Shown piece by piece: positions 1 to 64,000 of a stretch of 64,000 nt of DNA. Below the pieces are notes generated by a model that was not told the DNA's origin, did no database searches, and saw only the letters and a program-made list of their open reading frames with translations. Numbering within the stretch: position 1 is the stretch's first letter; the number at the start of each line of letters is the position of its first letter. The stretch spans positions 192,001 to 256,000 of the forward strand of contig JAGVWC010000010.1 in assembly GCA_018304465.1 (NCBI GenBank), in the 5' to 3' direction. This DNA is from Candidatus Iainarchaeum sp. (GTDB lineage Archaea > Iainarchaeota > Iainarchaeia > Iainarchaeales > JAGVWC01). Both the position numbers and the translations under genes were made by a program.

Positions 1-81
1 GGAGTCCTAAACGCGATCTGCAAAACCGGTTGCACCGGCGAACACAACCAGCGACTGGAACAATGTCAGGCAAACCGATAA
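1..81 (+). CDS. 3' end of an upstream Cys-containing protein (partial)
   Basis: Frame 1 is open from the window edge: GVLNAICKTGCTGEHNQRLEQCQANR, then TAA at 79-81. Confidence 0.35.
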   Translation, partial: GVLNAICKTGCTGEHNQRLEQCQANR

Positions 82-145
82 TGGATTGTTGGGATTGGCC
101 GCAATACGGGTCAACCCATTTTGTTTATCATGAGGTGATAAGATT

Positions 146-631
146 ATGCAAGAAATTAGAGCAATAACGCGGGAAAAAGATGCGGGAATCAAGGCAAATG
201 ACTTGAAGGGAACAAAAGTTCGTGCGGCCAACGGAAAGGAAATCGGCCACGTCATAGGTGTCCGGTTAGATGTCAATACCTTTAATCTGGATGGAATTGA
301 AGTGGACCGCGGTTTTTTTGGAAAAGACACGTTCATCGGGCGAAAATACATCACGTCTCTTTCCAAAGAAGGAGCTGTTTTGAACATGAGCCCCGTATCC
401 GACTACAAGGGCCTCAAAGTCTTTGACTCGTCAGGAAAAGAAATCGGAACCGTGAAAGAAGTCAGGACCAACGAACAAACCAACGACATTTCCGCCATCG
501 TGGTTGGAACCGGTTTTCTCAAAAACGACGCGGTTTTTTCCAAGTCAGACGTTGAAGAAGTGGGCGAAAGCATCATGCTAAACGTTCTGGTGGATGCCAA
601 TGCCGTCAAAGTAGGCGGACGCGCAGAATAA
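146..631 (+). CDS. Tandem PRC-barrel domain protein
   Basis: Two repeats of the PRC pattern (LKGTKVRAANGKEIGHV; YKGLKVFDSSGKEIGTVKEV). GAGGTGA SD-like motif upstream. Confidence 0.85.
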   Translation: MQEIRAITREKDAGIKANDLKGTKVRAANGKEIGHVIGVRLDVNTFNLDGIEVDRGFFGKDTFIGRKYITSLSKEGAVLNMSPVSDYKGLKVFDSSGKEIGTVKEVRTNEQTNDISAIVVGTGFLKNDAVFSKSDVEEVGESIMLNVLVDANAVKVGGRAE

Positions 632-645
632 ACGCAATGCAACCG

Positions 646-676
646 CCCTGACAGGGCTTTACACCCCTTGTCAGGG
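646..676. terminator. Imperfect inverted repeat between convergent genes
   Basis: CCCTGACAGGG...CCCTTGTCAGGG hairpin just downstream of the PRC gene. Confidence 0.35.
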
Positions 677-762
677 GAATGTTGAATTAAAACCGCGCTA
701 ATATCGCTACAAACGGCGATAACAACATCTTCGCAGCTAAAAAATATTTTCCAAAATCAGAT

Positions 763-942
763 CTATTTGTTTTTCGGTTTAAAGTATTCTTTTTTCGGCA
801 ACTTTTCAGGTTCGATGCGTGCCTTGAAAAACTTCACCATCAGTTTAATCGCTTCTTCTTTTGTTCGAAGGTCATGAGCCAGCTTGTAAATTTCGACAAT
901 CGTATCCTCTTCATGAGACAAGTCAATCTGAATTTTTACCAT
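763..942 (-). CDS. Small DUF2683-like/antitoxin-like protein (59 aa, below ORF-track cutoff)
   Basis: Manual translation MVKIQIDLSHEEDTIVEIYKLAHDLRTKEEAIKLMVKFFK...; RHH-like pattern typical of DUF2683. Confidence 0.65.
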   Translation of the reverse strand: MVKIQIDLSHEEDTIVEIYKLAHDLRTKEEAIKLMVKFFKARIEPEKLPKKEYFKPKNK

Positions 943-1129
943 ATATTACCACAATATACAATGTACTTGCATCACTGCTTAAACAGATGTTTTACAGTCC
1001 AACTAAAAGTTCAATCACCGAAACGTAATTAAAAGAGACGGTGCACTATCCGGAAAACGAAAAAAGGCGACCAACCTCAACCCGTAACGAATCCACCACC
1101 GCAGCCAAATAGAGATTAGATTTATTAAA

Positions 1130-1618
1130 ATGCGTGCCCTAATTCTTTCAATGAAAAATATTCCAAGTGCTCGGTCTGTGATCGAGTTTCGTTTCATCGC
1201 CCAAGTCCCACCAACACTTGTCGACAAATTTATGAAAGACACCTACGCACCACTCAAATACCACACCCTAATCAAGAACTCGGACAGAGTTTTGGGCGCT
1301 TTTCACAACGAGCAAATGATCGGATTTATTAGCGCAAATGGACACCAAGTCACCGCATTGTACGTCGAACCGCAATATCGCAGGTTAAAAATCGGGTCAC
1401 GGTTAATCCGAAGATTAGGAACAACCTTGAGGAAAAACGGCTTTGATGGGTTTCATCTCGCTGAAATGACCGGCTATGCGCAAGTGACCGTAAAAAAAGA
1501 AAGTGAGCGATTAGCAATGAGAAAAAAAATGGGAACAGGAAAAGAAATCAGAATTTATCCCTCGGGCATCGGGTTTCGAGGAGACATTCGCTTTCCGCGA
1601 AAAACCCCCCGAAAATAG
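1130..1618 (+). CDS. GNAT family N-acetyltransferase
   Basis: Motif A: LYVEPQYRRLKIGSRLI; MIGFI strand. Basic C-terminus PRKTPRK. Confidence 0.75.
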   Translation: MRALILSMKNIPSARSVIEFRFIAQVPPTLVDKFMKDTYAPLKYHTLIKNSDRVLGAFHNEQMIGFISANGHQVTALYVEPQYRRLKIGSRLIRRLGTTLRKNGFDGFHLAEMTGYAQVTVKKESERLAMRKKMGTGKEIRIYPSGIGFRGDIRFPRKTPRK

Positions 1619-1755
1619 CCTGGGTGTGAACTGATTAATTGAACGCAAAGGGGGTACTTTGTACCTGAAGTTCAAAACAAACCCCAAAGTTTCGGTTGCT
1701 TTGCTTACTGAATACATTATGCAGAAACTTGCATAAACGGTTTTCAGCATTTCGA

Positions 1756-2613
1756 CTATTTTTTTGCCCTTAAATATTCTTTTGCGATTGCGATTCCGAG
1801 TTGATAAGTGAGCCTGCGCACTAAGGCGCTTTTTTTGTTTGCTTCTTTGGGGCTCATGCGCAGTTCTGCTGGAGGATTATATTTGATTTCACTCGGGTGC
1901 TTTTGTGCGTATCGCTGGGCGTGGCCGAGCGGCATGGCTTTTGTTCCAGAGCGAGTCTTTACCCATCCAAGATTAGCGGATTGGATTATATCGGGGCGAT
2001 CAAGGTTGGAGTAATATTTTGTATAAAATAAGCGATTGTTCGTATTCGCAAAATGTGCCATGCTGTAAAGTACCATGGGGGACATAGGCCAGCTATGCAA
2101 CTCCCCTGTTTCCGGGTCTCGCCAAGGTAGGCTTACAGCCCCGTCTTCTTCAGGTTTGATGCTTTGAATTACTTTACGTTCATCTGCAACTGCAAACGCT
2201 TTCTTAATCCGTTTAAGTGTTTTCAGCCTATCGAACATATCCACTATTCGAACATGATGACTTTCAGGTGTAAGCGCTTTCGAAACGTGACGAACGAGCG
2301 TTGGAAATTCTTCATTGGTTCCTCCTTGAAAGGGAGTTACGAGAAATGTCACTCTGGCTTCGGGGGCAACCACGTGTAAGATTCCTTTAATTAATTCGCC
2401 TGAAGAGGCGGCCGTTGTGAGCGGAAAAAAGAAATGGTATCCGCTTCCATCCGAACTTCTTACCATCTTTTTGACACGTTCAACGGATTGCAATCCTCTT
2501 TTCATGTCTTCGGGTCGAGGAGCATAATCTGGACGAAAAAGGTGCTTGCGGTTCCGTTCAAAGAAGTCCGCATAGTTTTTTGGTTCCCTACGAAAACGCT
2601 TGCCTCGCGCCAT
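1756..2613 (-). CDS. Hypothetical basic protein, possibly degenerate phosphoribosyltransferase-like
   Basis: 285 aa ORF with Arg-rich N-terminus. VRIVDMFDRLKTL weakly resembles a PRPP loop. Confidence 0.6.
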   Translation of the reverse strand: MARGKRFRREPKNYADFFERNRKHLFRPDYAPRPEDMKRGLQSVERVKKMVRSSDGSGYHFFFPLTTAASSGELIKGILHVVAPEARVTFLVTPFQGGTNEEFPTLVRHVSKALTPESHHVRIVDMFDRLKTLKRIKKAFAVADERKVIQSIKPEEDGAVSLPWRDPETGELHSWPMSPMVLYSMAHFANTNNRLFYTKYYSNLDRPDIIQSANLGWVKTRSGTKAMPLGHAQRYAQKHPSEIKYNPPAELRMSPKEANKKSALVRRLTYQLGIAIAKEYLRAKK

Positions 2614-2817
2614 GAAATACTATCTAAATTTTAGCTATATAAAGCCATTGTTCAAGAAACTTCGGGTTTTTGATTATCCAAATGACTCCCCTCCCAGGGG
2701 GTTGTTTAACCACGGCAGATTGTTATTGGCGGCGATTGATTGTTAGATCAATTGGTAATTACACCAATTTAGCCCTACAAAAATCGCACACACCAAAAAT
2801 TGTGGGAATAATTCGTT

Positions 2818-3228
2818 TCAAAGCAAATTAGTGATTTCATCCAGAAAATTTTTCGGCGTCACAATCCGAATCCTGTTGTATTCACCGATTTTGAGCAGGT
2901 GCTTGTCACCAGTGACAATAAAATCGGCATGTGCTTCGAGAGCGGCTTCGATGATCTTGTTGTCCGCCGGATCGTCTTTCACGATTTCCAGACGACGCCC
3001 GGGATTGACTACTTCGTGAAAAGAGAGAACTTTGCTTACCTTTGCTTCGATCTCGGATTTTGTTTGCTTGAAATCACGATCCAGAATAAACGAATACTCA
3101 TCCATTATTTCCGGAGAAGTAAAGCACCGGATTTTTTGTTCAATGGCAAGCAAAGTAATGTGATTGGAAGCACCGGGCCAGAACGTAGCCGAAATTAACA
3201 CGTTCGTATCAAGAACAACTGCCATCAT
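2818..3228 (-). CDS. PIN-domain (VapC-like) toxin
   Basis: VVLDTNVLIS...DDPADNKIIEAA...ADFIVTGDKHLL. Start overlaps the antitoxin stop (ATGA). Confidence 0.92.
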   Translation of the reverse strand: MMAVVLDTNVLISATFWPGASNHITLLAIEQKIRCFTSPEIMDEYSFILDRDFKQTKSEIEAKVSKVLSFHEVVNPGRRLEIVKDDPADNKIIEAALEAHADFIVTGDKHLLKIGEYNRIRIVTPKNFLDEITNLL

Positions 3229-3503
3229 TCTTTTATTCCTCGGCCCTTGTGAATCATCCGAACGACATCTTTTTGCTTGATTCCCAATTTCTTGACTTGC
3301 TTGTTTCCTTCGGTCACGGTTTTTTTCCAATCTGCCAAAATCTCTTCCCGCGAAGGCGCTTTCACTCGCTTTAGCAACAACGTATCGCCGGTCCGAACCA
3401 CGGCAAAGGTTTCTCCTTCCTGCAAGTTCATTTCATCCCGCAAATCCTGCGGAATAACTACCTGGCCACGAGAACTCATCTTGGTCAATTCAACATCCGC
3501 CAT
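3225..3503 (-). CDS. AbrB/MazE/SpoVT-family antitoxin
   Basis: TKMSSRGQVVIPQDLRDEMNLQEGE; GGAGGTGA SD upstream. Start trimmed to exclude the tRNA. Confidence 0.9.
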   Translation of the reverse strand: MADVELTKMSSRGQVVIPQDLRDEMNLQEGETFAVVRTGDTLLLKRVKAPSREEILADWKKTVTEGNKQVKKLGIKQKDVVRMIHKGRGIKE

Positions 3504-3573
3504 TTCATTCACCTCCAATAAACTACCGTCACAAACACTTAATAAAATTATCTTATTGTAAGAAAGTAAGATT

Positions 3574-3658
3574 CGCAGAGGGGGAGATTTGAACTCCCGT
3601 GGGGTTTCCCCCAAGAGGTTAGCAACCTCTCGCCGTAACCAGGCTGGGCCACCTCTGC
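3574..3658 (-). tRNA. tRNA-Ser(GCT)
   Basis: GCAGAGG acceptor stem, AGAGG-TTGCTAA-CCTCT anticodon arm, long variable arm, GTTCAAATC T-loop, G discriminator. Confidence 0.95.
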
Positions 3659-3762
3659 AGCAAACAAAATTCAATCAGAAAATGCCATATAAATCAGCAT
3701 TGCCAAGGTTAAAAAAACCATTCGGATAATTCAACAGAAAAAAGACTATTCGGACGCTGTTT

Positions 3763-4265
3763 CTACGACCTCAACCCATTTCGACACCGTTCAAGCGTCA
3801 GAACACGCACCAGCAACACACGTTCTAAAGTACGAAAAAGACGCTTCCAAGCAAATCGGAAGTTTTCACTGCAAGTAAACAGAACCGATCGTTCAACGAA
3901 ATCACCCGGCGTCAATTCGCCAATCGCGTTTGGAGCACTTGGATCCGAAATACCGTCCGGACACGTAATCACGGGAACCGTTTTATCCGAAGGTTCCTCG
4001 CCAGCGGGAACAATACAACCCGGCCACCAGCCCTTGCCAATAAGCTGGATTCCCATGCAACGATTGTAAAAAATCGAAGCGTTGGAATCATTGAACGCCT
4101 TCATTTCAATCGTTCAACGACAGTATAAACGGATTTGGTGGTTTCGATTCGAACGTCATCGAAAGGCACCACCGGCGCGAGAGAAGAATCCGAAACACAA
4201 CCCGCCAACACAAAAACGAGAACCAATAATCCAATCCCCTTTGAATCCCTGCACAACAAAAGCAA
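3763..4265 (-). pseudogene. Frameshifted lipoprotein gene
   Basis: N-part has lipobox LVLVFVLAGC and runs ...TTKSVYTVVE. It continues in another frame as IEMKAFNDSNASIFYNRC... One extra base near 4110 restores a single ORF. Confidence 0.55.
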
Positions 4266-4353
4266 ACACGCTATAATAAACTATTCTAAAACAGATCACC
4301 GGCAATCACGGGCGCCTGCAAAGCAACTTATATTCAGTGAATATGGTCTTAGC

Positions 4354-4662
4354 ATGTGGAAGGAAAAGCAAAAATTTGTAGATTATGTCCGTGAACGACG
4401 ACGCCGATATAAACGCCAACTCCTTGAATTAAAAGGAGGAAAATGTGAAAAATGTGGTTATTCAAACTGCGAAGCAGCTTTAGAATTCCACCATATCGAT
4501 GAAAAAGAAGACCGTATTTCAAGATTATATAACCGTGGATGGAAACGATTGGTTGGCGAGATTGACAAAACGATTTTGTTATGCGCGAATTGTCATCGAG
4601 AACAACATGCAAAAGAACAGGATATTGGTAAAAAAGCAGTTTATCCAATTGAAACGCAATAG
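4354..4662 (+). CDS. HNH endonuclease (free-standing)
   Basis: CEKCGY..CEAALEFHH...LLCANCHREQH: zinc-binding HNH motif. Confidence 0.88.
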   Translation: MWKEKQKFVDYVRERRRRYKRQLLELKGGKCEKCGYSNCEAALEFHHIDEKEDRISRLYNRGWKRLVGEIDKTILLCANCHREQHAKEQDIGKKAVYPIETQ

Positions 4663-4730
4663 ATTCAAGATGATGTTTAAATACCTTATCTTGCCCAAAT
4701 TTAGAAACAGCAAACCAAATTTTCACATTA

Positions 4731-4860
4731 GCCCGAGTAGCTCAGACAGAATTCGGTTCTGAAATTGGTTCCGAGTCTGGGGCCACAGGTAGAGTGATCG
4801 GCTGTTACGACAATTGTCGTAGATACCGATTGGTCGAAGGTTCAAGTCCTTCCTCGGGCG
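4731..4860 (+). tRNA. tRNA-Asn(GTT) with two introns (4746-4785 in D-loop 15/16; 4808-4824 at 37/38)
   Basis: Removing both segments yields a standard cloverleaf: GCCCGAG/CTCGGGC acceptor, GCTC-AGCAGGTA-GAGT D arm, ATCGG-CTGTTAA-CCGAT anticodon arm. BHB-like junctions at both introns. Confidence 0.88.
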
Positions 4861-4921
4861 TTTCTTCTTTTTTTGGCCACCGATACTATTTATTAGCCCC
4901 AAAAGCCTTTGTTGTGTCCAT

Positions 4922-5551
4922 ATGCGATCCAAAAGCGTTTTCATTGTTTTCGAAGGAATCGACGGCACGGGAAAAACCGAAGCCCTTTCCAAACTGATTC
5001 CCCACCTGGTGACCCGCCATAAGGAGTTTTCCAGTATTGTGCTCACCAAAGAACCCACTTGTGGAAGCACTGGAAACAAAATCCGAAAACTGCATCGCGC
5101 CGACATCAAAGACCCTGAATTGTTTTTTCGCTTGTTTTGCCTGGACCGATCCGAACACATCGAACGCACCATCAAACCCGCACTCAAAACGAATTCCCTG
5201 ATTATTTCGGACCGATACGCCTATTCGACGCTTGCATACCAATCGGTCCAAGGAATCCCCAAAAAAACGCTGCAACACTATTCCTTTCTCAAACCCAATT
5301 TGGTAATCTTGTTTGACGCGCCCGCCAAAACCGTCATGAAACGCATTTACCGACGAAAAAAAGCTCCGGAAGTATTCGAACACACCCGGTTTCTTGAAAA
5401 CGCACGTCAAGAATTCTTAAAAATCGCGAAAAAAACAAAAAAACCCCGTTTTGTCGTGATTGACGCCAGCAAAAACCGAAAAACCGTGGCGTTATCGGTT
5501 CAAAAAGCTGTTGAAAAATTCCTTTTTGATTCCTCAAGAAACCGATTTTAA
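4922..5551 (+). CDS. tmk: Thymidylate kinase
   Basis: FIVFEGIDGTGKT, TKEP, ISDRYAYSTLAYQ. Confidence 0.95.
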   Translation: MRSKSVFIVFEGIDGTGKTEALSKLIPHLVTRHKEFSSIVLTKEPTCGSTGNKIRKLHRADIKDPELFFRLFCLDRSEHIERTIKPALKTNSLIISDRYAYSTLAYQSVQGIPKKTLQHYSFLKPNLVILFDAPAKTVMKRIYRRKKAPEVFEHTRFLENARQEFLKIAKKTKKPRFVVIDASKNRKTVALSVQKAVEKFLFDSSRNRF

Positions 5552-5679
5552 TTGTTCGATCTTTTTTCTTACAGGAGACTGCTTTCGATTGCGATGGGAA
5601 ACGTTGGCCACCCAAAAAACACCCAAATAAAAATAAAAAGCCCTTGGAACATGGGTAGTGCAATCCCGATTGTGATTTT

Positions 5680-7239
5680 GTGAAAAAAATAATTCTGATA
5701 GTATTGGACGGATGGGGCATCGCGCCTGACGGACCCGGAAACTGCATTTCGCAAGCCCACATTCCGTTTTACAATTCCTTACTTGAAAAATACCCTCATT
5801 GCCAGTTGCACGCCCACGGAAACGCCGTGGGACTACGCGAAGACGCCATGGGAACCAGCGAAGTCGGACACCTGCACATGGGCGCGGGACGAATCGTCTG
5901 GCAACCCATCGCTCAAATCGACCGTGACATCAAAAACGGAGAATTCTTCAAGAACAAAAAACTTGTGTCCGCCATGGAAACCGTTCGAAAACGAAAAACC
6001 CGATTGCACTTTATGGGTATCTGTTCGGACGGCGGCGTCCACTCCTCCATCGAACACTTGGACGCGCTCCTAAAACTCGCCAAACAACAAAAAGTCCCCA
6101 AAGTATACATTCATTTTTTCAGCGACGGACGCGACGTACCTGAAAAAAGCGCGCTCACATACGTGAAACAAGTGGAAAAACAGATTCAAAAAAACGGAAT
6201 CGGAAAAATCGCAAGCGTCATTGGCCGGTATTACGCCGGAGACCGCGACAACAACTGGGACCGAACCCAAAAAGCATTCGATTGCCTCGTGAACGGAAAA
6301 GGATTCACCGCAAAAAACGCGTCCGACGCGGTACAACAAGCGTATGCACGCGGCGACTTGACGGATTACTATATCCAACCCACAATCATATCTGAAAAAA
6401 ACAAACCCCTCGCCACGATTTCGGATGGCGACGTCGCGATTTTTTTTAACATTCGCACCGACCGGATTCGACAACTCATCAAAAGCATCGTATTACCCAA
6501 TTTTAAGGGATTCAAACGCCCCAAAACCCCCAAAGTCGATTTTTATTCTTTCGTTCAAACCGAAACCGCGATTCCCGCTAACAAATGCGTTCCAATATTC
6601 AACCCCATCCGCATCAAAAACAACCTCGGAAACCAAATTGCCCGACAAGGCTACAAACAATTACGCGTCGCGGAAACCGACAAATACGCGCACGTCACCT
6701 ATTTTTTCAATTCGCAAGTAGACGAACCCAATCCAGGCGAAGACCGCATCATGGTGCCAAGCCCCAAAGTCCCGGTATACGACCAAAAACCCGAAATGTC
6801 CGCCCGAGAAATCACTGAAAAAGTCACGGAACAAATCAAAACCGGAAAATACGATTTTATCCTGATGAACTACGCCAACGCCGATCTTGTGGGACACTCC
6901 GCCAATATCCCCGCGATTATCATCGGTGTGCAAACCATCGACCAATGCTTACAACACGTCATCGAAAACGCGCTTGCCAAAAACTATTCGATCATGGTCA
7001 CCGCAGACCACGGAAACGCCGAAGAAAAACTTTCTCCGACCGGAGAACGCATTGCCAGCCACTCATGCAACCCCGTTCCGTTCATTTTGGTGTCCAACGA
7101 ACCCGAACTCCAAAAAACGTTTCTTCGCTCCAACGGACAACTCATTGACATCGCGCCCACCATCTTGGAACTGATGAACCTTTCCATTCCAAAAGAAATG
7201 ACCGGAAAAAGCCTGATTCTAAAAAACCAGAAAAAGTGA
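5680..7239 (+). CDS. gpmI: 2,3-bisphosphoglycerate-independent phosphoglycerate mutase
   Basis: LIVLDGWG, MGTSEVGH, SDGGVHS, AETDKYAHVTYFFN, NADLVGH, TADHGNAE. Confidence 0.96.
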   Translation: MKKIILIVLDGWGIAPDGPGNCISQAHIPFYNSLLEKYPHCQLHAHGNAVGLREDAMGTSEVGHLHMGAGRIVWQPIAQIDRDIKNGEFFKNKKLVSAMETVRKRKTRLHFMGICSDGGVHSSIEHLDALLKLAKQQKVPKVYIHFFSDGRDVPEKSALTYVKQVEKQIQKNGIGKIASVIGRYYAGDRDNNWDRTQKAFDCLVNGKGFTAKNASDAVQQAYARGDLTDYYIQPTIISEKNKPLATISDGDVAIFFNIRTDRIRQLIKSIVLPNFKGFKRPKTPKVDFYSFVQTETAIPANKCVPIFNPIRIKNNLGNQIARQGYKQLRVAETDKYAHVTYFFNSQVDEPNPGEDRIMVPSPKVPVYDQKPEMSAREITEKVTEQIKTGKYDFILMNYANADLVGHSANIPAIIIGVQTIDQCLQHVIENALAKNYSIMVTADHGNAEEKLSPTGERIASHSCNPVPFILVSNEPELQKTFLRSNGQLIDIAPTILELMNLSIPKEMTGKSLILKNQKK

Positions 7240-7287
7240 CGCCTAACCATTAAATAATCCTTTTTCCTAAAAAAGCCAAAGGGTAAA

Positions 7288-8337
7288 ATGAAACCACGGG
7301 TAAAAAAAGAAGCGGTTGCCTACGCAAAACGAATCGAAGAAAAATACGGAGTCACCACCAGCGTCATCGCCCAAACCAACCAAGGCCTTCCGTGGGTCAC
7401 CTCGGGTGACGGAATCACGATTTTTGTCATCGAACCCCGAAAAGACAATTTTAAAATCCTCAAACAACTCGCCGCTGATCTGGAAGTATCCTCCTTTGGC
7501 CAGCCGCGCCATTTGGTTCAGGGAATGCATCCCGTCTCCGAAATGGTTGCAATCACCCGCGAAAACCCCAGTCTCCTCCGAAGCGGCCTTGGCGCCGCCG
7601 GTTTTTTAGTCCCGTTCCTAACCCACACCGAAATATTCGGAAAGTACCAGGACGAATTCCGCCGCGCGTTCCAGACCGCCTTCGGACCCGCGCTTGTAAA
7701 CGAACTCCGCGAACGCAAAGAACGGTTAAAAAAATTCCAACAACAAAGGCTTCAACGCGTCAGAATGGCGAGGACGGCCGAACAAAAACAACTGCTGGAC
7801 CAATTTGAAGCACTCGCCCAACGCGTCCACGCCGAACAACCAACCGTATTAATCGCCCTGGACCGGTCCGGTCGACCCGTCGGAACAACGGTTCAACAAA
7901 TACTCAAAGAAGCCTACGGAGAACGCATTCCCCTGTTTTTCATCAATCCCGAAATGCTTCGGAATACAACGCTTCCAAAACAAACGCTTCGAAAACTTCT
8001 CGAAACCCAGCACCCGCACCTATGCCGACACCTTCCAGACGCCACAGTGATGATTCTCGACGATCAAATCGCCACCGGGAAAGCGGCAGGAGCCGTCGGA
8101 GAACTGCTCAACCAATTCCACCCCAAAAAAGTAAAAACAGAGGTCTTATCCGAGTATCCCAAAACCCATCCCCCCAGCTGGTGGTACCAAAAACCGTTTC
8201 TTATTCAAAGCGCGAAAGGTCGCCTGATCTCAAAACGCATCCGGGCAAATCAAAAACTCCGCCGAAAATCCGCGACTATCCGAAAAAAGTTCGGTAAAAT
8301 CGCACGCACCCTCACGATCCGTCTTCGGAAAAAATAA
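7288..8337 (+). CDS. Basic hypothetical protein with C-terminal phosphoribosyltransferase-like domain
   Basis: IALDRSGRP and VMILDDQIATGKA resemble type I PRTase motifs. Lys/Arg-rich termini. Confidence 0.65.
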   Translation: MKPRVKKEAVAYAKRIEEKYGVTTSVIAQTNQGLPWVTSGDGITIFVIEPRKDNFKILKQLAADLEVSSFGQPRHLVQGMHPVSEMVAITRENPSLLRSGLGAAGFLVPFLTHTEIFGKYQDEFRRAFQTAFGPALVNELRERKERLKKFQQQRLQRVRMARTAEQKQLLDQFEALAQRVHAEQPTVLIALDRSGRPVGTTVQQILKEAYGERIPLFFINPEMLRNTTLPKQTLRKLLETQHPHLCRHLPDATVMILDDQIATGKAAGAVGELLNQFHPKKVKTEVLSEYPKTHPPSWWYQKPFLIQSAKGRLISKRIRANQKLRRKSATIRKKFGKIARTLTIRLRKK

Positions 8338-8682
8338 TTACCGTTTTTGCGTCGCGTCTTCGCGCATCAGCCATTTCACGATCAAAAACACCACCAACGC
8401 GATGATTAAAAAATCGATCAAATTTCCCGCGAAGTCGCCGATGAGAAATTTCACGGGCCCGACCTGCAACACCGCCTGGCGCCACTCTCCGTTTGGGACC
8501 AACACACCCACAATCGGCATAACCACGTCGTTTACCAGCGCGGTCACGAGTTTGGTGGAGGCCGCACCGATAATAAACGCGACCGCAAGCCCGATGACCT
8601 GATATTTTTTCAAAAAGTCCAGAAACTCCCCCGAAAACCCTTTTCCGATGTTCGCCGCTGCCTTAATTTTCTCCACCTTCAA
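8338..8682 (-). CDS. mscL: Large-conductance mechanosensitive channel family protein
   Basis: EFLDFL...VIGLAVAFIIGAA.TKLVTALVNDVVMP...GDF...IDFLIIA. Confidence 0.9.
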   Translation of the reverse strand: MKVEKIKAAANIGKGFSGEFLDFLKKYQVIGLAVAFIIGAASTKLVTALVNDVVMPIVGVLVPNGEWRQAVLQVGPVKFLIGDFAGNLIDFLIIALVVFLIVKWLMREDATQKR

Positions 8683-8722
8683 AAAAAAGCCTCCTTGATC
8701 AACCCAAACGCCAAAAAATTTT

Positions 8723-9190
8723 TTAACACACCGCGTGCTTGTTTTTTTCCAAATACCGCTGATGGTATTCTTCCGCTTTCCAGAAATCGCCCGCGGGAAG
8801 GATTTCCGTCACGATGGGTTTTGAAAAACGACCCGACTTGTTCAATGCGGCTTTCGATTCCTTCGCAATTCTTTTTTGTTCCGGCGAAAAATAAAAAATA
8901 ACGGAGCGATACTGATGCCCCACGTCAGGACCTTGGCGGTTCAATTGCGTGGGGTCATGAAGCGCCCAAAACAAATCCAGGATCTTTTGAAACGAAACGC
9001 GTTTCGGATCGAATTCCACCAGCACCGTTTCGGCGTGACCCGTGGATCCGGAACACACGTCTTCATACGACGGGTTTTTTTTCCATCCACCCGCATACCC
9101 CGACGTCGCTTCAATCACGCCGTCCAAATTACGAAATGCGGCTTCTACACCCCAAAAACAACCCGCGCCCACCAACGCTTTTTCGGCCAT
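8723..9190 (-). CDS. msrA: Peptide-methionine (S)-S-oxide reductase
   Basis: GCFWGVE, TGHAE, HDPTQLNRQGPDVGHQYRS, AEEYHQRY. Confidence 0.97.
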   Translation of the reverse strand: MAEKALVGAGCFWGVEAAFRNLDGVIEATSGYAGGWKKNPSYEDVCSGSTGHAETVLVEFDPKRVSFQKILDLFWALHDPTQLNRQGPDVGHQYRSVIFYFSPEQKRIAKESKAALNKSGRFSKPIVTEILPAGDFWKAEEYHQRYLEKNKHAVC

Positions 9191-9233
9191 ACGAACAATA
9201 AGACGGAATATAACTTAATAATATACTGACGGT

Positions 9234-11807
9234 CTAGGCGCGATCTTTGGAATAATACCAATCCATCATTTCTTTTGACGCGTCTTCGTCGAGGTTTTCC
9301 GACCCAATGGCTTTTGCGGCCAAAAAACCGCGTTCAATCCGATCCGCGACCCATTTTTCATTTGACCGCACAAACGACCAATACTCGTCAAAATCCCGCA
9401 CAAACGAGTCGCCGGACAAAATCCGGCCTGTTGCGACATCCACCACGACGTGCTGGGCTTGACCGGATACCCACGCCGTAAACGAATCCTTCGAACGATC
9501 GTTTTTGTTTTGCACCAGAACGATTTCAACGTTTCGCACCGCCAGATTCCTTTTTTGTTCCATCTGGTTTTTGGACGCAAGTTCCGAAACCTTTTCGGAA
9601 ACTTTTCCGAACAAATCCGACGAAACAAAATCTTTTGCCGTGGACAAATTACGGGTTTCGATTCCCGTGTTCAAAAGCACAAATCCAAGGCGCGCCTGTT
9701 CGCGCATGAAATCCTCGTTCCACATCGCATCGGTTTGGCTTAAAAAATTCAGCAATCGATGCACTTTTCCCCCTTTGGATTTGATATCCGCGATTCCGAC
9801 GGCTTCAAACCCCGTTTGTTCGCGCGTTTCCGAAATCGAGACATCCATTTTTGCGGATTTTCCGGATTTTTCGTATATCCGTTTCAACATGTCCGGCGTC
9901 GCGTTTTCCACCACGTTTTCTTTTGAAACAAACGACGCGCCTTCTTCCGGCTGATCAATCGCGTTCAATAGCCACTGGTCCGACACCCGGATGAACGTCC
10001 AGAATTCCTCGAACCGGCCGATCCCCATATCCCCACGGATTTTTTTTCCGGTTCGATCGTCGACAATCGTATCGCGGCACTCGGCTTGCACCCACACCGT
10101 GAACTGGTCCGAAAAACGCTTGCCGGCATCACCCATTGAACTCTTCAGGCTTTTCACCCACACGATTTTTTGATCCAGCAACCGCAATTCTTCCAAACGG
10201 TTGATTTCATGCCGCACTTTCATGGCTTCCAACTGCGACACGTGCGAAACAAACAACGACTGCGACAACAACGGGCGCATTTCGGAATAATCGCGTTTTT
10301 CCCAGCATTCCTGAAGCTTCAAAAAAACCGTTTTCGAACGGTTAACCATTTCGGATTCGTTCCACACCGTCGAAACAGACGCCAGATACGAAAGCAACGC
10401 GGATACCTTCGCGGCCTTGGCATTGATCTTGGGTTTTGAAAGCGCGATCGTGGAGCTCCATTCGCCCAAAAAACCCGAAAACGCGTTTCGGTCGCCGGAC
10501 AAAAAACGAAAACCGCTTTTAACGATTGCCGAAAAAACCATGATGATCACGATGCCCCAGACTCCAAAGAAAAACACCAAAAAGAAACCCATCAACAACA
10601 ATTCGCCAAGCGACATGGGGCATTCGGGGATGCTGGCTTTGTTCGAAAACGCCGCGTCATTGGTGCAATAACACGAATCAACGATAATGTTCGGATTTTC
10701 GGAATCCGAAGAAACCACTTGTCCGCCGGAAATACAACTGCAAAACGGATACTCGGGCGTTGGAATCACCGACGAAGCCGTCAGAAAAGGAAGATACGAA
10801 CCGGATTTTTTTTCACAGCACGTCTTGTTTTGATCGGATTTTTTGCAGTCAAAATACGCCATATTGTCCGGTGGACCGCTAGAGCGGCTCGAACCGCCGG
10901 ACGACCCTCCGCCGCCACCCTTGTTGTGCACCGCAAAACCGTTCGCCAAAAACGTGTTCGGTTCGTTTACGCTCAAATTGTACGCGATGACGGACGCGGG
11001 AACAACATCGATTCGAGTCAGTCGCACGGGCAAAAGATCCCCGTTATCCGAAAACACGATCACTTCATCGCCCACCGCCAATGACTCGGCAACGCGATAT
11101 CCGGCCAACGTCCAGAACGGGTGTTCAGGAGTGACATCCACCCAAAAATCCCCCGCTTCCAAATGCAAAAAACGGTCGCGCACCACCCGATACACGTCCG
11201 TGACCGAGGAAGACACCAGAGAACCGTTTTCGTCAAACGAAACCACTTCATCACCGACTTTGATGTCCGCAATCGACTTCAAACCAAACGAAGTTTTCAC
11301 GGTTGTTTGACCCAAAAAACATCCGCCGCCACCGCCTTTGTTATGCACGACAAAGTGGTTCGCGACAAAAAGATGGTTTTGGGAAACCTCCAGATTAAAC
11401 GCCTTGACTTTTTTTTGATACTTTTCCACGGATTCGATTTTTTTTGAAACCAACCGATTGTTTTCAAGCATCATCACATTGTCGTCAGGAGAAAACGACC
11501 GGGCTTCGCGAAACAATCCGTTGGCGACCAAAAACGGATGCTCACCAGTCACGAGAACGGAACCCAGGCCGGTTTTAATCGAAAAAAAAGCGTCTCTTTC
11601 CACGGAAAAAACGTTTTGAACCTGCACCCATTGCGCACCGTTTTGATCGAAACCCAACACCGTGTCTCCGACCAAAAGGGATTCAATCGGAACGGGTCCT
11701 TGCGGCGTATCGATCCAAGTGCCTTCCAAAAAACACCCGCCACCGCCCCGCGAAAACGCGCTTGAAAAAAGCAGCAGGAAAAAAACCGCTGCAAAAAAAC
11801 GGCGCAT
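9234..11807 (-). CDS. Secreted/membrane protein: signal peptide, two tandem Hint (intein-like) domains, Cys-rich linker, TM segment, two Tim44-like domains
   Basis: GGGG|CF...TGEHPF...VHN|K and GGGGG|CF...TPEHPF...VHN|K. Tim44-like motifs LQECWEKRD...FEEFWTF and ...FDEYWSF. Confidence 0.85.
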   Translation of the reverse strand: MRRFFAAVFFLLLFSSAFSRGGGGCFLEGTWIDTPQGPVPIESLLVGDTVLGFDQNGAQWVQVQNVFSVERDAFFSIKTGLGSVLVTGEHPFLVANGLFREARSFSPDDNVMMLENNRLVSKKIESVEKYQKKVKAFNLEVSQNHLFVANHFVVHNKGGGGGCFLGQTTVKTSFGLKSIADIKVGDEVVSFDENGSLVSSSVTDVYRVVRDRFLHLEAGDFWVDVTPEHPFWTLAGYRVAESLAVGDEVIVFSDNGDLLPVRLTRIDVVPASVIAYNLSVNEPNTFLANGFAVHNKGGGGGSSGGSSRSSGPPDNMAYFDCKKSDQNKTCCEKKSGSYLPFLTASSVIPTPEYPFCSCISGGQVVSSDSENPNIIVDSCYCTNDAAFSNKASIPECPMSLGELLLMGFFLVFFFGVWGIVIIMVFSAIVKSGFRFLSGDRNAFSGFLGEWSSTIALSKPKINAKAAKVSALLSYLASVSTVWNESEMVNRSKTVFLKLQECWEKRDYSEMRPLLSQSLFVSHVSQLEAMKVRHEINRLEELRLLDQKIVWVKSLKSSMGDAGKRFSDQFTVWVQAECRDTIVDDRTGKKIRGDMGIGRFEEFWTFIRVSDQWLLNAIDQPEEGASFVSKENVVENATPDMLKRIYEKSGKSAKMDVSISETREQTGFEAVGIADIKSKGGKVHRLLNFLSQTDAMWNEDFMREQARLGFVLLNTGIETRNLSTAKDFVSSDLFGKVSEKVSELASKNQMEQKRNLAVRNVEIVLVQNKNDRSKDSFTAWVSGQAQHVVVDVATGRILSGDSFVRDFDEYWSFVRSNEKWVADRIERGFLAAKAIGSENLDEDASKEMMDWYYSKDRA

Positions 11808-11811
11808 GTTT

Positions 11812-12075
11812 TTACCAACCGTGAATACCCGAAATAATCGCCGCCGCGATGATCAGGGCAAAACCGATTAACACGCCTTGGACAATGGCACCGTAATAAT
11901 GCGCGACCGCCATGTTACCGCGCGCGATTTCTTTTTCCTCGTCTATTTTCGGGGAAAGCGCGTACAAAATCCGCGGTACCACGAGCACCGCAAGCAACAA
12001 CAACAAAAGCCCCAGCACGCCGCCAAGCAACGTGTAAACGACCGCACCGATCACGTCATCAATCAGAATTGGCAT
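11812..12075 (-). CDS. DUF350 family membrane protein
   Basis: Two TM helices flanking PKIDEEKEIARGNMAVA. Ends 4 nt before the Hint/Tim44 start. Confidence 0.8.
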   Translation of the reverse strand: MPILIDDVIGAVVYTLLGGVLGLLLLLLAVLVVPRILYALSPKIDEEKEIARGNMAVAHYYGAIVQGVLIGFALIIAAAIISGIHGW

Positions 12076-12152
12076 TCAAACCCCCCTTTTTTTGGGAAAA
12101 AATCCCGAAAGAAAATAGAACAAAACCACAATATAAAGATGGCGGTTACACT

Positions 12153-12572
12153 TCAGCCGGGTTTTGAGACAGGAATTTTTTTGCGAAAATCCAAAGAAAC
12201 CGAATTGATGCAAAACCGCTTTCCCGTGTCCGTGGGACCGTCGTCAAACAAATGCCCCAAATGCCCTCCGCAATTCCGGCACACGACTTCAATCCGATTC
12301 ATGCCCAGGCTTTTGTCTTCCTTTAACTCCACGTTTCCTTCGTTTGCGATCCGGTCAAAACTCGGCCAACCGCAATTCGAATCGAATTTGGCGTCCGACG
12401 AAAACAAATCCAGTCCGCACGCCGCGCACACGTACATCCCCGTTTCCTTGTTTTTGAGCCACTTGCCCGTGAACGGAATCTCCGTTCCTTTTTCGAACAA
12501 CACGCGAAACTGTTCCGCTGAAAGCGATTTAGAGACTTTTTGGGATCGAATCACACCAAAAATTCCAAACAT
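12153..12572 (-). CDS. msrB: Peptide-methionine (R)-S-oxide reductase
   Basis: GTEIPF, CAAC, GWPSF, CRNCGGHLGHLFDDGP, RFCINS. Confidence 0.96.
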   Translation of the reverse strand: MFGIFGVIRSQKVSKSLSAEQFRVLFEKGTEIPFTGKWLKNKETGMYVCAACGLDLFSSDAKFDSNCGWPSFDRIANEGNVELKEDKSLGMNRIEVVCRNCGGHLGHLFDDGPTDTGKRFCINSVSLDFRKKIPVSKPG

Positions 12573-12693
12573 ATAATTTAATTATAATAACGGTTGTTAA
12601 TAAATAATACGGTCAACCCCCAAAAAAACCATTGTTCGAACGGATAACCCACGCCAAACGATTAAAAAAAAATCGCACTGCAAGTAAGTACAC

Positions 12694-13512
12694 ATGTCGT
12701 ATTCGAAACGCCCCGGCAACGGGAAAAAAAAACAGCCACCCATCATGACGCTAAGTCAAGACCAACTCTTTTCGCTGGGCGTGACATTTCTTGTGGTGCT
12801 CGTGTTCTTTGCCGGTTTGCTTTTGCCCAAAAACCACGCGACATTGGTTTTCAACGGAGAAGACACCCAGGTCACGATTTTCCATCAACCGGAATACAGC
12901 ACCCCCACCACAGGAGAACTCACGGTATCCGCGTGGATGCGCCCCGAAACGCTTGAATTTTCGAAAAGCGAAGGTAGCGGATATGTGTATTGGCTGGGCA
13001 AAGGCGAAAAAGACGATTTCGAATGGACGTTTCGCATGTACTCCCAATCAAACACCGAATTACGCGACAACCGAATATCGTTTTACGTGTTCAACAAATC
13101 CGGCGGACTAGGGGTTGGCGCGTATTTCCAGGAACCCGTCACTCCAAACGAATGGATCCACGTGGTGGCCACCGTGGACCGGTCCAACGTCAGCATTTAC
13201 AAAAACGGGCTTTGGAAAAACACCCAAGACCACACCCAAAACGTGGTCCTTGAAACGGGTGCAAGCCCGGTTCGAATCGGAACACGCAACGAACGCAGTT
13301 TTTTCAAAGGAAACATCAAAGACGTCGCGATATACAACCGAAAACTGCGAAGCGACGAAGTCATGCGATTGTTCCAGCAACCCGAAAACATTCCCCAGAA
13401 CGGCCTCGTCGGTTATTGGCGTTTAAACGAAGGCATCGGATTCATCGCCAACGATTCCGGATCACCCCAAAACAGCGGAACCATCACGAACCCCACCTGG
13501 ATCGAACCATAA
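12694..13512 (+). CDS. Membrane-anchored LamG/concanavalin-A-like domain protein
   Basis: N-terminal TM; TVSAWM, WIHVVAT, FKGNIKDVAIYNRKL, GLVGYWRLNEG. Confidence 0.85.
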   Translation: MSYSKRPGNGKKKQPPIMTLSQDQLFSLGVTFLVVLVFFAGLLLPKNHATLVFNGEDTQVTIFHQPEYSTPTTGELTVSAWMRPETLEFSKSEGSGYVYWLGKGEKDDFEWTFRMYSQSNTELRDNRISFYVFNKSGGLGVGAYFQEPVTPNEWIHVVATVDRSNVSIYKNGLWKNTQDHTQNVVLETGASPVRIGTRNERSFFKGNIKDVAIYNRKLRSDEVMRLFQQPENIPQNGLVGYWRLNEGIGFIANDSGSPQNSGTITNPTWIEP

Positions 13513-13515
13513 CCC

Positions 13516-13884
13516 TCAAGACAAGGGGGCGGGACCATACCGCTTCACGGCCGGATCGATCGCGCTCCATTCCCAGATGCTACCCGAAAAATTCCGCACA
13601 TCAAACCCTTTTCGCTTTGCAAGCCCCGTGGCAAACAAGCTGCGGTTTCCAGTGCGACAATAAAACACGACGGTTTTTCCCGCCGGTTTTTCGAACCTGA
13701 AGCGATTCAAAAAATCTTTTTCAGGCAAATCCAACGCATCGGACAATTCTTTCAACGGAATGTTTTTTGCACCCGGCAACAATCCGTGAGAGAGCTCTGA
13801 CGGCGAACGCACATCGATCAAAATGAAGTCACGCTTGGAATCCATCCACTGTTTTAATTCCTTCAACGAAATAACATCCGACAT
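13516..13884 (-). CDS. Rhodanese-like domain protein
   Basis: LIDVRSPSE...LPGAKNIP; active loop FYCRTGNRS; GSIWEW. Confidence 0.9.
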   Translation of the reverse strand: MSDVISLKELKQWMDSKRDFILIDVRSPSELSHGLLPGAKNIPLKELSDALDLPEKDFLNRFRFEKPAGKTVVFYCRTGNRSLFATGLAKRKGFDVRNFSGSIWEWSAIDPAVKRYGPAPLS

Positions 13885-14099
13885 TCGCCACCGTACCCAT
13901 AACAAGAAACACCCAATCCTTTAAAACGCAAACACCGGCCAAACCGCCAGGAAAACGCGAAAATAAGAGTAAGTTTAAAAGCATTTTACAGTTAAATTAT
14001 AACTCAGTTATCTAAAATTGTTTGGACAACGGGTGAAAAAGATTTCTCTGAAAGCGGAAACCGAAACAACAACCATCATTCCGGTGCCACGACGCCCGA

Positions 14100-14367
14100 A
14101 AAAAACGAATCCGACTGGATCGCAACCACACCCGTCACCCAAGTCTTACCGCTTAAAGACAACAGCACGGTCGACGTCGCGATCGTCGGCGACAAGGGGG
14201 CACAAAACCCGACAATTCGACGAAACCGAAAAACTATTCAACTGTCCCGTCACAACAGCCATTTTACCGCCATCGGCAAAGTCGTCAACGGACCGGCAAA
14301 CGAGGATCTTTTCCACATTGACTTAGAAAAAAACCCACCTCATCACAGAGGGACCAAAGGAGGATGA
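14100..14367 (+). pseudogene. Relic of YhfW-like FAD oxidoreductase/Rieske fusion with large internal deletion
   Basis: Frame A: ESDWIATTPVTQVLPLKDNSTVDVAIVG. Then FDETEKLFNCP-(frameshift)-HNSHFTAIGKVVNGPANEDL, matching the Rieske CPCHGSxF...GPA end. Confidence 0.7.
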
Positions 14368-14374
14368 AAAAAAT

Positions 14375-14587
14375 ATGCCATCTCGCACCAGCAGTAGACA
14401 AGGAAGCCGAAACAAAACCAGCGCAAGCCGTACCGGCGGAAGCAGAAGCTCCACCGCGCGCGGAGGCGCGCAATCCAAATCCCGAACCAGCCGAAGCGGA
14501 CTAACCCGAAGCAAAGTCGGAAGCTCCCGCACCGGAGCACGCGCACGCTCCGCCCGTTCACGTTCTGCCGGACGAAGCATAAGGTAA
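14375..14587 (+). CDS. Small Arg/Ser-rich (protamine-like) protein
   Basis: 70 aa with 16 Arg, 3 Lys, 20 Ser and no acidic residue. AAGGAGG upstream. Confidence 0.6.
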   Translation: MPSRTSSRQGSRNKTSASRTGGSRSSTARGGAQSKSRTSRSGLTRSKVGSSRTGARARSARSRSAGRSIR

Positions 14588-14652
14588 ACCCAAGTGTCCC
14601 AAAAAACATGGAAAAAACCCAGACGGAAAAAAACTTCCGCTGGGCGCTTTTT

Positions 14653-14859
14653 TTATTCCAACCCGTCCGGAAAATCCTCAAAAGGAGTCGCATCAGGGGA
14701 AATGACGGAATTGAAATCCGAAGGCGGCTTCGAGCCCTTTAGCGCTTTGGAAGGGAAATCGTCCCGGGCAAAATCCTTAGGAGTATCTTTTTCCGCCTGC
14801 GAAAGACACCCGAAAAGCAGCAGCCCCATGATCAGCAAGACAAACAAAGTTTTGGACAC
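14653..14859 (-). CDS. Small putative lipoprotein
   Basis: Hydrophobic leader ending LLLFGC. Confidence 0.55.
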   Translation of the reverse strand: MSKTLFVLLIMGLLLFGCLSQAEKDTPKDFARDDFPSKALKGSKPPSDFNSVISPDATPFEDFPDGLE

Positions 14860-14904
14860 GGGGATATTATAAACGAAAAATAATTTAAACGGTTGTTTTC
14901 AAGA

Positions 14905-15330
14905 TCACTTTTTGGAAAAAACCGAAACTAGCACTTGGCGGGTTCTCGGACCGTCGAACTCCGCGAAAAAAATTCCTTGCCAAGTACCCAACACCAACCG
15001 GTTTTGTTCAATTAGCACCATCACGCTCGAACCGATCAAAGAAGACTTGAGGTGCGCGTCCGAATTGCCTTCGGCGTGACGAAACTTTGAATCTTTTGGC
15101 ACCAGTTTCGATAACGCCGACAGCAAATCAAAAGAAACATCCGGATCCGCGTTTTCGTTAATCGTCACGCCGGCGGTCGAATGCGGAACGAAAACAACGA
15201 CAAAACCCGATTCGACTTTCGATTTCGAAACGGTTTCTTGAACCAGATCCGAAATATCCACCAGTTGATTCCGATCGGTTGTTTTTTGTTCGAGTTCGAA
15301 AAACACCGGATCACTTCTTTTTGACGGCAA
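14905..15330 (-). CDS. yjbQ: YjbQ/UPF0047 family protein
   Basis: PHSTAGVTINENADPDV, HAEGNSDAHLKSSL, LGTWQGIFFAEFDGPR. Confidence 0.93.
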   Translation of the reverse strand: MPSKRSDPVFFELEQKTTDRNQLVDISDLVQETVSKSKVESGFVVVFVPHSTAGVTINENADPDVSFDLLSALSKLVPKDSKFRHAEGNSDAHLKSSLIGSSVMVLIEQNRLVLGTWQGIFFAEFDGPRTRQVLVSVFSKK

Positions 15331-16012
15331 CCGCTTCGGTCATCGACGGTACCGATTCCACCGAGATATCCGTCACCTTGGGCGGCAACGGCGCAAACAA
15401 CACCCGAAGAAAAACAACCAGCGCCCTCAAAAAACGCAGCCCCCATTCCAAAGCCACCACGAAAAGAATGAACTGAAACGTCTGGCGCAAAAAAGCAGGC
15501 AGTTCCAGCAAACGCGACGCGCTGTCATTTAACACCACGACCGACGGATTCGCGAGAAACACCGACAACACCACGAGCGGAAACAACTTCGACAGTTCGC
15601 GCGCCAAGTCCTCGTTGTAATACGACGAGATTCGAATCGAGGAAACCAGGGAAATCGACGTGACCAGCACCAAATCCAAACGCGTGCCCGATGACAAAAA
15701 CAACAACATGACGGCAAAAACCACGAAAAAAACAAAAACCAACAGCGGATAAACGACCGCGTATTCGACAAAATACCAGAACGCGTCTTTTAGCTTTCCG
15801 ACAAAACCTTCATACCGAAACTTCGTGGTGTTAAACCGAAAAAAATCCCGCCGAGAGACAAACCGATAAAAATTCCAGATCAGCACCGCGTACAACGTGA
15901 TGAAAACAATGAAACTGAACACCGGAAGCAAGTTGTCGAAAAAACCTTCTGAAATCCACTCGGAAACACCAGAATTCGCGACCGTCGACAAGGAATCCAA
16001 CGACAAATCCAT
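15311..16012 (-). CDS. Multi-pass membrane hypothetical protein
   Basis: About five hydrophobic segments; IRISSYYNEDLARELSK motif. Confidence 0.75.
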   Translation of the reverse strand: MDLSLDSLSTVANSGVSEWISEGFFDNLLPVFSFIVFITLYAVLIWNFYRFVSRRDFFRFNTTKFRYEGFVGKLKDAFWYFVEYAVVYPLLVFVFFVVFAVMLLFLSSGTRLDLVLVTSISLVSSIRISSYYNEDLARELSKLFPLVVLSVFLANPSVVVLNDSASRLLELPAFLRQTFQFILFVVALEWGLRFLRALVVFLRVLFAPLPPKVTDISVESVPSMTEAVAVKKK

Positions 16013-16052
16013 TGCAATATTTATCGCAAAACGGGGATATAAAGGTTTTGAT

Positions 16053-16682
16053 CTACACGAGCAAACCCGAAAGCTGTAACCCGTTGATCACAAACTGCAC
16101 TGAAAGCGCCATTAACAACATCCCCATGATCCGGGTAATGACCTTTAAGCCCGTGACTCCAAGCCAGCGGGAAATCTTTTCGGATTGAAGCAACAGAAAA
16201 TAGCTTAACAAAAAAGCGATGATAATCGCGACAAAAAACAACATATAATCAAAAATTCCCGTAGCCCGCGAAAACAACACGATTCCCGTCGTAATCGCAC
16301 CCGGACCCGTAATCAGCGGAATTGCCAGCGGCGTAATCGTCACGTTTTCGCGTTCTTCCGCTTCTTCCTGCTCGCCTTGCGTGATCTCGGTTCGCGTCTT
16401 GTATCCGAACAACATTTCAAGCGAAATCAAAAAAAGCAAAATTCCGCCCGCAATCTTAAACGAGGAAAACTCGATGTTAAGATACGTGAAAAGAAAATTT
16501 CCGAACAAACAAAAAAAAACAAACGCGACAAAACCGATGATGTGCGCTTTTCGAGCCGTTTTGATTCTGTTTTTATGCGAAAAATTACGCGTAAACGACA
16601 AAAACAACGGAATGTTGGCAAACGGATCCAAAATGAAAAAAACCGAAGTCAGCACCAAAACGAAAAAAGACAAGTCCGCCAT
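16053..16682 (-). CDS. MarC family membrane protein
   Basis: ILDPFANIPLF, KIAGGILLF, PLAIPLITGPGAIT, TRIMGMLL. Confidence 0.93.
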   Translation of the reverse strand: MADLSFFVLVLTSVFFILDPFANIPLFLSFTRNFSHKNRIKTARKAHIIGFVAFVFFCLFGNFLFTYLNIEFSSFKIAGGILLFLISLEMLFGYKTRTEITQGEQEEAEERENVTITPLAIPLITGPGAITTGIVLFSRATGIFDYMLFFVAIIIAFLLSYFLLLQSEKISRWLGVTGLKVITRIMGMLLMALSVQFVINGLQLSGLLV

Positions 16683-16726
16683 ACGACACCAAAAAGGCAA
16701 AAAGAATATTTAAAACCATGGTAAAC

Positions 16727-16891
16727 CTAGCCGTTGATGCTTTCGCTTCCATTCGGATGCAACACAGGTCCCCGGATATACGACGAATCGCTTGAGACCA
16801 AAAACACAACACACGACGCGATTTCAAACGACTGTCCCGCACGACTCAACGACGAACCCGAACCAAACGACTCGACTTTTTCTTTCGGCAA
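16727..16891 (-). pseudogene. C-terminal remnant of an SDR oxidoreductase (YdaD/YhdF-like)
   Basis: Manual translation LPKEKVESFG...RAGQSFEIASCVVFLVSSDSSYIRGPVLHPNGSESING*. The rest of the gene is absent. Confidence 0.7.
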
Positions 16892-17083
16892 TTTTTCACC
16901 CTCCGCCTTTTTTCAGACGGGAAGAAAAAGTACAAAAGAAAAGGCTATTGAAAAAAAAAGCAAATCCGAAAACAACCGCGTTATACAAATCGCTCTTCAC
17001 ACCCCCCGCCCGGCAAAAAACACCCAAAAAAAACCCCGAATTCCCGGAAAAGTATAAAAACAAGCGAGTAGAATTATTTGCAT

Positions 17084-17926
17084 ATGAGAAAAATTCTCGT
17101 TCTGGCGGGATTAACGCTCCTTGTTCTTTTCGGTTGCGTTCAACCCCCCGTAGCGGGTCCCAATGACAACAGCGGATTAAACGACTCCCCCGCATACATC
17201 GATCCGACCATGTTCGACCCCAACCGCGATCCCCAGTTGAACGCGCCGAATCCCAACCTCGGGGGTCTCCCAAGCTGCGATACGATCATGAGCGCGCAAG
17301 ACCGCGAAGCCTGTTACGTACGGTTTGCCATGGACAATCTCGAACCCCAATGGTGCCAAAACCTCTGGCAACAAATCAATGATTGCTATTCCGGTGTCGC
17401 CTACCTGAAAAAAGACATTTCTCTATGCGCTCACGTCAAAAACAGCGTGGACGCCAAAGACATGTGCATTTTCGGAGTCGCAGACCAACTCCAAAACCCG
17501 TCGTTATGCGACTCCGTTCAAACTGAATCCATTAAGCGCGAATGCGTTTCCCAAAGCGCACCCCAAGCCGATCCGATCGCGCCCGAATCCCCAAGCCCCG
17601 TAACCGATCCAAACGATTGCCCCGCCAAACCCACGCAATTGGAAAAAGACACGTGCTATTGGGGACAAGGCCTACAAAATCCGGATCTTTCCACGTGCGA
17701 AAAAATCGTGAACCAAGATCTTCGAGAAGGATGCTATCTTGCAACCGCGGTTGCCCTAAAAGACGAAACGATTTGCGACAAAATGACCACCGAACGAGAC
17801 CGCTGGGGAAAAAGTCAATGCTATTTCGACGTGGCGATAGCCAAACAAGACCCCTCAGTCTGCGCACTGGCACCCACCACGCCCGACGCGATCGAAACCT
17901 GCCAAGTATTCGCAAACCCGCAATGA
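17084..17926 (+). CDS. Cys-rich repeat surface lipoprotein
   Basis: Lipobox LVLFGC; repeated C(Y)xxxAxxxxDxxxC units. Confidence 0.8.
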   Translation: MRKILVLAGLTLLVLFGCVQPPVAGPNDNSGLNDSPAYIDPTMFDPNRDPQLNAPNPNLGGLPSCDTIMSAQDREACYVRFAMDNLEPQWCQNLWQQINDCYSGVAYLKKDISLCAHVKNSVDAKDMCIFGVADQLQNPSLCDSVQTESIKRECVSQSAPQADPIAPESPSPVTDPNDCPAKPTQLEKDTCYWGQGLQNPDLSTCEKIVNQDLREGCYLATAVALKDETICDKMTTERDRWGKSQCYFDVAIAKQDPSVCALAPTTPDAIETCQVFANPQ

Positions 17927-17927
17927 A

Positions 17928-18761
17928 TCACGCCAACGGATCCAACACGGCCGCATGATAGTAATCGCGAAACAACTTCTGCACCCGTTTTGTTTTTTCG
18001 AACGGACCTGCGAAAACCACGTCATCCACCTGCCGAACCGGCAACGCATTAAACAACGTGCTAGAAATAAAAACCTCGTCAAAACACCCGATTTTTTTCA
18101 AAGGCAAATCCCGCGCCACCAGTTCGAAATGCGGTGCGCACACTTTAAGCAAAATTTTTTTCGTGACCCCTTCCAACACTTTTTCTTTTGGCGGAAAAAA
18201 CAATTTGTTTCCCTTAAAAGCAAACACGTTGCTTCGAGTTCCCTCGCGCACGTTTCCATCCGCATCGACCAATAACGCTTCCAACGCCCCGGCTTTTGTT
18301 GCCGCGCGCAACGCCACAAAACCCAGCAACAAATCCTTGGTTTTCGCGTTCGGAAAAAGCCGCTCGCCGGAAAAAGAAATCGTTTTCACGCCTTGCGAAT
18401 AAAACTTCTTCGGATAAAACGTCACTCCCGCCAACGGAAACACGAACAACTTCGGATCCTTGTTGGCGTCGGCGTCGCCGATCAAAAGCACGCGCAAAAA
18501 AGCGTCGATTAAGGAATTCGCTTCCACCACTTTTTCGATCCACGAAACGACCGCGGCTTTGGAAAACGAATGACCCAATCCAATGACTTTGGCGGAATCA
18601 AACAACCGGTCCACGTGATACTCGGAAAAAAACACTTTTCCCGACACCACTTTAAGCGACTCGTACACGCAAAAATCGAAAAAATATGCCTTGTCCGAAA
18701 CCGGCAACACCGCTTCGGATTCCGCAATCAAACGACCGTTTAGAAGAACCTTCATATCCAT
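17928..18761 (-). CDS. Aminotransferase class IV (BCAT/ADCL-like)
   Basis: YESLK, HVDRLFDSA, AKT (PLP Lys), EGTRSNVF, VLEGVT, DEVFISST. Confidence 0.88.
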   Translation of the reverse strand: MDMKVLLNGRLIAESEAVLPVSDKAYFFDFCVYESLKVVSGKVFFSEYHVDRLFDSAKVIGLGHSFSKAAVVSWIEKVVEANSLIDAFLRVLLIGDADANKDPKLFVFPLAGVTFYPKKFYSQGVKTISFSGERLFPNAKTKDLLLGFVALRAATKAGALEALLVDADGNVREGTRSNVFAFKGNKLFFPPKEKVLEGVTKKILLKVCAPHFELVARDLPLKKIGCFDEVFISSTLFNALPVRQVDDVVFAGPFEKTKRVQKLFRDYYHAAVLDPLA

Positions 18762-18802
18762 TCACTTAAACTCGAACAGAATAAAAGAAAACCGTGGACC
18801 CC

Positions 18803-19663
18803 TCAGTTATTGGTGGGAAAACGCGTTTTCCGAACCTGGACCGGCGCGGGAACAACCCATTTTTCGCGGATACGACGCACGGATTCACGGCGAAAACGCG
18901 GTTCGGCTCCATGCCGGTCACGAAACTGGTCAATAATCCAAATCCGCGTGATCCGATCCCCCTTCACGTTCGCGATAATATTAGAGGGAATAAAATCAGG
19001 CGTCGGATATTCCAGCCCCGCTTGCGTGAACAAATGAATCCACTGGTTACTGCCAAGCGAAATCTGCCGGCCTAACGCCGAAATCGCAACCTTAACCGCC
19101 TCGAAGTGAGAAGGCGTCAACTTGTCCGCGACCACGAGGCGTTCACCCGACAAATCGCGCATCACCAAAAAAGGACCTTTGATCGTGATGGCTTCCGGAA
19201 TCCGAATTTCAAAATCCGCTTTGGGAAGACGACCCGTACTGGACAAGTATTTCATCATCAAATTAAGGCTATACAAAGTACGCGCCTGGTTTTGCGGATT
19301 GCTTCGAGCGCCTTTCTTGAATTTTTTCACGGCAAGCGAATTCCATTTGATTCCGCTGGAAGAAACAAACGGTTCTTTTGGAACAAATCTTCGCACTTCT
19401 CCTTCCCCGCGACCGCCAAGTCGCGGTAAACGGGAAAAAAATCGAGTCGTAAAAAAACCAGGAAAATCTTGCTCTAATGTTTGCCGGTTCTTGACCCAAC
19501 GCGCTTCCCGGCCCACCCAATCCGCCGCCGGAACAGGCGCCAAACCCCGACCCAATCGAGAACCCAAACCTTTCGGACGCCGGTTTTGGATTGCCGCACG
19601 CACTTCTTTTGGTCGACGATGCCACGGCGCCGGCTTTGCATGGGAATCGTATCGTTTACGCAT
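18803..19663 (-). CDS. Basic protein with protein-kinase-like fold motifs
   Basis: LGGRGEGEV (Gly loop), LAVKKF, DFIPSNII (DxxxxN), WIIDQ. Arg-rich termini. Confidence 0.6.
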   Translation of the reverse strand: MRKRYDSHAKPAPWHRRPKEVRAAIQNRRPKGLGSRLGRGLAPVPAADWVGREARWVKNRQTLEQDFPGFFTTRFFSRLPRLGGRGEGEVRRFVPKEPFVSSSGIKWNSLAVKKFKKGARSNPQNQARTLYSLNLMMKYLSSTGRLPKADFEIRIPEAITIKGPFLVMRDLSGERLVVADKLTPSHFEAVKVAISALGRQISLGSNQWIHLFTQAGLEYPTPDFIPSNIIANVKGDRITRIWIIDQFRDRHGAEPRFRRESVRRIREKWVVPAPVQVRKTRFPTNN

Positions 19664-20198
19664 GTTCCAACGCCTTCCGCTGTTCGTCCAAAATCATGTC
19701 CAACGCATCCAAAAGTTTCAGAATCTGGTCGCGTCGGTTGATTGCGGTTTCAAAATCAAGATCCAATTCCAGTTTCTTGTTCACGTGCACGATCAGGTTT
19801 CGAAGCGAACTGGCCGCCTTCAAATCCTCCTTGAAATCGCTTCGCGAGGAATACAACGATTGAAGCGAAAACAACACGGGGTCATCGACTAAAACGCGGA
19901 TATAATCATTCAAGTGTTTTTCGTTCAGTTCCCTCACCGGGTTATGCGACCATTCCTGCACCCGATACAACCGGGATTCAAGTTCGGTTAACAACACGAA
20001 AAAAATAATGCGCAGCGGGCGCTTTAATACCATATGGCGCTTCACGATTCTTGCATCCGGCAACACTAAACAATCCGAATCCGAAAACAAGGTCAGCGCG
20101 TCCCACACGGGAAGCGAATCCGGCACGTTCATGCATCGGTCTTTGGGATGCGAATGACCCGGTTTTGCGACCAACGACACGGGAAGAACCGAAGACAT
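19656..20198 (-). CDS. Hypothetical protein with HEPN-like RxxxxH motif
   Basis: LTELESRL...LRNLIVH in a helical C-terminal domain. Confidence 0.55.
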   Translation of the reverse strand: MSSVLPVSLVAKPGHSHPKDRCMNVPDSLPVWDALTLFSDSDCLVLPDARIVKRHMVLKRPLRIIFFVLLTELESRLYRVQEWSHNPVRELNEKHLNDYIRVLVDDPVLFSLQSLYSSRSDFKEDLKAASSLRNLIVHVNKKLELDLDFETAINRRDQILKLLDALDMILDEQRKALEHA

Positions 20199-20380
20199 AT
20201 TGCTTAAAAAAACCTTGAACTCGGGTCCGCGCATGAAACATACCAGTGAACCAAAACACGTAAAAAAACCACCTAACCCTAAAAAAAGGAAAAACGACCC
20301 GGGCCCCACAGGCAAATACAGCGCTGACGAAAAAAACATCTTTTTTTAAAGGTATGAATTTCATACTTATATGTGGTTCA

Positions 20381-20638
20381 GTGAGTGAAGTAGCAATTAC
20401 AACCATTTCAGAACGCGGACAAGTCGTCATACCCAAAGAAATCCGAGATGAACTGGGCCTGACTAAAAATTCAGGAGTTGCAATGAAAACCGTGGACGGA
20501 AAGCTGGTGGTGACAAAAATAAAACTTTCAGACAAAGATTTCGAACTAAAAGAATCTTTCATTAAAAAAATGAAGAAACGAGAAAAAACAAAAGGAATTC
20601 CGATAGATAGCTTCGCCAAACGCTATGGACTTGAATAA
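20381..20638 (+). CDS. AbrB/MazE/SpoVT-family antitoxin
   Basis: TTISERGQVVIPKEIRDELGL. Confidence 0.88.
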   Translation: MSEVAITTISERGQVVIPKEIRDELGLTKNSGVAMKTVDGKLVVTKIKLSDKDFELKESFIKKMKKREKTKGIPIDSFAKRYGLE

Positions 20639-20911
20639 ATGTATCGCCTCATTGTTTTACCCGTAGTTGATCGAATATTTAAAAAACTGGCAAAAAAAGA
20701 CCCCAATCAGCTTCGTGCAGTCGACAAAAAAATAAAACAAATATTACAAAACCCACCGCTTGGAAAGCCGCTTCACTTTCCGTTACAAAACATGCGCCGG
20801 GCCCATATTCAAAAGTCATTTGTTTTACTTTACGATATTCAAGAAAAAGAAAAAACAATCACGATTCGAGATTATGACCATCACGATAACGTGTATAAAA
20901 ATAAGAATTAG
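20639..20911 (+). CDS. RelE/YafQ-family mRNA interferase toxin
   Basis: KQILQNP..GKPL...LQNMRRAHI..SFVLLY...DYDHHDNVY; directly abuts the antitoxin. Confidence 0.88.
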   Translation: MYRLIVLPVVDRIFKKLAKKDPNQLRAVDKKIKQILQNPPLGKPLHFPLQNMRRAHIQKSFVLLYDIQEKEKTITIRDYDHHDNVYKNKN

Positions 20912-20981
20912 CCTCCGGTGGGATTTGAACCCACGACCCCATGCTTACGAAGCACGTATTCTGCCGCTGAACTACGGAGGC
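20910..20981 (-). tRNA. tRNA-Thr(CGT)
   Basis: GCCTCCG acceptor, CGTGC-TTCGTAA-GCATG anticodon arm, GTTCAAATC T-loop. Confidence 0.95.
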
Positions 20982-21075
20982 CGAAAAAAGCTGTTTTTAC
21001 CATTTAAACGATTACGTTTGTAACAAAACTGCACGCTAAATCGTTAAAAAAACCACCGGTTTTAACGAATCGATT

Positions 21076-22041
21076 TTATCGCAAAAACCGCCGAAAACGC
21101 CCAAAATCCTTGGGATACTCTTCGCACAATTTTTGCAATTCCCGGTCCCGCACAAAAACAAAGGGTTTGTCCTTGTAAAAATTCCAATAATCCGAAAGCA
21201 GTCCTTTGCGCCCAAGGTAATGCAACGTCAAGCCCTGCGCAATGTCATGCGAAAACATTTCCCCTACTTCGTGCTCGGCAATCGCCCGCCGAAACCGCGC
21301 TGGAAGCACAGCCGGATCCGAATTCAGCCACAATACCCCGTGAATATACTTTCCCAACGCCGGCAGCTTGGCGCCTTCTTTTGGCGGAAGCGATTTCGAA
21401 TCCACCAAATACACCGGCACTCCCCGATGCAAAAAAACCTGGCGACCCGCGTTTCGGTTTTTTTCGATTTCCGAAATCGGAACCGGCTCCGGACTCGATT
21501 CAAGATAAAAAAGCTCCGGACGCGTCACCCGCTTTGCGTTCTCGGGAAAAAACCGATCCAACAAACCCGCCAGGTAACGAAACCCTTTTCGCTTGACGAG
21601 TTCGACCGCGGCGGCTTCGCGCACACTGCGATGCGAATCAAACACCGCGTGCTCAATCGTCCGAAGTGGAACACGCGTGGGTGAACGCGTCAAATACCGG
21701 ATCAGTTCAAAACGGTTTTGATGAACATCGTCGGTTCGAACCCGCTCGGATAACAATTTGGAATAACCCCGCGGACGCACCAAGGACAACACATCATAGG
21801 CGTGAGATCGCCAATCCGAATCCGGACTATTCGCGGCCCGAAACAACGCCCGTGTCACATCGTTTCTCCGCGCGATTTTCAAATAACGGGCGGTCGAAGC
21901 CTCGGACAAATAACGGTCAAAAAAAAGTTTTTTCAACGCGACCCGTTGCCGGACGTTTCGGATTCCCCCAAAAATATCCGAATGATCCGAAAACACCTGT
22001 TTGGCGGAAGGTTTTCGAAAATGCCAATGAAGCTGCGCCAT
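21076..22041 (-). CDS. HEAT-repeat-like hypothetical protein with C-terminal HExxE motif
   Basis: DSDWRSHAYDVL, DSHRSVREAAAVEL; IAEHEVGE; Arg-rich C-terminus. Confidence 0.6.
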   Translation of the reverse strand: MAQLHWHFRKPSAKQVFSDHSDIFGGIRNVRQRVALKKLFFDRYLSEASTARYLKIARRNDVTRALFRAANSPDSDWRSHAYDVLSLVRPRGYSKLLSERVRTDDVHQNRFELIRYLTRSPTRVPLRTIEHAVFDSHRSVREAAAVELVKRKGFRYLAGLLDRFFPENAKRVTRPELFYLESSPEPVPISEIEKNRNAGRQVFLHRGVPVYLVDSKSLPPKEGAKLPALGKYIHGVLWLNSDPAVLPARFRRAIAEHEVGEMFSHDIAQGLTLHYLGRKGLLSDYWNFYKDKPFVFVRDRELQKLCEEYPKDFGRFRRFLR

Positions 22042-22122
22042 TCCAAAAAAAGGGTTTTCCATTGTATTTAAAGCCTTACTTTGCACAAAAATCATTAGTA
22101 TAACAAAAAAAATGGGTCCGGA

Positions 22123-23619
22123 ATGAAACCAACCAAAAACGATTTTTCCCTTGAACTAGCCGCATACTTGTCCGAAAAAGACTTTGTCTACGGACCCGAA
22201 CCCGAATTATACGGCGGCATCGCGGGATTTTATACCTACGGACCGCTTGGAAAACGATTGAAAAACAACATTGAAACCGTCATTCGCAAAGCGTTTAACG
22301 TCAACGGTTTTTTTGAAATCGAATACCCCTTAATTGCGCCCGCCGCGGTGTGGAAAGCCTCGGGTCATTTGGCCAATTTTTCGGACCCGACCATCGAATG
22401 CTCCAAATGCAACTCCAGTTTTCGCGCGGACAAACTCGTCGAAGAAGCCACGGGAACCAGCGACGCGGGCCACTTGACCGACGAACAACTCGTCAACCAG
22501 ATCCGCGAACACGACCTCAAATGCTTAAACTGCAAAGGACGCTTTAACCTCGAAATCAAACGATACTCCTTGATGCTCAAAACCACGATCGGATCCGACA
22601 TCGAAGCGTATAACCGACCCGAAACCGCGACCACGACCTACTTGCCGTTCAAACATTACCTGAATTTTTTCCGAAACCGTTTGCCCTTCACGGTGTTCCA
22701 AATCGGAAAAGCGTTTCGAAACGAAATTTCTCCGCGCCAACACTTGCTTCGCATGCGCGAATTCACCCAAGCCGAAAGCCAATTCTTTATCGCGCCCGAA
22801 TCCAAACACACGTGGGAAAAATTCTCCAAAATCGAAAACGAAACACTACCGTTTTGGACCGAAGACGCCCAAAAAAAAGGTCAACCCCTTCAAATAATCA
22901 AACTCAAAGACGCGTTGGCCAAAAAAATCCTCAAAAACAAGGCCTACGCGTGGAACCTGTGGTTATCGTATCACATTTTCACGGAAATGGGAATACCCGT
23001 CCAAAAAATCCGGTTACGCCAGCATTATTCGGATGAACGCGCGTTTTACTCCGACGACACCTGGGACCTGGAAGTCGAACTCAACGCGTTTGGCTGGACC
23101 GAACTTGCCGGAATATCCGACCGAACCGATTACGACCTCAAACAACACGCCAAACACTCCAACCAAAAACTCGTGGCACGCTCGCCTGAAAACGTGGAAT
23201 TCGTTCCGCACGTCATCGAAATCGCGTTCGGAGTCGACCGACCCGTATTCGCGTTATGCGACTTGTTTTATTCCAAACGCGAACAAGACGAAAAAAGAAC
23301 CATTCTCGCGTTTCCACCCAAAATGGCTCCGATTCAAGTCGCGGTTTTTCCCCTGGTGAAGAAAGACGGTTTGGATGACAAAGCCGAACAACTCTACCGA
23401 TCGCTTGAAAACCAGTTCCTATGCTATTTTGATGATTCCGGAAGCATCGGAAAACGATACTCCCGCATGGACGCCGTTGGAACCCCGTACTGCATTACCA
23501 TCGACTACGATTCCATGCAACACCAGGACGTTACGGTCCGCGAACGCGATTCCATGAAACAAGAACGCGTCAAACTATCCGAACTCGAAAAATACTTATT
23601 TCAAAGGCTGCAAAAATGA
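22123..23619 (+). CDS. glyS: Glycine--tRNA ligase (archaeal/eukaryotic type)
   Basis: YTYGPLG, RPETA, QIGKAFRNEISPR..LLRMREFTQAE, GSIGKRYSRMDAVGTP. Confidence 0.96.
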   Translation: MKPTKNDFSLELAAYLSEKDFVYGPEPELYGGIAGFYTYGPLGKRLKNNIETVIRKAFNVNGFFEIEYPLIAPAAVWKASGHLANFSDPTIECSKCNSSFRADKLVEEATGTSDAGHLTDEQLVNQIREHDLKCLNCKGRFNLEIKRYSLMLKTTIGSDIEAYNRPETATTTYLPFKHYLNFFRNRLPFTVFQIGKAFRNEISPRQHLLRMREFTQAESQFFIAPESKHTWEKFSKIENETLPFWTEDAQKKGQPLQIIKLKDALAKKILKNKAYAWNLWLSYHIFTEMGIPVQKIRLRQHYSDERAFYSDDTWDLEVELNAFGWTELAGISDRTDYDLKQHAKHSNQKLVARSPENVEFVPHVIEIAFGVDRPVFALCDLFYSKREQDEKRTILAFPPKMAPIQVAVFPLVKKDGLDDKAEQLYRSLENQFLCYFDDSGSIGKRYSRMDAVGTPYCITIDYDSMQHQDVTVRERDSMKQERVKLSELEKYLFQRLQK

Positions 23620-24995
23620 CGGACTTTTTAGAACTGAGAAAAAAACTCCTCGAACGCACCAAAAAACAAGTGCAAATCGAATTCGGAGAAAACGAAATCC
23701 ACTTGATCCGCGCCAGCAACGCGTTATCCGATCTGGAAGCCGTATACAACCTGCTGTACGAACACACCAAAGAATGGTATCACTATCACTTTCCCGAACT
23801 CGAAGGCCTTTTGGACGATCCTGCGTTGTACCTAAAACTCGTGTACGAACTCGGTGAACGATCGAAAATGACCGACGACGCGGTCGCCAAAATCGAAACC
23901 GACATTGAAAAAGCCAAAACCATCGCCCAAAAAGCGGTTTTTTCCATCGGAGCCGACATTCCCGACGAAACACTCGCCGAAATCCGGCTCATCGCGCTCA
24001 ACGCATTAAATATCAAACAAGAAATGGACGCATTGGAAAAACTCCTTGAAAAACAACTCAAACAAATCGCCCCCAACTTCTCGATCATCGCCGGCACCCA
24101 AATCGCGGGCCGCATGATCAGCCACACCGGAAGCATCCAAAAACTCGCGATGCTACCCGCGTCCTCCATTCAAGTGCTTGGCGCCGAAAAAGCCTTGTTT
24201 CGATTCTTAAAAAACCGAAAAAACCTTCCGCCCAAACACGGTTACTTGTTCGCCCACGGATTCGTCCGACAATTACCCGCCGAAAAACGCGGTCGCATGG
24301 CGCGCACGCTTGCAAGCAAACTCTCGATCGCGATTCGAACCGATTACTACAACAAAAACGAAAACGTCGCCGGAAAAATCCAAGAACAACTCGCTCGCCG
24401 CGTCGAAGAACTCAAAAACGCGAAAACCAAAAACAAACCCATCCGAAAATTCGACGCGCCACGACCAATGTTCCAGCGACCCGAACGATTCCAACCCCGC
24501 GATTCGAATGAACGAAAAGAAAGATACCCACCCAAAAGCGATTATCGTCCCAAAGGCAATTATCCGCCGAAAAGAGACTACAAACCCCGCGAAAATTACA
24601 GACCCGCAGGCGAATACAAACCCAGAGACAATTTCACCCCAAACACCGATTACAAACCCCGCGGAAATTTTTCACCCAACACGGATTACAAACCCAAAGG
24701 AGACTACAAACCCAAAAGCGACTACAAACCGCGGAACAAACCATTCCAAAAAGACCGATTTCGACCCCAACGCTCGGGTCGACGCGAAGAAAAACGGGAT
24801 TTCGGAACACAACCCGTCGAAAAAAAGTTTTCCTCGTTTACCGTAGAAAAATCCACGTTCCAACCCTTGCCACCCGGACAAGCCCCCAAATTCCGAAAAT
24901 TTAACCAGCCGCGCAGCAAATTCTCAACCCGAAACCGATCCGAAGCCGGGTCGCAAGGACGCCCCAACAAATTCAGAAAGAGAAAATCCAGATGA
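23616..24995 (+). CDS. nop5: Box C/D sRNP protein Nop5 (Nop56/58) with long low-complexity C-terminal tail
   Basis: EWY.YHFPEL, APN, LPASSIQVLGAEKALF, PKHG, GRMARTLASK. Confidence 0.92.
   Translation: MTDFLELRKKLLERTKKQVQIEFGENEIHLIRASNALSDLEAVYNLLYEHTKEWYHYHFPELEGLLDDPALYLKLVYELGERSKMTDDAVAKIETDIEKAKTIAQKAVFSIGADIPDETLAEIRLIALNALNIKQEMDALEKLLEKQLKQIAPNFSIIAGTQIAGRMISHTGSIQKLAMLPASSIQVLGAEKALFRFLKNRKNLPPKHGYLFAHGFVRQLPAEKRGRMARTLASKLSIAIRTDYYNKNENVAGKIQEQLARRVEELKNAKTKNKPIRKFDAPRPMFQRPERFQPRDSNERKERYPPKSDYRPKGNYPPKRDYKPRENYRPAGEYKPRDNFTPNTDYKPRGNFSPNTDYKPKGDYKPKSDYKPRNKPFQKDRFRPQRSGRREEKRDFGTQPVEKKFSSFTVEKSTFQPLPPGQAPKFRKFNQPRSKFSTRNRSEAGSQGRPNKFRKRKSR
24525..24738 (+). repeat. Coding hexapeptide (18-nt) tandem repeats, (D/N)YKP(K/R)x, in the Nop5 tail
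   Basis: YPPKSDYRPKGNYPPKRDYKPRENYRPAGEYKPRDNFTPNTDYKPRGNFSPNTDYKPKGDYKPKSDYKPR; recurrent GA(T/C)TACAAACCC. Confidence 0.85.
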
Positions 24996-25651
24996 AAACG
25001 CTTTTTCCAGGGGTGTTTGAACACCAACGAAAACTCTGGACCCAAAACCTGGTTCCCGGCAAACAAGTCTACGGCGAAGAACTCCAAACCATCGACGGCA
25101 ACGAATACCGCAACTGGACTCCGATGAAAAGCAAACTCGCCGCCGCCATCAAAAACGGCTTGACGACGTTTCCATTCGCCCCCAAAACCCACGTGCTGTA
25201 TCTGGGCAGCGCCGAAGGCACGACCTTATCCCATTTGTCCGACATACTCCAAGGCACCGGCGTCCTCATCGGAATCGACGTATCCGCACGCACCGTTCCC
25301 AAACTCATCCAGATATCCGAACAACGCCCCCACTTAATCCCCATTCTTGCGGACGCCGAACACCCGGCCGAATACCCCGCTGAAATCCGCGAAATCACGT
25401 TTGACGTGTTGTTTCAGGACATCGCGCAAAAAAACCAAACCGAAATATTTCTCGCCAATGTACCCTTGCTCAAAACCAACGGCTATGGACTCCTGGTGAT
25501 CAAAGCCCCCAGTATTGACAGCCAACAACCCACGGAAACCGTCATCCAAGAACAAGTCCAAAAACTCGAAAAACACGTAAAAGTCCTCCAAATCGTGTCT
25601 TTGGAACCATTTGAGAAAAAACACGCGTTAATTCTCTGCCAAAAAAATTAA
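24992..25651 (+). CDS. flpA: Fibrillarin-like rRNA/tRNA 2'-O-methyltransferase
   Basis: VYGE, EYRNW.P..SKLAAAI, VLYLGSAEGTT.SH, FQDIAQKNQ, LEPFEKKH. Confidence 0.95.
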   Translation: MKTLFPGVFEHQRKLWTQNLVPGKQVYGEELQTIDGNEYRNWTPMKSKLAAAIKNGLTTFPFAPKTHVLYLGSAEGTTLSHLSDILQGTGVLIGIDVSARTVPKLIQISEQRPHLIPILADAEHPAEYPAEIREITFDVLFQDIAQKNQTEIFLANVPLLKTNGYGLLVIKAPSIDSQQPTETVIQEQVQKLEKHVKVLQIVSLEPFEKKHALILCQKN

Positions 25652-25672
25652 AAACCACCAAACCCTACAATA

Positions 25673-26266
25673 ATGCACCACAGGGAAAAAAACATGCGAA
25701 AAGAAATTCACCGGCAATTCATTCACTTCGTAGGCGGAAACCTCGCGATCGGAGTCCTCTCCGCTACCCTGTTGCTAGGCATTGAAAAATGGATCCTGGT
25801 CGCCGTGCTCATTGCCGCCTTCATGATCGGATACCTGCTGGCCAAACGCGTTCAAAAAGGCCACAAAGTCACGATCATCCATGACCTCATCAAACACGTC
25901 GAACGCGAAGAAGAAAAAAAAGATTTTCCCGCAAAACCCGCTTTTTTGCTTTTGGCCGGAATCATCTTCACCATCGCGTTATTTGACCCGCTTCCCGCCA
26001 TCATCGGAATCGTAGTGCTCACATACGGAGACACCGTCGCGACACTCATCGGAAAATACAGCGGAAAAATCGAACTCATTTCCAACCGCACGCTCGAAGG
26101 AACCGTCGCCGGCATCATCGCCGCAACCATTCCCTTATTGTTTTTGCTTGATCCCTCCAAAGCCATCGGAATCGCCATCGTCGGAATGCTCGCCGAATAC
26201 CTTCCCATAGACGACAACATCGGAATCCCGCTGGTCGGAGCACTCGCTGCCAAACTATTAATCTAA
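25673..26266 (+). CDS. Dolichol/phytol kinase-like (CTP-dependent) membrane protein
   Basis: RQFIH, GDTVATLIGK..G, RTLEGTVAG, IDDNIGIP. Confidence 0.85.
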   Translation: MHHREKNMRKEIHRQFIHFVGGNLAIGVLSATLLLGIEKWILVAVLIAAFMIGYLLAKRVQKGHKVTIIHDLIKHVEREEEKKDFPAKPAFLLLAGIIFTIALFDPLPAIIGIVVLTYGDTVATLIGKYSGKIELISNRTLEGTVAGIIAATIPLLFLLDPSKAIGIAIVGMLAEYLPIDDNIGIPLVGALAAKLLI

Positions 26267-26268
26267 AA

Positions 26269-26766
26269 ATGATTTTCATGACATCCGAACAACTCTATAC
26301 GGATCAGCTGGGGCACGAACACCCGATTCCCGACTACCTCACTCCGAAAAAAAGGGTTTCCTGCTACGCCGCCATCATCTCGAACAACAAACTCTTGCTG
26401 GTTCGCCAGCAATGGGATCACAAACTCGTGTTTCCCGGCGGAAAAATAGACGACGAAGAAACCGTAAAAGACGCGCTTTTCCGCGAAGTCCGCGAAGAAG
26501 CCGGACACGAACTCGCTTCGTTTTCCACCATCCCGTTCTATGTCAAAAACAACCATTTCTTCGAACTCGACCACAAAGACTATTTCGAATCCACCATGCA
26601 ATACTACTTCGGCCAAATCACCCACGCCAAAAACGCGACCCCAAAAGACGTAAACGAAATCGAATCTATCGAATGGAAACCGATCGAAGAAATCAAAGAA
26701 GAACAAATCAGCCAAAGCCAACGCGAAGCCTACGTGGCCCTCAAACAGCATTTAAAAAACAAATAA
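26269..26766 (+). CDS. NUDIX hydrolase
   Basis: PGGKIDDEETVKDALFREVREEAG. Confidence 0.9.
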   Translation: MIFMTSEQLYTDQLGHEHPIPDYLTPKKRVSCYAAIISNNKLLLVRQQWDHKLVFPGGKIDDEETVKDALFREVREEAGHELASFSTIPFYVKNNHFFELDHKDYFESTMQYYFGQITHAKNATPKDVNEIESIEWKPIEEIKEEQISQSQREAYVALKQHLKNK

Positions 26767-26781
26767 GCAACGAATTCTTAC

Positions 26782-26908
26782 GGACCCGTAGCGAAGAGGA
26801 TATCGCAGCGCTCTCCTACAGCTTTTTGTCTTGGGACAAAAACCTGGGAAAAAAAATCCCGGAATTGGAGTCAGGCGCAGGTCGTGGGTTCAAATCCCAC
26901 CGGGTCCG
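26782..26908 (+). tRNA. tRNA-Arg(CCT) with 54-nt intron (26819-26872)
   Basis: GGACCCG/CGGGTCC acceptor; GCGCT-CTCCTA|A-GGCGC; CTCC/GGAG central BHB helix. Confidence 0.9.
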
Positions 26909-27012
26909 AAACAACCTCCCTCGTGACAACAGGGATTGCACAGGAAATCGCCGTTTAGAGGCACTGAATAAGCTTTAATTCTTGAGAATGCCAAGGCCTA
27001 TGGAGAAAGAAA

Positions 27013-27756
27013 ATGTCAAGGAACGCACGACGAATCCGCAGACAAAAAGCGCTTGAAGCACGCGGTTCTTTTAACGCAAACAAACCAGTCAGGAGTGTTA
27101 CTCCGAAAGAAGCCGCTCTTCGTGCCTTGAACGAAAGCAACTTGGATTTTGAAAAAGCGATTGAAAAAATCGCCAAAAAAAGGGCTGTCCGTCGCAAGCA
27201 GCTTTCGCGAGTCCCAGCAACGGCCATAAGCAAATTCAGGGACGTTATCGAGTACGAGCGCGCTACGATCGCATTGGAACAGCAAGCGATCTGGGAGCTT
27301 GAACGGCTAAGGAAAATGGCCCCGGATTCGTGGATCAGAAGCGCAAGACAATTGTACAACCGCGATTTAATCAAATCAGTGCAGATTGATGAATCCCCGT
27401 TGGAAACCGCGGCTGTCCTGTTAACTATTTCAGCCGTTTCCCGCAAAGGAGATGCGAATAGCCTGACTAGCGGCTTACGAGCAAGCCGGTTACCCCCAAG
27501 CGCAACAACAAGTCTAAAGAATGCGATCGCCCTTGCAAGAGCAGGACCCTCATTAATCCGAACAAAAATTGCGGACGCGCAAAAAAAGCGCGCGAACAAA
27601 AAAGACCTTGAAGTTCTTGAGCGCTTATTGCAACACGCTGAAAGGACAGCAAAAATACTCGAAGAAATCGACTCAAAACCACCCGCAGAAAAAGAACGAC
27701 GAGTAACTGAACTCTTGAAAAAATTCAATCGGTGGGTTATGCCGAATCCAAAATAG
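27013..27756 (+). CDS. Basic helical hypothetical protein
   Basis: 247 aa, Arg-rich N-terminus MSRNARRIRRQK, TATA-like TTTAAT upstream. Confidence 0.6.
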   Translation: MSRNARRIRRQKALEARGSFNANKPVRSVTPKEAALRALNESNLDFEKAIEKIAKKRAVRRKQLSRVPATAISKFRDVIEYERATIALEQQAIWELERLRKMAPDSWIRSARQLYNRDLIKSVQIDESPLETAAVLLTISAVSRKGDANSLTSGLRASRLPPSATTSLKNAIALARAGPSLIRTKIADAQKKRANKKDLEVLERLLQHAERTAKILEEIDSKPPAEKERRVTELLKKFNRWVMPNPK

Positions 27757-27786
27757 TGCGCACAACGCCAAAAGCCAGCAAACGGT

Positions 27787-28140
27787 TCAGCTTCGCTTGT
27801 ACCCGAATTTCCGTTCGTAATCCTTGTGCGGGACCCATTCGAGCAGGATGGAAATTATTTCAATTTCGTTTCCTTTAATGGTGTAGAGCAGCCGCCAGCC
27901 GTTAGGCAAATCGTATTTGCGAAGATTATCGATGCGATACTTCCGGATGTACTCTTTTGGCCATTGGTTTGATGGCACCCGAATTCCGCACAAGGGGTTT
28001 TGCGTGAGATCCGCAACGGCTCTTTTCAAAAACGCGCCCAATTGTTGCTCTTCGGACTTTCCTTTTTCAAGCCCGTCAAAAGCCGCCTTCAAGGAAGGAT
28101 CGACAAAAGCCACGCGCTTTATCCGCTCTTTTGGAGTCAC
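27787..28140 (-). CDS. RelE-like toxin
   Basis: LTQNPLCG...YRIDNLRKYDLPNGWRLLYTI...HKDYERKFGY; coupled to the upstream gene. Confidence 0.75.
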   Translation of the reverse strand: MTPKERIKRVAFVDPSLKAAFDGLEKGKSEEQQLGAFLKRAVADLTQNPLCGIRVPSNQWPKEYIRKYRIDNLRKYDLPNGWRLLYTIKGNEIEIISILLEWVPHKDYERKFGYKRS

Positions 28141-28421
28141 TTGACCACAAGCCCTTTTTTCTTAAGCCGTTCGACATCTCTTGGCGCCCAAATCCAAATC
28201 GGATGCTTTTCTTCATCAATCAGGATTTTTCCGCTGTATTCCAGATAATCCAAAGCCGCCAGGAACGTTTGCCACATCACCTGTTTTGGAAGTTTCTGCC
28301 AAAGTTTTCTAACGGTAAAATCTCCCTTCGCATCCAGTATGGCCTTTTCAATCATCAAAACAGTGTCCAAGCGGGGAAACCGTAAAACTTCGCCCCTAAA
28401 AATCTGCATCTGATCCGACAT
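28137..28421 (-). CDS. wHTH putative antitoxin
   Basis: PRLDTVLMIE...LWQKLPKQVMWQTF...LDYLEYSGKI; 4-nt overlap with the toxin. Confidence 0.72.
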   Translation of the reverse strand: MSDQMQIFRGEVLRFPRLDTVLMIEKAILDAKGDFTVRKLWQKLPKQVMWQTFLAALDYLEYSGKILIDEEKHPIWIWAPRDVERLKKKGLVVK

Positions 28422-29052
28422 ACAACCACAATATATCAATTGATATACAACATTATTTAAGCATTTGCCCGCGGGAATGAAACAGCCCCAGCGATCCGAC
28501 AAAACACCCACGCCTCAATCCGCAACCCGACAGCAATCGTTCGTTTTCTGGGTGTTTACCCCCCAGCCAAACACATAAATGGACAACCACCGAAAAAATA
28601 ATCATGAAATTTGACAAAAAAAATAGGAGCCCCATGGCAAAAAAAGTAGCGGGATAAAGTTCCCTCGATCCGAACATTATTTTTTCTTTTGTTTGGGATT
28701 GGATCCGTTTTGAATTTTTTCCCAGCGCTCAGCCAGGTTTTTTCGCAGGCGTCCCAGGCGATATCCGGCATGAAGACGCAACGCGGGCCGCTCGGCATCC
28801 AAAAAATCCGCTGACACCCATTCAAAACGGGTTCCCACCGTTGCGGCTGGATAAAACGACCGTTTTTTTGGGCTCGAACCGAAACAGCCATCCAACCGAT
28901 GCGCCGCGAAAGTACTTGCAGGATTCCAAACGACTGTTTTTCCAACGAAAAAAGCTTTTTTCATAAACCCGCATTGCAAAGTCGGAAAAGAATTTATTAG
29001 TCTTAAAAGAATAAATTGAAACTATTATATTCTTTTTTGAATTAAGTTCTTC

Positions 29053-29412
29053 ATGGCCGGAAAAATAAAACACGGAATCATTGCCACCATCGGGTTCTTG
29101 CTTTCCCCGCTTTCATGGTGGAACGATTTGATCATTAACATTCCCATCGCGTACGCCATCGGAACCGCGGTCGCCGTAATTGACAAAACGCTTTTTTTTC
29201 CCGCCGTGATTTTGGGGTACTGGGCCACCAACATCGCGGGAATGCTGTTGCTTTCCCACGGACTTGCCGGACTTGGGGAAAAAAGGCCTCGCCCGTTATT
29301 GGAACAACTAAAAGAACAACTGGTTTGGACCTTGCTCTACACCGCCTTCATCGCGGTTTTGATTTGGGCGGGAATCCTTCGGTTTCCCACGGAATATTTC
29401 CAAACGAACTAA
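29053..29412 (+). CDS. Small membrane hypothetical protein
   Basis: GFLLSPLSWWNDL..NIP; three to four TM segments. Confidence 0.75.
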   Translation: MAGKIKHGIIATIGFLLSPLSWWNDLIINIPIAYAIGTAVAVIDKTLFFPAVILGYWATNIAGMLLLSHGLAGLGEKRPRPLLEQLKEQLVWTLLYTAFIAVLIWAGILRFPTEYFQTN

Positions 29413-29419
29413 ACCCAAC

Positions 29420-30844
29420 TCAGTAACCGAGTTTTCGAACTTCGCCTTTTTGACCGTCCACCAAAAGAACGTCCCCTTCTTTGATTCCGTCAATTCCTTT
29501 TACTTGCGTTACGCACGGAAGATCATATTCGCGCGCCACAATGGCCGCATGAGACAAGTTTCCGCCCGCGCCACTCACCACGCCTTTAACCTGGCTGTAC
29601 AGCATCACCAAGTCCGGAAACAACGCATCGCACACCACAATTCCGTCTTTTACGGGTTTTTTCAAATCTTTCGAAGAACGAATCCACACCGCGCGCCCTT
29701 GCACCTGCTTTTTTCCGCCTGCCGAAAGACCCGTCAAGGTAAACGACGATCCCGCATGATCCGAAAACGACGGCTCTTGGGGTTTTACGGGTTTTGTTTC
29801 CACGTGCCACGTCGAATCAAACCAAACCGGCGACGACACGTCAAACAGCGAAAACGATTGATACCGCCCTTTTCGGCTTTGAACCAATTTTTGCATCGAA
29901 GAAACATCACCGGAATCCAATTCTTCAAGCCGCAAGAAAAAAACGTCTTCGCCCAGACCCGTGGAAGCCCCCAACGCCAAAAACGCTTTTCGAACCACAT
30001 CCAGATACAATCCCGACACCAACTTGCATTCTTCGCGAAACCGAACCCGCGGATCCCGCGAAAAAACCAGTCCTTTCGGAGTTTTGCGCGACTCGGACAC
30101 GCGCGGAGACGTCAAATCATACGGATTCAGGGAAAAAAAACCAAACTGCTCAAAAAACGCTTTTCTGGGCAACTCTGTTCGAGCCGAACTTGCTTCCAGC
30201 CAATCCACCCAAACCGTCGCGTTTTGGGGCACCACCACGGGAATACGCAGCGAATACGCCAAAGACGCCAAAAACGAAAACCGCATCACGGAAACGGCAT
30301 TCGCCAACGCGATTTGACCGATTTCAAGCGGATTTTCCGCCACGGAATTTTTTTTCCAAAATTCAAACGCTTTTTCCCGCTCCGCCTCGAAATCCGGCAC
30401 GGATTCCGAAAACAAAAACGCCAGTTTCACCTGACTCATCGCCTGCGAAAAAAAATCACGCGGAAAAGACGCGATGCAAAGCAACGAAGCGGGATTTATC
30501 ACCCGTTTTGAAACCACGCGGCCGTTTTGCACGACCAATTCGCGATCCAAACCCGGAGAAATCAAAAAACGCGTCTCGAAATTCTTGACAAAAAACAGTC
30601 TTCCCGCGACAAACACGCCACATTGTCCTTTCGACGGCCGCACGCCAAAACCGGTTTCTTCCATCACGGACCAATACGGCCCATCAGTGGAAAACACGCG
30701 TTCGAAAAAAACCTCGCTTGCGGGATTTGAAAATGAAAGCAAATCCGAGTTCTCGTTTTTTTCCAACACGAACGTCGAAGACTTGAAAACCAAGTTACGA
30801 TTTTTCGCCCGGTTCAATTCCTCGGCCAAAAAATCCGGATTCAT
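29420..30844 (-). CDS. Protein with C-terminal PEP-utilising enzyme mobile (phospho-His) domain
   Basis: GGNLSHAAIVAREYDLPCV...LVDGQKGEV. No recognisable N-terminal ATP-grasp domain. Confidence 0.8.
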   Translation of the reverse strand: MNPDFLAEELNRAKNRNLVFKSSTFVLEKNENSDLLSFSNPASEVFFERVFSTDGPYWSVMEETGFGVRPSKGQCGVFVAGRLFFVKNFETRFLISPGLDRELVVQNGRVVSKRVINPASLLCIASFPRDFFSQAMSQVKLAFLFSESVPDFEAEREKAFEFWKKNSVAENPLEIGQIALANAVSVMRFSFLASLAYSLRIPVVVPQNATVWVDWLEASSARTELPRKAFFEQFGFFSLNPYDLTSPRVSESRKTPKGLVFSRDPRVRFREECKLVSGLYLDVVRKAFLALGASTGLGEDVFFLRLEELDSGDVSSMQKLVQSRKGRYQSFSLFDVSSPVWFDSTWHVETKPVKPQEPSFSDHAGSSFTLTGLSAGGKKQVQGRAVWIRSSKDLKKPVKDGIVVCDALFPDLVMLYSQVKGVVSGAGGNLSHAAIVAREYDLPCVTQVKGIDGIKEGDVLLVDGQKGEVRKLGY

Positions 30845-31683
30845 TAATTTCCCTCCGGATCGAACAGACGACAAGCGCCCGAAACAGTTACATCCGCAAG
30901 CGCGTTCGAATGGAGTTCAAACGGACAAAAAACCCGGACCGAAACATTGTTTTCAATGGCCACACACGAAAAAACCGCTTCGATTCGAATCGATTGGATA
31001 CCATCCGAAACAACGCAGCCTTTTTCATCCAACGGCTGCACCCAAATCGAAGAACGGCCGGTCACATCCGGCGACTCCGCCGCTTTTCGGACCTCCGAAT
31101 CCCCCCGGTTGGAAGGGCTTGGAGAACCCATCGAAGGCAAAATCGAATTCAATCCTTTGGAAGCGTCCGAATCGCTTTGACCCGGGGCATTCGAAGTCGA
31201 AACCGCCCGAAGTTCAATGGCTCCATACACGGAGACGCCCACCAGAAGTCCGATCACCAAGGACCGGAGGAAAAAAGAACCCAACCGCGAAAAACGCGCG
31301 TCTTCTTGCTGCACCCGCCAGCGCTTGTAATCCAACAGAAAAAACAACACAAAACTCGCCGCCACCACGATTCCGGCGGCAAACAAAATTTCCGTCCACA
31401 CAAGCGGCGAAACGAAAACCAATCCTACGACCGCGGCTGCGAGTCCCACGAAAAGCGTTTTTGCGCCATCCGCCGCAAAATCCAGCAAGGCGGAAACCCG
31501 GCGGTTAAACACGCGTTTTTGGGCGATTCCCTGCAACGCAAGCCACACGCCAAACCCCACCAGCAAATTCGCGGCAAAAGTCAACGCCGAAAAAGTCGCC
31601 ACGTAAATCAAAGGCGGAATAATCACCACGCCAAAAACCGACACCGCAAAAAAAAACAAAAAAAACAACAGCAACCGCTTCAT
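30844..31683 (-). CDS. Membrane protein
   Basis: Multiple TM segments plus polar C-terminal domain; translationally coupled on both sides. Confidence 0.7.
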   Translation of the reverse strand: MKRLLLFFLFFFAVSVFGVVIIPPLIYVATFSALTFAANLLVGFGVWLALQGIAQKRVFNRRVSALLDFAADGAKTLFVGLAAAVVGLVFVSPLVWTEILFAAGIVVAASFVLFFLLDYKRWRVQQEDARFSRLGSFFLRSLVIGLLVGVSVYGAIELRAVSTSNAPGQSDSDASKGLNSILPSMGSPSPSNRGDSEVRKAAESPDVTGRSSIWVQPLDEKGCVVSDGIQSIRIEAVFSCVAIENNVSVRVFCPFELHSNALADVTVSGACRLFDPEGN

Positions 31684-32474
31684 TTCCAATCCCCGTACAA
31701 CTGAAGGAACAACCGCTTCGCGCCGGAATTAACGCAAAAAAAATCAAGGGACTCCCGCGCTCCTTTGGACACGATCATGGAACCATGGGTCAAACTCGCG
31801 GGACAATCCACGGCAGCGGGATCGGAAAAAAAGTCATCCGAAACCGAATCGAACACCTTGGCCACCTTGACGGGATCGTTTCCCACCCTGGCCGAAAGAA
31901 TCTCGCCGTTTCCAAACCCAAATTCCGACCGGACAAAGGTTCCGTCCGGAAAAAAATGGTAATCCACGAACCGGCCGCCGTTTTCCTGAAAAACAAACTG
32001 GACAAACAAATCGTCAGAAGGCGAAGCGGAATCCGACAATTGTTTTAATTCGAAAAAAATATCCGAAAGCTGTCCGGAGCGGTTTTCATCCTGAAAAAAT
32101 TTCCCAATGTTTACCCGCGTTAATTTTCCGTTGTGTAACCAAAACGAATTCCACACCGGGCACGACGAACAATTCGCGTCCATTGAAGACGAAAACAACG
32201 GTGGCAACCGGTTCCAAATTTTTTGAACCGATTCTTGCGGCACCCGCGTCACCGAAATCGAAACGGGATTCGTGGAATCACCGGAATTCTGGATTTTTTC
32301 AAGCAGCCAGCCGTTTGAGGTGAGCAAGTATTCAGAAGAACAAACATTGGCGGGACATGACAAATCATCCAGCGCCACTTCGAGAAAACCCTCTGTTGAC
32401 GCAGGAGGCGTCACGCAACCCGACACCCAGATGCCTGCCAAGAGAAAAACCACAATCCAAAAAAAGGAACGCAT
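31680..32474 (-). CDS. Putative lipoprotein with internal duplication
   Basis: Lipobox IWVSGC; Cys pairs. Confidence 0.7.
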   Translation of the reverse strand: MRSFFWIVVFLLAGIWVSGCVTPPASTEGFLEVALDDLSCPANVCSSEYLLTSNGWLLEKIQNSGDSTNPVSISVTRVPQESVQKIWNRLPPLFSSSMDANCSSCPVWNSFWLHNGKLTRVNIGKFFQDENRSGQLSDIFFELKQLSDSASPSDDLFVQFVFQENGGRFVDYHFFPDGTFVRSEFGFGNGEILSARVGNDPVKVAKVFDSVSDDFFSDPAAVDCPASLTHGSMIVSKGARESLDFFCVNSGAKRLFLQLYGDWK

Positions 32475-32571
32475 TACAAACTGAGCGCCAAGGCGTTAAT
32501 TAAGCTTTCCAAAACCCACGGGAAAAGCAAAACCGGCACCTTAAAATCCCGCGCCGTTCCAATACTATCCG

Positions 32572-32853
32572 ATGGATTGCATGGTGTACCTGCTGCAATG
32601 CCGCGACGGCACCTATTACTGCGGCTGGACCAATGATCTGGAAAAACGGTTGAACGCCCACAACGCCGGAACCGCAAGCAAATACACGCGAAAACGACGC
32701 CCCGTGCGGTTAATTTACACCGAAAAACACCTCAACCGCTCCGAATGCCAAAAACGCGAATACGCCATAAAACAGCTTTCCAGAGCCGAAAAAGAACAAT
32801 TAATCGAAAGCAACTCCCGGTTAGAAAACCCAAAAAAGCAGGGTTTAAAATAA
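32572..32853 (+). CDS. GIY-YIG nuclease (UPF0213)
   Basis: VYLLQCRDGTYYCGWTNDLEKRL..HN.G..SKYT..RRPV...REYAIK. Confidence 0.92.
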   Translation: MDCMVYLLQCRDGTYYCGWTNDLEKRLNAHNAGTASKYTRKRRPVRLIYTEKHLNRSECQKREYAIKQLSRAEKEQLIESNSRLENPKKQGLK

Positions 32854-32873
32854 GTATAACCAACTTATAGAGT

Positions 32874-33515
32874 ATGGTTGAAAGCTATTCCGTCCAGCGA
32901 AAAAAACTCGTTGAAAAAATGAAAAAAGAAAAAACCATTCGCACCCCGGAAGTCGAAAACGCTTTCTTGGCGATTCCGCGGGAACATTTTTTCCCGTCCG
33001 TTGACCGCTTGTTTGCCTACCAAGACGACGCGTTCCCCATCGGATACGGCCAAACCATTTCCCAACCCAGCACGATCGCGGAAATGCTCGAACTACTCGA
33101 AGTCAAACCCGGAATGCGCGTACTCGAAATCGGAAGCGGAAGCGGCTACGTACTCGGTTTACTGTCTTGTCTCACTAGAGAAAAAAACACGGTGTACGGA
33201 ATTGAACGCATCACCGCGTTGACCCAAAAATCCCGATTAGCGCTCGAAAAAACCCACTTGGACGACGTCGCGATCCAAGTCGGAAACGGCCGCGACGGCC
33301 GGAAAGAAAAAGCGCCGTTTGACCGCATCATCATCAGCGCGGCAAGCGAAAAAGTCCCGCACGCGCTCGTCGAACAACTCGCCGAAAACGGAAAACTCGT
33401 CGCGCCGCTTGGCGAAACCCAAATGCGCGAACGCGTGGTATTCACCAAGAAAAACGGAGCACTCGTTCCCGCAGAAAAAAAAGGAACCTACAGTTTCGTG
33501 CCGCTGCAAGCGTAA
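32874..33515 (+). CDS. pcm: Protein-L-isoaspartate O-methyltransferase
   Basis: AYQD..FPIGYGQTISQP, VLEIGSGSGY, APFDRII, FVPL. Confidence 0.95.
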   Translation: MVESYSVQRKKLVEKMKKEKTIRTPEVENAFLAIPREHFFPSVDRLFAYQDDAFPIGYGQTISQPSTIAEMLELLEVKPGMRVLEIGSGSGYVLGLLSCLTREKNTVYGIERITALTQKSRLALEKTHLDDVAIQVGNGRDGRKEKAPFDRIIISAASEKVPHALVEQLAENGKLVAPLGETQMRERVVFTKKNGALVPAEKKGTYSFVPLQA

Positions 33516-33517
33516 AT

Positions 33518-34168
33518 TCACGCGGATGGGCCCGCGCGCCCATATTTGAAAAAATCGTTGATTGAATGAATCCCGATATCCCACGCATCCAAACCTTCCG
33601 CATACGTCTTTCTCTTGGCACTCATTTTTGACTGGTGTTTTGCAAGTTCATTGACCGACAAAGCACGCACAATATCCCAAAATGGATCCGCAAGCCACCA
33701 GCGCGAACCATTCCAAAATACAACCTGTGAATGATCCAATATACGCGTAAATTTTGCGGGCACGCCATGAATACGAAGAACTGTGCACAACACAAGACAC
33801 TCATCCAAACAACCGGCTATCCCATGTTTTTTGAACGCATCCGCATCCCCTTTCAAAATAGTCTTTGTCCGGACGATATCATCCGCCGAGCGTTTCGCAT
33901 ACAGCTTCTTCAAAACAGCATCCGATACCTCCACAGCATCAAAAGAATCCAACCGAAGAATAACATCCTCAACGATTTCCTTTGGCGAACCATGAAATTG
34001 AGAGGCAAATTTGATCAAGGCTTTCGTCACACGTGTCTGCCGGCCCGACCGCAACCACTCCCGAAAAACCACGGGTTCGATGCGTTTTCTAACGACAGAT
34101 CCGGGTTTTTTAGACACCAAACCCCGAACAAGCTTTGTTCGCCGAAAACCGTTTCTTATCCGACGCAT
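33518..34168 (-). CDS. Basic transglutaminase-like protein
   Basis: GCLDECLV..TVLR..GVPA, HSQV, WWLADP (Cys-His-Asp triad pattern). Arg-rich N-terminus. Confidence 0.65.
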   Translation of the reverse strand: MRRIRNGFRRTKLVRGLVSKKPGSVVRKRIEPVVFREWLRSGRQTRVTKALIKFASQFHGSPKEIVEDVILRLDSFDAVEVSDAVLKKLYAKRSADDIVRTKTILKGDADAFKKHGIAGCLDECLVLCTVLRIHGVPAKFTRILDHSQVVFWNGSRWWLADPFWDIVRALSVNELAKHQSKMSAKRKTYAEGLDAWDIGIHSINDFFKYGRAGPSA

Positions 34169-34233
34169 ACCACATAACAACCACGAAAACCATTAAAAAA
34201 ACCCGCCTGCATTCAATATATGAATCAGTTCGT

Positions 34234-34395
34234 GCAGAGATGGCGGAACCTGGTTAACGCGCCAGCCTTGAGCGGCCTTTTCACAAAGGCCGGCGAAAAC
34301 GAAAACCGTTTTTCCCAGGTTTTTGGCATTGGCCAAAAAGCTGTAAGAAAGCTGGTGGGCGCAAGCCCGTGTGGGTTCAAATCCCACTCTCTGCG
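34234..34395 (+). tRNA. tRNA-Ser(TGA) with 77-nt intron (34273-34349)
   Basis: GCAGAGA/TCTCTGC acceptor; CCAGC-CTTGAG|A-GCTGG; long variable arm GGGCGCAAGCCC; CTTG/TAAG BHB helix. Confidence 0.9.
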
Positions 34396-34444
34396 AACCC
34401 AAAAAACAGCAACAAATAAGAATGCAAAAACCGTTGTTGAATCA

Positions 34445-35116
34445 ATGCTCGATTGGAAAAAAATCATTTGGAACATTTTTCTCGGAGTCGCCGCGATTTC
34501 GCTTCTTTTTCAGGCCCTTGATCCGATTCTTCACGGATTTTCCAAAGAACGCCTCGTGATCGCAAGCGAAATCCTGCTGTTGCTTTGGCTTGGAACCGTG
34601 TGGAAATTCCAAAACACCATCCGCGAAAAAACAAAATTCATTTCTTCCCTGCGAATGCGCTTTATTCTAATCGGGTTTTTTTCCACCCTGCTTGCCGAAA
34701 CCATTTACATTTTTTCAAAACCCCTGCATCAAAACCTCGCATGGGACCTGATCCTAACGGCGCCATGGTATTTCCTGTGGATGACCGCATGGTACTGGGT
34801 TTTGTCCAAACACCATTTTTCATTCAAAGAAGCGTTTCTTTTAGGCGGGTTCCACGGATTCGTCATTGAAGGACTCCTCTCCGGCGGACTCGTGTTTAAT
34901 CCCCTGCTCGCCTTGGCGATCCTGCCGCTCATGACGGTGTTGTACGGATGCTTTTTCCTGGTACCTTACATTATCACCAAGCCCGATTTTCCCAATCAGT
35001 CGCCCGCGTCCCTTTCCACCAAAATCAAATATTCCCTTGTTCCGCTGCTGATGTATATTCCCGGATTCCTCTGGATCGCTGTTTTAACCAATGTTTTTCA
35101 ATTGGTCTTGCATTAA
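34445..35116 (+). CDS. Multi-pass membrane hypothetical protein
   Basis: About seven TM segments. Start trimmed to exclude the tRNA. Confidence 0.75.
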   Translation: MLDWKKIIWNIFLGVAAISLLFQALDPILHGFSKERLVIASEILLLLWLGTVWKFQNTIREKTKFISSLRMRFILIGFFSTLLAETIYIFSKPLHQNLAWDLILTAPWYFLWMTAWYWVLSKHHFSFKEAFLLGGFHGFVIEGLLSGGLVFNPLLALAILPLMTVLYGCFFLVPYIITKPDFPNQSPASLSTKIKYSLVPLLMYIPGFLWIAVLTNVFQLVLH

Positions 35117-35126
35117 GAGAAAAAAA

Positions 35127-35561
35127 ATGAACGAAAACAAAAACCCAAAAATCGCGAATACGCGTTCCTTCAAAGAAATCAAAGGATTTTCATTCGAATA
35201 CCCCGAATTCGAAGAATGGACCGTGCATCACGTGGAACAAAACGCTCGCCTCACCAACGTGCTTCGATTCGAGATCAACGTTTTTTTCAATCACCCCACC
35301 GAGCTCCAGGTGGAAACCCCGGCCCACATGGGCGTGACACGCGATTATTCCATTCTCAATTATCCGAACTTCAACAACATGCAATTAAAACAAAACCCCA
35401 AAGGAATCCGCTTCGAACAAAACCCCGTATTAAACAAGGCGATTTTTTACCTCGAAAAAACCGCAGTGACCGTGGATATTTCAAGCATTCCAAACAAGCA
35501 AGGCTTTTCAAGCAACCGATTCATCGAAGAAATCATCCGAAGCTTTCAAACCAACCGATGA
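35127..35561 (+). CDS. Hypothetical protein (PsbP-like GFSFEYP motif)
   Basis: GFSFEYPE..W N-terminal motif and IEEIIRSFQ C-terminal motif. Confidence 0.55.
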   Translation: MNENKNPKIANTRSFKEIKGFSFEYPEFEEWTVHHVEQNARLTNVLRFEINVFFNHPTELQVETPAHMGVTRDYSILNYPNFNNMQLKQNPKGIRFEQNPVLNKAIFYLEKTAVTVDISSIPNKQGFSSNRFIEEIIRSFQTNR

Positions 35562-35622
35562 CAAAAAGCGAAAAAAACACCGCACGAATAGGATTAAAAT
35601 AGGCTCTTTCGAAAAAATAAAT

Positions 35623-36159
35623 ATGAAAAACCAATCAGTAATGATTCTATTCATCAGTTTGACGGTACTGGTCGCCGGATGCACCACGCCGTCCACCAAT
35701 CCAAATCCCAATGGAGGAACCAATTTGGCTGAAACAGTAGAAGTAGGAGACACCGTTGCCGTCAATTACAAAGGAACCCTGACGAACGGACAAGAATTCG
35801 ATTCATCGCTTCAACCCGGACGCACACCGCTTGAGTTTACGGTCGGAGACGGCAACATGATCGCCGGATTTGACGACGCCGTCCGCGGAATGAAACTGAA
35901 CGAAGAAAAAACCGTTACCTTGCCGCCCGAAAAAGCCTACGGATTCGAACAACCCGATTTGATCGTTCAAGTTCCGCGCGAAATGCTTTCCGGCGTGCCC
36001 GAAGAACAATTGGTCGTCGGAACCGAACTTAGGGGCCCCATGGGACGCGGCGTCATCACCAAAGTGGACACAAACAACGTCACCATCAACTTTAACCACG
36101 AACTCGCCGGACAAACCCTCGTGTTCTGGATCAAAGTCGTTGAAATCAAGAAGAAGTAA
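35623..36159 (+). CDS. FKBP-type peptidyl-prolyl isomerase (SlyD-like) with lipoprotein leader
   Basis: LVAGC lipobox; GDTVAVNYKGTL..G..FDSS, GFDDAV.GM, PEKAYG, FNHELAGQTL.F. Confidence 0.93.
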   Translation: MKNQSVMILFISLTVLVAGCTTPSTNPNPNGGTNLAETVEVGDTVAVNYKGTLTNGQEFDSSLQPGRTPLEFTVGDGNMIAGFDDAVRGMKLNEEKTVTLPPEKAYGFEQPDLIVQVPREMLSGVPEEQLVVGTELRGPMGRGVITKVDTNNVTINFNHELAGQTLVFWIKVVEIKKK

Positions 36160-36202
36160 GAAAACCACTCTTCTTGAATCCTTTTACTTTTCCAACAAAA
36201 AA

Positions 36203-36685
36203 TCAGCGGCTTGGACCCTCGAAATCAAACGAATAATCCAAAACGGAGTTGTCGTCTTTGGAAAACACCACGGTTCCCGACACCGTTTGTCCCTCGAAAA
36301 TCAACGGCAGCCACAACGGATCCGCCGGCCACATGGATTCGAACGGCAACCGATCCAATGGAAACCACTGCGGCACCATTTCTTCGGATTCCGTCGGAGT
36401 CCCCGTCCAAGCAAACGCCACGAACACTTCAACACGCGTCGCAAACTCCGGACGATCCTTCGTCAAAAACACCACTTCACCCGCGGGAACCAGCGACTCC
36501 AAAGCCACCACCAAACTGCTTTCTTCGAACACTTCCCGCACCGCGGCTTTAACGGTTGATTCGCCCGGATTCAATTTTCCGCCAAACCCGTTCCACTTTC
36601 CCCGGCCAAAACCGCGTTTCTTTAAACCCAACAATACCTGTCGATGATCCACGTCCACGACGAACACCAAGGTCTTGACTTCCAT
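36203..36685 (-). CDS. 8-oxo-dGTP diphosphatase (MTH1-like NUDIX)
   Basis: LLGLKKRGFG.GKWNGFGGK...REVFEE; ESEEMVPQWF; MWPADPLWLP. Confidence 0.9.
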   Translation of the reverse strand: MEVKTLVFVVDVDHRQVLLGLKKRGFGRGKWNGFGGKLNPGESTVKAAVREVFEESSLVVALESLVPAGEVVFLTKDRPEFATRVEVFVAFAWTGTPTESEEMVPQWFPLDRLPFESMWPADPLWLPLIFEGQTVSGTVVFSKDDNSVLDYSFDFEGPSR

Positions 36686-36802
36686 ACCAAACCAGCAGAA
36701 CCAAGCATTTAAAAACAAATTTCGTTATTTGGCTACAAAAACACCAATTTCAAATGACAATTGACGAAGTTTTTTAAATCGTGATCGTCATAAATACGTC
36801 CT

Positions 36803-37504
36803 ATGGACAAACTCGCCGTCACCATGGCCGGAGAAATCACGTTGTCACGCGACCCCGGCGGCTCCATGAAAAAATGGCGCGAAATCTTCGGAGTCTCGCA
36901 AACCGAACTAGCCGAACACCTAAAGATCTCCAGCTCCACGATTTCCGATTATGAAGGCGGACGCCGAAAAAGCCCCGGCATCAACGTCATCAACCGATTC
37001 GTCGAAGCCTTGCTCACGATCGATTCCAACCGCGGAAGCAAAATTCAAAAACAACTCGAACGCGACTTTGCGCCAAAACAAGAAATATTCGACACCCACG
37101 AATTCTCCAAAGCCATGAAAGGAACCGAATTCCTCGAACTCATCGCGGGCCAATGCGTCACAAGCCCCGCGCGCTTAAAAGAAACCACCATCTTCGGATA
37201 CACGGTTATCGATTCCCTCAAAGTCATTCTGGAAGTACCCGTGCACGAATACCTGCAATTGTACGGAAAAACCCCCGAACGCGTCGTTATTTTTCAACAA
37301 GTCGAAAACGGGCGCTCGCCCATGATCGCGATCAAAATCGGCCGCTTTTCCACGGACATGAAACCATCCATCGTGGTCTTGCATGGATGCAAAATGGTGG
37401 ACAAAGTCGCCATCAAAATCGCGGAAACCGAAAAAATCCCGCTCTTAACCACCAACAAACCCATTGAAGAAATCAAAGCCGCACTCAAAGCGTTCGAAAG
37501 CTGA
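36803..37504 (+). CDS. Archaeal XRE-HTH transcriptional regulator (COG1709-like)
   Basis: AGEITLS.DPG..MKKWREIF...ISDYEGGRRKSPG; GYTVIDS; GRSPMIAIK. Confidence 0.88.
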   Translation: MDKLAVTMAGEITLSRDPGGSMKKWREIFGVSQTELAEHLKISSSTISDYEGGRRKSPGINVINRFVEALLTIDSNRGSKIQKQLERDFAPKQEIFDTHEFSKAMKGTEFLELIAGQCVTSPARLKETTIFGYTVIDSLKVILEVPVHEYLQLYGKTPERVVIFQQVENGRSPMIAIKIGRFSTDMKPSIVVLHGCKMVDKVAIKIAETEKIPLLTTNKPIEEIKAALKAFES

Positions 37505-37505
37505 A

Positions 37506-37952
37506 TCAGGGAACCCGATCGCAATCGTGTTTTTGGTTGAATTTTCCCAAAATAAAATCCTTGGCGGACTGCACCGCGCCAAACGTGAACAAGGATTCGT
37601 TTTCCATTTCGCTTAACGAAAACCATTTCGCTTCTTTGATTTCTTCCGGCGGAATCCGCAATTCCCCTGAAACGATTTCGGCTTCAAACACGTACTTGAC
37701 AATCAAACGGCCGTTTTCAACAAACCGAAACGTTCCCGCCAACCGGCCCAACGATACCACGAAACCCGTTTCTTCCAATGTTTCGCGCACCGCCGCGTCC
37801 TCCAAAGACTCGTTTTTTTCCACGTGTCCCCCCGGATTGTTCCACAACCCCGCAGGAGTACCCACCACGGCGTTCACGAACAAAAAACGATTGTTTTTCA
37901 CGACCAATGTCGCCCCCACTTCTTTTGCCTGCAAAAACCCACCGCCTTCCAC
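37506..37952 (-). CDS. NUDIX hydrolase
   Basis: PGGHVEKNESLEDAAVRETLEETG. Confidence 0.9.
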   Translation of the reverse strand: MEGGGFLQAKEVGATLVVKNNRFLFVNAVVGTPAGLWNNPGGHVEKNESLEDAAVRETLEETGFVVSLGRLAGTFRFVENGRLIVKYVFEAEIVSGELRIPPEEIKEAKWFSLSEMENESLFTFGAVQSAKDFILGKFNQKHDCDRVP

Positions 37953-38678
37953 TCAACGATTAAACCGTAACAAAAACGTAAAATTCTTGCGTGTTCGACC
38001 GCTTTTGTCCACGCCCGCCAACGTAAAACTCGTCACGGGTCGAATCCGATATTTTTTCGACAATTCATCCACAATCGTTTTCGCGGCGCGCTTGGAACCC
38101 ACGCGCACATCCACGCCGTTCGAAATCAATTCTTTCTTGGCAACTTGCGCCAACGAATCCGTTCGATACAATTCATCCAAACGCGATTCGAATTCATCCA
38201 CGATTTTTTGCCATTCGTTCTTGTCTTTTGATTCGAACCGAAACTGGATTTTGGCTTCGAAATAATCCGCGCGCACCAAACTGCATTTTCGACACAAGGT
38301 TTCACGCGGTTCCAGCGAAACCGACACCGGAACCGAAATTTCTTCGCTTCCAAGCAACCCTTTCACATGACCCGACGCCACCGAAGAACCGTCATCTTGG
38401 GGTTCAAGCCCCACATCGAATTCGAGATGATCCAATGATTTAGACTTGATGTTTTGCCGCACCAATTCGAGCAAATGGTCTTCCGACGGAGGCACCCATT
38501 TTCCTTGTCGCAACACTTTTGCGCACTCGCGGCAATACATGACTTCGATTTCTTCCGGATACATAAGCAGCTTGTTTTTCTTCTGAAAACAATCGATGCA
38601 CACATTTTCAATAAACGGCTTGCTGGTGGCTCCGCAATCGGGACAAAAACGCTTTCGCATAAACACAGTACCTTCCAT
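37953..38678 (-). CDS. NMD3-family ribosome biogenesis protein
   Basis: CPDCG, CIDC, CREC, CRKC, YFEAKIQFR, GVD..G. Confidence 0.88.
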   Translation of the reverse strand: MEGTVFMRKRFCPDCGATSKPFIENVCIDCFQKKNKLLMYPEEIEVMYCRECAKVLRQGKWVPPSEDHLLELVRQNIKSKSLDHLEFDVGLEPQDDGSSVASGHVKGLLGSEEISVPVSVSLEPRETLCRKCSLVRADYFEAKIQFRFESKDKNEWQKIVDEFESRLDELYRTDSLAQVAKKELISNGVDVRVGSKRAAKTIVDELSKKYRIRPVTSFTLAGVDKSGRTRKNFTFLLRFNR

Positions 38679-38964
38679 TCACTTCTTTATTCTATTTGTT
38701 TTTCGGCGTAAAGTGCCTTTTTTTCGCGCCTTATTGGAAGCAGGATACGAAAAACAGTTTTAAAGAAACCGGACACACGGAGTACTAGGATCAAATACTT
38801 GAAGAACTCATTTCCAGCGAGAAAAAACTTTCCGTGACCAAGAAATCTGCCAAAGCGGCACTCGATCTTCGAACCAAGTTCAAGTCCCAATTTATTAAAA
38901 TCAACTGACTAGCGGAATCGTACTGAAACTCTGACAAACCCAAAAGGACCGGATAGAATCCGTG

Positions 38965-39732
38965 TTATTGTTTCTTCTTGGACGTCGAAACCACCGATTT
39001 CGGTGATGCAAACCGAAGGTCTTTTCCGGAACTCGTTTTCCAAAGCGATTTGAAATAGGCCCTATAATTCTCGGCGACCGCCTTGTTGCGAAGGATGACT
39101 GTCGTTATGGGATCCCCCCACATCATAGTCGCTGTGGTATCCCCATATACCCAAATTACGCTGGGGGCAAAAAGGCTTTTGGGAAGGGGTAACATGTGGG
39201 ATCGCGTCGGATGTGTTCCCGGATCCTGTCCTTCGGGAAAAATTAAGTATTCGTGAAGATTGTTGCGCTTGAGGCAAAGAAAATATTTCTGGAGGTGAAT
39301 CGGTGCGACAGTCTGGAAATCCGTCATGTCACCGAATAAAAAAGCCGTCTCCGGATGCGCCATGTAATCGTTAAAAGCGTGGCGAACTCCGTCTTTTCCC
39401 TTATAAATTTCAATCGCAAAACTGGCGGGTTTTTTTCCAGCGATCTTCTGCAACTGAGGCACCAACCGCGACAGCTCTTCCTGCTGATCAGACAAGTCCG
39501 TTACCAGTTTCTCAGGATCGGATGCCAAGAACTGCTTGACGGACCCTTCGGTGAAAAAGCTGACATAGCCGCGATCTACCAGCTTGTTAAGCAGCGAATA
39601 GCACAGGGTGCGGTCCACTTGGCTTTGCTCGGAAATACGCGAAACAGTCGCAGGGCCCAAGCGCAGCGCCGACAGATACACTGCAACTTCTTTTGGAGAA
39701 AGACCCATCCGTTCCAATATCTGTGTGTCCAC
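38965..39732 (-). CDS. TrmB-family transcriptional regulator
   Basis: LERMGLSPKEVAVY.....LG, R..CY..LNKL..RG, IYKGKDGV, VYGD. Confidence 0.88.
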   Translation of the reverse strand: MDTQILERMGLSPKEVAVYLSALRLGPATVSRISEQSQVDRTLCYSLLNKLVDRGYVSFFTEGSVKQFLASDPEKLVTDLSDQQEELSRLVPQLQKIAGKKPASFAIEIYKGKDGVRHAFNDYMAHPETAFLFGDMTDFQTVAPIHLQKYFLCLKRNNLHEYLIFPEGQDPGTHPTRSHMLPLPKSLFAPSVIWVYGDTTATMMWGDPITTVILRNKAVAENYRAYFKSLWKTSSGKDLRFASPKSVVSTSKKKQ

Positions 39733-39830
39733 AGGAACATCTTGAGCCGAATTTTATTTAAATGTTGTTATTTTTTCACAACAAATGAATAATACGCCCA
39801 GAGACAGTATTCATTATAGCGAGTGAAAAT

Positions 39831-40049
39831 ATGAAACAATATGTCATTACCCCGCACCAGCCATCCGAAAGAAAAATTCAAGCCCATCCGATCCTCGTAA
39901 CTCACGACATCGAAGAAGCGATTTATCTCGCGGACCGCAGTATCGTGCTCAAAAACCATCCGATGATCGTGAGCGCTGTCCTAGCCAATCCTCTTCCAAA
40001 ACCGCGCACTCCCGAACGGAAAACAAAACAGGAATTCCGAAAACTGTGA
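39831..40049 (+). pseudogene. C-terminal remnant of a NitT/TauT-type ABC ATPase
   Basis: ILVTHDIEEAIYLADR.IVL...LPKPR; Walker A/B absent. Confidence 0.7.
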
Positions 40050-40105
40050 CAACAGATCACGGAATTGCTGAACCCAAAAAAAAATGAAAAAATGGAATAT
40101 TTCAC

Positions 40106-40675
40106 ATGAATGAAAAAAGCAAATGGGAGAACGGCAAACCAAAGATCGCGATCATTCTCGGAAGCCGCAAAGACGAACCGACAGTCGTCGCATCCAAATT
40201 ATTTCACATACTCAAAAACGCTGGAATCGGATACGAATACTCCATCATTTCCTCCGATCGAAATCCGGAAGAGTTACGAACGTATTGCAAAAGCCTGGAC
40301 ACGGAAATAATCGCCGTTATCGCGGTTGCAGGCCTCATTCCCAATCTTCCGATTGTTACAAAGTCCTGGGCACCCCACATACCGGTTATTTCGGTTCCCC
40401 TTACGGGAGACGGATACACCCCGAATGACACCCTGCTTGCAGCCGCGAGTACCCCTGGAGAACGACCCATTATTGTCAGTGGAATCGGAAAAAACGGCCT
40501 TGAAAAAGCAGGGTACCTCGCCGTGGAAATCGCCGGCGTAAAACACGCCCACATTCGAAAAAAATATGCTTCTTTGCAGGAAATTAAAAGTGCCGAAATC
40601 AAAACAACGCATCCCCGGCCAAAATCAAAAAAAGGAAGTGAAACAAATGGATCCGCGAGACCTCATTTCAGTTAA
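40106..40675 (+). CDS. AIR carboxylase (PurE)-like protein, divergent
   Basis: IAIILGS..D; IISSDRNP in place of SAHRTP; IAVAG...LP; PVISVP. Confidence 0.75.
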   Translation: MNEKSKWENGKPKIAIILGSRKDEPTVVASKLFHILKNAGIGYEYSIISSDRNPEELRTYCKSLDTEIIAVIAVAGLIPNLPIVTKSWAPHIPVISVPLTGDGYTPNDTLLAAASTPGERPIIVSGIGKNGLEKAGYLAVEIAGVKHAHIRKKYASLQEIKSAEIKTTHPRPKSKKGSETNGSARPHFS

Positions 40676-41687
40676 CGTAAACGTTTTCGAAGGGGACATT
40701 CTTCTGTGCGACTCGTACGTGTCGGATGTAGCGCCAGAATTCGTGAAAAAATTATCGACCCATAAAAAAACGTATTCTTTCACTCCAGAACTGACGCATA
40801 GCGACATATTGGGATTCAAGCTGTGCACCATCTTTCGACTGGGCCGAATTAGTCGATTGACGGTTTTTATCAAATCCGGCTCTCCGCATTCGTTGCAGAT
40901 TCCGCTGATTGTCCAAGAAGCCGCCGACGATACCGGATTCGATCGATCGAAAATCGAATACTTTGTCTGGGAAAAAGGCGAAATGATCCCTGTTTCTAAC
41001 GAAGCAATCCGCAAAGCCCGGCACTTACACGAAATCGAGCGACTGCTTGCCTTTGAACGACTGCAAAAAACGGTCGAAATCCTGCGAAAAGAATGCCGCA
41101 ATGACCAGCAGGAAACCTTCGAAACCATCCTGGAACACTTTGTTGAAGAAACCAACGAGCTAAAAGAAGGGATCAAAAACAAAGATACGGCCAATACTCA
41201 GGAAGAACTCGGCGACATCTTGTTCAATGTTTTCTTATTCGCCAAAATCGCGCAAGAAGAAAACCAATTCGATATGGAAAAACTGCTGGATACGGTGAAT
41301 GAAAAAATGGTGAAACGGCACGATCAAATATTTCCAAACAGAAACGTAGTGATATTGGTTTCGCCCATTCATGGAAAAGGAGTCTTTGCATTGCAGGACA
41401 TCAAGGCCGGAACGATCGCTGACAAATGGCAGGCGTACGCACAAAACCAAAACCCACGCACAGATAAAACCGTTGACCAGTTCGTGAATCATTCGTGCAA
41501 ACCCAACGCCTACGCCAAAGACTCCGTCGACATCGCACTCCGCGACATTAAAGCAGGCGAAGAAATCACCTGTGACTACACCAAAGAAAACGGAATACAC
41601 CCTAAGTTCAAGTGCAATTGCCAATGCAAAAATTGCAGAGGAGCGATTTACACCAATTTTCAAAGAATCGGACCCGAAAAGGATTGA
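40647..41687 (+). CDS. Fusion: unknown N-terminal domain + MazG pyrophosphohydrolase + SET/post-SET domain
   Basis: MazG: EETNEL...EELGDIL...EKMVKRH. SET: SPIHGKGVFA, FVNHSCKPN, ALRDIKAGEEITCDY, CNCQCKNCRG. Confidence 0.85.
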   Translation: MDPRDLISVNVNVFEGDILLCDSYVSDVAPEFVKKLSTHKKTYSFTPELTHSDILGFKLCTIFRLGRISRLTVFIKSGSPHSLQIPLIVQEAADDTGFDRSKIEYFVWEKGEMIPVSNEAIRKARHLHEIERLLAFERLQKTVEILRKECRNDQQETFETILEHFVEETNELKEGIKNKDTANTQEELGDILFNVFLFAKIAQEENQFDMEKLLDTVNEKMVKRHDQIFPNRNVVILVSPIHGKGVFALQDIKAGTIADKWQAYAQNQNPRTDKTVDQFVNHSCKPNAYAKDSVDIALRDIKAGEEITCDYTKENGIHPKFKCNCQCKNCRGAIYTNFQRIGPEKD

Positions 41688-41736
41688 AGAACTCAAACCG
41701 TTGACCAAGACCCAAATCTACGGAACCGTTCGAAAA

Positions 41737-43014
41737 CTAGCCGAATAACTTGTACGTCTTGCCCCGCTCCGGAATCACGGGTTTGATTCCAAGGCCCTTG
41801 ATTTGCTCGGCAAACGTATTCATGACATCCGGATCCCCGTGCACCAAAAACGCGCGTTGCGGCGACCACTTGTTCAACGCTTTTAACATGTCATCGCGCT
41901 GCGCATGCGCCGAAAACTCGTAGCGAACGGTTTCAAACGCGACATCCAACGATTCGTTGTCGATTTCAAGCTTGTGGGTTTCATAGAGTTTTCGACCCGC
42001 GGTGCGCTCGGCCTGAAACCCCGTAAAAAACAGTTTCGAACGGGTTTCAAGACGCAATTTGCGAATATAAAACAAAATCGGACCGCCTTGCAGCATTCCC
42101 GCGGACGCGACAATCACGCACGGTTTTTTCAACGCGTCTTTTCTTTCTTTTCCGCTTCGCACCCAAAACACGCTTTCCAAGGCTTTCTTTAACGCTTTTG
42201 GATCCCGCAAATACTGGGGATACTTGAGCATGACATTAGCGGCTTTTTGCCCCATGCCGTCATAATAAATATCCGCGGTCACGCCGTGACTACGCAAAAT
42301 CTCGATGACTTCTTGTCCGCGGCCAATCGCAAACGACGGAATCAACGCCCAGCCTTTTCGATCCACGACGTTTTGAACGTCTTCGGCAAACACGGCTTCC
42401 AGTTCTTTTCGCGGCGGATGATTCCGATCCCCATACGTTGACTCGGTGATCACGGTGTCAACCGCACCGATTTTCAAATCCGCGCCCGTGTGCAAACGCG
42501 TATCCGCGGGATTATAATCCCCCGTGTACAACACGTTTTTTCCGTCCACCGACAGCTTCGTCATTGCGGAACCCAGAATATGCCCCGCGTCAAAAAACTC
42601 GAACTGCACATTCGGAGAAATCGATAATTTTCGCTTGTATCCGACTTCAAAACTGAATTTTTTGATCAAAAACAAATCATCCGGTTCGAAACCCGCGTGC
42701 TCGCGGTTATGCTTCGCGATTTTTAAGGAATCTTCCCACAACAAATTCGACAAATCCAAGGTCGGCGACGTCAAGTACGTCAACACAGGGGCTTGCGCGA
42801 ACAGTTTCGGAAGATTACCCGAATGATCCAAATGCGCATGCGACAAAATCACGGCATTCAAATTCGTTTTCACGGGTAACGGCTGTTCAATCTGATTTTC
42901 CGCGCCAAACTTCAAACCCGTATCCAAAACGATTTTGTCCGGCAAATCCAGCAAAAAACTCGACCGCCCCACTTCCTGAGCGGCACCCAAAAACGAAATT
43001 GATTCTTTTCCCAT
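41737..43014 (-). CDS. MBL-fold beta-CASP ribonuclease (aCPSF2-like)
   Basis: LGAAQEVGRS, SHAHLDH, AGHILGS, YTGD, ESTYG, FSAH, LVHG. Confidence 0.92.
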   Translation of the reverse strand: MGKESISFLGAAQEVGRSSFLLDLPDKIVLDTGLKFGAENQIEQPLPVKTNLNAVILSHAHLDHSGNLPKLFAQAPVLTYLTSPTLDLSNLLWEDSLKIAKHNREHAGFEPDDLFLIKKFSFEVGYKRKLSISPNVQFEFFDAGHILGSAMTKLSVDGKNVLYTGDYNPADTRLHTGADLKIGAVDTVITESTYGDRNHPPRKELEAVFAEDVQNVVDRKGWALIPSFAIGRGQEVIEILRSHGVTADIYYDGMGQKAANVMLKYPQYLRDPKALKKALESVFWVRSGKERKDALKKPCVIVASAGMLQGGPILFYIRKLRLETRSKLFFTGFQAERTAGRKLYETHKLEIDNESLDVAFETVRYEFSAHAQRDDMLKALNKWSPQRAFLVHGDPDVMNTFAEQIKGLGIKPVIPERGKTYKLFG

Positions 43015-43086
43015 GCAACCTTCACTTCCACATAAAAATACGAAGAAAACATATTTATTTAGAAACTGCACTTTAAATACGTTTGG

Positions 43087-43608
43087 ATGAACCGAATCCA
43101 CCAGCCACCAGGCCCCCGCCGCACAAAACGGATACTCAAAAGTGCAAAACGACAACAAAAACAATTCCACGCCCGACAAATAACCGGGTTTTCACGCGCA
43201 AAAATTTCGACCCGGTATCTGGGCAACAAAACCCCCGACGACAAAAAAATCATCCAACGCCTATGGCAAAAAAACCTCAATTCCAAAAATTCCGCGCTGG
43301 CTCTGAAAAAAAGACATTTGATCGAATACGAACGACTAAGAGAAGTGTTTTTCGCTCAAGGCGAATGGAAACAGATTTACACTACTGATACGCCTCTCCG
43401 CCAAATCATGGAATACGTCCGAACCCACTATCAAAACCACGGCACCATTCCCGCCCAGCCCAAAATCGCCACCCACACCGGCTTGTCCCTTCAGGTGGTC
43501 CGCCAACGCATTCGCCGGCAATACCAACGCGCGTTTGTCCGCGTACGACGAAAAACATCCCACGGAAAACGGAAAACAAAACCGATTTCCGACAAACGCC
43601 GCGAATGA
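43087..43608 (+). CDS. Basic hypothetical protein with HTH-like segment
   Basis: Arg/Lys-rich; PAQPKIATHTGLSLQVVR. Confidence 0.55.
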   Translation: MNRIHQPPGPRRTKRILKSAKRQQKQFHARQITGFSRAKISTRYLGNKTPDDKKIIQRLWQKNLNSKNSALALKKRHLIEYERLREVFFAQGEWKQIYTTDTPLRQIMEYVRTHYQNHGTIPAQPKIATHTGLSLQVVRQRIRRQYQRAFVRVRRKTSHGKRKTKPISDKRRE

Positions 43609-43653
43609 ATCCATCCAAAACCATTTTAAATTTCAAAAAACAATGAAACTAAC

Positions 43654-44271
43654 ATGCCCACGGTTCTCCCAGTCGCCCAATCCTTGTCTTTGCTGCACCA
43701 ATACAAGATTCCCACGTGCGAATTCTACGTATGCCGCGAACCCTTTGAACTCTCCGAAGTCCCCTTCAAGTTCCCCTGGGCCATGAAACTATCATCGGAC
43801 CGCATCGTTCACAAAACCGAACAAAAAGCCGTGTACACGAATATTCAAAACCGAACCGACGCCAACACCACGTTTTCGGAACTCCAAAAACGCGATCCAC
43901 GTGCCCCGATTCTCGTGCAACCACACTTGGATGGCACCGAACTCTTCATCGGAAGCAACCAAGACATTCAATTCGGACCCACCATATTGGTGGGCTTGGG
44001 CGGCGTATTCGTCGAACTCCTAAAAGACACCAGCATCCGCGTGCTCCCCGTTTCGATCGACGACTGCCGCCAAATGATCCGCGATCTAAAACACCAAGCC
44101 GTACTCGCGGGGTTTCGCGGAAAACCCAAAGTCGACACCGATCAACTCGCCAAAATTCTGCTTCAAACCAGCAAAATGATCCAAGAAAACCAATTCCTCG
44201 AACTGGACATCAACCCCCTGATCGCCACCAAAAAAGGCATCTACGCGGTCGACGCCCGCATCGTGAAATAA
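43654..44271 (+). CDS. Acetate--CoA ligase (ADP-forming) beta subunit, ATP-grasp
   Basis: FPWAMK...HKTE, FGPTILVGLGGVFVE, ELDINPL, AVDARI. Confidence 0.9.
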   Translation: MPTVLPVAQSLSLLHQYKIPTCEFYVCREPFELSEVPFKFPWAMKLSSDRIVHKTEQKAVYTNIQNRTDANTTFSELQKRDPRAPILVQPHLDGTELFIGSNQDIQFGPTILVGLGGVFVELLKDTSIRVLPVSIDDCRQMIRDLKHQAVLAGFRGKPKVDTDQLAKILLQTSKMIQENQFLELDINPLIATKKGIYAVDARIVK

Positions 44272-44318
44272 AAACCACAACCAAAGCTTTTTCTATTTCC
44301 GATCCCTATCCATTTCAT

Positions 44319-44918
44319 ATGGGATTAAAACGCGTTGGAAAAAAACCCTTGTCCCGGGTCCGTGAAGGAATATTCCAAACCGTGGACATCGGAAGCGGTT
44401 TTGGCGAATACATTTCAAGACAAGCCGAACGATTTCCGCATCGACGATACGCCGTGGTGGATCCGCGGTACGCGCGAACCAGCGGATTCGGACAAATTCA
44501 CCTCGAATCCGAATTCAAACGACTTGGAATTCACATGCATCCCGGCACCGGCGCATCGTTTTTCGAAGAAATGGCACGACGCGGATGGAAAACCCACGCC
44601 ATCAATTTCGATATGCCGTTAGGATCGGAAGCCGAATTGTCCCGCATACTGGACCTGGCACCCCACACCTTGTTTCCCAACGGAAAAATATTCGTCGCCA
44701 CCGAACGGTTAACCGCACTGGATCACTTCATCAAAATCGCGCGCGAAAAAGGTTTTTCGGTCACCGAACGAAAATCCATGCCTCCCGCCCAGGCTCGACA
44801 ACGCACCGCGTATTCACACCGCCATTCCAACAACCCCCAACGACCGATTCGACGCCTCGAAATCACGTTTGGATTAAAGAAAGCGTTTCCGGACAAAAAA
44901 CAAAGGCAAAAAAGATAA
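44319..44918 (+). CDS. Basic class I SAM methyltransferase-like protein (tRNA m7G MTase-like motifs)
   Basis: VDIGSGFG, YAVVDP, LFPNGKIFVATE; basic termini. Confidence 0.6.
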   Translation: MGLKRVGKKPLSRVREGIFQTVDIGSGFGEYISRQAERFPHRRYAVVDPRYARTSGFGQIHLESEFKRLGIHMHPGTGASFFEEMARRGWKTHAINFDMPLGSEAELSRILDLAPHTLFPNGKIFVATERLTALDHFIKIAREKGFSVTERKSMPPAQARQRTAYSHRHSNNPQRPIRRLEITFGLKKAFPDKKQRQKR

Positions 44919-44984
44919 ACGAAAACCACTGTCCCCAAGCATTAAAAAACTCTTCTGGCATCAAACAATGTAGGAAAAACCCCT

Positions 44985-46019
44985 ATGAAACAAACCCCTG
45001 AAGAACGGCTACGACTTGTAACGCGAAACACCGCGGAAATCATCACCCGCGAAGAACTCAACCAATTGCTTAAAACCAAGGAGCGCCCAGTCATTTATTT
45101 AGGCGTCTCCATCACGGGTCGACCCCACGTAGGTTACTTTGTCTGGGCCACCAAAGTCGCGGATTTTTTAAAAGCGGGTTTCAAAGTCAAAATATTGCTG
45201 GCCGACGTTCACGGCGCCATGGATAACTGTCCCTGGGAAGTCCTTGAAAAACGATTCGAATACTACAACATCGTCATCAAAGGAATGCTTAAAAGCGCCG
45301 GCGCCGACCTCACGCAACTCGAAATCATCAAAGGCTCAAGTTTTCAACTCGAAAAAAACTATGTATTGGATTTGCTCAAATTCTCCACCCAAACCACGGT
45401 GCACGACGCATTAAAAGCCGCCAGCGAAGTCGTCAAAATGGGCGACAACCCCAAAGTATCCGGACTCATTTACCCGATGCTCCAAGCCCTCGACGAACAA
45501 TACCTCGATGTGGACATTCAATTCGGCGGAACCGACCAGCGCAAAATCATGGTGTTTGCCCGCGAAAACCTACCGATCCTCGGATACCGCCCCCGCATCG
45601 AACTCATGCTGCCCTTGATTCCAGGTTTAACACAAACCGGAAAAATGTCGTCCAGCGAACCCAACTCCAAAATCGATTTATTGGAAACCACGACCGACAT
45701 CAAAACCAAACTCAACAAAGCGTATTGCCCTGAAAAACAAATCGAAGGAAACGGCGTCATGGCGTTATGCCAATTCGTGATCATGCCCAAAAAAGAAGAC
45801 GAAAAAAAAACCTTGATCATTAAACGCCCCGAAAAATTCGGAGGCGACGCGTCGTATTCCACGTACGCCGAACTCGAAAAAGCGTTCGTTTCCGGGGCCT
45901 TGCACCCCATGGACCTCAAAACCGCGGTCGCAAGCGAAATCGACCAATTGGTGGCCCCCATTCGAAAAGACTTCGAAGGAAAAGAAAAGCTCATCCAACA
46001 AGCATATCCAACCAAATAA
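44985..46019 (+). CDS. tyrS: Tyrosine--tRNA ligase (archaeal type)
   Basis: TGRPHVGY, YPMLQALD, GGTDQRK, KMSSS, LHPMDLK. Confidence 0.96.
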   Translation: MKQTPEERLRLVTRNTAEIITREELNQLLKTKERPVIYLGVSITGRPHVGYFVWATKVADFLKAGFKVKILLADVHGAMDNCPWEVLEKRFEYYNIVIKGMLKSAGADLTQLEIIKGSSFQLEKNYVLDLLKFSTQTTVHDALKAASEVVKMGDNPKVSGLIYPMLQALDEQYLDVDIQFGGTDQRKIMVFARENLPILGYRPRIELMLPLIPGLTQTGKMSSSEPNSKIDLLETTTDIKTKLNKAYCPEKQIEGNGVMALCQFVIMPKKEDEKKTLIIKRPEKFGGDASYSTYAELEKAFVSGALHPMDLKTAVASEIDQLVAPIRKDFEGKEKLIQQAYPTK

Positions 46020-46092
46020 AAATCCCGATCAAAACCCGAACCCATAAAAAACCCACGGACCTCATAATACTTAGAAAGGAAAACGACCCCGT

Positions 46093-46443
46093 ATGGACGA
46101 CGAATATTTCGAAGACGAGCCCCAGCCCAAAAAACGGCAACTGCCCATTCAAACCAACCCCTTGTTTTACCTCGCCATCGGACTCGCCTTGGGATTCACC
46201 TTATCCGTGTTCGTTTCCCCCGAATTCTTGGAAAGCTTTTCAAACCCCCAAAAATTCGACGGACAAATCACGGACATCAACAAATGGGTCTCCGACGACT
46301 TGCGCGTCAACCTCGTGATATTACGCATCAATGACTCGAACGTCGCGACCTGCATCGACGGCGACGCGTGCCTCGGATACCAACCCGGCGACACCGTTCA
46401 CGTCACTTGTTTTGGCATCGAATGCCGCGCGACGAAACGCTAA
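46093..46443 (+). CDS. Small single-pass membrane protein
   Basis: One TM helix followed by a small Cys-containing domain. Confidence 0.65.
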   Translation: MDDEYFEDEPQPKKRQLPIQTNPLFYLAIGLALGFTLSVFVSPEFLESFSNPQKFDGQITDINKWVSDDLRVNLVILRINDSNVATCIDGDACLGYQPGDTVHVTCFGIECRATKR

Positions 46444-46487
46444 ACCCAATCCGAAAACTTAATATGGGCCTGGTTCTAAACCATACT

Positions 46488-47570
46488 ATGCCGCGACGCA
46501 TTTCTCCCCGCGTTCAACGACTATTCCAACAATACGCGGCCGCCCGACACCAAAGCGGAGGACGCAAAATCGGAATTGGTCAATTTCAACTCATTGTAAC
46601 GGCACCCAAAAACGAATCCCTTAGAGCCATCGGAAAACGCGCGCACACCACGCGCGCCACCGCGCGAAACGTACTGGTTACCACCCGTCTGCGAAACAAA
46701 GACCGGATCCAAGGCATCGGAATCGCCGCCAACACGCGTCTACGAAGCGTGGAAACCATGGCCAACGGCACCGTCCTGCAATTCATCCAAGACCAACTGG
46801 CCCACACGGACAAAACCATGCGCCAAATCGCGATCAAAGCCGGCGTCAATCCGTCCACCGTCAAAAAAATAAACAAAAAAGAAAAAATCCGAAAAAACCC
46901 CCGAAGCGTCGGAGGAAAAATAGCCGCGAAACAACGCTTGGAACCCAAATGGGACGCCATCCGCGCTTTGCTCCAACAAAAAACACCCGAAGGAAACTTC
47001 CGATTCACCCAAAACGAAGTCATTTCCCGGTTAGCCCGACAAGGAATCCGAACAAATCACGTGGTCGTCGGAAGAATCGCCCGCCACGTTCGAAGCGAAC
47101 AAGAACGAAATGAAATGCGCGGACACGCGGTTTCTCCATCCAACCGCCGGAGGGCATTCCTCGAAAAAGCCCTGCGATTCACCCGTTCTCCCATCGCACG
47201 CATCACGCAACGTGCCATTACCCGCGAAACCCGACAAGGCCGTCCCGCCACCCAAACCGCCATCCGAAACGCGATCGTGAACGTAAAACGGGAACGCGGA
47301 TTAAAAGGAATGCGATTCCAAGAAAGCAAAACCGCCACCCAAAAAGTGGTTCGGTACCTCATGCCCACTGGAACCCCCCGATTACCCATTCCCTGGGAAG
47401 AAACCGCCAAAAAACTCGAAGTTCCGATTTATTTCCTGCAAAAAACAATCGTCAACCAACTGCTTTTACGAAAACCCCTGCACGACATCGTTCTCGCAGA
47501 ACGAACGGGACTACGCCGCGAAAAAATCCGTCAAATCCGCCTCGAACTCGCCAACGAAAACAACCGATAA
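46488..47570 (+). CDS. Very basic multi-HTH hypothetical protein
   Basis: TMRQIAIKAGVNPSTV; LAERTGLRREKIRQI. BRE/TATA (CGAAAACTTAATA) about 25 nt upstream. Confidence 0.65.
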   Translation: MPRRISPRVQRLFQQYAAARHQSGGRKIGIGQFQLIVTAPKNESLRAIGKRAHTTRATARNVLVTTRLRNKDRIQGIGIAANTRLRSVETMANGTVLQFIQDQLAHTDKTMRQIAIKAGVNPSTVKKINKKEKIRKNPRSVGGKIAAKQRLEPKWDAIRALLQQKTPEGNFRFTQNEVISRLARQGIRTNHVVVGRIARHVRSEQERNEMRGHAVSPSNRRRAFLEKALRFTRSPIARITQRAITRETRQGRPATQTAIRNAIVNVKRERGLKGMRFQESKTATQKVVRYLMPTGTPRLPIPWEETAKKLEVPIYFLQKTIVNQLLLRKPLHDIVLAERTGLRREKIRQIRLELANENNR

Positions 47571-47571
47571 C

Positions 47572-48333
47572 TCAATTCTTTTTTCCCGTCAACACGAAAA
47601 ACGCGCCGCGCTTTTCTAAAAACCATTTGATCTGCATCCACGACAAATGATTTTCAAGCGCCGGACGACTGTGGGTTACAACCAAGCGCTCTTCCGAAAA
47701 CCAGTGCAACACTTCTTCGACCAAATGATACGATTCATAAGGCTGGCCAAACTTGTCCGCCAAATACACCTCGCCTTTTGGAGGAACCCGTCCTCCGTAA
47801 AACAATTTTTTCGCGGTTTCCATTCGTTTTTTCACATCGGATCCGGCCAGCAATCCCACTAACCAACGCTTCCAACGCAGACGAAGACGACCCACGGCAT
47901 TATACAATCCGACGCAAACGAAACCACCGGCTTTGACATGCGAGACCGCGACTCCAAACCCTTTCCGCGGATTCTTCGTATGATGCAACACCCCAAGCGA
48001 CAACACGACATCGAATTTTTCTTTCGGATCAAACAAAAACAAATCGCCTTGCACAAACGAAACCGAATCCAACCCATATTTTTTCTTCAAACCCAACCCT
48101 TTTTCAATCGACGAAAACGACAAATCAACCGCAATAACCCGCGCGCCAAACAACCCCAATCCCGCCGCGACTTCACCGGTTCCACACCCAAGCTCCAACA
48201 CCGTTTTACCCAAAAACCAATCCCGCGGTTTTCCCATGGCATTGGCCGCCCACAACCCAAAGCCCTCCAAATCCGATTTGGATTGAACCACACGCGACGG
48301 ATACGGAAACCACTCATACATCATCGACGACAT
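47572..48333 (-). CDS. Class I SAM-dependent methyltransferase
   Basis: YEWFPYP, VLELGCGTG, FDVVLSLGVLHH, GGFVCVGLY. Confidence 0.88.
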   Translation of the reverse strand: MSSMMYEWFPYPSRVVQSKSDLEGFGLWAANAMGKPRDWFLGKTVLELGCGTGEVAAGLGLFGARVIAVDLSFSSIEKGLGLKKKYGLDSVSFVQGDLFLFDPKEKFDVVLSLGVLHHTKNPRKGFGVAVSHVKAGGFVCVGLYNAVGRLRLRWKRWLVGLLAGSDVKKRMETAKKLFYGGRVPPKGEVYLADKFGQPYESYHLVEEVLHWFSEERLVVTHSRPALENHLSWMQIKWFLEKRGAFFVLTGKKN

Positions 48334-48622
48334 CTGAATTAAGAATAAAGCCAAATGCTTAATACATTCGGTTGTAGAGCTTCTCCAAGCCGTAGAAGAA
48401 GCCTAAGACGACGATGTGTCCAAACTGACGTCAAATGCCGTCCAGAGCAGACATAACAACTCTTTTTGGAGTTGTAGCAAAAAAAAGCACAATTTTATGG
48501 AATTAATCGGCAATTAACGATATTTTTTATTTTCCGCCCCACGATTATTATGTTAAAAAAGATATTAATCAAAAAAGATATACTTATTAATATTTTCATA
48601 CATAATAAAATAGAGGAGCGAA

Positions 48623-49912
48623 ATGTCAGAATCAAAGAACATTTGGAACGGATATGGCTTGCGCGGAAATCCGTTCAATCCAGATCCCCTGCAAGTGTAC
48701 GGCGGAGCGCTCCCGATCGAAGAATCATTCATTGGACGCGAAGAAGAGTTTAAACAGATCACCAAGCACATTCATTCAAACAATACCTCGCGAATCCTCA
48801 TTTACGGAAACATAGGCATTGGGAAAACCACCTTCGCCAATTACGTTCGCTTCGAATCACAAAACGATTATTTCACCCCGCTTGGCGAACTCGGAGTCCA
48901 GTACGATTGGACACCCCAAGACTTCATGTTCAATACTGTACAATATGTCTACTCAACCATCGAACGGAACGAAAGCATCAGGGAAAAATTCAACCCAGAT
49001 ATCCTTCAAGAGCTAAAAGTCCTGTTTGGATCCGAGCGCGGAATTCAAACTGGGATCGGAGCAAACGCATTTGGATTCGGAATCACATCCACCAAAGGAA
49101 AACAATTTGCCCCACAACCCACCAACCCACATGCACTCAAACTGCTTTTCCAAGAAGTATTGGATGAAATCCAACATATAGGATACAAAGGAACCATTAT
49201 TCACTATAATAACCTAGAACTCATCCAAGACAAAGGCGAGAATCAACTCATCAGCATCATGAATGGCATACGCGACTTCTTGCAAGTCGAAGGCGCTCAC
49301 TTCCTGTTCGTGAGTGAAACCAGTTTCTTCGAACTTTTTCACCAGATACCGCGGATAGAAGGAATCTTCAAAACTCCCATCCTGTTGACGGCATTCACAC
49401 CCCAAGAGATTAAAAAGATACTTGAAAAACGTGTCAGTCTTCTTCGGATAAGCTCCGACATTACCCCCATTAACCCCGTAGACGACGAAACGCTCGAGAT
49501 TTTGTACGACTTATATGAAGGAAATCTCCGAGGAATACTTCGAAGCCTCGACTGCGCAATCAACAACATCGAAAGCGCTACCCCCACACAAATCAACCCG
49601 ATGATTCTCAAATACACGCTTTATCATTTCTCAAACAATCGTTTCGTAACCAACCTAAATGCCACTGAAAAAAAAGTATTGAACAAAATACTCGAAAAAA
49701 AAGAAACTACCAACAAAAACCTCTGTGAGGCCTTTGGGATGCTCCCTCAAAATGTCGCGCCCATATTGACGAACCTTCGCGATATTGGTGCCATCCGTCT
49801 CGCACGGACCGAAGCCCAAAAACGGTTCTATTCCCCAAGTCAAGAAGCCCTCTGGCTCAAACTTAATCCCACACTGAACACGCCACTCAATCCATTTTTC
49901 AAAAAGAAGTAG
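48623..49912 (+). CDS. P-loop/AAA-type ATPase with C-terminal winged helix
   Basis: GLRGNPF, FIGREEE, GNIGIGKTT, GNLRGIL, C-terminal wHTH. Confidence 0.85.
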   Translation: MSESKNIWNGYGLRGNPFNPDPLQVYGGALPIEESFIGREEEFKQITKHIHSNNTSRILIYGNIGIGKTTFANYVRFESQNDYFTPLGELGVQYDWTPQDFMFNTVQYVYSTIERNESIREKFNPDILQELKVLFGSERGIQTGIGANAFGFGITSTKGKQFAPQPTNPHALKLLFQEVLDEIQHIGYKGTIIHYNNLELIQDKGENQLISIMNGIRDFLQVEGAHFLFVSETSFFELFHQIPRIEGIFKTPILLTAFTPQEIKKILEKRVSLLRISSDITPINPVDDETLEILYDLYEGNLRGILRSLDCAINNIESATPTQINPMILKYTLYHFSNNRFVTNLNATEKKVLNKILEKKETTNKNLCEAFGMLPQNVAPILTNLRDIGAIRLARTEAQKRFYSPSQEALWLKLNPTLNTPLNPFFKKK

Positions 49913-50022
49913 CCGCCATTTTCCCAAAAGAATAAAAATCAACTTTTTGGTTGAACAAAAATCAACCGCACATATATTACTTCGCGGCGCGGCAATATGT
50001 ATAACGGATAGGCCTATCCAAC

Positions 50023-50358
50023 GTGAAAAAACCCTTTCTTCTCTCGAAGAAAGTACATTCAGGAGGAATAGCCATCCGACTCAACGAACTCGCAGCACTC
50101 AAAATCATGCACCAAAAAATCGCACCAAATACCTTTTCCATGGAACACTACAGCAAAGTATTCAACGTGCTCACCTTAGGCGACTGCACCATCCACGAAA
50201 TCAGCCAATTCGCCGAACTCAACGAAAAAACCGTCGAATACCTCATCCAAAACCTGGCGCAAAACCACATCGTCAACCGAAACGACCACATCGTACACCT
50301 GAATTGTTCTCCCCAATGGTTGCTTTCGCAACTCCAAAAAAACGGAGGACACCGATGA
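50023..50358 (+). CDS. Small wHTH protein
   Basis: TIHEISQFAELNEKTVEYLIQNL...IV. Confidence 0.6.
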   Translation: MKKPFLLSKKVHSGGIAIRLNELAALKIMHQKIAPNTFSMEHYSKVFNVLTLGDCTIHEISQFAELNEKTVEYLIQNLAQNHIVNRNDHIVHLNCSPQWLLSQLQKNGGHR

Positions 50359-50645
50359 AACCATCGGAAAACACCTGGAACCTCTGCACGTACTGCCACA
50401 AACTCGAACTGGGAAACGAAACCCGCTTCAAACAAAAACACGCCCCCTGCAAAATAGATCCCAACCCCACGCTTGCCAACCGGTTTCTAACACTCAAACA
50501 CTACATCGAAGAACAACTCGAACTACAACCCGGACAAATCGAAATCAACCGCACGAAAAACCACATCAAAATGAGTTTTTTATTTGAAAATCCACCAAAA
50601 AAACAAACCGCCCCTTCGGCAGTTGACGAAAAAAACATCCGATAA
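50355..50645 (+). CDS. Small Cys/His-containing hypothetical protein
   Basis: ATGA-coupled to the previous gene, GGAGG SD; CTYCH...HAPC. Confidence 0.6.
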   Translation: MKPSENTWNLCTYCHKLELGNETRFKQKHAPCKIDPNPTLANRFLTLKHYIEEQLELQPGQIEINRTKNHIKMSFLFENPPKKQTAPSAVDEKNIR

Positions 50646-50673
50646 ACCACGCGTATTCCCCCAAAGAATACAT

Positions 50674-52512
50674 ATGAAAAATGCGCTCGAATGGACTCTG
50701 ATCATCGGACTAATCGCAGTAAGCGGAACCATTCTGTTATTTCCATCCGCTAATTCCGAAGCAACGATTTCACCCACCCTGTTTCAACTGAACACTACCA
50801 CCGATCAAAACACCCTAACCACACTGGACACTTTCGGCACCAATATACGATTTGACATGTTGGTGACCGACCAATTTTTTTCGCCACTGTCCGGAGTACT
50901 CATTGGAATCATTCCCAGCTACAACCCCACCAAAATCGGATCCGTAATATCTACTCCCCAAGGAAACGCATCCTACACCGACACCCATGTTCCGCCCGGA
51001 GTTCACAAATACCGTTTGATTGGATCCAAAGTCGGATATCAGAACGGCTACATGGAAAAAAACATAGTGATTCCATCAGGACATCTAGTGAATGTAGAAG
51101 TTTTTGATTCAGCGGGGAATCCAGTTCCGGATGCTTTTTTAGTGGTGAATGGAGAAGAAAAAAAGCGAACCAATCCAAATGGAAAAGTTAACTTGAATTT
51201 TTTTTCGGGAACGTATGTGTTGCAAGCAAAAACAAATAACGGATATATCTGTGAATCCAAAACAATCACAATTACAACCCCACAATCCGTCCGGTTCTCT
51301 TGTCCGGTGGGAAACCTGGTTGTTCGAGTGTTTTCCCCCGATTACGCTCCAATCGCAAATGCATATATTCAACTTGATCAACAACCATCCCAACTCACCA
51401 ATGCCAGCGGAGCCCATTTTTTTAAAAACCAAGCATTTGGAAACCACCTCGTCACTATTTTTTTAAAAATCAAAGAAACTCCCGAAACCCAACCCAAAGA
51501 ATTTTTTACCCAAACAACAGTAAACCTTTCAGAGGATCTTGTGCTAAAAGAATTCCAACTCGCCCCCAATTCAATTCAAGTTTTGGATACTTCAACCGAA
51601 ATGTTGGTTCTATCCGTTGATTCGAATCAATCAAAAAGACTACCCAACGACATCTCCACTGAAAATGCAATAGTCATCAAAGGAAAAATGAACATCAACC
51701 AATCCCAAGAAACCCCCATAACAGATCCTCTGCACTCCGACACCTGCTACAAAAAGTATCTATTAACCGGAGAATGGCCCACCACTGAATGCTCCGCTAC
51801 CAACACAATTTGGATCGGAACCGATTCGATAACTCAAACCATCAACACAAACCCCTTCGCCTACACCTGCGGAGACCAAAAATGCAGTCAAAATTTGGGA
51901 GTTATTCTTACACAGTATATTGTTCCTCCACTAAAAGAATTTTTTACTGGTACAGATGGAGGAAGGTATTTTCGCATTTCCTATACTGAAAAAGGAAAGG
52001 GTCAAGATCTTGAAGCCTGTTTAAACAAATTGGGAATAGCGAAAGACGAAATTATTCAGCACATCAACAACAAGATTCTTATCCCCCATACCCCGATAGA
52101 GAAATACAATCAGCATATTGGGCAATATAGAGAGAATGGGTTAGATTGCAGTGTCTTCTATGAATCGGTTGCATTTAAAGAAAGCGGCGGTACAAAAGGT
52201 TGTGAAAAAAGTTGCGAACCGCCAGAAAAGTATATCCGAAATCCCCCAATAAGTTATCCGTCTTTTATTCCAACAGAGCATTTAGACGATTGGGTTGAAA
52301 GAATAATTAGACATAACAACGTCGAAAATGGGTGGCCTACATTAGATAGGTTTAAACCTTTTTCAGACATTGGAATAATTATCGTGGAAGGAGCAGGGGT
52401 AGCTGCGGGAGCACTAATACTATGGGAAGCTACAAAACCTGTTCGATGCTTACTTGCCGCTTTTTTAGCTCCTGAAACAATTGGAGGAAGTGTAGTATTA
52501 TGCGTAAGTTGA
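50674..52512 (+). CDS. Secreted protein with carboxypeptidase-regulatory-like beta domains and a variable C-terminal (toxin-like) region
   Basis: Signal peptide; repeated V.V.D..G.P...A.......T...G units; C-terminal GAGVAAGAL...APETIGGS. Confidence 0.7.
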   Translation: MKNALEWTLIIGLIAVSGTILLFPSANSEATISPTLFQLNTTTDQNTLTTLDTFGTNIRFDMLVTDQFFSPLSGVLIGIIPSYNPTKIGSVISTPQGNASYTDTHVPPGVHKYRLIGSKVGYQNGYMEKNIVIPSGHLVNVEVFDSAGNPVPDAFLVVNGEEKKRTNPNGKVNLNFFSGTYVLQAKTNNGYICESKTITITTPQSVRFSCPVGNLVVRVFSPDYAPIANAYIQLDQQPSQLTNASGAHFFKNQAFGNHLVTIFLKIKETPETQPKEFFTQTTVNLSEDLVLKEFQLAPNSIQVLDTSTEMLVLSVDSNQSKRLPNDISTENAIVIKGKMNINQSQETPITDPLHSDTCYKKYLLTGEWPTTECSATNTIWIGTDSITQTINTNPFAYTCGDQKCSQNLGVILTQYIVPPLKEFFTGTDGGRYFRISYTEKGKGQDLEACLNKLGIAKDEIIQHINNKILIPHTPIEKYNQHIGQYRENGLDCSVFYESVAFKESGGTKGCEKSCEPPEKYIRNPPISYPSFIPTEHLDDWVERIIRHNNVENGWPTLDRFKPFSDIGIIIVEGAGVAAGALILWEATKPVRCLLAAFLAPETIGGSVVLCVS

Positions 52513-52517
52513 CAAAC

Positions 52518-53042
52518 ATGGAAAAAAAGTTCGATGTCAGCTTAGTTCTGGCTAACACTAAAAATGCCAATAACCTAAAACTTCTGTATGAAATATTGTG
52601 TTTCTGTAAAGAAATCGGTGCAGTAACCCTTGAAATAGAGTTTGTGAACCCAGATATCTTTACGGGAAAAGATTTTGTTAATCCAGTTTTTTTCGATCGC
52701 CTAAAGGTGTGCGTTAGCCTGCCAGGAGAACGGGTTCGATACGAAAAACCAAAAAGAAAAGAGGAAATAGGCCATGAAAAATTGCATTATCTTAAAGCTA
52801 ATTTTGACTCTCTTTTTATTGAGTGGTATAAAGAAAATAGCCTAATGACTTTTAACGTATTTAATTTGCAATTATTTGACAAAAACGGATCCGTTGTTGC
52901 AGACTTTACCGACGATCAGCTTAGTATTCACATATATTCTTTGAGTAAACAAGAGTTAGAAAAAGTAAGAAAAATTGCGAAAAAATATTCCGTAGATAGT
53001 ACTACTGACACGGCTAAAACCTTAATAAAAAAATGGCACTAG
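52518..53042 (+). CDS. Hypothetical protein (immunity-like)
   Basis: AT-rich ORF starting 5 nt after the secreted gene. Confidence 0.6.
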   Translation: MEKKFDVSLVLANTKNANNLKLLYEILCFCKEIGAVTLEIEFVNPDIFTGKDFVNPVFFDRLKVCVSLPGERVRYEKPKRKEEIGHEKLHYLKANFDSLFIEWYKENSLMTFNVFNLQLFDKNGSVVADFTDDQLSIHIYSLSKQELEKVRKIAKKYSVDSTTDTAKTLIKKWH

Positions 53043-53069
53043 GGACTTCGCCCATATGACCCTAAGTAA

Positions 53070-53750
53070 GCGTGTGTTCCACCAAACCCGAATGCTCCAA
53101 ATGCGTATCCGTATAATGCATTTCATCGCAATTACCACAAGCATAATAAGGCTGACATTGGGGATCACAAGATGCAAAAAGGGATCGAATACGAATATTT
53201 TGCCGACGAAAATGAAGGCAGCATACGGTTTTTGTTTCAGGGCACAGGCAGACTTGACGCACTTGAAGTCGTGAAACGTATCGTAGGAAAAAAAAGTGCA
53301 GAAATTCCCGCAAACCAATACCTCGGAAAAGAATTCATATATGAAGGACAACGACTGGTGCTGTCGTTTGCAAAAAACGGTGTGAACATAAACATCAAAA
53401 GAGTTGGTGGCCAAGTATTTGGTGAAATGGATGGCCTCCTGCTAAAAGACAATACCGTCGTAATACTAGAATCAAAAACAGGCACCGTGGCCAAAATAGT
53501 GGAAGACTTGAGCACGCAGCTACCAAGAAACATTAATGCCATCAACAACCTTTCTCAAAAAACAACAACAGAAGCGCTTATCGCGATCCCAAAAGGCACA
53601 ACCGAAGAAATAAAAGCGCTTGCAATAAACAATTCCAATCTCAACGCGCTCATCAACCAAGGAAAAATACATTTCATTGAAATAACGCAGACAAGCGATG
53701 AACTGCTTGCAACTGCGAATACGGTAAAAGACCTTATAGGTGGCGGGTAG
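53070..53750 (+). CDS. PD-(D/E)XK nuclease-like cassette (first ATG 53172; frame open from 53070)
   Basis: GEMDGLLLKDNTVVILESKTG...TQL matches the E-x-D...E-x-K pattern. Confidence 0.65.
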   Translation, partial: ACVPPNPNAPNAYPYNAFHRNYHKHNKADIGDHKMQKGIEYEYFADENEGSIRFLFQGTGRLDALEVVKRIVGKKSAEIPANQYLGKEFIYEGQRLVLSFAKNGVNINIKRVGGQVFGEMDGLLLKDNTVVILESKTGTVAKIVEDLSTQLPRNINAINNLSQKTTTEALIAIPKGTTEEIKALAINNSNLNALINQGKIHFIEITQTSDELLATANTVKDLIGGG

Positions 53751-54455
53751 ATGAAGGACGATACGATTAGAGAAGAATACCTAAAACTAAATAAAGACCA
53801 TGAATCGTTAAAAGAGCAAAAAAGGCCCGGAAATGCGCATTTGGGGGGATTTTATGTACGATTAGATCCGAATCGAGGAACCTCTTTATCTGGCTCAGTA
53901 AGCGAGTTCGGTGTTTGCGATTTTAGTTATGAGGAAAGAAAATTTTTTTCAGAAGAAGATCGGCAAAAAAAAGTATCCAAATTAATTGAAACCTTCGGAT
54001 ACGCAATCAGTCTTATTTTTCTGAGTTTTGGAGAGAGTGATATCGTTATTTGGCTACAACTCCCACTTGGCAGAAAAGAAATCCAAGAAATCCTGGATTT
54101 TCTACCTTCGACAGGGACATTCAAAAAATACGAAACCCCAATCATACACACCTTGGCAAATGACGAGCAAGTACAAAAAGCACGCAACGATTTTTATCAA
54201 AAACTTTCTGAATGTGTCGACGGCCAGCAGACCGAACATTGGCGTTTTTCGAAAGACATCGAACAAGAAAAAAAAACCGCGTTTCAAATAACCATAAACG
54301 AAGTAAAAAACATTCAAATAGGCAAAACAACAGGACACAACATTACGCTGGAATTTATGAAAAACTGCTCTACTTTTAAAAAATACATTTTCCCCCTTGA
54401 AGAAAAAAGTTTCAAAAAAACAATTGAAAGGATTCGAAATGCGCAGGTAAAATAA
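53751..54455 (+). CDS. Hypothetical protein (immunity-like)
   Basis: Starts immediately after the nuclease stop codon. Confidence 0.6.
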   Translation: MKDDTIREEYLKLNKDHESLKEQKRPGNAHLGGFYVRLDPNRGTSLSGSVSEFGVCDFSYEERKFFSEEDRQKKVSKLIETFGYAISLIFLSFGESDIVIWLQLPLGRKEIQEILDFLPSTGTFKKYETPIIHTLANDEQVQKARNDFYQKLSECVDGQQTEHWRFSKDIEQEKKTAFQITINEVKNIQIGKTTGHNITLEFMKNCSTFKKYIFPLEEKSFKKTIERIRNAQVK

Positions 54456-54534
54456 CGGGTAAATTCATCAGGATACACAAAATATAAAATTTGAGTATTT
54501 AGAGATAAAAACCGCAACTAGTGGAGGGGGATAC

Positions 54535-54798
54535 ATGAGTTGGATCACAGTATTATTCGGCATCGGGGGAATCGCATTGGTAGGATATGGAGTTTATGTA
54601 CTTTACCGGGTCCCAAAGCAGCTGCGCGAAGGAAAAACGCGTCTTACTGGAAAACTCATTACTATGGGTACCCCAGATATTGAAAAGGAAAAAAATCGGA
54701 CAACTTTTTGGGAAGTTACGCTGTGGAATATTATTCGAGGGATTCTCTCGATTATATTTGGGGCGTTTCTCGTTCTCAGTATGCTTTCAAATCTTTGA
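54535..54798 (+). CDS. Small two-TM membrane protein
   Basis: GGAGGGG SD; two hydrophobic helices. Confidence 0.65.
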   Translation: MSWITVLFGIGGIALVGYGVYVLYRVPKQLREGKTRLTGKLITMGTPDIEKEKNRTTFWEVTLWNIIRGILSIIFGAFLVLSMLSNL

Positions 54799-54833
54799 AA
54801 TAATAGTTAACCTCAAAGTATGAGGGCCTTGGA

Positions 54834-55688
54834 TCACGGAAAAGAATTTGCATGAACTGACTTTGGAAATAAGTTGATTCCTTCGGTTCGCAGTTGTTCC
54901 GCCAAAATAGGATTCCGTGTAATAACCATTTTGATCGAGACGTTTTCCATGTAAAGCGAATAGACTTTTGCCATGTCGAACTGTTCCATTGATTTTGTTT
55001 TTTCAAACAACGCATTTAATCGTTGTTTAAACTCCGTTGGATAAAAAATTTGAGCCACATAATCCCCTTCAATCACCAAATCACCGTCCGCCGGATAAGT
55101 GACCTGATGAATGGATTGCTTGCCCATCTTTTGGGTAAACGTATTCCCAAACTGGTCCAACACCCCAGCACCATGATACAACCCATAATAGGGAACTTGA
55201 AAAATTTTTTTCACTTGCTCCAAATCGCTTGGATCCAAACCCACCGGAAGCCAAGGATGACCCAACAGGCAAACACGAGATTTTTTATCCGGATTAGGAA
55301 ATTGATCATTAAAGACCCAAATAACAAAACGAATTAACTCAACCATACTATGGAATTCCAAATTCAGCACCTCTTTTTGCAACCAATCGGAAGGCAAAGA
55401 ATAATTGGAATAGGATTGTAGACGCGCACTAAACGCCTTTACATTTAATATCCACTCAGCACTTAACGAAAATTTCGACCCGTTTTTGACAACGACCCGC
55501 TCACCCTCCAAACTATGAAGCATTTTATGAACCGCTTGGTAGGAAGCTGAAATGGCATATTCTTTTTTGATATCCGAAAATATTTCCTTCAAACTCAAAG
55601 GATGCCGAACGCTAAGTAAACTAATAATCGCGTCTTTTGTTGAAAGTGTTTTTTTCCCAAAACCTGGCAGAACAATCGAAAGAGCCAT
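54834..55688 (-). CDS. wHTH regulator, paralog 1
   Basis: STKDAIISLL...PLSLKEI...SYQAVHKML..L....VV......LSAEW. Confidence 0.75.
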   Translation of the reverse strand: MALSIVLPGFGKKTLSTKDAIISLLSVRHPLSLKEIFSDIKKEYAISASYQAVHKMLHSLEGERVVVKNGSKFSLSAEWILNVKAFSARLQSYSNYSLPSDWLQKEVLNLEFHSMVELIRFVIWVFNDQFPNPDKKSRVCLLGHPWLPVGLDPSDLEQVKKIFQVPYYGLYHGAGVLDQFGNTFTQKMGKQSIHQVTYPADGDLVIEGDYVAQIFYPTEFKQRLNALFEKTKSMEQFDMAKVYSLYMENVSIKMVITRNPILAEQLRTEGINLFPKSVHANSFP

Positions 55689-55782
55689 CCAAATCACTAC
55701 GTATAGAACATACAAAACATCGATAACCGGATTTATAAACATAACCAAGTAAAAAGTAGATAAAACTCAGATTCTGATTTAC

Positions 55783-56790
55783 GTGGCCAAAAAAACCGTA
55801 AAAGATGCCTATGAAAGCATCTTCAAAAAAAGCGTCAAAGCCAGCGGAATATCCGTCAAAGGACTTGATTTTAACCAAGAAGTCACCTTGGAAAAACTGA
55901 TTAACGCGCTTGGAACCAGCGGATTCCAAGCCACGCATTTAAGCCGCGCCATCGAAATCGTCAAAAAAATGCGCAAAGACAAAGTAACGATTTTCTTAGG
56001 ATATACCTCCAACCAAGTATCCAGCGGAAACCGCGACATCATCCGCTATCTGGTTCAACACAAACTCGTGGACTGCTTGGTCAGCACCGCCGGCGGAATC
56101 GAAGAAGACTTCATCAAAACCCACGCTCCGTTTTTCATTTCCGATTTTCGACTCGACGGCGCGAAACTACGCGAAAAAGGAATCAACCGCATCGGAAACC
56201 TGCTCGCACCCAACGAGCGCTACATCTGGTTCGAAAAATTCTTCCAACCGATCCTCCAAGAACTGCTTGACGAACAACTCAACACCGGACACATTTTTTC
56301 CCCCAGCGAAATCATCGACAAAATGGGAGAAAAAATCAACCACGAAGAATCAATTTATTACTGGGCCCACCAAAACAAAATCCCGGTTTTCTCTCCAGCA
56401 TTCATGGACGGAGCCATCGGCGACAACTGCTACTTTTTCAACTACAACAAACAAAAAAAATTATTCATCGACCAAATCGCAGACCATCACCGCCTGATCG
56501 AAAAAACACTCGACTCCAAAGAAACCGGACTCATCATACTAGGCGCCGGCCTCGTCAAACACACCCTGCTAAACGCCAACATGTACCGCGAAGGCGCCAA
56601 ATACACCGTCTACATGAACACCTCCAGCGAATACGACGGAAGCGACAGCGGCGCCGAACCCGAAGAAGCCAAAAGCTGGGGCAAAATCGCAGCAGACGCC
56701 AACACGGTAAAAGTAGTTGGGGACACGACAGTGTTGTTTCCCTTAGTGGTAACAGTTGCATTAAGGCACTTTCAAAAAGCAAAAAAATAG
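55783..56790 (+). CDS. dys: Deoxyhypusine synthase
   Basis: GFQATHL, FLGYTSN, TAGGIEED, INRIGN, YDGSDSGA.PEEA.SWGK. Confidence 0.95.
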   Translation: MAKKTVKDAYESIFKKSVKASGISVKGLDFNQEVTLEKLINALGTSGFQATHLSRAIEIVKKMRKDKVTIFLGYTSNQVSSGNRDIIRYLVQHKLVDCLVSTAGGIEEDFIKTHAPFFISDFRLDGAKLREKGINRIGNLLAPNERYIWFEKFFQPILQELLDEQLNTGHIFSPSEIIDKMGEKINHEESIYYWAHQNKIPVFSPAFMDGAIGDNCYFFNYNKQKKLFIDQIADHHRLIEKTLDSKETGLIILGAGLVKHTLLNANMYREGAKYTVYMNTSSEYDGSDSGAEPEEAKSWGKIAADANTVKVVGDTTVLFPLVVTVALRHFQKAKK

Positions 56791-56804
56791 TGTAGGATAG
56801 TTAT

Positions 56805-57497
56805 TCAAAAATCCAGTAAACCACGTATATCAGTTTTATTTTTGACTATTGGCCATTTTCTTTGTTCAGCAATTTCAGAAAGTTTTTTGTCGGGGTTCAC
56901 AGTAACTGGATGTCCCACATGTTCTAAAACAGGAAGATCTTGTGAGGTATCTCCAAACCCAAACGAAGATTCTATGTCAATATTATACTTTTTTATCAAA
57001 GCATAGAACAAAGTTTCTTTATTTTCACGAATTACTAGATTCGTTTTGACATTCCCCGAATAAACACCATCAACAATCTCGCATTCTGTCCCATATAAAT
57101 CATCAAAGCCCAAGTATTTCAATTGTTTTATTACTTCGATAGGGGAACCGCTCATTGCAAGGACCAAATAACCTTTTTGTTTCATTAGTTTTACAAGTTG
57201 TTTTGAGTGTTCAAAAATATTTTTTTTGTATATAGCCATGAATGCTGCCCCCAATTTTTCAACTTTTTGGTGATCGCATCCTTTTAACCCTCTCGCAAAC
57301 ACTTGCGGGAGTTCGGTTGCAACTTCAGCAGCACTTTTTGTTCCTTTAATATATTCTGATAAAAGAAGTTGTATTTTTTTATTGGATTCGGAGCCTATGC
57401 ACCCTTGTTGGTCCAAATACTTTGGAAATTCACAAATGATAAAACCTTTAACAAGTACACCATCAATGTCAAATATTGCTGCTTTTTGCGCATGCAT
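56805..57497 (-). CDS. HAD-IB (PSP-like) phosphatase
   Basis: FDIDGVL, MSGS, K, GFGDTSQD...VGHP..VNPD. Confidence 0.9.
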   Translation of the reverse strand: MHAQKAAIFDIDGVLVKGFIICEFPKYLDQQGCIGSESNKKIQLLLSEYIKGTKSAAEVATELPQVFARGLKGCDHQKVEKLGAAFMAIYKKNIFEHSKQLVKLMKQKGYLVLAMSGSPIEVIKQLKYLGFDDLYGTECEIVDGVYSGNVKTNLVIRENKETLFYALIKKYNIDIESSFGFGDTSQDLPVLEHVGHPVTVNPDKKLSEIAEQRKWPIVKNKTDIRGLLDF

Positions 57498-57522
57498 ACA
57501 AAAGTTCTCCTGTAAAATAATG

Positions 57523-58302
57523 TTAAAATATCTTGCCAGGATATTTATTTGCCAGAGAAACCATTTTTTTCAAGGTTTCAATACCTTTTGGTTCTTCAAT
57601 GAGTTTACCAACATGAATAGCGTCAGCCTTATGTTTAAACATAAGATCAGCATCTTCAGGCGTTAAAATGCCACTAGTTGGAATAATAAATAAATTCGTC
57701 TTTCTTGCCAATAATTCAACATGTGTTGCTGGCGGCCCAAGTTCGCTACCGGATCCACCAGCCATGATATATATTCGCATACCTAAATATTGGGCTGCTA
57801 AAGCGACAGATAAACTAATTTCGGGTTTTTCTCTTGGAATTGGAACGGCGCGTGCCAGCCAGTTAGCTGTTCGCATTGACCCCCGATCATCAAATACATA
57901 CGCAGTAGGAATTGGTTCAAGAGTATTAGGCGTAACAGCAACTGAGTTCATTACCAACACATCACGCAAGAAAAATGGATTTTCTGAGTTCAAAACAGAC
58001 ATCCAATAAATTGCGGTTTTCCCTTCGTGGCCATTTAAAAAACACACTGCACTATTAGTCGGATAGGTTACTGTAGAAAAGTTATAATCCTTTACAGCCA
58101 TATCTTGCACTATTTGTAATTTTTGTGGAGTGATAATGCTTCCGCCAAGCGCAATATGTTGAATACCCAAATCAGAGATCGCTTGAAAAATTTTTGAAAT
58201 TACTTCTACAGGAAGTTTGTCAGGATCTATTTGTGGGATCACTAGCGGGTGATCCTCTCGAAGAGAATAGATTTTTTTTTCTACTTTTCCAAGGCGTTCC
58301 AT
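57523..58302 (-). CDS. Geranylgeranylglyceryl-phosphate synthase (GGGPS/PcrB)-family homologue, active site divergent
   Basis: IDPDK, LGGS, MSVLNSENPF, PIPREKPEI, AAQYLGM, ADAI.VG. The YLEAGSG motif appears as IMAGGSG. Confidence 0.82.
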   Translation of the reverse strand: MERLGKVEKKIYSLREDHPLVIPQIDPDKLPVEVISKIFQAISDLGIQHIALGGSIITPQKLQIVQDMAVKDYNFSTVTYPTNSAVCFLNGHEGKTAIYWMSVLNSENPFFLRDVLVMNSVAVTPNTLEPIPTAYVFDDRGSMRTANWLARAVPIPREKPEISLSVALAAQYLGMRIYIMAGGSGSELGPPATHVELLARKTNLFIIPTSGILTPEDADLMFKHKADAIHVGKLIEEPKGIETLKKMVSLANKYPGKIF

Positions 58303-58305
58303 TGT

Positions 58306-59454
58306 TTACTCAGCCCCTTCAAATAATAGCGCAAGATGACCTTTGGATACATCGACTTTAGGCTTTTTTAAGATAATCTCTTTCCCATACACTCTAGAAC
58401 ATAGACCAGATAAAAATCCGCCGATCATTAAGAAGTCAATTTCTTTATAAAATTTAGTCCAAGGAAAATAATTAATGATAACTTTTAATTTTTCTCCGCT
58501 TGAAAGAACTAAAACTTCGCCCCAGCCCAAAGCCGAAAGTAACTCCATTACTTCAAGCAATCTTCTTTTATCAATTTCAGGAAATAACTCTTGACCTATC
58601 CGAAACGCACAATCAAAAAGGATTTTTTTCATTTTTTCATTTTTCATTCCTTTTTCTAGCAGGTACATCCCGCTGACTTCCATTAAGAAAAAACGCTCCT
58701 TTTGTTTGTATACAATGATGCCTTCAGAATATGAAAACAATTTGGCGTTAAGATATGATTCAAAGGATTTTTTATATTGAATGTCCACTTCAGTATTAAA
58801 ACTTCGATAAGTTGAAGCGTCCTCTAATAGATCATCTACTTGAGTTTCACTATATACTTGTTCTTTGAATTGCTTTGAAAGAACATCGACAGGAGCACAG
58901 GTCACCTTACAAAACTGATCAGACCCTTTGAACAAACTATCATACATATGACCTTCAATTTTTATGTCTTGCAGTATCCACGCGATAATTCCTGCTGCAC
59001 CGGCAGTAGCAAGAAAAAAATCATACCCTAACTTTCTACACACAACAAAATTTTTCAGTTCATATTTCACAGTCTTATTTTTTACATCAGTCTCTTGCGA
59101 GATATTGCTCGCATAGGTGCCTTCGACAAATTTACTCGCAATCATCACCCAATCTTTTACTGCCTCGCCAGGGTGATCTTTAATATTTTCAAACCGCCCA
59201 TTCAATGCAAAGCTATACCCAAACCGTTTGCCGATGGAATATAATGTTTGCTCACCTTCAGCCCCAAACTCAGTAACTAATTGCTTTTCAAGAGCAACAA
59301 AAAAACTTTCAGGGAGCAGAAGTTGTCGCAAGTTTACAGTGGTTTTTCCAGAGATTTTAAAATCTACAAAGCCAGGCCTATCAAAAATCAATGCCCGGGG
59401 GATTACAAAGCGTTTAACGTACAATCTAACAACGCTATCTTTTACATCCACCAT
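58306..59454 (-). CDS. Tandem V4R-like domain protein
   Basis: RQLLLP..FF...LYSIGKRFG; GAAG...G...C; second copy ERFFL..., LSALGWG, GGFLSG. Confidence 0.7.
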   Translation of the reverse strand: MVDVKDSVVRLYVKRFVIPRALIFDRPGFVDFKISGKTTVNLRQLLLPESFFVALEKQLVTEFGAEGEQTLYSIGKRFGYSFALNGRFENIKDHPGEAVKDWVMIASKFVEGTYASNISQETDVKNKTVKYELKNFVVCRKLGYDFFLATAGAAGIIAWILQDIKIEGHMYDSLFKGSDQFCKVTCAPVDVLSKQFKEQVYSETQVDDLLEDASTYRSFNTEVDIQYKKSFESYLNAKLFSYSEGIIVYKQKERFFLMEVSGMYLLEKGMKNEKMKKILFDCAFRIGQELFPEIDKRRLLEVMELLSALGWGEVLVLSSGEKLKVIINYFPWTKFYKEIDFLMIGGFLSGLCSRVYGKEIILKKPKVDVSKGHLALLFEGAE

Positions 59455-59456
59455 GT

Positions 59457-60203
59457 TTATCCGCCTGCTTCGATAACAATGCCTTTTGCAGTAATATTAT
59501 ATGTTCGTGGACCGCCACGAATATCAGTTTTTCGCATTTTTCGAACTTCCAAGTTTCTATTCAAACTATCCCCAATCGAAACATGTTTGAGTAAAACTAC
59601 ACCGTCACATAAAAATTCACTAATTGTGTCCCGGCTCAAAAAATTTGTGGATTCAGGTAACTCAGAAATGATTATTGATGTTGCTTTTTGATTTTTTAGT
59701 GCTTCAAGCATATCCACTATTGCTTTTCGAGTAGCAACTTCAGGCCCAAGCTGGAAAGAGAATTGGCTTTTTTGCATTCCCATTTTTTCTAAGATCTCAA
59801 TATATGCAATCGTTTCTGCATAAATCCCATATGTCGAAATAGAATCCAAGACAATTCTATCCGGTTTAAACTCTTGGATTAATGCCTTAATTTCTTGTAA
59901 TACCGCAGAGAAAATCATTTTGTTTGGAGTGTAAGTTACAACTTTCAATTTTTTTTCTTTTTCAAGTTTAAGCAAATCCCACCCCAATTCGTTTGATTGA
60001 TCAATAATATCTTCTCTAATCTGTTCAAAACTAATCAAAAGCCCACGTTCATTATACTGCTTCACTCCATTTACAAGGTATTGAGTAGCGAAGATGGTCT
60101 TTCCAGATCCTGTTAACCCTGACAGCAATACCAGATTCCCTTTTGGAAATCCCCCATTAATGAGTTCATCAAAACCAGATATCCCTGTTTTAACTCGTAA
60201 CAT
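59457..60203 (-). CDS. KaiC/RAD55-like single-domain ATPase
   Basis: RVKTGISGFDELINGG.P, GLTGSGKT, RIVLDS, EFLCDGVV.L, RKMR.T. Confidence 0.92.
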   Translation of the reverse strand: MLRVKTGISGFDELINGGFPKGNLVLLSGLTGSGKTIFATQYLVNGVKQYNERGLLISFEQIREDIIDQSNELGWDLLKLEKEKKLKVVTYTPNKMIFSAVLQEIKALIQEFKPDRIVLDSISTYGIYAETIAYIEILEKMGMQKSQFSFQLGPEVATRKAIVDMLEALKNQKATSIIISELPESTNFLSRDTISEFLCDGVVLLKHVSIGDSLNRNLEVRKMRKTDIRGGPRTYNITAKGIVIEAGG

Positions 60204-60295
60204 TCAACATCAGACTCGGCCGCGCTTTAAGATGTATTTAATGGCTTTAAACACCTATTTAAACAATGCTGTTAATCAAAAATCAGTTTATCACG

Positions 60296-61054
60296 TTAGA
60301 GCGCCAAATCATCTATCTTAATTGTAATTCCTTTTGGCGACATCTCGTACCGTAGCGAGCCTTTTTCGTGATCAGTGTACCGCATTTTTCGGATTCGAAC
60401 ACTGCGAAACACCGAAGAACCGACACCCAAATAACTTAACACAATCACGCCATCCGCAATAAACTCGGACACGCCATCCGCACTGAGTCGCGCGGCTTCT
60501 TCAAACAATTCCGACGTCAACATCGTGGTAACTCCGTAGGCTCGAAGCGACGACAACAACCGATACAAAATCTGTTTCGCGATCAATTGTTCGGTTCGCG
60601 GAATCGGAGAAACCGTTTCGGCAATCTGAACCATTGAAAACGCATCGTGTTCCGCCAAACCCCCGACAATCATGGCATCCGTCAAGGTAGACATGGAATC
60701 CACCACAATGCGTTTGGGTTTGAATTCTTTTAGAATCAGATCAAGACGTTTGAGAAAATTATCCCCGCCGGTAATATCATAAAAAACAACCTTGATCAAG
60801 CCCCGCTTGATCAAACTTTCCAAATCCCAACCAAAACCGAGACCTTGCTTGATCAATTCGGATTCTGTTTGCTCCGTAGAAATGTATACTCCGCGCTCAT
60901 TGTTTTGCGCGCCGTGGACCAAAAATTGCATGCAAAAAGTCGATTTTCCGGTTCCGGCGCCGCCTGAAATCAAAACCATGTTGCCTTCGGGAAGACCCCC
61001 TTGCAACGCTTTATCCAATCCTTCGATTCCAGTTTTGGTTCGTGAAACAGCCAC
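60296..61054 (-). CDS. KaiC/RAD55-like single-domain ATPase
   Basis: KTGIEGLD...GGLP, GGAGTGKS, RIVVDS, EFIADGVI.L, RKMR.T.H. GTG start with AGGTG SD. Confidence 0.92.
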   Translation of the reverse strand: MAVSRTKTGIEGLDKALQGGLPEGNMVLISGGAGTGKSTFCMQFLVHGAQNNERGVYISTEQTESELIKQGLGFGWDLESLIKRGLIKVVFYDITGGDNFLKRLDLILKEFKPKRIVVDSMSTLTDAMIVGGLAEHDAFSMVQIAETVSPIPRTEQLIAKQILYRLLSSLRAYGVTTMLTSELFEEAARLSADGVSEFIADGVIVLSYLGVGSSVFRSVRIRKMRYTDHEKGSLRYEMSPKGITIKIDDLAL

Positions 61055-61157
61055 GAAAACACACCTAATAGCCCATTGGCTGACAAGATAACACCTTCGA
61101 GGTTTAAAAACCTTATTGGTAGGCGGATTTGAAGAAAAAGAAAGAATTACTAGCATG

Positions 61158-62003
61158 TCAGGAATGGGCGTAAAGAGAATTTATCTGGTCAAACGCCATC
61201 TTTGCCATTTGCGGATTTCGATAAACCCGGACTTTAATGGAGACACTAAGTGGCTTTTTAGCTAAAAATCGGGCGTAATGCAAAAAAACATCCAACAAGT
61301 TATTCGTCTTATCATATAGTGATTCTAGCCAGCGTCTGGAGTCCGAAGAAAAATCCACTTCCCAGTAATATGAACCAATTACTCCGAAATCTTTTTCAAA
61401 ATTTCCGGAAGGATTGATCCGCACGGAAAAACCTGCATCAGAATACATTTTTTGCGCCCAACGATTAAAGTTAGTGTCTCGCGTAATCACCACGCAAATC
61501 TGTCCAGGAGTTGCATCAGACATTTTTTTTAACAAAGAAAAATCAGAAAAACGAAACGACAAAGGAAACCACGCATTTCGAATCAACGCCATTGTCTTGT
61601 CGCCTTTTCGAACTGATTTTCCAAGTGTGACGAAAATTTTTGCCATTCCAACGCAAAACTCACTTATATCAGAGAATTCAAGAATCGTATCAGAGCCAAA
61701 AGAGATGGGAACACGCCTTGATTTAGAGCGTCGGAACTCCGAGTCTAACTCGCGTGAAAAATTTTTCAAGCTCAAAACCCACTGGGGATTCAACTCGAAT
61801 TTTTTTTGTTTTGAAACCAGAACATCTTCCGCTTCAAGAGAAACCAACATTTTGTGCACGGCTTGGTACGACACGCGATCTACTAGCGTCCAATCCATTT
61901 TTTCAAAAACGCCTTTTGCAGAAAGCGGGCCCTGCTGGCCAAGAATCAAAATAATTTGATCACGTGTGGAAGACTTTCCTAAAAGAATTGGCAATACCCC
62001 CAT
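61158..62003 (-). CDS. wHTH regulator, paralog 2
   Basis: STRDQII..L...PLSAK...VSYQAVHKML..L...LNPQW. Confidence 0.75.
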   Translation of the reverse strand: MGVLPILLGKSSTRDQIILILGQQGPLSAKGVFEKMDWTLVDRVSYQAVHKMLVSLEAEDVLVSKQKKFELNPQWVLSLKNFSRELDSEFRRSKSRRVPISFGSDTILEFSDISEFCVGMAKIFVTLGKSVRKGDKTMALIRNAWFPLSFRFSDFSLLKKMSDATPGQICVVITRDTNFNRWAQKMYSDAGFSVRINPSGNFEKDFGVIGSYYWEVDFSSDSRRWLESLYDKTNNLLDVFLHYARFLAKKPLSVSIKVRVYRNPQMAKMAFDQINSLYAHS

Positions 62004-62056
62004 AGATAACCCACTACATAACAAGTATTTTAGAACTAACGGATAAAAGAGTACCT

Positions 62057-62908
62057 ATGCAAGAATTCTGGTCCATTCCGGCGGCTCACGGCAACACCAC
62101 TGTCAAAGACTGGACCATCCGGATTCTCACCCAAGAATGGCCGCTGTCGTTAAAACAAATTACGGAGCGCGTCCAACAGCAATCCGGAAAAACCGTTTCT
62201 CAACAAGCCGTGTTCAAAACGCTTCAAGATTTGGTTCGACAAAAAGTCGTTGAAAAACACGACAAGAGTTACGCATTAAACAAAGAATGGATCACGCACC
62301 TCGCGAAATCCGTTCAAGATCTCCAGACCACGTATGAAAACCACGCTGGCCAATTGCCCGCACTCGGAAAACTTGACACCAAAACCGTAATCGAATTTCA
62401 TGATCCAAGCGCCGTCGCGGTCACCGTCGCCCAGATTCTGGCCTCGCGCGTACTCACCCAAGGAAAACCGGAACCGTTTTATGGAATCAAACGACACGGC
62501 TTGTGGCCGCTTCGATTCAGCTTTTCCGACTTCGAACTCTTAAAAGAAATGACCAAATCCATTCCGTGTTATTGCGCCGTAATCGGAAATGACCCCTTTG
62601 ACCGATGGGTGGTTGAACAATACCTTAAAGGCGGATTCAAAAAATCCAAAACCGGCGCCAAAGCCGAATTCAAAGAATGGGACATCATGGCCCACGGAGA
62701 ATACGTACTGACCATTCAATACGCCAAAGAAACCGAACAAGCCATCGAATACCTGTTCAAACAAATCAACAACCTAAGCGAACTATTCGAAAAATTCAGC
62801 CAAGAAGAACTGTCCAAATTCAAATTCCAAGCAACGTTAACAATCGAACGAAACCCGGACCTCGCACGGCTCATCAAAGAAAAATGCATGAAAATATTGG
62901 AAGAGTAA
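62057..62908 (+). CDS. wHTH regulator, paralog 3
   Basis: TVKDW.I.IL..EWPLSLKQI...VSQQAVFKTL...LNKEW; shares W.PL.F.FSDF.LLK.M with paralog 2. Confidence 0.75.
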   Translation: MQEFWSIPAAHGNTTVKDWTIRILTQEWPLSLKQITERVQQQSGKTVSQQAVFKTLQDLVRQKVVEKHDKSYALNKEWITHLAKSVQDLQTTYENHAGQLPALGKLDTKTVIEFHDPSAVAVTVAQILASRVLTQGKPEPFYGIKRHGLWPLRFSFSDFELLKEMTKSIPCYCAVIGNDPFDRWVVEQYLKGGFKKSKTGAKAEFKEWDIMAHGEYVLTIQYAKETEQAIEYLFKQINNLSELFEKFSQEELSKFKFQATLTIERNPDLARLIKEKCMKILEE

Positions 62909-62975
62909 AAACGAATACTGAAAGAAGAAGTACATACAAGTTCACAAAACAAAGAGATTAGCTAGTAGTTACCCG

Positions 62976-64000
62976 CTATTGGTTTTGGTATAGGTCTTTG
63001 CAGGATTGGACTGCTTCTTGGGTACTGAGTTCGTCACAGAGCGCAGTGTTTTGAGCGTTGATAATGATTGCGATGATGCATAAATCAGGATTTTCGAGTT
63101 GTTTGCATATGGCGGGGTCCATCCGGGTAATCGCAATTTTTTTCATGCAACGTTCTTTTTCGGTTGTGGCTTTGCATGCTTCCAGGTCGTCTTTGGCGAC
63201 TGCAACGTCCGAGAAACAAGTCTCTTCTTGATTGAGGCCTTTGCATAAGTTGGCGTCTTTTTTTGCGACGGCTACGCGCGAGATGCAAATATCACGAAAC
63301 ATTGCGAGTTCGGGATTTTTCGGGAGGGTTTCGCATATTTTTTCATCTTTTGCTTGTTCTGCTTGTGCAGTCGTGGTTTGTATGGTGGACCACAGGCTGT
63401 CCAACGTTGTTTGGTATCCTTTTTGGGCGGTATCCAAGCACACTTGTTTTTGAGTCGGGGTCGTAAAATTTTCGCATATCGTGGCGTCTTTTGTTTTTTC
63501 GACTACCGCAAACATGCAATTGATGCGAAAGCCGTCTAGCCGAGCCTTGCATAGGTCGTCTTGGCAGGCGGTCGGATGTTTTTCCAAAGTGACTTCTTTG
63601 CATCCTTCGAGTGTTCCAGTCTGACCGCTGACGATCGCAATGCATTGAAGTTTATAGACTTCTGATATGATTTTGTTGCAGATTTCGATATTTTGCGTTC
63701 TGTTCGCATCTTCCAATAACGCATCGGTAACCCCGCTGCTACAATACGAACCAGACCCAAGTTTTTCGCAGACGCTATAATCCCGAAGGGTAACTGCCAC
63801 TCCTTGAATGCAAGTTTGTATACCGCTTTGAGAGGTTAAGGCATTACACATCTTCAAATCGCCTCGTTTCCCTCCGATCTCAGCCAAACACTGGTCTTTT
63901 CGAATCGAAACAAAAAAAGAATCCGTGAGCAAATCGCAGATTTGCATGTTGTCTGCTTCTACGGCAACGTTTGTAATGCAAATGGACCGATTAAGCTCTT
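62976..64000 (-). CDS. Cys-rich repeat surface protein (5' partial)
   Basis: Repeated C...VA....D...C units; frame stays open to the window edge. Confidence 0.8.
   Translation of the reverse strand, partial: ELNRSICITNVAVEADNMQICDLLTDSFFVSIRKDQCLAEIGGKRGDLKMCNALTSQSGIQTCIQGVAVTLRDYSVCEKLGSGSYCSSGVTDALLEDANRTQNIEICNKIISEVYKLQCIAIVSGQTGTLEGCKEVTLEKHPTACQDDLCKARLDGFRINCMFAVVEKTKDATICENFTTPTQKQVCLDTAQKGYQTTLDSLWSTIQTTTAQAEQAKDEKICETLPKNPELAMFRDICISRVAVAKKDANLCKGLNQEETCFSDVAVAKDDLEACKATTEKERCMKKIAITRMDPAICKQLENPDLCIIAIIINAQNTALCDELSTQEAVQSCKDLYQNQ

Follow-up and report, generated by a model that had tools for sequence, protein, structure and literature searches.

Substrates of type IV secretion systems carry C-terminal translocation signals that are positively charged, and many prokaryotic ORFans and accessory genes are short, of high pI and compositionally atypical. 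Short K/R-rich extensions of the nuclear localization signal (NLS) type, often terminal, occur on archaeal ribosomal and nucleic-acid-binding proteins, as outlined by Melnikov et al. (bioRxiv 10.1101/671966). We analysed a 64,000-nucleotide stretch of DNA (the window) from a small DPANN archaeon, in keeping with Iainarchaeota. A first-pass annotation had described ten genes in it as a dispersed family with basic extensions on unrelated cores, and had read these ends as one common signal, based on charge, that would direct the proteins into a host cell or associate them with nucleic acid or ribosomes. The ten genes probably encode real, unrelated and mostly lineage-restricted proteins, and we consider it likely that these share a composition, and neither ancestry nor a signal.

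The ten genes and their protein cores

All ten ORFs were present and the terminal sequences quoted for them matched. Genes are named by their first coordinate and are listed here with the partner gene of 18803 and one housekeeping comparator.

1130–1618, + strand: GNAT-type acetyltransferase, 162 aa, pI 10.8 (Pfam Acetyltransf_10/1/7, E 3e-7, above cut-off)
1756–2613, − strand: basic protein, 285 aa, pI 10.1, matched to no family
7288–8337, + strand: N-terminal domain without assignment plus a type-I phosphoribosyltransferase domain (Pfam Pribosyltran, 1.4e-10)
18803–19663, − strand: putative atypical protein-kinase-like enzyme of RIO/Bud32/APH-like fold (AF2 model, Foldseek, invariant residues)
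19656–20339, − strand: upstream partner of the kinase-like gene, overlapping it by 8 bases (ORF layout)
21076–22095, − strand: HEAT-repeat protein whose C-terminal domain has a conserved H-E-x-G-E motif (family profile against PDB)
23616–24995, + strand: Nop56/58, housekeeping comparator (Pfam Nop 2e-58, residues 37–264 of 459)
27013–27756, + strand: ORFan, 247 aa, pI 10.8, starting MSRNARRIRRQK (no homologue found)
33518–34168, − strand: small transglutaminase-like protein with a Cys-His-Asp triad (C120, H146 and D161, the same in all 6 sequences)
43087–43608, + strand: small, strongly basic protein, 173 aa, pI 11.7, net +34 (weak PHROG match)
44319–44918, + strand: TrmB-like class-I SAM methyltransferase (family profile against PDB)
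46488–47570, + strand: Arg-rich protein, 360 aa, pI 11.9, net +53 (weak HTH-like matches)

MARGKRFRR and MSRNARRIRRQK are the starts of 1756–2613(−) and 27013–27756(+), respectively. MRRIRNGFRR is read from an ATG at 34168 within the TTG-initiated ORF 33518–34180(−), MPRRISPR from an ATG at 46488 within 46368–47570(+), and ...TIRLRKK closes 7288–8337(+). A strand-specific codon model ranked the gene's own frame first of six in all ten cases, with lower likelihoods and smaller margins than for ten housekeeping controls; the margin was small (0.13) for 27013, where an antisense ORF (26955–27728, 257 aa) is also open. GC3 was 0.42–0.54 in the candidates compared with 0.50–0.65 in neighbouring genes, which also had the better codon fit, and G+C was 0.46–0.53 in nine of the ten and 0.446 in 1130 (genome, 0.47–0.50). 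The candidates are not mere gene-call noise, because several have catalytically intact enzyme cores and have homologues across the families of the order. Two genes, tRNA-Ser and PIN, and a stretch of low G+C lie beside 1130 and 1756.

The description as a family did not hold. Nine of the ten had no paralogue within the genome at E<1e-5, the exception being 46488 with two (G000:C7:95155–96225(−) and C15:5119–6048(+)), and the folds represented are GNAT, phosphoribosyltransferase, kinase-like, HEAT, transglutaminase triad and TrmB-like methyltransferase. Several of the core types proposed at first pass were borne out: Pfam supported the acetyltransferase 1130 and the phosphoribosyltransferase 7288 (41 bits against a cut-off of 26.3), and family profiles searched against PDB matched 21076 to alphaRep/HEAT (E 4e-30) and 44319 to tRNA (guanine-N7) methyltransferase (E 2.8e-5, positions 32–193; Pfam Methyltransf_4, 0.0032, was under cut-off). 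H275, E276, G278 and E279 of 21076 were invariant across 4 sequences. For 33518 the triad favours the transglutaminase-like assignment, but the Pfam Transglut_core score (E 0.021) fell below cut-off. The helix-turn-helix assignments are left with a weak PHROG MarR-type match for 43087 (9.4e-4; its profile had no sound match in PDB) and weak matches for 46488 (E 0.03–0.7). A phosphoribosyltransferase-like core in 1756 was not upheld, as its family profile reached only HPRT in PDB (E 0.48, 30 residues); searches of Pfam, PHROG, NCBIfam and PADLOC assigned it to no family, and an Atlas search gave no fold above TM 0.40. For 27013 there was no family match and no homologue in 150 genomes of the order or in viral contigs.

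The kinase-like assignment of 18803 was supported by both fold and residues. The AF2 model (pLDDT 84.8) predicts a kinase-like fold at residues ~57–277, with basic segments at the N- and C-terminal ends of the protein; Foldseek and VIA matched it to PsiK, PRPK/Bud32 and RIO1/2/3 (Z 10.0–10.7), and K113, D223, N228, D245 and Q246 were invariant in 15 sequences. No Pfam or NCBIfam family was found at E 0.1 or 0.01. Its nearest Atlas clusters are auto-named 'SteC family' (score 0.95), a lead only, with no alignment or Pfam family behind it, that would suit host-directed effectors; against this, the fold lies nearest to RIO/Bud32/APH-type housekeeping or small-molecule kinases. The pair is kept in genome G024, where the same gene lies upstream of the kinase-like orthologue; family searches with 19656–20339 found none.

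Candidates occurred in 0–30 of the 150 order genomes (7288 in 3 of 40 relatives), compared with 148 for fibrillarin, and seven of the ten had no match in three genomes of the same family. We found 44319 in 30 genomes, the 33518 family in 20, weak matches to 1130 in 7, partial homologues of 1756 in 7 and of 21076 in 5, 43087 in 4, 18803 in 1, and one clear orthologue of 46488, with an alignment that begins near ATG 46488. At 26–49 % identity, homologues in the order's other families still carried the positive charge. Basic C-terminal tails recur in the homologues of 7288 (32–38 % identity), start and end motifs are common to homologues of 43087, and basic start and end motifs are conserved in the 44319 family. 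Five of six ORFs in the 33518 family have an N20 charge of +5 to +9 and no column is invariant ahead of L39 (window-protein numbering); as judged from this alignment, the N-terminal segment retains charge, not sequence.

Charge along the chain and across the genome

The ten proteins are basic over their entire length (pI 10.1–12.0, net +18 to +60), with an Arg content of 8.9–15 % compared with 2.3–9.4 % in 16 neighbours. When each protein's own residues were shuffled, an end proved significantly basic in only two: the C-terminal tail of 7288 (~35 aa, C20 +9, p=0.0012) and the polybasic N-terminal segment of 33518 (~35 aa, N20 +9, p=0.0024). The remaining eight gave p>0.05; the C-end of 1130 is just mildly basic (C20 +5, p=0.16), and neither end of 21076 is basic at any cut-off (N20 0, C20 +3). 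The cores are unrelated, as proposed, but most of the basic ends are not extensions set off from them. The resemblance to tails comes mainly from the basic character of each protein as a whole and from a proteome-wide rise in basicity towards the termini: in 805 codon-typical genes, K+R reached 23 % in the last 5 residues compared with 11 % in the interior, and the same shuffle across 1,139 genome ORFs gave p≤0.01 for 32 N-ends and 47 C-ends, with ~11 expected.

We defined a basic end as an N20 of at least +5 or a C20 of at least +6. Among ORFs of at least 100 aa, taken from a crude longest-ORF caller that used the most upstream start, 13 of 74 in the window and 176 of 1,139 in the entire genome were basic-ended; N-terminal figures are inflated because of over-extended starts and some spurious antisense ORFs (in the window, for example, 26412–26978 and 14343–14693), and C-terminal figures are more robust. 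The comparison with the proteome that the first-pass annotation had itself named as decisive went against it, as terminal charge is near background and the window is not enriched (163 of 1,065 in the remaining genome, Fisher p=0.62). Relatives from the order gave 55 of 390 (G018) and 54 of 374 (G032), or ~14 %. Comparator loci gave 10.8 % of 721 bacterial ORFs and 9.7 % of 329 ORFs from other DPANN archaea, all of them surrounding glycyl-tRNA synthetase genes, where the proportion of housekeeping genes may exceed that of an entire genome. The margin over these comparators is narrow (~15 % compared with ~10 %), and there is therefore perhaps little to explain.

That housekeeping neighbours lack such tails is partly true, but Nop56/58 has a long, repetitive K/R/P/Y-rich C-terminal tail (C20 +7, C30 +10), so basic tails also occur outside orphans; a MazG-SET protein (40566–41687) has an N20 of +6 and thymidylate kinase a pI of 10.25. 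The basic-ended class includes 10 ribosomal proteins, RNA polymerase A′, Nop56/58, Trm56 and topoisomerase I. When we sorted the Pfam names by hand, 26 of the 62 basic-ended proteins with an annotation and 25 of 98 controls were nucleic-acid- or ribosome-related (p=0.04), a modest lean driven largely by ribosomal proteins. The association of basic ends with lineage-restricted, family-less proteins survives, as 109 of 171 basic-ended ORFs had no Pfam family compared with 52 of 150 controls (p=2e-7).

We found no motif common to the ends beyond a K/R/P-rich composition. No Gly-Gly junction emerged at N-ends (GG in 11 of 114 basic and 156 of 952 others) or at C-ends (9 of 63 and 127 of 1,003), and VirD4/TraG and VirB4 families were not found in this 92 %-complete genome.

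Explanations for the basic composition

By analogy with known nucleic-acid-binding proteins, we favour reading the ten as probably heterogeneous, fast-evolving, polyanion-affine proteins, and regard the host-effector reading as unsupported. Their conserved basic segments, which we infer to be non-specific electrostatic tethers, would bind polyanions (RNA, the ribosome, DNA and possibly acidic lipids) in the manner of the basic extensions of ribosomal and other nucleic-acid-binding proteins. Weak constraint and strand-biased mutation would exaggerate the trait in fast-evolving genes, and the ten would form no marked set of secreted effectors. Nucleic-acid or ribosome association is plausible, and the RIO/Bud32-like kinase and TrmB-like methyltransferase are RNA-linked core types; the transglutaminase-like, phosphoribosyltransferase, GNAT and HEAT cores have no obvious nucleic-acid role, which counts against tethering.

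It is unlikely, though the strongest of the alternatives, that composition and ends are a functionless by-product in young or fast-evolving genes under weak purifying selection, which would drift towards an Arg-rich, net positive random-codon composition, with the strong strand-specific mutation bias of this genome adding to it. Random ORFs computed at the base composition of the window contain 8.7 % Arg and +0.05 to +0.075 net charge per residue, as such drift would predict, but their 11–14 % K+R is exceeded by the 18–25 % of the ten. The low GC3, poorer codon fit and patchy or unique occurrence of most candidates agree with weak constraint; the charge retained by diverged homologues and the intact catalytic residues of the kinase-like and transglutaminase-like families do not. 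GC3 skew differs by coding strand (−0.41 and +0.20), and coding on the A/C-rich strand doubles the frequency of basic-ended ORFs within this genome (69 of 309, compared with 34 of 310 on the other strand), but in two relatives, where the strand skew is weak (0.03 and −0.06), the share comes close to that of this genome, at 14 %.

Less probable again is an origin of the ten by horizontal transfer, as accessory genes carried by mobile elements or viruses. Such transfer would account for their atypical codon usage, their patchiness in the order, including seven without a match in same-family genomes, and a basic, DNA-affine character. With 19 representatives among 1.84e9 proteins, the kinase-like family is rare and scattered, and it has bacterial clusters among its Atlas feature neighbours, which is consistent with transfer, as is the setting of 1130 and 1756. 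However, PHROG yielded nothing beyond weak HTH matches and a generic acetyltransferase, no defence family scored soundly among the ten genes, and the three examined against viral contigs (46368, 18803 and 27013) had no relatives there. The genes are single and dispersed among housekeeping genes with no integrase seen nearby, and apart from 1130 their G+C is near that of the genome.

It is very improbable that the ten are delivered into a host cell and that their basic ends are a common signal, based on charge, for export or translocation. In favour of this, DPANN archaea are described in outline as mostly host-dependent, the proteins are lineage-restricted and fast-evolving, and the transglutaminase-like family conserves end charge without sequence. 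Against it, this organism has no known host, the ends share composition with no motif or junction, eight of ten proteins have ends no more basic than the remainder, ribosomal proteins, RNA polymerase, Nop56/58, tRNA enzymes and membrane proteins have ends of this kind too, window frequency equals the genome background, and the search of the 92 %-complete genome gave no VirD4/TraG or VirB4 family. Whole-length charge is common to about one gene in seven in the genome and its relatives, and the ten are therefore not an address-labelled effector family.

Comparison with known systems

The candidates resemble type IV secretion signals in having net positive, non-hydrophobic termini on unrelated proteins. 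They differ in that their charge is spread along the entire protein and their ends show neither a positional pattern of Arg nor any further motif, and in that the 92 %-complete genome yielded no coupling protein and no VirB4 family. With prokaryotic ORFans they share lower codon adaptation, patchiness, family-less status and high pI, but several have recognizable, intact enzyme cores and homologues across the families of the order.

The predicted fold of 18803 superposes on RIO1/RIO2/RIOK3 and Bud32/PRPK with an rmsd of 3.8–4.7 Å over 164–199 aligned residues, and the family shares with these kinases the beta-3 Lys, the catalytic Asp and Asn and the metal-binding Asp, all of them invariant. 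Gene 18803 encodes a protein just 11–17 % identical to the solved chains, and it is set apart by its own N-terminal basic segment, its unassigned upstream partner gene and its rarity; small-molecule kinases of the APH type match the fold equally well.

The NLS-type motifs of archaea have, in the outline of the published work, been mapped to RNA contacts in solved ribosomes, whereas most carriers here are enzymes or unassigned proteins that are basic throughout. The likeness is that in this genome the class with basic ends takes in 10 ribosomal proteins, Nop56/58 and RNA polymerase A′ alongside the candidates.

Ten open reading frames and their assignments

All ten open reading frames (ORFs) that the first-pass annotation grouped as a dispersed family of possible host-directed effectors are present, with the peptides it quoted in the places it gave. 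ORF 33518-34180, which opens with TTG, likely starts at ATG 34168, and ORF 46368-47570 likely starts at ATG 46488, near which the alignment with its sole clear orthologue begins.

Candidate genes in the window. Each count gives how many further genomes of the order matched at E ≤ 1e-3.
1130 (start), GNAT protein: 7/150
1756-2613, protein of no assigned Pfam family: 7/150
7288-8337, PRTase: 3/40
18803-19663 (-), kinase-like protein: 1/150
21076-22095, HEAT protein: 5/150
27013-27756, ORFan: 0/150
33518-34168, transglutaminase-like protein: 20/150
43087-43608, very basic protein: 4/150
44319-44918, methyltransferase: 30/150
46488-47570, very basic protein: 5/150, one of them strong
Fibrillarin (control): 148/150

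A first gene caller based on codon usage missed five of the ten. With codon tables trained per coding strand, the frame of each candidate ranked first of six, indicating that atypical codon usage rather than wrong frames caused the omissions. Per-codon likelihoods were -3.73 to -4.25, compared with -3.68 to -3.85 in 10 housekeeping controls, and codon margins were 0.13-0.33, compared with 0.25-0.52 in the 10 controls. The ten are thus probably real genes that are weakly adapted in codon usage. Nine have homologues, and we therefore rejected the possibility that these are spurious; the evidence is thinnest for 27013-27756, where only the length of the ORF and a small codon margin point to a gene. 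Two long antisense frames, which encode Arg/His/Lys-rich or Ser/Cys/Phe-rich junk, can mislead gene callers:
26955-27728 (-), 257 aa, opposite 27013-27756 and longer than that sense ORF
29450-30511 (+), 353 aa, opposite the real or likely gene 29420-30874

Several of the assignments made by eye were borne out. The 1130 protein is a GNAT (Pfam), and 7288-8337 matches Pfam Pribosyltran at residues 167-292 (41.1 bits; gathering score, 26.3), giving an N-domain without known family joined to a type-I PRTase domain. The HEAT assignment of 21076-22095 rests on its family profile, which matched alphaRep/HEAT chains over several stretches (E 4e-30 to 1e-9); the single sequence scored 23.5 against the Pfam HEAT_2 cut-off of 27.7, and the protein carries a conserved H-E-x-G-E motif. 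Similarly, the profile of the methyltransferase 44319-44918 matched solved TrmB structures (1yzh, 2fca and 7nyb; E 2.8e-5 and 1.1e-4; positions 32-194), and the single sequence reached 17.4 bits against the Methyltransf_4 cut-off of 24. Judged from these profiles, the TrmB likeness is a match at the level of the fold and not orthology.

For 18803-19663, an AF2 model built from 15 sequences (pLDDT 84.8, compared with 38.5 from a two-sequence alignment) predicts a two-lobed kinase fold, in agreement with the original kinase-like label. VIA matched residues 57-277 to PsiK, PRPK/Bud32 and RIO1/2/3 at Z 10.0-10.7, with 139 of 1,000 chains at Z ≥ 8 and, among the matches listed, all of them kinases; the Foldseek probability was 1.00. 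K113, D223, N228 and D245, which from known kinase motifs we take to be the catalytic Lys, Asp and Asn and the metal-binding Asp, are invariant in 15/15 aligned members. By sequence the protein does not belong to the RIO or Bud32 families proper (no Pfam match at E ≤ 0.1 and no NCBIfam match at E ≤ 0.01), and its family is rare, with 19 representatives among 1.84 billion proteins. The gene overlaps the upstream gene 19656-20339 (-) by 8 bases, and the pair is conserved in G024, another genome of the order. An R-x4-H motif, reminiscent of HEPN RNases, is retained by the upstream protein in both genomes; on the strength of the conserved pairing and this motif, 18803-20339 (-) could form a two-gene module for conflict or regulation.

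Other labels held in part or not at all. A transglutaminase-like nature for 33518-34168 is favoured by a Cys-His-Asp triad (C120, H146 and D161) that is invariant in six sequences, but the Pfam Transglut_core match stayed below threshold (15.5 bits against 23; E 0.021); a separate search for homologous proteins, which we judged too insensitive for divergent families, returned three matches. The second supposed PRTase, 1756-2613, had no Pfam match; its profile found only HPRT in the PDB (E 0.48 over 30 positions), and the best structural match in the Atlas had a TM of 0.40, to other folds. The two proteins labelled helix-turn-helix (HTH), 43087-43608 and 46488-47570, are very basic and gave weak HTH matches (LacI, 0.033; PHROG MarR, 9.4e-4; repressor, 6.9e-4; MarA, 0.2). 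Family profiles of 46488, 43087 and 1756 retrieved nothing sound from PDB sequences, including no HTH match for the 43087 family. The ORFan 27013-27756 has no homologue in the 150 order genomes or in viral contigs, and viral-contig scans with 46368, 18803 and 27013 found no relatives. PHROGs, NCBIfam and PADLOC yielded nothing past the GNAT, PRTase and weak HTH matches, and none of the ten matched a phage or defence family in PHROGs or PADLOC at a sound score.

Charge of the ends, the chain and the proteome

The ten proteins are basic over their entire chains (pI 10.1-12.0; net charge +18 to +60), with 8.9-15% Arg compared with 2.3-9.4% in 16 neighbours, and a GC3 of 0.42-0.54 compared with 0.50-0.65. 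When the residues of each protein were permuted 5,000 times, 7288-8337 at its C-end (p = 0.0012) and 33518-34168 at its N-end (p = 0.0024) exceeded the charge expected from their own composition. The ends of the other eight were no more basic than composition predicts (p > 0.05); in 21076-22095 neither end is basic.

We then set the ends against the proteome. Longest-ORF calling (≥80 aa) gave 1,213 genome ORFs, among which 266 have a pI ≥ 10 and 198 have ≥9% Arg; in many, an opening MPR, MAR, MSR or MPK leads into runs of K/R. Throughout the proteome, protein ends exceed interiors in basicity; in 805 codon-typical genes too, K and R make up 23% of the last five residues, 17% of the first five and 11% of the interior. 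Counting as basic-ended any ORF of ≥100 aa with a net charge of at least +5 in its first 20 or at least +6 in its last 20 residues, we found 13/74 in the window and 176/1,139 in the genome (p = 0.62), N-terminal counts being upper bounds because our crude caller takes the most upstream start and lets the longest ORF win, some antisense ORFs included. The 13 include Nop56/58, a MazG-SET protein and two membrane or secreted proteins. Likely spurious ORFs make up at least two of the 13. The view that the ends stand apart in charge, both within their own protein and against the proteome at large, was therefore not upheld.

Basic ends go with a shortage of annotation. A Pfam family at E ≤ 1e-5 was assigned to 62 of 171 basic-ended ORFs (29/85 and 33/86; five of the 176 cross the ends of 20-kb pieces and were dropped), compared with 98 of 150 random controls without basic ends (p = 2e-7). 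The annotated ones include ten ribosomal proteins, RNA polymerase A', Nop56/58, tRNA-splicing endonuclease, SBDS, Trm56, eRF1 and SerRS, along with topoisomerase I, UvrA, Smc, GINS, membrane proteins and ordinary enzymes. Nucleic-acid- or ribosome-related families, as we hand-sorted the Pfam names, account for 26/62 of them and 25/98 controls (p = 0.04). Some basic-ended proteins have features of their own:
Window 40566-41687 (+), fusion of a MazG pyrophosphohydrolase and a SET domain
Contig C15 146933-147604 (-), stand-alone SET-domain protein
Contig C7 2749-3333 (-) and 3992-4570 (-), neighbouring proteins that match Pfam Sigma70_r2 above cut-off (E 4.8e-6 and 6.2e-8), unexpected in an archaeon
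Window 24420-24995 (+), the C-terminal third of Nop56/58, a tail of about 190 residues past the Pfam Nop domain (residues 37-264), made of imperfect K/R/P/Y-rich repeats of the D-Y-K-P-R/K-G-N type
This archaeal repeat tail resembles the charged tails of eukaryotic Nop56/58.

The genome (1.246 Mb, 15 contigs, 92% complete) is archaeal in its markers, the window carrying Nop56/58, fibrillarin, NMD3 and deoxyhypusine synthase. By glycyl-tRNA synthetase, the single gene compared, the nearest loci belong to 'Candidatus ainarchaeum sp.' and another archaeon (63% identity), followed by Woese-, Pace- and Nanoarchaeota. The + strand of the window has a GC skew of about -0.13 to -0.18 and an AT skew of +0.1 to +0.2. 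This asymmetry, very strong for an archaeon, spans hundreds of kilobases (window 1-64000; contigs C6 and C15). At third positions, genes on the A/C-rich coding strand have a GC skew of -0.41 and those on the opposite strand one of +0.20, which shows that the bias tracks the DNA strand and not transcription, and it visibly alters amino-acid composition. Other stretches of the window also stood out:
1-4700, lower G+C (0.44), perhaps a small island next to the tRNA-Ser gene (3573-3659) that it contains; also here are the GNAT gene, the 1756 gene, a gene for a PIN-domain protein (2818-3330) and an ORF (4135-4662) whose Cys/His-rich motifs are HNH-like
9234-11807 (-), 857-aa membrane protein of odd architecture, with two Hint/pretoxin-HINT modules, a Gly-rich linker and two Tim44-like domains
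52000-60000, G+C down to 0.39 and GC skew interrupted, with several family-less ORFs and a pair of KaiC-like ATPase genes (59457-61156)

Basic ends occur in 69/309 ORFs on the A/C-rich coding strand and 34/310 on the other (p = 1.5e-4), and by calculation random ORFs of this base composition would already carry net positive charge. Skew is much weaker in two single-contig relatives of the order (G018 and G032), in which 400 kb each gave the same overall share as this genome, 55/390 and 54/374, and we therefore rejected strand skew alone as the main cause. With the same caller, 10.8% of 721 bacterial ORFs and 9.7% of 329 ORFs from other DPANN were basic-ended, in comparator loci that all adjoin glycyl-tRNA synthetase genes and are not whole genomes. 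The trait is thus found across the order, at a frequency only modestly higher than in the comparators.

Search for a family, a shared signal and a transfer machine

The proposed family did not emerge from an all-against-all blastp of the 1,213 ORFs (E < 1e-5), in which eight of nine candidates had no paralogue; 27013 was missing from this set because the longer antisense ORF had won. The exception, 46368 (the upstream-started form of 46488), has two paralogues, neither among the ten. Nor did the basic ends share a motif, junction or position-specific pattern that could serve as a common translocation signal. Within 45 residues of the terminus, the 114 basic N-ends and 63 basic C-ends were enriched for K/R-containing words only, and a Gly-Gly junction was not enriched (N-ends, 11/114 basic and 156/952 others; C-ends, 9/63 and 127/1,003). 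Pro directly after the start Met was found in 20/123 basic N-ends compared with 61/1,016 others, far from universal. The 92%-complete genome has no match to VirD4/TraG (Pfam T4SS-DNA_transf) or VirB4 (CagE_TrbE_VirB) and one partial match to AAA_10 (28.2 bits), the three Pfam families tried; archaeal transfer machines may be of other kinds.

Charge conservation and possible function

Net positive charge and basic ends are kept in homologues of the PRTase-like, kinase-like, transglutaminase-like, methyltransferase and 43087 families. PRTase-like homologues retain basic C-tails, the kinase-like orthologue in G024 is basic at both ends, and the methyltransferase and 43087 families retain their start and end motifs. 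A K/R-rich terminal segment conserved among orthologues, the pattern sought for NLS-type, nucleic-acid-binding extensions, was found in four families (PRTase-like, kinase-like, transglutaminase-like and methyltransferase). In the transglutaminase-like family, five of the six ORFs have an N20 (net charge of the first 20 residues) of +5 to +9, and the remaining ORF is over-extended upstream; no column before L39 (numbering of the window protein) is invariant, yet the charge of the N-end is retained. This retention of charge in homologues argues for some function.

The best-supported description of the ten is a heterogeneous set of proteins that are lineage-restricted and weakly adapted in codon usage. 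On this account positive charge belongs to their chains as a whole and partly to terminal segments that are conserved, and K/R-rich ends would recur through a proteome- and order-wide tendency, probably amplified by strand-biased mutation and added to by the high share of family-less genes. A bolder proposal, which we consider improbable, is that the charge-conserved polybasic ends of dozens of enzyme and regulator families restricted to the Iainarchaeales form an electrostatic localization code, which would gather accessory enzymes on ribosomes, the nucleoid or an acidic membrane or, least likely, deliver them to a partner cell; conservation of charge and not sequence was seen in the transglutaminase-like family and, by eye with charges uncounted, in the basic-looking N-ends of the 15-sequence kinase-like alignment. 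Delivery of the proteins into a host by their basic ends has no support, and could at most hold for single genes, given that no shared signal was found, eight of ten ends are not distinct from their own protein, VirD4/TraG and VirB4 are absent from the genome search, no host of this archaeon is known and core housekeeping proteins bear the same ends.

Read as a general compositional trait of lineage-restricted proteins, the pattern matters little in the form first proposed and reveals no new effector system. It carries two cautions: where strand bias is strong and family-less genes are many, Arg/Lys-rich ends recur by composition alone, and long antisense ORFs mislead gene calls. Of possible specialist interest are the rare, apparently catalytically intact kinase-like family with its conserved partner gene, the small transglutaminase-like family that keeps N-terminal charge without sequence conservation, and the genome's strand asymmetry, very strong for an archaeon. 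The likeliest function of the basic segments would be electrostatic association with RNA, ribosomes or DNA, by analogy with the basic extensions on ribosomal proteins and on others that bind nucleic acids (Melnikov et al., bioRxiv 10.1101/671966).

Follow-up and report, generated by a model that had tools for sequence, protein, structure and literature searches.

Tandem A-type BIL-like Hint domains in a conserved Tim44-like membrane protein: candidates for serial self-excision with re-joining of glycine to lysine

Known Hint domains include mobile inteins, Hedgehog processing domains and the bacterial intein-like (BIL) domains scattered in variable secreted proteins. The locus studied here lies in a 64,000-nucleotide stretch of DNA (the window). 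It places two Hint domains in the Gly-rich linkers of a protein with a pair of Tim44-like domains. What do these Hints do to the protein that carries them, and do they serve it?

The main gene (9234..11807) lies on the minus strand, as do all features given below. It encodes 857 amino acids, comprising the Hint array and the Tim44-like pair. The protein begins with a signal-peptide-like leader of MRR, a hydrophobic core and AFS (residues 1-19, 11751..11807), probably cut after S19. Such a leader is found in 111 of the 113 N-terminally complete family members. The translation goes on with R20-GGGG24, the first N-extein (11736..11750), and with Hint 1 (residues 25-156, 11340..11735; 132 amino acids), which carries Cys25, T87xxH90 and H155-N156. 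The inter-Hint linker K157-GGGGG162 (11322..11339) supplies the +1 Lys of Hint 1 (K157) and the -1 Gly of Hint 2 (G162). Hint 2 (residues 163-295, 10923..11321; 133 amino acids) presents Cys163, T226xxH229 and H294-N295. After H294-N295 the translation continues K296-GGGGGSSGGSSRSS; the C-extein tail, K296-GGGGGSSGGSSRSS310, occupies 10878..10922. Tails in the family consist of K-GG and then a Ser/Gly/Arg-rich stretch. Next come a Cys-rich module specific to the Micrarchaeota clade (residues 311-399, 10611..10877; 7 Cys plus C396) and a transmembrane helix at about residues 403-436 (10500..10601), assigned by hydrophobicity and a predicted helix, then K430/R434. At the DNA level the sole repeat is a 22-nt junction at 10898, 11312 and 11726, with a spacing of exactly 414 nt.

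The earlier note on this DNA had described a signal peptide, two tandem Hints in Gly-rich linkers, a Cys-rich linker, a transmembrane segment and two Tim44 domains. Translation and Pfam confirm this order. The note had also called the protein secreted; it seems to be membrane-anchored instead. The Tim44 domains are probably cytoplasmic, because the N-terminus would be exported and the single transmembrane helix is followed by K/R. We infer a type-I membrane protein, with the Hint array, the tail and the Cys-rich module outside the cell.

Pfam detects Tim44 (PF04280) on the whole protein in two stretches (3.6e-23). Each half alone passes the cut-off of 29.6 bits: domain 1 (residues 483-619, 9951..10361) with 46.8 bits and domain 2 (residues 698-815, 9363..9716) with 47.9. 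The halves are 27% identical to each other (E 4e-26). In the predicted structure they consist of helices and a curved sheet, with pLDDT mostly 90 or more. They differ from the Tim44-like bacterial membrane proteins in the TimA adaptor model of NCBIfam (Tim44_TimA_adap, NF033779), which stays below its cut-off (38.6 vs 80 bits). Neither single-sequence nor profile searches matched a solved Tim44 structure. With the full-length model, the 50 Foldseek matches listed were all Hint folds, with no solved Tim44 among them. The Cys-rich module has 7-8 Cys and a motif, PPPNVFYYDC..QCC..YPYCxC..CxC..CP, shared by 10 of the 11 archaeal-clade proteins examined. It gave no Pfam match and no usable look-alike in the ESM Atlas, and its pLDDT is below 50.

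The upstream gene (11812..12075) ends 4 nt before the main gene. It encodes a DUF350 (YjfL-type) membrane protein of 87 amino acids with two transmembrane segments (Pfam PF03994, 4e-8, 33.8 bits vs cut-off 26). Although it passes this model, it is half-length: its alignment covers a single repeat of the model's two (positions 71-133 of 133). The DUF350 copy of another locus, L027, aligns to positions 5-66. A conserved loop reads TPxIDEEKEIARGNxAVAxYxG. The coupling to DUF350 that the earlier note had pointed out is nearly universal: in 69 of 72 loci the gene immediately upstream, on the same strand, is a homologue. A LemA gene is linked in many bacteria. The neighbours of the main gene in the window are MsrA, MsrB, MscL and DUF350. 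We rejected a redox operon with MsrA, MsrB and MscL, because these genes accompany the pair only in the window and are not conserved beside it in other loci. Likewise, the 89-aa and 850-aa pair upstream in L027, considered as a second module, corresponds to DUF5661 and a P-type ATPase.

DUF350/YjfL proteins are reported from PspA-linked envelope-stress operons (PMC11237479), whereas no PspA is found near the gene pair. Nothing points to a defence system, as PADLOC matched neither the main protein nor DUF350 nor LemA. Scans for sigma-70 promoters and terminators, which are not valid for an archaeon, remained at background (5 vs 4.0 expected; 17 vs 11.1). Among CC-licensed PMC and bioRxiv papers, the literature on DUF350/LemA/Tim44-like proteins and on bacterial Tim44 homologues provided background only. 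The mature protein with DUF350, and with LemA in many bacteria, might act in membrane upkeep or envelope stress. The envelope-stress link rests on the neighbours DUF350 and LemA.

The best-scoring Hint-family Pfam model for the main protein is PT-HINT (PF07591), with 2.3e-17 over two stretches and 64 bits against a cut-off of 27.7. Hint_2, Intein_splicing and Hint are likewise above their cut-offs. NCBIfam matches the N- and C-terminal splicing regions of inteins. Both Hints are without an endonuclease, and their sizes are close to the family median of 132 amino acids (range 128-149). The AlphaFold2 model of residues 20-303 has a mean pLDDT of 91.4, with about 90 or more in Hint 1. A single-sequence search finds 2lwy_A, the BIL of C. 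thermocellum, at 3.4e-10 across Hint 2. In the A2 profile search this structure reaches 6.6e-21, and the second-best match is BIL2 of Tetrahymena (1.5e-15). With Foldseek, the two-Hint model matches BIL and mini-intein structures, and 2lwy and BIL2 are placed ahead of or alongside the mini-inteins. BIL2 is the top match (E 3.4e-9, TM 0.78) and 2LWY has TM 0.85. The class 1 mini-inteins NpuDnaB (4O1R) and gp41-1 (6QAZ) and the Hedgehog Hog domain (1AT0) show TM 0.79-0.87. Pfam, NCBIfam and AlphaFold2 with Foldseek agree on a Hint fold. The assignment to A-type BILs, proposed earlier from Cys1, TxxH, His-Asn, the missing +1 Cys/Ser/Thr and the missing endonuclease, is supported for both repeats by their best matches.

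How far does this likeness go? A-type BILs, among them that of C. thermocellum (PDB 2LWY), are known from Amitai 2003, Dassa 2004 and Aranko 2013, as presented in three reviews (PMC7765530, PMC4031507, PMC7664689). The repeats share with A-type BILs the Cys1, the block-B TxxH, the terminal His-Asn, the lack of +1 Cys/Ser/Thr and of an endonuclease, a size of about 135 amino acids and extracytoplasmic host proteins; 2LWY is also their best sequence match. However, BILs are described from secreted bacterial proteins that are not conserved, where they sit in hypervariable regions (PMC7765530). Here the site after R-GGGG is fixed in a host family conserved across Bacteria and Archaea; one to six units abut in an array, and neither the -1 Gly nor the +1 Lys varies.

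Other Hint systems are more distant. PT-HINT domains of polymorphic toxins resemble the units in passing PF07591, but here the C-terminus is the Tim44 pair, with no toxin domain and no immunity gene. Two ordinary plasmid PT-HINTs show the junctions A↓C..HN↓A and N↓C..HN↓T (arrows mark the junctions), against G↓C..HN↓K here. The plasmid collection contained single PT-HINT matches only, in polymorphic toxins (6 records), and no member of the Tim44-Hint family. Some family members bear the database name 'polymorphic toxin-type HINT domain-containing protein'. Class 1 mini-inteins have the same fold, first step and Asn cyclisation. In contrast, the +1 Lys here gives no canonical branched ester, the site is not a conserved one of an essential enzyme, and there is no sign of mobility, since an endonuclease is missing and unit divergence tracks the host. 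The Hedgehog Hog domain also shares the fold and the first step, and Hedgehog too cleaves at G↓CF. Nevertheless, a sterol-recognition region is absent here and His-Asn is present, which the Hog domain is not known to have.

The family comprises 897 clusters and 123 genome loci, in Archaea and at least ten named bacterial phyla. The earlier note had suggested a survey of Hint copies at this site among homologues. It gave 1-6 abutting Hints per protein at the R-GGGG↓C site, so that two copies are at the low end. We compared 435 units of 121 proteins. Cys1 is present in 429 (2 have Ser and 4 are alignment gaps), and the block-B Thr and His in 433 each. His-Asn and the +1 Lys occur in 435/435, and the -1 Gly in all 431 units for which that position is filled. 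This recurrence of the same junction residues across proteins is far beyond chance. One-per-species sampling (214 units, 77 genome loci) gives Gly in 205/205, Cys in 204/205, His-Asn in 206/206 and Lys in 206/206. The +1 position is Lys in 140/140 cases among 65 more divergent representatives. All 314 inter-Hint linkers consist of K and then 1-9 Gly, the shortest being Lys-Gly.

The leader of the family is mostly [WF][AG]-R-GGGG. The first N-extein of 210 proteins was RGGGG in 140, RAGGG in 9, RGGG in 3, RG in 3 and RGG in 1; 33 are without any such motif and 21 without a Met start. The R is present in all complete leaders. A FARGG↓C junction occurs in P0344, P0345, P0347 and P0348. In 95 short-tailed proteins the +1 residue is Lys in 358/358, while the other 2482 tail residues include 8 Lys and 124 Arg. 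Over 2720 residues, the tails of Hint-less relatives have 327 Arg but 4 Lys. The basic residue of the tails is Arg, with Lys found almost nowhere but at +1. Conversely, related tandem Hint arrays in other host proteins have K in 26, R in 4, A in 2, T in 2, E in 1 and G in 1 of 36 +1 positions, and their -1 residue is often Ser or Cys. The Hint fold therefore persists without Gly/Lys. Within the CC-licensed PMC and bioRxiv literature, we found no paper joining Tim44 with Hint or tandem Hint, and no description of tandem PT-HINT or BIL arrays. The Tim44-Hint family is apparently undescribed so far.

The units are old residents of this protein. Between proteins, units at the same position are more identical (0.54-0.64) than units at different positions (0.31-0.43). 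Their divergence (0.53-0.63) is similar to that of the host region (0.61), and both are correlated (r 0.91-0.96). The Hint units are old positional orthologues, constrained as strongly as the host protein. Positional orthology and co-divergence make them integral to it. On the other hand, at least 11 changes in copy number are seen across 48 proteins, and units 1 and 3 of L004, 73% identical, are a recent internal duplication. Hint-less forms are rare and distant, and close relatives nearly always retain at least one Hint. Most Tim44 double-domain matches under 471 aa represent truncated N-termini or split genes rather than Hint-less forms. In 65 of 69 full-length, single-Tim44, Hint-less relatives the leader is collinear, AFA↓R[VIA]GGSRSSGSRGS. 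P0373 and P0352, with two Tim44 domains and no Hint, show a leader ..A↓RGG..

From these patterns we lean, with modest confidence, towards serial self-excision of the Hints with re-joining of Gly(-1) to Lys(+1). The protein would be exported, its signal peptide probably removed, and each Hint would then act once on itself. Cys1 would convert the Gly(-1)-Cys1 peptide bond to a thioester. The terminal Asn would cyclise and break the Asn-Lys(+1) bond, and the alpha or epsilon amine of Lys(+1) would accept the Gly acyl group. The Hints would leave one by one, and the tail would be re-joined as R-GGGG-K-GGGGG-K-GGGGGSS.. The product would be a short basic Gly/Ser tail resembling that of the Hint-less relatives. 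According to one review, A-type BILs can splice in such a way: the Asn cyclises and an amine then attacks the thioester (PMC4031507). Another describes them as unable to ligate (PMC7765530).

Several observations favour re-joining over release alone. The inner Cys1 and the upstream Asn could otherwise decay, yet they are kept. An invariant R among five residues would be pointless if the N-extein were discarded, so its retention is more plausible. Lys is special, being always at +1 amid Arg tails, and the fold and the closest relatives, the BILs, fit. The collinear leader of the Hint-less relatives supports the same reading. Three outcomes had been proposed for this locus in the earlier note: ubiquitin-like tagging, Lys isopeptide cross-linking and regeneration of a contiguous Gly-rich leader. 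The last has the best comparative support, given the leaders of the 65 relatives and of P0373 and P0352, and may well be what the array produces. The changes in copy number, by which no fixed number of Hints is needed, and the related arrays elsewhere, which are not strictly Gly/Lys, count against re-joining. The re-joining reading also leaves unexplained why the cell retains the Hints.

Which amine of Lys would be used? Tentatively, and with clearly less confidence than for re-joining itself, the epsilon-amine of the +1 Lys could be the splice nucleophile. It would take the Gly thioester, after which cyclisation of the Asn would release the Hint. The precedent is BIL2 of the BUBL (BIL-ubiquitin-like) locus of Tetrahymena thermophila (PDB 6TMM, 6Y75; PMC8616854, PMC9200820). 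Lysine is reported as the acyl acceptor: BIL2 forms a K(epsilon-NH2) isopeptide without ATP (PMC8616854, section 2.4), and the BUBL N-extein ends in RGG before Cys1 (PMC9200820), comparable to R-GGGG↓C here. This published precedent and the Lys-only-at-+1 pattern lend support to the isopeptide formation that had been suggested earlier. However, BIL2 is eukaryotic and cytoplasmic, and it has folded ubiquitin-like domains as its exteins. In the present protein the first N-extein consists of R-GGGG only, with no Ubl domain by Pfam. The units would also stand outside the cell, with Lys immediately after Asn and several units chained.

Cleavage without ligation is the alternative that fares best, and we hold it to be unlikely. 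The array would serve as a pro-region that removes itself, or it would supply free Hint domains. Asn cyclisation of the last unit would free a membrane protein starting with K-GG-Ser.., and the thioesters would be hydrolysed, with loss of RGGGG and the K-Gly linkers. In BIL domains, N- and C-terminal cleavage products do dominate over spliced ones (PMC7765530, PMC4031507, PMC7664689). Likewise, the last C-extein alone, K-GG-SSS-R-SSS, resembles the mature N-terminus of Hint-less forms, R-x-GG-S-R-SS. Nevertheless, if the N-side products were waste, one would not expect Cys1, the -1 Gly and the first N-extein R to be retained. A pure Asn-cyclisation cleavage also gives no obvious reason for a strict Lys over Arg at +1.

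Intermolecular conjugation seems improbable. The Gly thioesters would pass to amines of other molecules, such as lipid head groups, wall peptides, or Lys on neighbouring copies or on other proteins of the envelope, much as Tetrahymena BIL2 dispenses a ubiquitin-like domain. The N-exteins here, ending in R-GGGG or K-Gly(n), would suit it. BIL2 is reported to conjugate its RGG-ending N-extein to Lys of other proteins without ATP (PMC8616854, PMC9200820). Secreted RTX proteins provide a precedent for self-processing linked to Lys isopeptide cross-linking (PMC7078468). But the first Hint has no cargo beyond the five-residue RGGGG, with no ubiquitin-like or other folded N-extein, and the ubiquitin-like tagging of other proteins proposed earlier finds no direct support. 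The N-side piece would be transferred and not the membrane protein, so conjugation would not account for cell anchoring or adhesion. An intramolecular acceptor is suggested instead by the invariant terminal Asn and the same-chain +1 Lys.

Selfish mini-intein-like insertions, without host benefit, could be kept since a non-excising unit would cripple the protein. Catalytic-residue conservation alone is equally expected of a parasitic intein, and the labile copy number with the L004 duplication fits as well. We give this reading very little credit: the units of 128-149 amino acids have no endonuclease, they are positional orthologues that co-diverge with the host and are equally constrained, and a low-complexity Gly tail would tolerate imprecise deletion, yet close relatives nearly always keep a Hint and the forms without it are rare and distant. 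Least credible is a non-catalytic role as a beads-on-a-string extracytoplasmic spacer or binding module, which has a parallel in related tandem Hints of large surface proteins with laminin G, PKD, Big_9 and cadherin-like adhesin-like domains, but would need none of the catalytic residues that are invariant in both the 435-unit and the 214-unit sets.

For the biology of the family, the new element is that Hints have long been part of a conserved membrane protein, are inherited vertically with it and stand under strong constraint. This opens a host-serving use of protein splicing to direct testing in prokaryotes. The strict Gly(-1)/Lys(+1), against Arg-only tails, leads to a sharp hypothesis of amine-directed, possibly isopeptide, splicing. 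If the epsilon-amine is the nucleophile, the tail formed outside the cell, with no need for ATP, would be R-GGGG-(eps)K-Gly(n)-(eps)K-..; its backbone would pass along the side chains of Lys, and each Hint excised would leave one additional free alpha-amine. Prokaryotes would then have, outside the cytoplasm and in several steps, a counterpart of the isopeptide splicing that Tetrahymena BIL2 is reported to perform, in effect a ubiquitin tail (R-G-G) minus ubiquitin. Lysine would then join Cys/Ser/Thr as a natural +1 splice residue. The very short natural junctions (G↓C..HN↓KG) and the serial excision may interest protein engineers. Finally, the family offers a first handle on a widespread DUF350-Tim44-like membrane module, often linked to LemA.

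The window protein is an ORF of 857 amino acids on the minus strand (9234..11807). A small ORF of 87 amino acids on the same strand (11812..12075) ends 4 nt before it and carries a DUF350 domain (Pfam, 33.8 bits against a cut-off of 26). The translation begins with a signal-peptide-like stretch (residues 1-19), directly followed by the first N-extein, R20-GGGG. Hint 1 runs from C25 to H155-N156, with T87xxH90, and Hint 2 from C163 to H294-N295, with T226xxH229. The linker between them is K157-GGGGG, and the tail after Hint 2 is K296-GGGGGSSGGSSRSS. A Cys-rich module of ~90 residues and seven cysteines (window 10611-10877, minus strand) lies between this tail and a hydrophobic TM helix (residues ~403-436). 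Two Tim44-like domains stand C-terminal to the helix.

Pfam found Tim44 (3.6e-23) and PT-HINT (2.3e-17) above cut-off, each in two stretches, with Hint_2, Intein_splicing and Hint also above their own cut-offs. NCBIfam matched the splicing regions of inteins, both N- and C-terminal. The earlier note had proposed tandem Hints and a doubled Tim44 domain coupled to DUF350, and these results bear out that arrangement. Taken singly, the Tim44 halves score 46.8 and 47.9 bits (cut-off 29.6) and share 27% identity. Only a 22-nt junction, spaced by exactly 414 nt, is repeated in the DNA of the gene, so the two Hints represent an old duplication. The same note had called the protein secreted. The exported N-terminus and the single TM helix followed by basic residues point instead to a type-I membrane protein, by predicted topology, with the Tim44 domains probably in the cytoplasm. 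The Cys-rich module (seven to eight Cys; pattern PPPNVFYYDC..QCC..YPYCxC..CxC..CP) occurs only in the Micrarchaeota clade (window protein and representatives P0004-P0025). It has no Pfam match, Atlas look-alike or confident model.

The closest named relatives of the window protein in the database search are from Micrarchaeota. In a Tim44-region tree, made by a quick search with long branches flagged, it groups with the Micrarchaeota loci L001 and L004 (SH-aLRT 100). The gene pair lies in a same-strand run (8338-12572, minus strand). This run has msrB (12153-12572) before DUF350, and msrA (8723-9190) and then mscL (8338-8682) after the Hint-Tim44 gene. We rejected MsrB, MsrA and MscL as family-linked neighbours, for they flank the pair in the window and are not conserved beside it in other loci. 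Two genes on the opposite strand border the cluster. One (7288-8337, plus strand) encodes a protein with a phosphoribosyltransferase domain and weak StiP-like similarity, the other (12694-13512, plus strand) a membrane-anchored Laminin_G_3 (concanavalin-like) protein.

Rfam gives five tRNA matches in the window. Three of them are 127-162 nt long (4731-4860, 26782-26908 and 34234-34395, all plus strand) and are probably intron-bearing archaeal tRNAs. ARAGORN called two short tRNAs and left the three long matches uncalled. On the plus strand, GC skew is negative and AT skew positive in all but two each of the 32 two-kb windows (30 of 32 for both). The GC content falls beyond ~48 kb, from ~0.47-0.52 to 0.36-0.45. 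Two ORFs overlap on opposite strands (29420-30874, minus, 484 aa; 29450-30511, plus, 353 aa), of which at most one is likely a gene.

A word-indexed search with the window protein returned 897 clusters at E <= 0.001 (7997 candidates scored). Hint and Tim44 Pfam domains were both present in 120 of the 120 matches listed. Scanned in full, 1.84 billion representatives yielded 7997 hits at E <= 0.001, of which 893 reach 1e-10 and 123 reach 1e-30. We searched the window protein and the 120 listed matches with our own Hint HMM, which gave 435 units in 121 proteins. The earlier note had called for a survey of copy number, and the survey gave one to six Hints per protein: four copies in 82 proteins, three in 26, two in seven, one in four, and five and six in one protein each. 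The leader is signal-peptide-like in 111 of 113 N-terminally complete proteins. Unit length is 128-149 aa (median 132), so none contains an endonuclease.

The junctions are nearly invariant. Cys1 is present in 429 of the 435 units (two have Ser, four an alignment gap), and the block-B Thr and His in 433 each. The penultimate His, the terminal Asn and a Lys directly after it (+1) are found in all 435. The residue before Cys1 (-1) is Gly in all 431 units that have one, and Gly at +2 is invariant too. All 314 inter-Hint linkers consist of Lys and then one to nine Gly (KGGG 126, KG 107, KGG 51, KGGGGG 22). An independent set of 77 loci, with one genome per species and some units cut by contig ends, contains 214 units and agrees (Gly 205/205, Cys 204/205, His-Asn 206/206, Lys 206/206). 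A further 65 Tim44-bearing representatives of greater divergence have Lys at +1 in 140/140 and Gly at -1 in 122/127.

These 77 loci are those with Hint units among the 80 kept from 123 confirmed in the genome scan; 72 are bacterial and five archaeal. They belong to Verrucomicrobiota, Thermodesulfobacteriota, Pseudomonadota (including four Legionella), Planctomycetota, Micrarchaeota, Myxococcota, Lentisphaerota, Chloroflexota, Acidobacteriota and Kiritimatiellota. The suggested DUF350 linkage holds across them. Of the 72 loci, the window included, that have 350 nt or more of sequence upstream, 69 have a DUF350-like ORF immediately before the main gene and in the same orientation (six loci have no upstream sequence). 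One of the three misses, L028, has by appearance an over-called start. The gap to the main gene has a median of 31 nt (range -20 to 255; 66 loci). The partner protein is conserved and has two TM segments and the loop TPxIDEEKEIARGNxAVAxYxG. A LemA gene (Pfam 8.9e-61) accompanies the pair in 35 of the 80 loci and usually stands immediately before DUF350 (for example L009, 5949-6506, and L001, 3214-3765, minus strand); none is present in the window. In 29 of 30 clustered cases it precedes DUF350 in the same orientation, giving the order LemA-DUF350-Hint/Tim44. PspA-linked envelope-stress operons are reported to include DUF350/YjfL proteins (PMC11237479). The main gene is split into two ORFs in L060, L043, L053, L064, L065 and L074, by frameshifts or assembly breaks. 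P0367 (157 aa) fuses a DUF350-like N-terminal half to the end of a Tim44-like domain with nothing between them, perhaps through a deletion or as a chimera of the assembly.

With 121 aligned Hint pairs as input, AlphaFold2 modelled residues 20-303 as all-beta (mean pLDDT 91.4, pTM 0.76). The top Foldseek matches of this model in the PDB are bacterial intein-like (BIL) structures, which together with the Pfam and NCBIfam matches confirms the proposed Hint fold. Tetrahymena BIL2 (6Y75/6TMM) was placed first (E 3.4e-9, TM 0.78), with the C. thermocellum BIL (2LWY, TM 0.85) also at the top. Mini-inteins (4O1R, TM 0.87) and Hedgehog (1AT0, TM 0.79) rank after them. A sequence profile search agrees (2lwy 6.6e-21, 6tmm 1.5e-15). 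In the full-length model (mean pLDDT 77.7), the two Hints and the two Tim44-like modules are predicted with confidence, the Cys-rich module and linkers with low confidence. The 50 Foldseek matches listed for this model are all Hint folds, with no Tim44 fold among them. A-type BILs are defined, in the reviews PMC7765530, PMC4031507 and PMC7664689, by Cys1 and His-Asn without a +1 nucleophile. These reviews state that cleavage predominates, and that in splicing the amine released by Asn cyclisation attacks the thioester (primary studies as cited in reviews: Amitai 2003, Dassa 2004, Aranko 2013, Chiarini 2021). In BUBL, the Tetrahymena BIL-ubiquitin-like locus, a conserved RGG precedes the BIL (PMC9200820), and BIL2 is reported to be activated by Zn (PMC8616854). 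Two ordinary polymorphic-toxin PT-HINTs have the junctions A/C..HN/A and N/C..HN/T.

Relatives without Hints were also found. Short Tim44x2 hits among close relatives mostly proved to be truncations or split genes. More distant single-Tim44 proteins (~320 aa) have a signal peptide and then AFA/R[VIA]GGSRSSGSRGS in 65 of 69 full-length sequences (those of at least 300 aa among 101 examined). P0373, a Tim44x2 protein without any Hint, has the same leader type (..CFA/RGGSYDGGGGSG..), and so does P0352. When the Hints are removed, a family sequence reads, for example, RGGGG.KG.KGGG.KGGG.KGGSSSSRSSSGG. Such tails have a median of 35 aa (49% Gly, 27% Ser, 11% Lys, 7% Arg), and by sequence they resemble the Gly/Ser/basic tail of the Hint-less proteins. 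The +1 residue is Lys at 358/358 positions of 95 short-tailed proteins, whose remaining 2482 tail residues include 8 Lys versus 124 Arg. The Hint-less tails (2720 residues) have 4 Lys versus 327 Arg. These tails are therefore Arg-based, and Lys arrives only with a Hint. Charge alone would admit Arg at +1, where it is absent, so a mere positive charge is not what this position needs.

From these sequences, we lean towards serial self-excision of the Hints with re-joining of the tail. After export, each Hint would form a thioester at Gly(-1) and sever itself by Asn cyclisation, and a Lys(+1) amine would take up the acyl group. One by one the Hints would depart, leaving a joined tail. This reading is favoured because the catalytic residues are intact at both ends of every unit, the five-residue N-extein retains an invariant Arg, the Hint-less relatives show the joined form, and Lys is specifically required. 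Against it count that BILs mostly cleave, that related arrays accept other flanks, and that it leaves unexplained why the Hints are kept. A tentative and rather doubtful extension takes the epsilon-amine of Lys(+1) as the attacking group, so that the extracellular Hints would be spliced out serially through isopeptide bonds.

Cleavage without ligation, the usual outcome in BILs, is an unlikely alternative. Transfer of the acyl groups to other molecules would be less probable still. Selfish Hints are very improbable, and non-catalytic repeats are hardly credible beside the intact catalytic residues.

In the 82 four-Hint proteins, same-position units of different proteins are 0.54-0.64 identical, versus 0.31-0.43 for different positions between proteins and 0.32-0.45 within a protein; the units are thus old positional orthologues. 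Hint units equal the host C-terminal region in conservation, with 0.53-0.63 versus 0.61 (0.36-0.43 versus 0.41 in 691 divergent pairs). The divergence of the units follows that of the host (r 0.91-0.96), and intein-like mobility left no trace in this comparison. On the host tree, phylum labels are clustered (10 changes versus 22.9 after shuffling), and copy number requires at least 11 changes among 48 rows. Bacterial three-Hint proteins mostly retain positions 1, 2, 4 (25) or 1, 2, 3 (5), and two-Hint proteins positions 1, 2 (17). The window units pair with those of L001 (0.45, 0.47), and L004 shows a recent internal duplication (units 1 and 3, 73% identity).

A set of 133 further representatives comprised 65 with Hint and Tim44, 24 with Tim44 only and 44 with Hint only, many of the last being fragments. 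Ten of the Hint-only proteins are clearly hosts of another kind. Among them, a laminin-G protein of 4119 aa contains five abutting Hints, another protein of 1757 aa also contains five, and a subtilase-PKD protein contains four; tandem Hints also occur in a Big_9/cadherin-like and a pilin-like protein. Across the ten, the +1 residue is Lys in 26 units, Arg in 4, Ala in 2, Thr in 2, Glu in 1 and Gly in 1; at -1 there are 14 Ser, 11 Gly and 6 Cys. Tandem VHN/K arrays are found in unrelated surface proteins (P0334, P0359, P0349, P0343, P0374, P0298, P0322, P0375). Some of these hosts are giant, the shortest linkers are a single Lys, and -1 Ser/Cys and +1 Arg also occur. P0344, P0345, P0347 and P0348 carry the same cassette as the family, with signal peptide, FARGG/C, two Hints, KGGGG.., a Cys pair and a TM helix. 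In these four it leads into a single Tim44-like domain, divergent and with an FTEYW motif, which Pfam does not call. Searches of CC-licensed PMC papers and bioRxiv found no description of tandem Hint arrays or of the Hint-Tim44 architecture. As far as these searches show, the arrays are undescribed, and primary BIL/BUBL papers may already mention +1 Lys or tandem BILs. The looser flanks in other hosts indicate that the strict Gly/Lys rule is specific to Tim44-like hosts. Tandem Hint arrays themselves are a wider phenomenon than the Tim44-like family.

What the first reader, a model, noticed from the sequence alone, without database searches (positions are those of the whole stretch)
50674..54798. 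Polymorphic-toxin-like locus in a DPANN-type archaeon
Seen: a secreted beta-domain stalk whose composition switches from C/A-rich host-like to AT-rich near 51890 (after YTCGDQKC). It ends in a hydrophobic GAGVAAGAL...APETIGGS region. Next come a tightly linked unknown ORF, a PD-(D/E)XK cassette, another abutting unknown ORF and a small membrane ORF. Known: stalk-CT/immunity followed by orphan-CT/immunity is the architecture of Rhs/CDI-type systems. Inference: a contact-dependent competition or host-attack system with exchangeable tips.
Basis: partly seen in the sequence, partly recalled or inferred. Interest (0 to 1): 0.75.

Follow-up and report, generated by a model that had tools for sequence, protein, structure and literature searches.

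The report
Mosaic DPANN surface-protein locus, not polymorphic toxin
The locus encodes a rare, membrane-anchored surface protein of a tiny symbiotic-type archaeon, joined to a small partner gene and followed by three orphan genes; its tail end really does have a different DNA make-up, but the few known relatives all carry the same tail, so it does not look like a toxin system with swappable tips.

Summary
The ORFs and the composition switch are real. Within the 612-aa ORF (50674-52512), + strand GC skew flips from -0.25 to +0.14 at about 51868-51890. Third-position C falls from 0.47 to 0.10.

The polymorphic-toxin reading fails its main test. An exhaustive search seeded with the C-terminal part found two full-length relatives (Micrarchaeota and Iainarchaeum MAGs) and one 81-aa fragment. 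Both are collinear with the protein from residue ~55 to the end, straight through the proposed junction. Identity is 44/42% before it and 49.5/43% after; their N-termini are what vary. No toxin domain was detected.

The next ORF (52500-53042) is a conserved, translationally coupled partner in all three genomes. ORFs 3-5 have no detectable relatives. The PD-(D/E)XK call rests on a motif and sub-threshold hits only.

Some toxin-system-like traits remain. One relative carries an array of partner-gene paralogues with mini-ORFs. The conserved 3' module plus partner is AT-richer than its surroundings in two genomes.

Best reading: a laterally exchanged surface-protein module anchored by its C-terminus. 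A stalk-seeded exhaustive search could not be run.

The parts
50674..52512 (+). P1: 612-aa secreted, Cys-rich surface protein. It has an N-terminal signal-like segment, beta-sandwich domain(s), a conserved Cys-rich C-terminal module and a C-terminal hydrophobic hairpin.
   Evidence: ORF and translation. Hydropathy and 12 Cys. PF13620 at residues 140-207. Relatives P0002 and P0003 are collinear over residues ~55-612. The exact protein was seen on 9 contigs.
50674..50757 (+). Signal-peptide-like N-terminus of P1 (residues 1-28).
   Evidence: Kyte-Doolittle maximum of 2.02 over residues 3-28. Relatives have classical signal-like N-termini. No dedicated signal-peptide predictor was run.
51091..51294 (+). 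CarboxypepD_reg (beta-sandwich) domain of P1, residues 140-207.
   Evidence: Pfam PF13620, E 3.4e-8, 34.2 bits against a cutoff of 32.3. The same family matches both relatives.
51868..51890 (.). Intragenic composition junction, lying after the codons for the ...CGDQKC motif (residues 399-404).
   Evidence: Change point at 51868. GC skew goes from -0.25 to +0.14. C3 falls from 0.47 to 0.10 and chi-square p = 3e-5. Protein homology to the relatives continues across it.
51889..52359 (+). Conserved extracellular C-terminal domain of P1 (residues 406-562); fold unknown.
   Evidence: 51% and 43% identity to the relatives, with 50 invariant columns including 4 Cys and 2 His. Pfam matched 0 of 3 members. 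PDB profile search gave 0 hits. The AF2 model had pLDDT 43.9 and the fold search gave 0 matches at E<=0.001.
52360..52509 (+). C-terminal hydrophobic hairpin of P1 (residues 563-612), with a conserved W-E-A-T-K-P-x-R-C loop and a P-x-T-x-G-G-S...C tail. The GGS codons double as the Shine-Dalgarno-like site for P2.
   Evidence: Hydropathy. Conservation in 4 of 4 sequences. GGAGGAAGT lies 11 nt before the P2 ATG, and the same arrangement occurs in L001.
52500..53042 (+). P2: 180-aa K/E-rich protein without hydrophobic segments. It is a conserved, translationally coupled partner of P1.
   Evidence: 13-nt overlap with P1. Homologues lie downstream of both P1 relatives (E 3e-19 and 3.5e-10). Family alignment. 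Only 4 clusters in 5.8 billion proteins, and every one that carries a name is 'hypothetical'.
53172..53750 (+). P3: 192-aa cytoplasmic ORFan, possibly a PD-(D/E)XK-fold nuclease.
   Evidence: D...ExK motif. PADLOC CARF_PDDEXK/Csx1 at E 0.002-0.012. Atlas score 0.85 with a Tox-REase-7 cluster as third hit. No relative other than itself. Nothing in Pfam. Nothing in PDB. Nothing in phages or plasmids.
53751..54455 (+). P4: 234-aa ORFan abutting P3; presumed partner of P3.
   Evidence: Its ATG follows P3's TAG directly. No significant match in Pfam, NCBIfam, PADLOC or PHROGs, in PDB or in the Atlas. No search for relatives in the large protein collections was run on P4. Its own cluster holds 2 near-identical members.
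54535..54798 (+). P5: 87-aa protein with two hydrophobic segments. By inspection it has its own AT-rich upstream box and a GGAGG-like site.
   Evidence: Hydropathy. Sequence. Only sub-threshold family hits. Its cluster has 1 member.
51868..55004 (.). Compositional island: no C-over-G excess on the + strand and low GC3.
   Evidence: Change-point fit and ranking of 2.9-kb windows. Profiles. Per-ORF third positions. No flanking repeats beyond chance-level short matches.

Best explanation
P1 and P2 form a rare two-gene module restricted, as far as detected, to DPANN-type archaea (Micrarchaeota and Iainarchaeota relatives).

Architecture of P1. P1 is exported by a signal peptide. It displays beta-sandwich domains and a disulfide-rich conserved domain outside the cell. 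It is held in its own membrane by a conserved C-terminal hydrophobic hairpin. The membrane-distal N-terminal part is the variable end. The architecture therefore resembles a C-terminally anchored surface, adhesin or S-layer-stalk-type protein, not a toxin with a variable tip.

P2. P2 is a small cytoplasmic protein translated by coupling to the end of P1. The last P1 codons carry its ribosome-binding site and start. Its role is inferred only: a dedicated partner, for example in assembly, retention or signalling through the short cytoplasmic loop of the hairpin.

Origin of the 3' block. The 3' third of P1 together with P2 has a different third-position make-up from the 5' part. Most likely it was brought in by recombination with a homologous copy from an AT-richer relative, with the crossover inside the conserved gene at about 51868-51890.

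P3-P5. P3-P4 (a possible PD-(D/E)XK nuclease plus an abutting partner) and P5 (a small two-segment membrane protein) are lineage-specific cargo in the same island. P3-P4 most resemble a cytoplasmic two-gene toxin-antitoxin or defence-type cassette, and are not tips of P1.

Shown versus inferred.
- Shown: ORFs, the composition junction, collinear relatives, the conserved P1-P2 pairing and coupling geometry, and the ORFan status of P3-P5.
- Inferred: membrane topology, surface or adhesion role, the role of P2, the direction of transfer, and nuclease activity of P3.
For: Relatives and the junction:
- An exhaustive HMMER search with P1 residues 391-612 found 6 proteins at E<=0.001: the query itself, two full-length relatives, one 81-aa fragment and two repeat-motif hits.
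- The alignment is collinear over P1 residues ~55-612.
- Identity before and after the junction is 44.2/49.5% (P0002) and 41.8/42.8% (P0003).
- The relatives carry about 500 extra, mutually dissimilar N-terminal residues.

Surface-protein features:
- All ten Cys of residues 350-612 are conserved, and both hydrophobic C-terminal segments are conserved.
- PF13620 matches above its cutoff. A weak SlaB-like match covers the beta-sandwich region (E 1.6e-6, far below the cutoff).
- In both relatives P1-P2 is followed by an RDD-family membrane protein and a large S8 subtilase, that is, envelope genes.

P1-P2 pairing:
- P2 homologues lie directly downstream in both relatives.
- The overlap geometry and GGAGGAAGT-type site are shared.

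Composition:
- Third-position chi-square p = 3e-5 for the N part versus the C-terminal part; p = 0.73 for the C-terminal part versus P2.
- L002 shows the same contrast: GC3 is 0.59 in its N part, 0.36-0.38 in the conserved module, 0.42 in its P2 and 0.53-0.55 in the S8 gene (p = 4e-11).
- L001 is uniformly AT-rich (GC3 0.18-0.28).

Not an assembly artefact:
- The exact P1 sequence is recorded on 9 contigs. Two more full-length variants differ by 1-3 residues, and none has another C-terminus.

P3:
- P3 has no hydrophobic segment and no P1-like stretch in front of it.
Against: - No fold or function could be assigned to the conserved C-terminal domain, so a toxic activity is not excluded.
- A surface anchor needs no cytoplasmic partner, so P2 is unexplained by this reading.
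- P2 relatives give sub-threshold Pfam hits to immunity families: PoNi_N at E 0.048 and 0.2 in two near-identical paralogues, and Imm44 at E 0.061 in L002.
- L001 carries an array of three P2 paralogues plus mini-ORFs with the P1 tail. An 81-aa C-terminal-only ORF also exists elsewhere. Both resemble toxin-immunity arrays.
- Lateral movement of '3' module plus partner' is more typical of conflict systems than of structural envelope genes.
- Topology rests on a simple hydropathy scale only.
- Low GC3 is not proof of foreign origin here, because housekeeping-type genes at 56805-60203 share it.
- Only three genomes carry the family, so 'conserved C-terminus, variable N-terminus' rests on n = 3 and on a search seeded with the C-terminus.
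Confidence: 0.5

Rival explanations
1. The P1 C-terminal module plus P2 is a true toxin-immunity (or self/non-self recognition) cassette of a DPANN-specific polymorphic-toxin-like system. The 3' module and its cognate P2 move together by recombination within the conserved gene. Old cassettes are pushed downstream and decay, leaving the L001 array. The hydrophobic, glycine-rich hairpin acts on or crosses a target membrane.
For: - P1 and P2 are tightly coupled and P2 is conserved downstream in 3 of 3 genomes.
- L001 has three P2 paralogues, and two 37-aa mini-ORFs keep the P1-type tail.
- The tail type and the P2 type co-vary. The window's tail and P2 are closest to the L001 mini-ORF tail and to P2b, not to the L001 main gene's tail and P2a.
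- An 81-aa C-terminal-only ORF is recorded on 2+2 contigs.
- The composition break lies exactly after a conserved Cys motif, and L002 shows a parallel break.
- There are sub-threshold hits to the PoNi_N and Imm44 immunity families.
Against: - Both full-length relatives (2 of 2) carry the same C-terminal domain, and homology runs through the junction.
- There is no known toxin, pre-toxin, Rhs/YD, haemagglutinin-repeat, LXG or DUF4157-type domain.
- Ten conserved Cys and a terminal hydrophobic hairpin suit a stable, retained extracellular domain.
- The L001 remnants keep only ~17 residues of the tail, not a reserve of whole tips.
- The immunity-family hits are at chance level (E 0.05-0.2), and two of them come from near-identical paralogues.
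Confidence: 0.22
2. P3-P4 (with or without P5) is an orphan toxin-immunity cassette of the P1 system. It would be ready to replace the P1 tip by recombination.
For: - It lies directly downstream of P1-P2 in the same orientation and within the same compositional island.
- P3 has a D...ExK motif and weak PD-(D/E)XK leads, including a Tox-REase-7 cluster at Atlas score 0.85.
- P4 abuts P3.
Against: - No stretch before or within P3 resembles P1, so there is no homology handle for tip replacement.
- P3 lacks a signal peptide or TM segment.
- By inspection P3 has its own AT-rich box about 25 nt before the ATG.
- The third-position make-up of P3 and P4 (A3 0.41) differs from that of the P1 tail and P2 (T3 0.33-0.35, C3 0.14-0.18).
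- Neither relative locus has P3, P4 or P5 homologues.
- P3 has no relative at all among 5.8 billion clusters.
Confidence: 0.08
3. The conserved tail (hydrophobic stretch plus P-x-T-x-G-G-S...C) is a C-terminal sorting or processing signal. P1-family proteins and the L001 mini-ORF peptides would be substrates of a dedicated envelope machinery, for example the neighbouring RDD protein and/or S8 subtilase in the relatives. P2 would serve that pathway.
For: - The tail is conserved in 4 of 4 family sequences and in both mini-ORFs, which are otherwise only a signal peptide.
- The mini-ORFs keep equal length, signal-like N-termini and ATGA coupling despite 24 differences in 114 nt.
- RDD and S8 genes follow in both relatives.
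- A comparable idea, an undescribed C-terminal motif next to a hydrophobic region as a sortase-type signal, was raised for VARTIG proteins (PMC8416519, section 11 read).
Against: - No known CTERM or sortase-type signal model matched P1 (NCBIfam).
- No RDD or S8 homologue is present in the 64-kb window.
- Part of the tail's conservation is explained by its second job as the ribosome-binding site and start region for P2.
- No enzyme candidate was identified.
Confidence: 0.12
4. The junction is an assembly chimera or a chance fluctuation of composition, with no biological meaning.
For: The window is compositionally patchy overall. P1 has another low-C3 patch at codons 121-200.
Against: - The identical 612-aa protein is recorded on 9 contigs from several sources, with the longest at 307,472 bases. 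Two further full-length variants differ by 1-3 residues.
- The frame stays open for 207 codons past the junction and encodes a domain conserved in other genomes.
- Chi-square p = 3e-5.
Confidence: 0.03

Closest known systems
Polymorphic toxin systems of the Rhs/CDI type (defining features recalled from the literature; archaeal cases mentioned in PMC6393860, passages read)
   Same: A large exported protein is followed by a tightly coupled small gene. In one relative (L001) there is a downstream array of partner-gene paralogues with remnants of the upstream gene's 3' end. There is compositional evidence that the 3' part plus partner was exchanged.
   Different: The C-terminal domain is the conserved part and the N-terminus is the variable part. 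Homology runs through the supposed junction. There is no toxin, pre-toxin, repeat or trafficking domain of these systems. The protein ends in a hydrophobic hairpin. The downstream 'orphan' (P3) has no homology handle and no export signal.
VARTIG modules of Thermococcales (PMC8416519; abstract and sections 11 and 13 read)
   Same: An archaeal locus led by a large signal-peptide-bearing protein with Ig-like/beta-sandwich domains. It has a hydrophobic C-terminal region with a short conserved terminal motif, lineage-specific downstream genes, recombination within the 3' region, and no known toxin.
   Different: In VARTIG the C-terminal Ig domain is hypervariable; here the C-terminal module is conserved. 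VARTIG has a different terminal motif (DNNxxxGG) and belongs to arCOG07710 of Thermococcales. No sequence relationship was detected here. That paper reports finding no VARTIG-like module outside Thermococcales.
SlaB-type membrane-anchored S-layer stalk proteins (NCBIfam NF040788; the idea of a second, TM-bearing S-layer protein in Micrarchaeota is raised in bioRxiv 10.1101/2021.04.28.441871, passages read)
   Same: A signal peptide, beta-sandwich domain(s) and C-terminal membrane anchorage. There is a weak local match to the SlaB model over residues 109-212 (E 1.6e-6).
   Different: The score is 27.3 bits against a family cutoff of 700, so it is not a SlaB. There are two hydrophobic segments instead of one helix. 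A Cys-rich conserved domain and a coupled cytoplasmic partner gene are present and are not part of the SlaA/SlaB scheme (recalled).
Two-gene cytoplasmic nuclease cassettes (toxin-antitoxin or defence type) with a PD-(D/E)XK nuclease; Tox-REase-7 (PF15649) as the nearest named lead
   Same: P3 has a D-x12-E-x-K motif and weak matches to the nuclease ends of the CARF_PDDEXK/Csx1 models. An Atlas neighbour cluster carries Tox-REase-7 (score 0.85). An abutting partner ORF is present.
   Different: No family threshold is reached (Pfam 0 hits). There are no relatives, no usable model, no CARF domain, and no link to a delivery protein.

Membership tests
Polymorphic toxin system (Rhs/CDI-type) | Homology among family members stops at a junction motif, after which the C-termini are unrelated | tested here: not met
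   Both full-length relatives (2 of 2) align through the junction. Identity is 44.2/41.8% for residues 210-405 and 49.5/42.8% for residues 406-612. Near-identical population variants (2 full-length) also keep the same end.
Polymorphic toxin system (Rhs/CDI-type) | Members with the same stalk but different C-terminal toxin domains exist | tested here: inconclusive
   The exhaustive search was seeded with the C-terminus, so it could only find this tip. The word-based whole-protein search found only the query and also missed P0003. No second exhaustive search or genome scan was available.
Polymorphic toxin system (Rhs/CDI-type) | The C-terminal domain belongs to a recognised toxin family | tested here: not met
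   Pfam matched 0 of 3 members at E<=1. NCBIfam, PADLOC and PHROGs gave nothing for that region. The PDB profile search gave 0 hits. The fold search gave 0 matches at E<=0.001, on a low-confidence model.
Polymorphic toxin system (Rhs/CDI-type) | Dedicated trafficking or repeat region (TPS/FHA repeats, RHS/YD, PAAR, LXG, or DUF4157 in archaea) | tested here: not met
   Only CarboxypepD_reg/Ig-like domains were found in P1 and both relatives. There is a Sec-type signal-like N-terminus only.
Polymorphic toxin system (Rhs/CDI-type) | A cognate immunity gene lies immediately downstream | tested here: inconclusive
   A coupled downstream gene is conserved in 3 of 3 genomes. Its function is unknown. 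PoNi_N and Imm44 hits come only at E 0.048-0.2.
Polymorphic toxin system (Rhs/CDI-type) | Downstream orphan tip/immunity cassettes share a homologous stretch with the main gene | tested here: not met
   In the window, nothing before or in P3-P5 resembles P1. In relative L001, only ~17-residue tail remnants fused to a signal peptide precede P2-type genes. No whole tips are present.
PD-(D/E)XK nuclease superfamily (P3) | Catalytic D...(D/E)xK motif | tested here: met
   The motif ...MDGLL-x-...ILESK... is read directly from the translation. This is motif-level evidence only.
PD-(D/E)XK nuclease superfamily (P3) | Significant profile match to a family of the superfamily | tested here: inconclusive
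   Pfam gave 0 families at E<=1. PADLOC CARF_PDDEXK/Csx1 models matched at E 0.0019-0.012 (4 of the 6 listed hits). A PHROG Cas4-domain family matched at E 0.43. The Atlas score was 0.85, below the 0.9 mark.
PD-(D/E)XK nuclease superfamily (P3) | Restriction-endonuclease-like alpha/beta fold | tested here: inconclusive
   The single-sequence AlphaFold2 model has mean pLDDT 38.4. It was not used for a fold search because matches would be meaningless.
SlaB S-layer stalk protein (NF040788) | Full-length match above the curated cutoff | tested here: not met
   27.3 bits against a cutoff of 700, a local match to residues 109-212 only.
Archaeal C-terminal sorting signals (PGF-CTERM and similar, as modelled in NCBIfam) | Match to a CTERM signal model at the C-terminus | tested here: not met
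   No such model matched at E<=1. The only sorting-type hit is Por_Secre_tail over residues 130-191, below its cutoff.
VARTIG (Thermococcales arCOG07710 module) | Hypervariable C-terminal Ig domain and a DNNxxxGG terminal motif | tested here: not met
   The C-terminal module is conserved. The terminal motif is P-x-T-x-G-G-S...C, not DNNxxxGG (the motif definition is from PMC8416519, section 11).

The most novel reading that the evidence does not exclude
The conserved C-terminal module of P1 plus P2 is a new, DPANN-specific conflict or recognition cassette: a membrane-acting or membrane-crossing effector with its cytoplasmic immunity or recognition partner. It spreads laterally by recombining into resident surface-protein genes at the CxDxKC motif. 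The chain of coupled P2 paralogues and tail-bearing mini-ORFs in the Micrarchaeota relative would be the record of successive cassette displacements. This would be a polymorphic-toxin-like system of an undescribed family in episymbiotic archaea.
Probability: 0.2. Interest if true: 0.75.

Novelty: new variant of a known kind. Interest (0 to 1): 0.38.

Why it matters
DPANN archaea live attached to other cells. Their surface proteins are the likely tools of that contact and are known to diversify (PMC6142677, abstract and passages read).

This locus defines a very rare surface-protein and partner-gene module: 3 full-length members (the window's own included) and one fragment among 1.8 billion representative proteins. 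It has a conserved membrane-proximal end and a variable distal end. There is clear sequence evidence that the 3' module with its partner gene is exchanged between lineages.

If the module is an adhesin anchor, it gives a handle on how these cells build host-contact structures. If it is a toxin-immunity pair, it would be a new archaeal conflict system.

Tried and rejected
- Whole-protein word-based search with P1 found only the query. It is not informative, because it missed P0003, a relative within its length range.
- AlphaFold2 on P1 residues 345-612 with a 4-row alignment gave pLDDT 43.9. The Foldseek PDB search on it gave 0 matches at E<=0.001, and the top rows were unrelated proteins with TM 0.1-0.2. 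No fold was assigned.
- AlphaFold2 on P3 alone gave pLDDT 38.4. It was not taken to a fold search.
- Complex prediction of the P1 C-terminal domain (A4) with P2 (A5) gave no verdict (score 0.01, mark 0.32, controls not run). This is neither for nor against binding.
- PDB sequence or profile searches with P1, P3, P4, A4 and A5 gave nothing meaningful. A5 gave only a designed protein at E 0.045.
- tblastn of P3 against the phage and plasmid collections gave no match at E<=1.
- A search for flanking direct or inverted repeats around the island found only short, chance-level pairs.
- The bacterial-type promoter and terminator scan gave counts equal to the shuffles, and it is not suited to archaea.
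- A local similarity of P3 to the ORF at 23616-24992 (27% over 75 residues) does not align the motif and was dropped.
- Simple inversion of native DNA as the cause of the skew change was rejected. AT skew stays positive, and GC3 is lower than in native minus-strand genes.
- Literature search: the search for 'polymorphic toxin' with at least one other of Micrarchaeota, Iainarchaeota or Diapherotrites (min 2 of 4 terms) counted 143 papers. All 10 listed had 0 occurrences of 'polymorphic toxin'. The search 'polymorphic toxin' + archaea + DPANN found 5 papers, and none of the titles or abstract openings listed describes this family.
- One search failed on a coordinate slip for a small upstream ORF and was not repeated.

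Full report
**What is there**

- P1: 50674-52512, 612 aa.
- P2: 52500-53042, 180 aa. It overlaps the end of P1 by 13 nt.
- P3: 53172-53750, 192 aa.
- P4: 53751-54455, 234 aa. Its ATG directly follows P3's TAG.
- P5: 54535-54798, 87 aa.

P1 features:
- An N-terminal hydrophobic, signal-like segment at residues 3-28.
- A CarboxypepD_reg beta-sandwich domain just above the Pfam cutoff (residues 140-207, 34.2 against 32.3 bits).
- 12 Cys and two C-terminal hydrophobic segments, 563-587 and 592-612.

P2, P3 and P4 have no strongly hydrophobic segment. P5 has two.

**The composition switch is real**

- GC skew of the + strand is -0.253 over 50674-51889 and +0.142 over 51890-52512.
- A two-change-point fit over 48-58 kb gives boundaries at 51868 and about 55004.
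- The windows starting at 51801-52201 are the five most G-over-C of all 2.9-kb windows in the 64 kb.
- At third codon positions, C falls from 0.47 (codons 361-400) to 0.10 (codons 401-440). The chi-square test for the N part versus the C-terminal part gives p = 3e-5. The C-terminal part and P2 are indistinguishable (p = 0.73).

Most of the window has C>G at third positions on the + strand for genes in both orientations, with GC3 of 0.5-0.6. The switch is therefore a departure from a strand-wide bias.

Two caveats apply.
- P1 has another low-C3 patch at codons 121-200.
- The genes at 56805-60203 (HAD hydrolase, PcrB family, KaiC-like) share the low-GC3, weak-skew make-up. 'AT-rich' is therefore not automatically 'foreign'.

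The junction is not an assembly artefact. The identical 612-aa protein is recorded on 9 contigs, the longest 307,472 bases. Two other full-length variants differ by only 1-3 residues.

**Relatives**

A word-based search with the whole of P1 found only the query.

An exhaustive HMMER search of 1.84 billion representatives with residues 391-612 found 6 proteins at E<=0.001:
- the query itself;
- P0002 (1085 aa);
- P0003 (1008 aa);
- an 81-aa C-terminal-only ORF, P0004;
- two repeat-motif hits that I regard as irrelevant.

The genome scan placed P0002 on a Micrarchaeota MAG contig (L001) and P0003 on an Iainarchaeum MAG contig (L002). Iainarchaeum belongs to the DPANN kingdom Nanobdellati.

The alignment shows both relatives collinear with P1 from about residue 55 to the end, including the YTCGDQKC site.
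- Identity for residues 210-405 is 44.2% and 41.8%.
- Identity for residues 406-612 is 49.5% and 42.8%.
- All ten Cys of residues 350-612 and both hydrophobic segments are conserved.
- What differs is the N-terminus. The relatives have about 500 extra residues there, Cys-rich in P0002 and dissimilar between the two.

This is the opposite polarity to Rhs/CDI proteins.

The limit of this test must be stated. The exhaustive search was seeded with the C-terminus and cannot find stalks with other tips. No second exhaustive search or genome scan was available.

**The partner gene**

P2 homologues lie downstream of both relatives.
- In L002, one 159-aa gene starts 12 nt after the stop (E 3.5e-10).
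- In L001, there are three paralogues (P2a, P2b and P2c). The best is the N-terminal 180 residues of a 397-aa protein (E 3e-19).

The family is tiny. A profile search found four clusters, and every one that carries a name is annotated 'hypothetical'.

In the window and in L001, the last codons of the upstream gene (G-G-S-V-x-L-C) contain a GGAGGAAGT site and the ATG of the P2-type gene. The pair is therefore translationally coupled, and part of the tail's conservation serves that purpose.

Both relatives continue with an RDD-family membrane protein and a large S8 subtilase. Neither has a homologue in the window.

**An unexpected array in L001**

Two 37-aa mini-ORFs (L001 5651-5764 and 7433-7546) consist of a signal-like N-terminus fused to the last ~17 residues of a P1-type protein.
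- Each starts in an ATGA overlap with the preceding P2-type gene.
- Each overlaps the start of the next ORF.
- They differ at 24 of 114 nt but keep the same length.
- A near-identical patch of about 125 nt spans their 3' ends and the first 54 nt of the following ORFs. After that the sequences diverge.

The window's tail and P2 are closer to this mini-ORF tail and to P2b than to the L001 main gene's tail and P2a.

This resembles the displaced cassettes of toxin-immunity arrays. However, the remnants are not whole tips, and they could equally be small tail-bearing peptides in their own right.

**Composition in the relatives**

L001 is uniformly AT-rich (GC3 0.18-0.28). In L002 the values are:
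- non-homologous N part: GC3 0.59;
- conserved module: 0.36-0.38;
- its P2: 0.42;
- the S8 gene: 0.53-0.55 (N part versus conserved module, p = 4e-11).

So in two genomes the conserved module plus partner is AT-richer than its surroundings. This fits lateral spread of that block from AT-rich donors and its grafting onto resident genes by recombination.

**What the C-terminal module does is unknown**

- Pfam matched 0 of 3 members.
- The PDB profile search gave 0 hits.
- The model of residues 345-612 is poor (pLDDT 43.9), and its fold search gave nothing at E<=0.001.
- The only architectural hint is a weak local SlaB-like match in the beta-sandwich region, far below the family cutoff.

**P3, P4 and P5**

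P3:
- It has a D-x12-E-x-K motif.
- It gives weak matches to the nuclease ends of the CARF_PDDEXK/Csx1 models, E 0.0019-0.012.
- Its Atlas neighbours score 0.85 and include a Tox-REase-7 cluster; this is below the 0.9 mark.
- Pfam gives nothing, and it has no relative among 5.8 billion clusters.
- Its model is unusable.

P4 has no lead at all.

None of P3-P5 occurs in L001 or L002. Nothing in front of P3 resembles P1. P3 has no export signal. The third-position make-up of P3 and P4 also differs from that of the P1 tail and P2.

I read P3-P4 as an independent cytoplasmic two-gene cassette of toxin-antitoxin or defence type, and P5 as a separate small membrane protein.

**Verdict**

- There is a conserved, coupled, apparently exchangeable '3' module plus partner'.
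- There are no variable tips, no toxin domain and no orphan tip.

The best-supported reading (confidence 0.5) is a DPANN-specific surface protein that is anchored by its C-terminus and has a dedicated cytoplasmic partner. It sits in a recombination mosaic, with unrelated ORFan cargo downstream.

A true toxin-immunity or recognition cassette of a new family remains possible (about 0.2).

The closest published analogue in organisation is the VARTIG module of Thermococcales (PMC8416519). This locus differs from it in having a conserved, not a hypervariable, C-terminal part.

Noticed in passing
window 3000-63000 (whole window): The + strand is C-rich and A-rich almost throughout (GC skew about -0.1 to -0.3 per kb). 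Third codon positions show C>G on the + strand for genes in both orientations. This is a strand-wide mutational asymmetry, not a coding-strand effect.
   Followed up: partly
window 56805-60203: A block of four minus-strand genes (HAD hydrolase, PcrB family, an unassigned 382-aa ORF, KaiC-like) has GC3 of 0.26-0.32 and weak skew, like the island. The deoxyhypusine synthase gene next to it (55783-56790) has GC3 0.59 and skew -0.66. The window is a compositional mosaic.
   Followed up: partly
window 51034-51273 (P1 codons 121-200): This is a second low-C3, higher-T3/G3 patch inside P1, covering the CarboxypepD_reg domain (C3 0.05-0.15). P1 therefore has more than one compositional switch.
   Followed up: no
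L001 5651-5764 and 7433-7546: Two 37-aa mini-ORFs consist of a signal-like N-terminus plus the last ~17 residues of a P1-type protein. They are chained by ATGA and longer overlaps between P2-type genes. A near-identical patch of about 125 nt spans their 3' ends and the starts of the next ORFs.
   Followed up: partly
L002 337-3854: The Iainarchaeum relative shows its own compositional break. GC3 is 0.59 in the non-homologous N part against 0.36-0.38 in the conserved module and 0.42 in its P2 gene. Downstream genes are at 0.47-0.55.
   Followed up: partly
L001 8124-11842; L002 3857-10020: Both relatives carry an RDD-family membrane protein and a large S8 subtilase right after the P1-P2 genes. 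The window has neither.
   Followed up: partly
window 53088-53107 and 42819-42838: A 20-nt sequence in the P2-P3 spacer recurs with 2 mismatches inside the beta-CASP/metallo-beta-lactamase gene at 41737-43179. None of 100 shuffles gave 2 matches. Its meaning is unknown.
   Followed up: no
window 53043-53171, minus strand: The P2-P3 spacer has host-like composition (GC 0.457, skew -0.15). On the minus strand it reads a Cys-rich stretch (C-x3-C...C-x2-C) at the end of an 83-aa ORF, 53062-53313, which overlaps the start of P3. It could be a gene remnant or chance.
   Followed up: no
window 4731-4860, 26782-26908, 34234-34395: Three tRNA matches of 127-162 nt were found by Rfam but not by ARAGORN. 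They are presumably intron-bearing archaeal tRNA genes.
   Followed up: no
window 54834-55748 (minus strand) and 61158-62024 (minus strand); L002 1-249: The 304-aa ORF flanking the island has an N-terminal hydrophobic segment and, by eye, a winged-helix-like stretch. It resembles a partial ORF just upstream of the P1 relative in L002 (31% over 64 residues) and a paralogue at 61158-62024. Pfam gives nothing.
   Followed up: no
window 48623-49912 and 46368-47570: Upstream of P1 lie a P-loop ATPase with a C-terminal winged-helix region and an HTH-rich 400-aa protein. The ATPase gives sub-threshold AAA_16, ATPase_2, Orc1/Cdc6-like and defence-ATPase hits. The HTH-rich protein gives weak IS21 and TnsD HTH hits. 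The neighbourhood looks like a variable, dark-matter region.
   Followed up: no
protein P0006 (not in the window): A 1626-aa repeat protein of unknown origin carries five copies of a motif like Y-Y-R-N-P-P-x-D-Y-P-S. This resembles the conserved K-Y-I-R-N-P-P-x-x-Y-P of the P1 C-terminal domain (E 5e-5). It is probably a short-motif coincidence.
   Followed up: no
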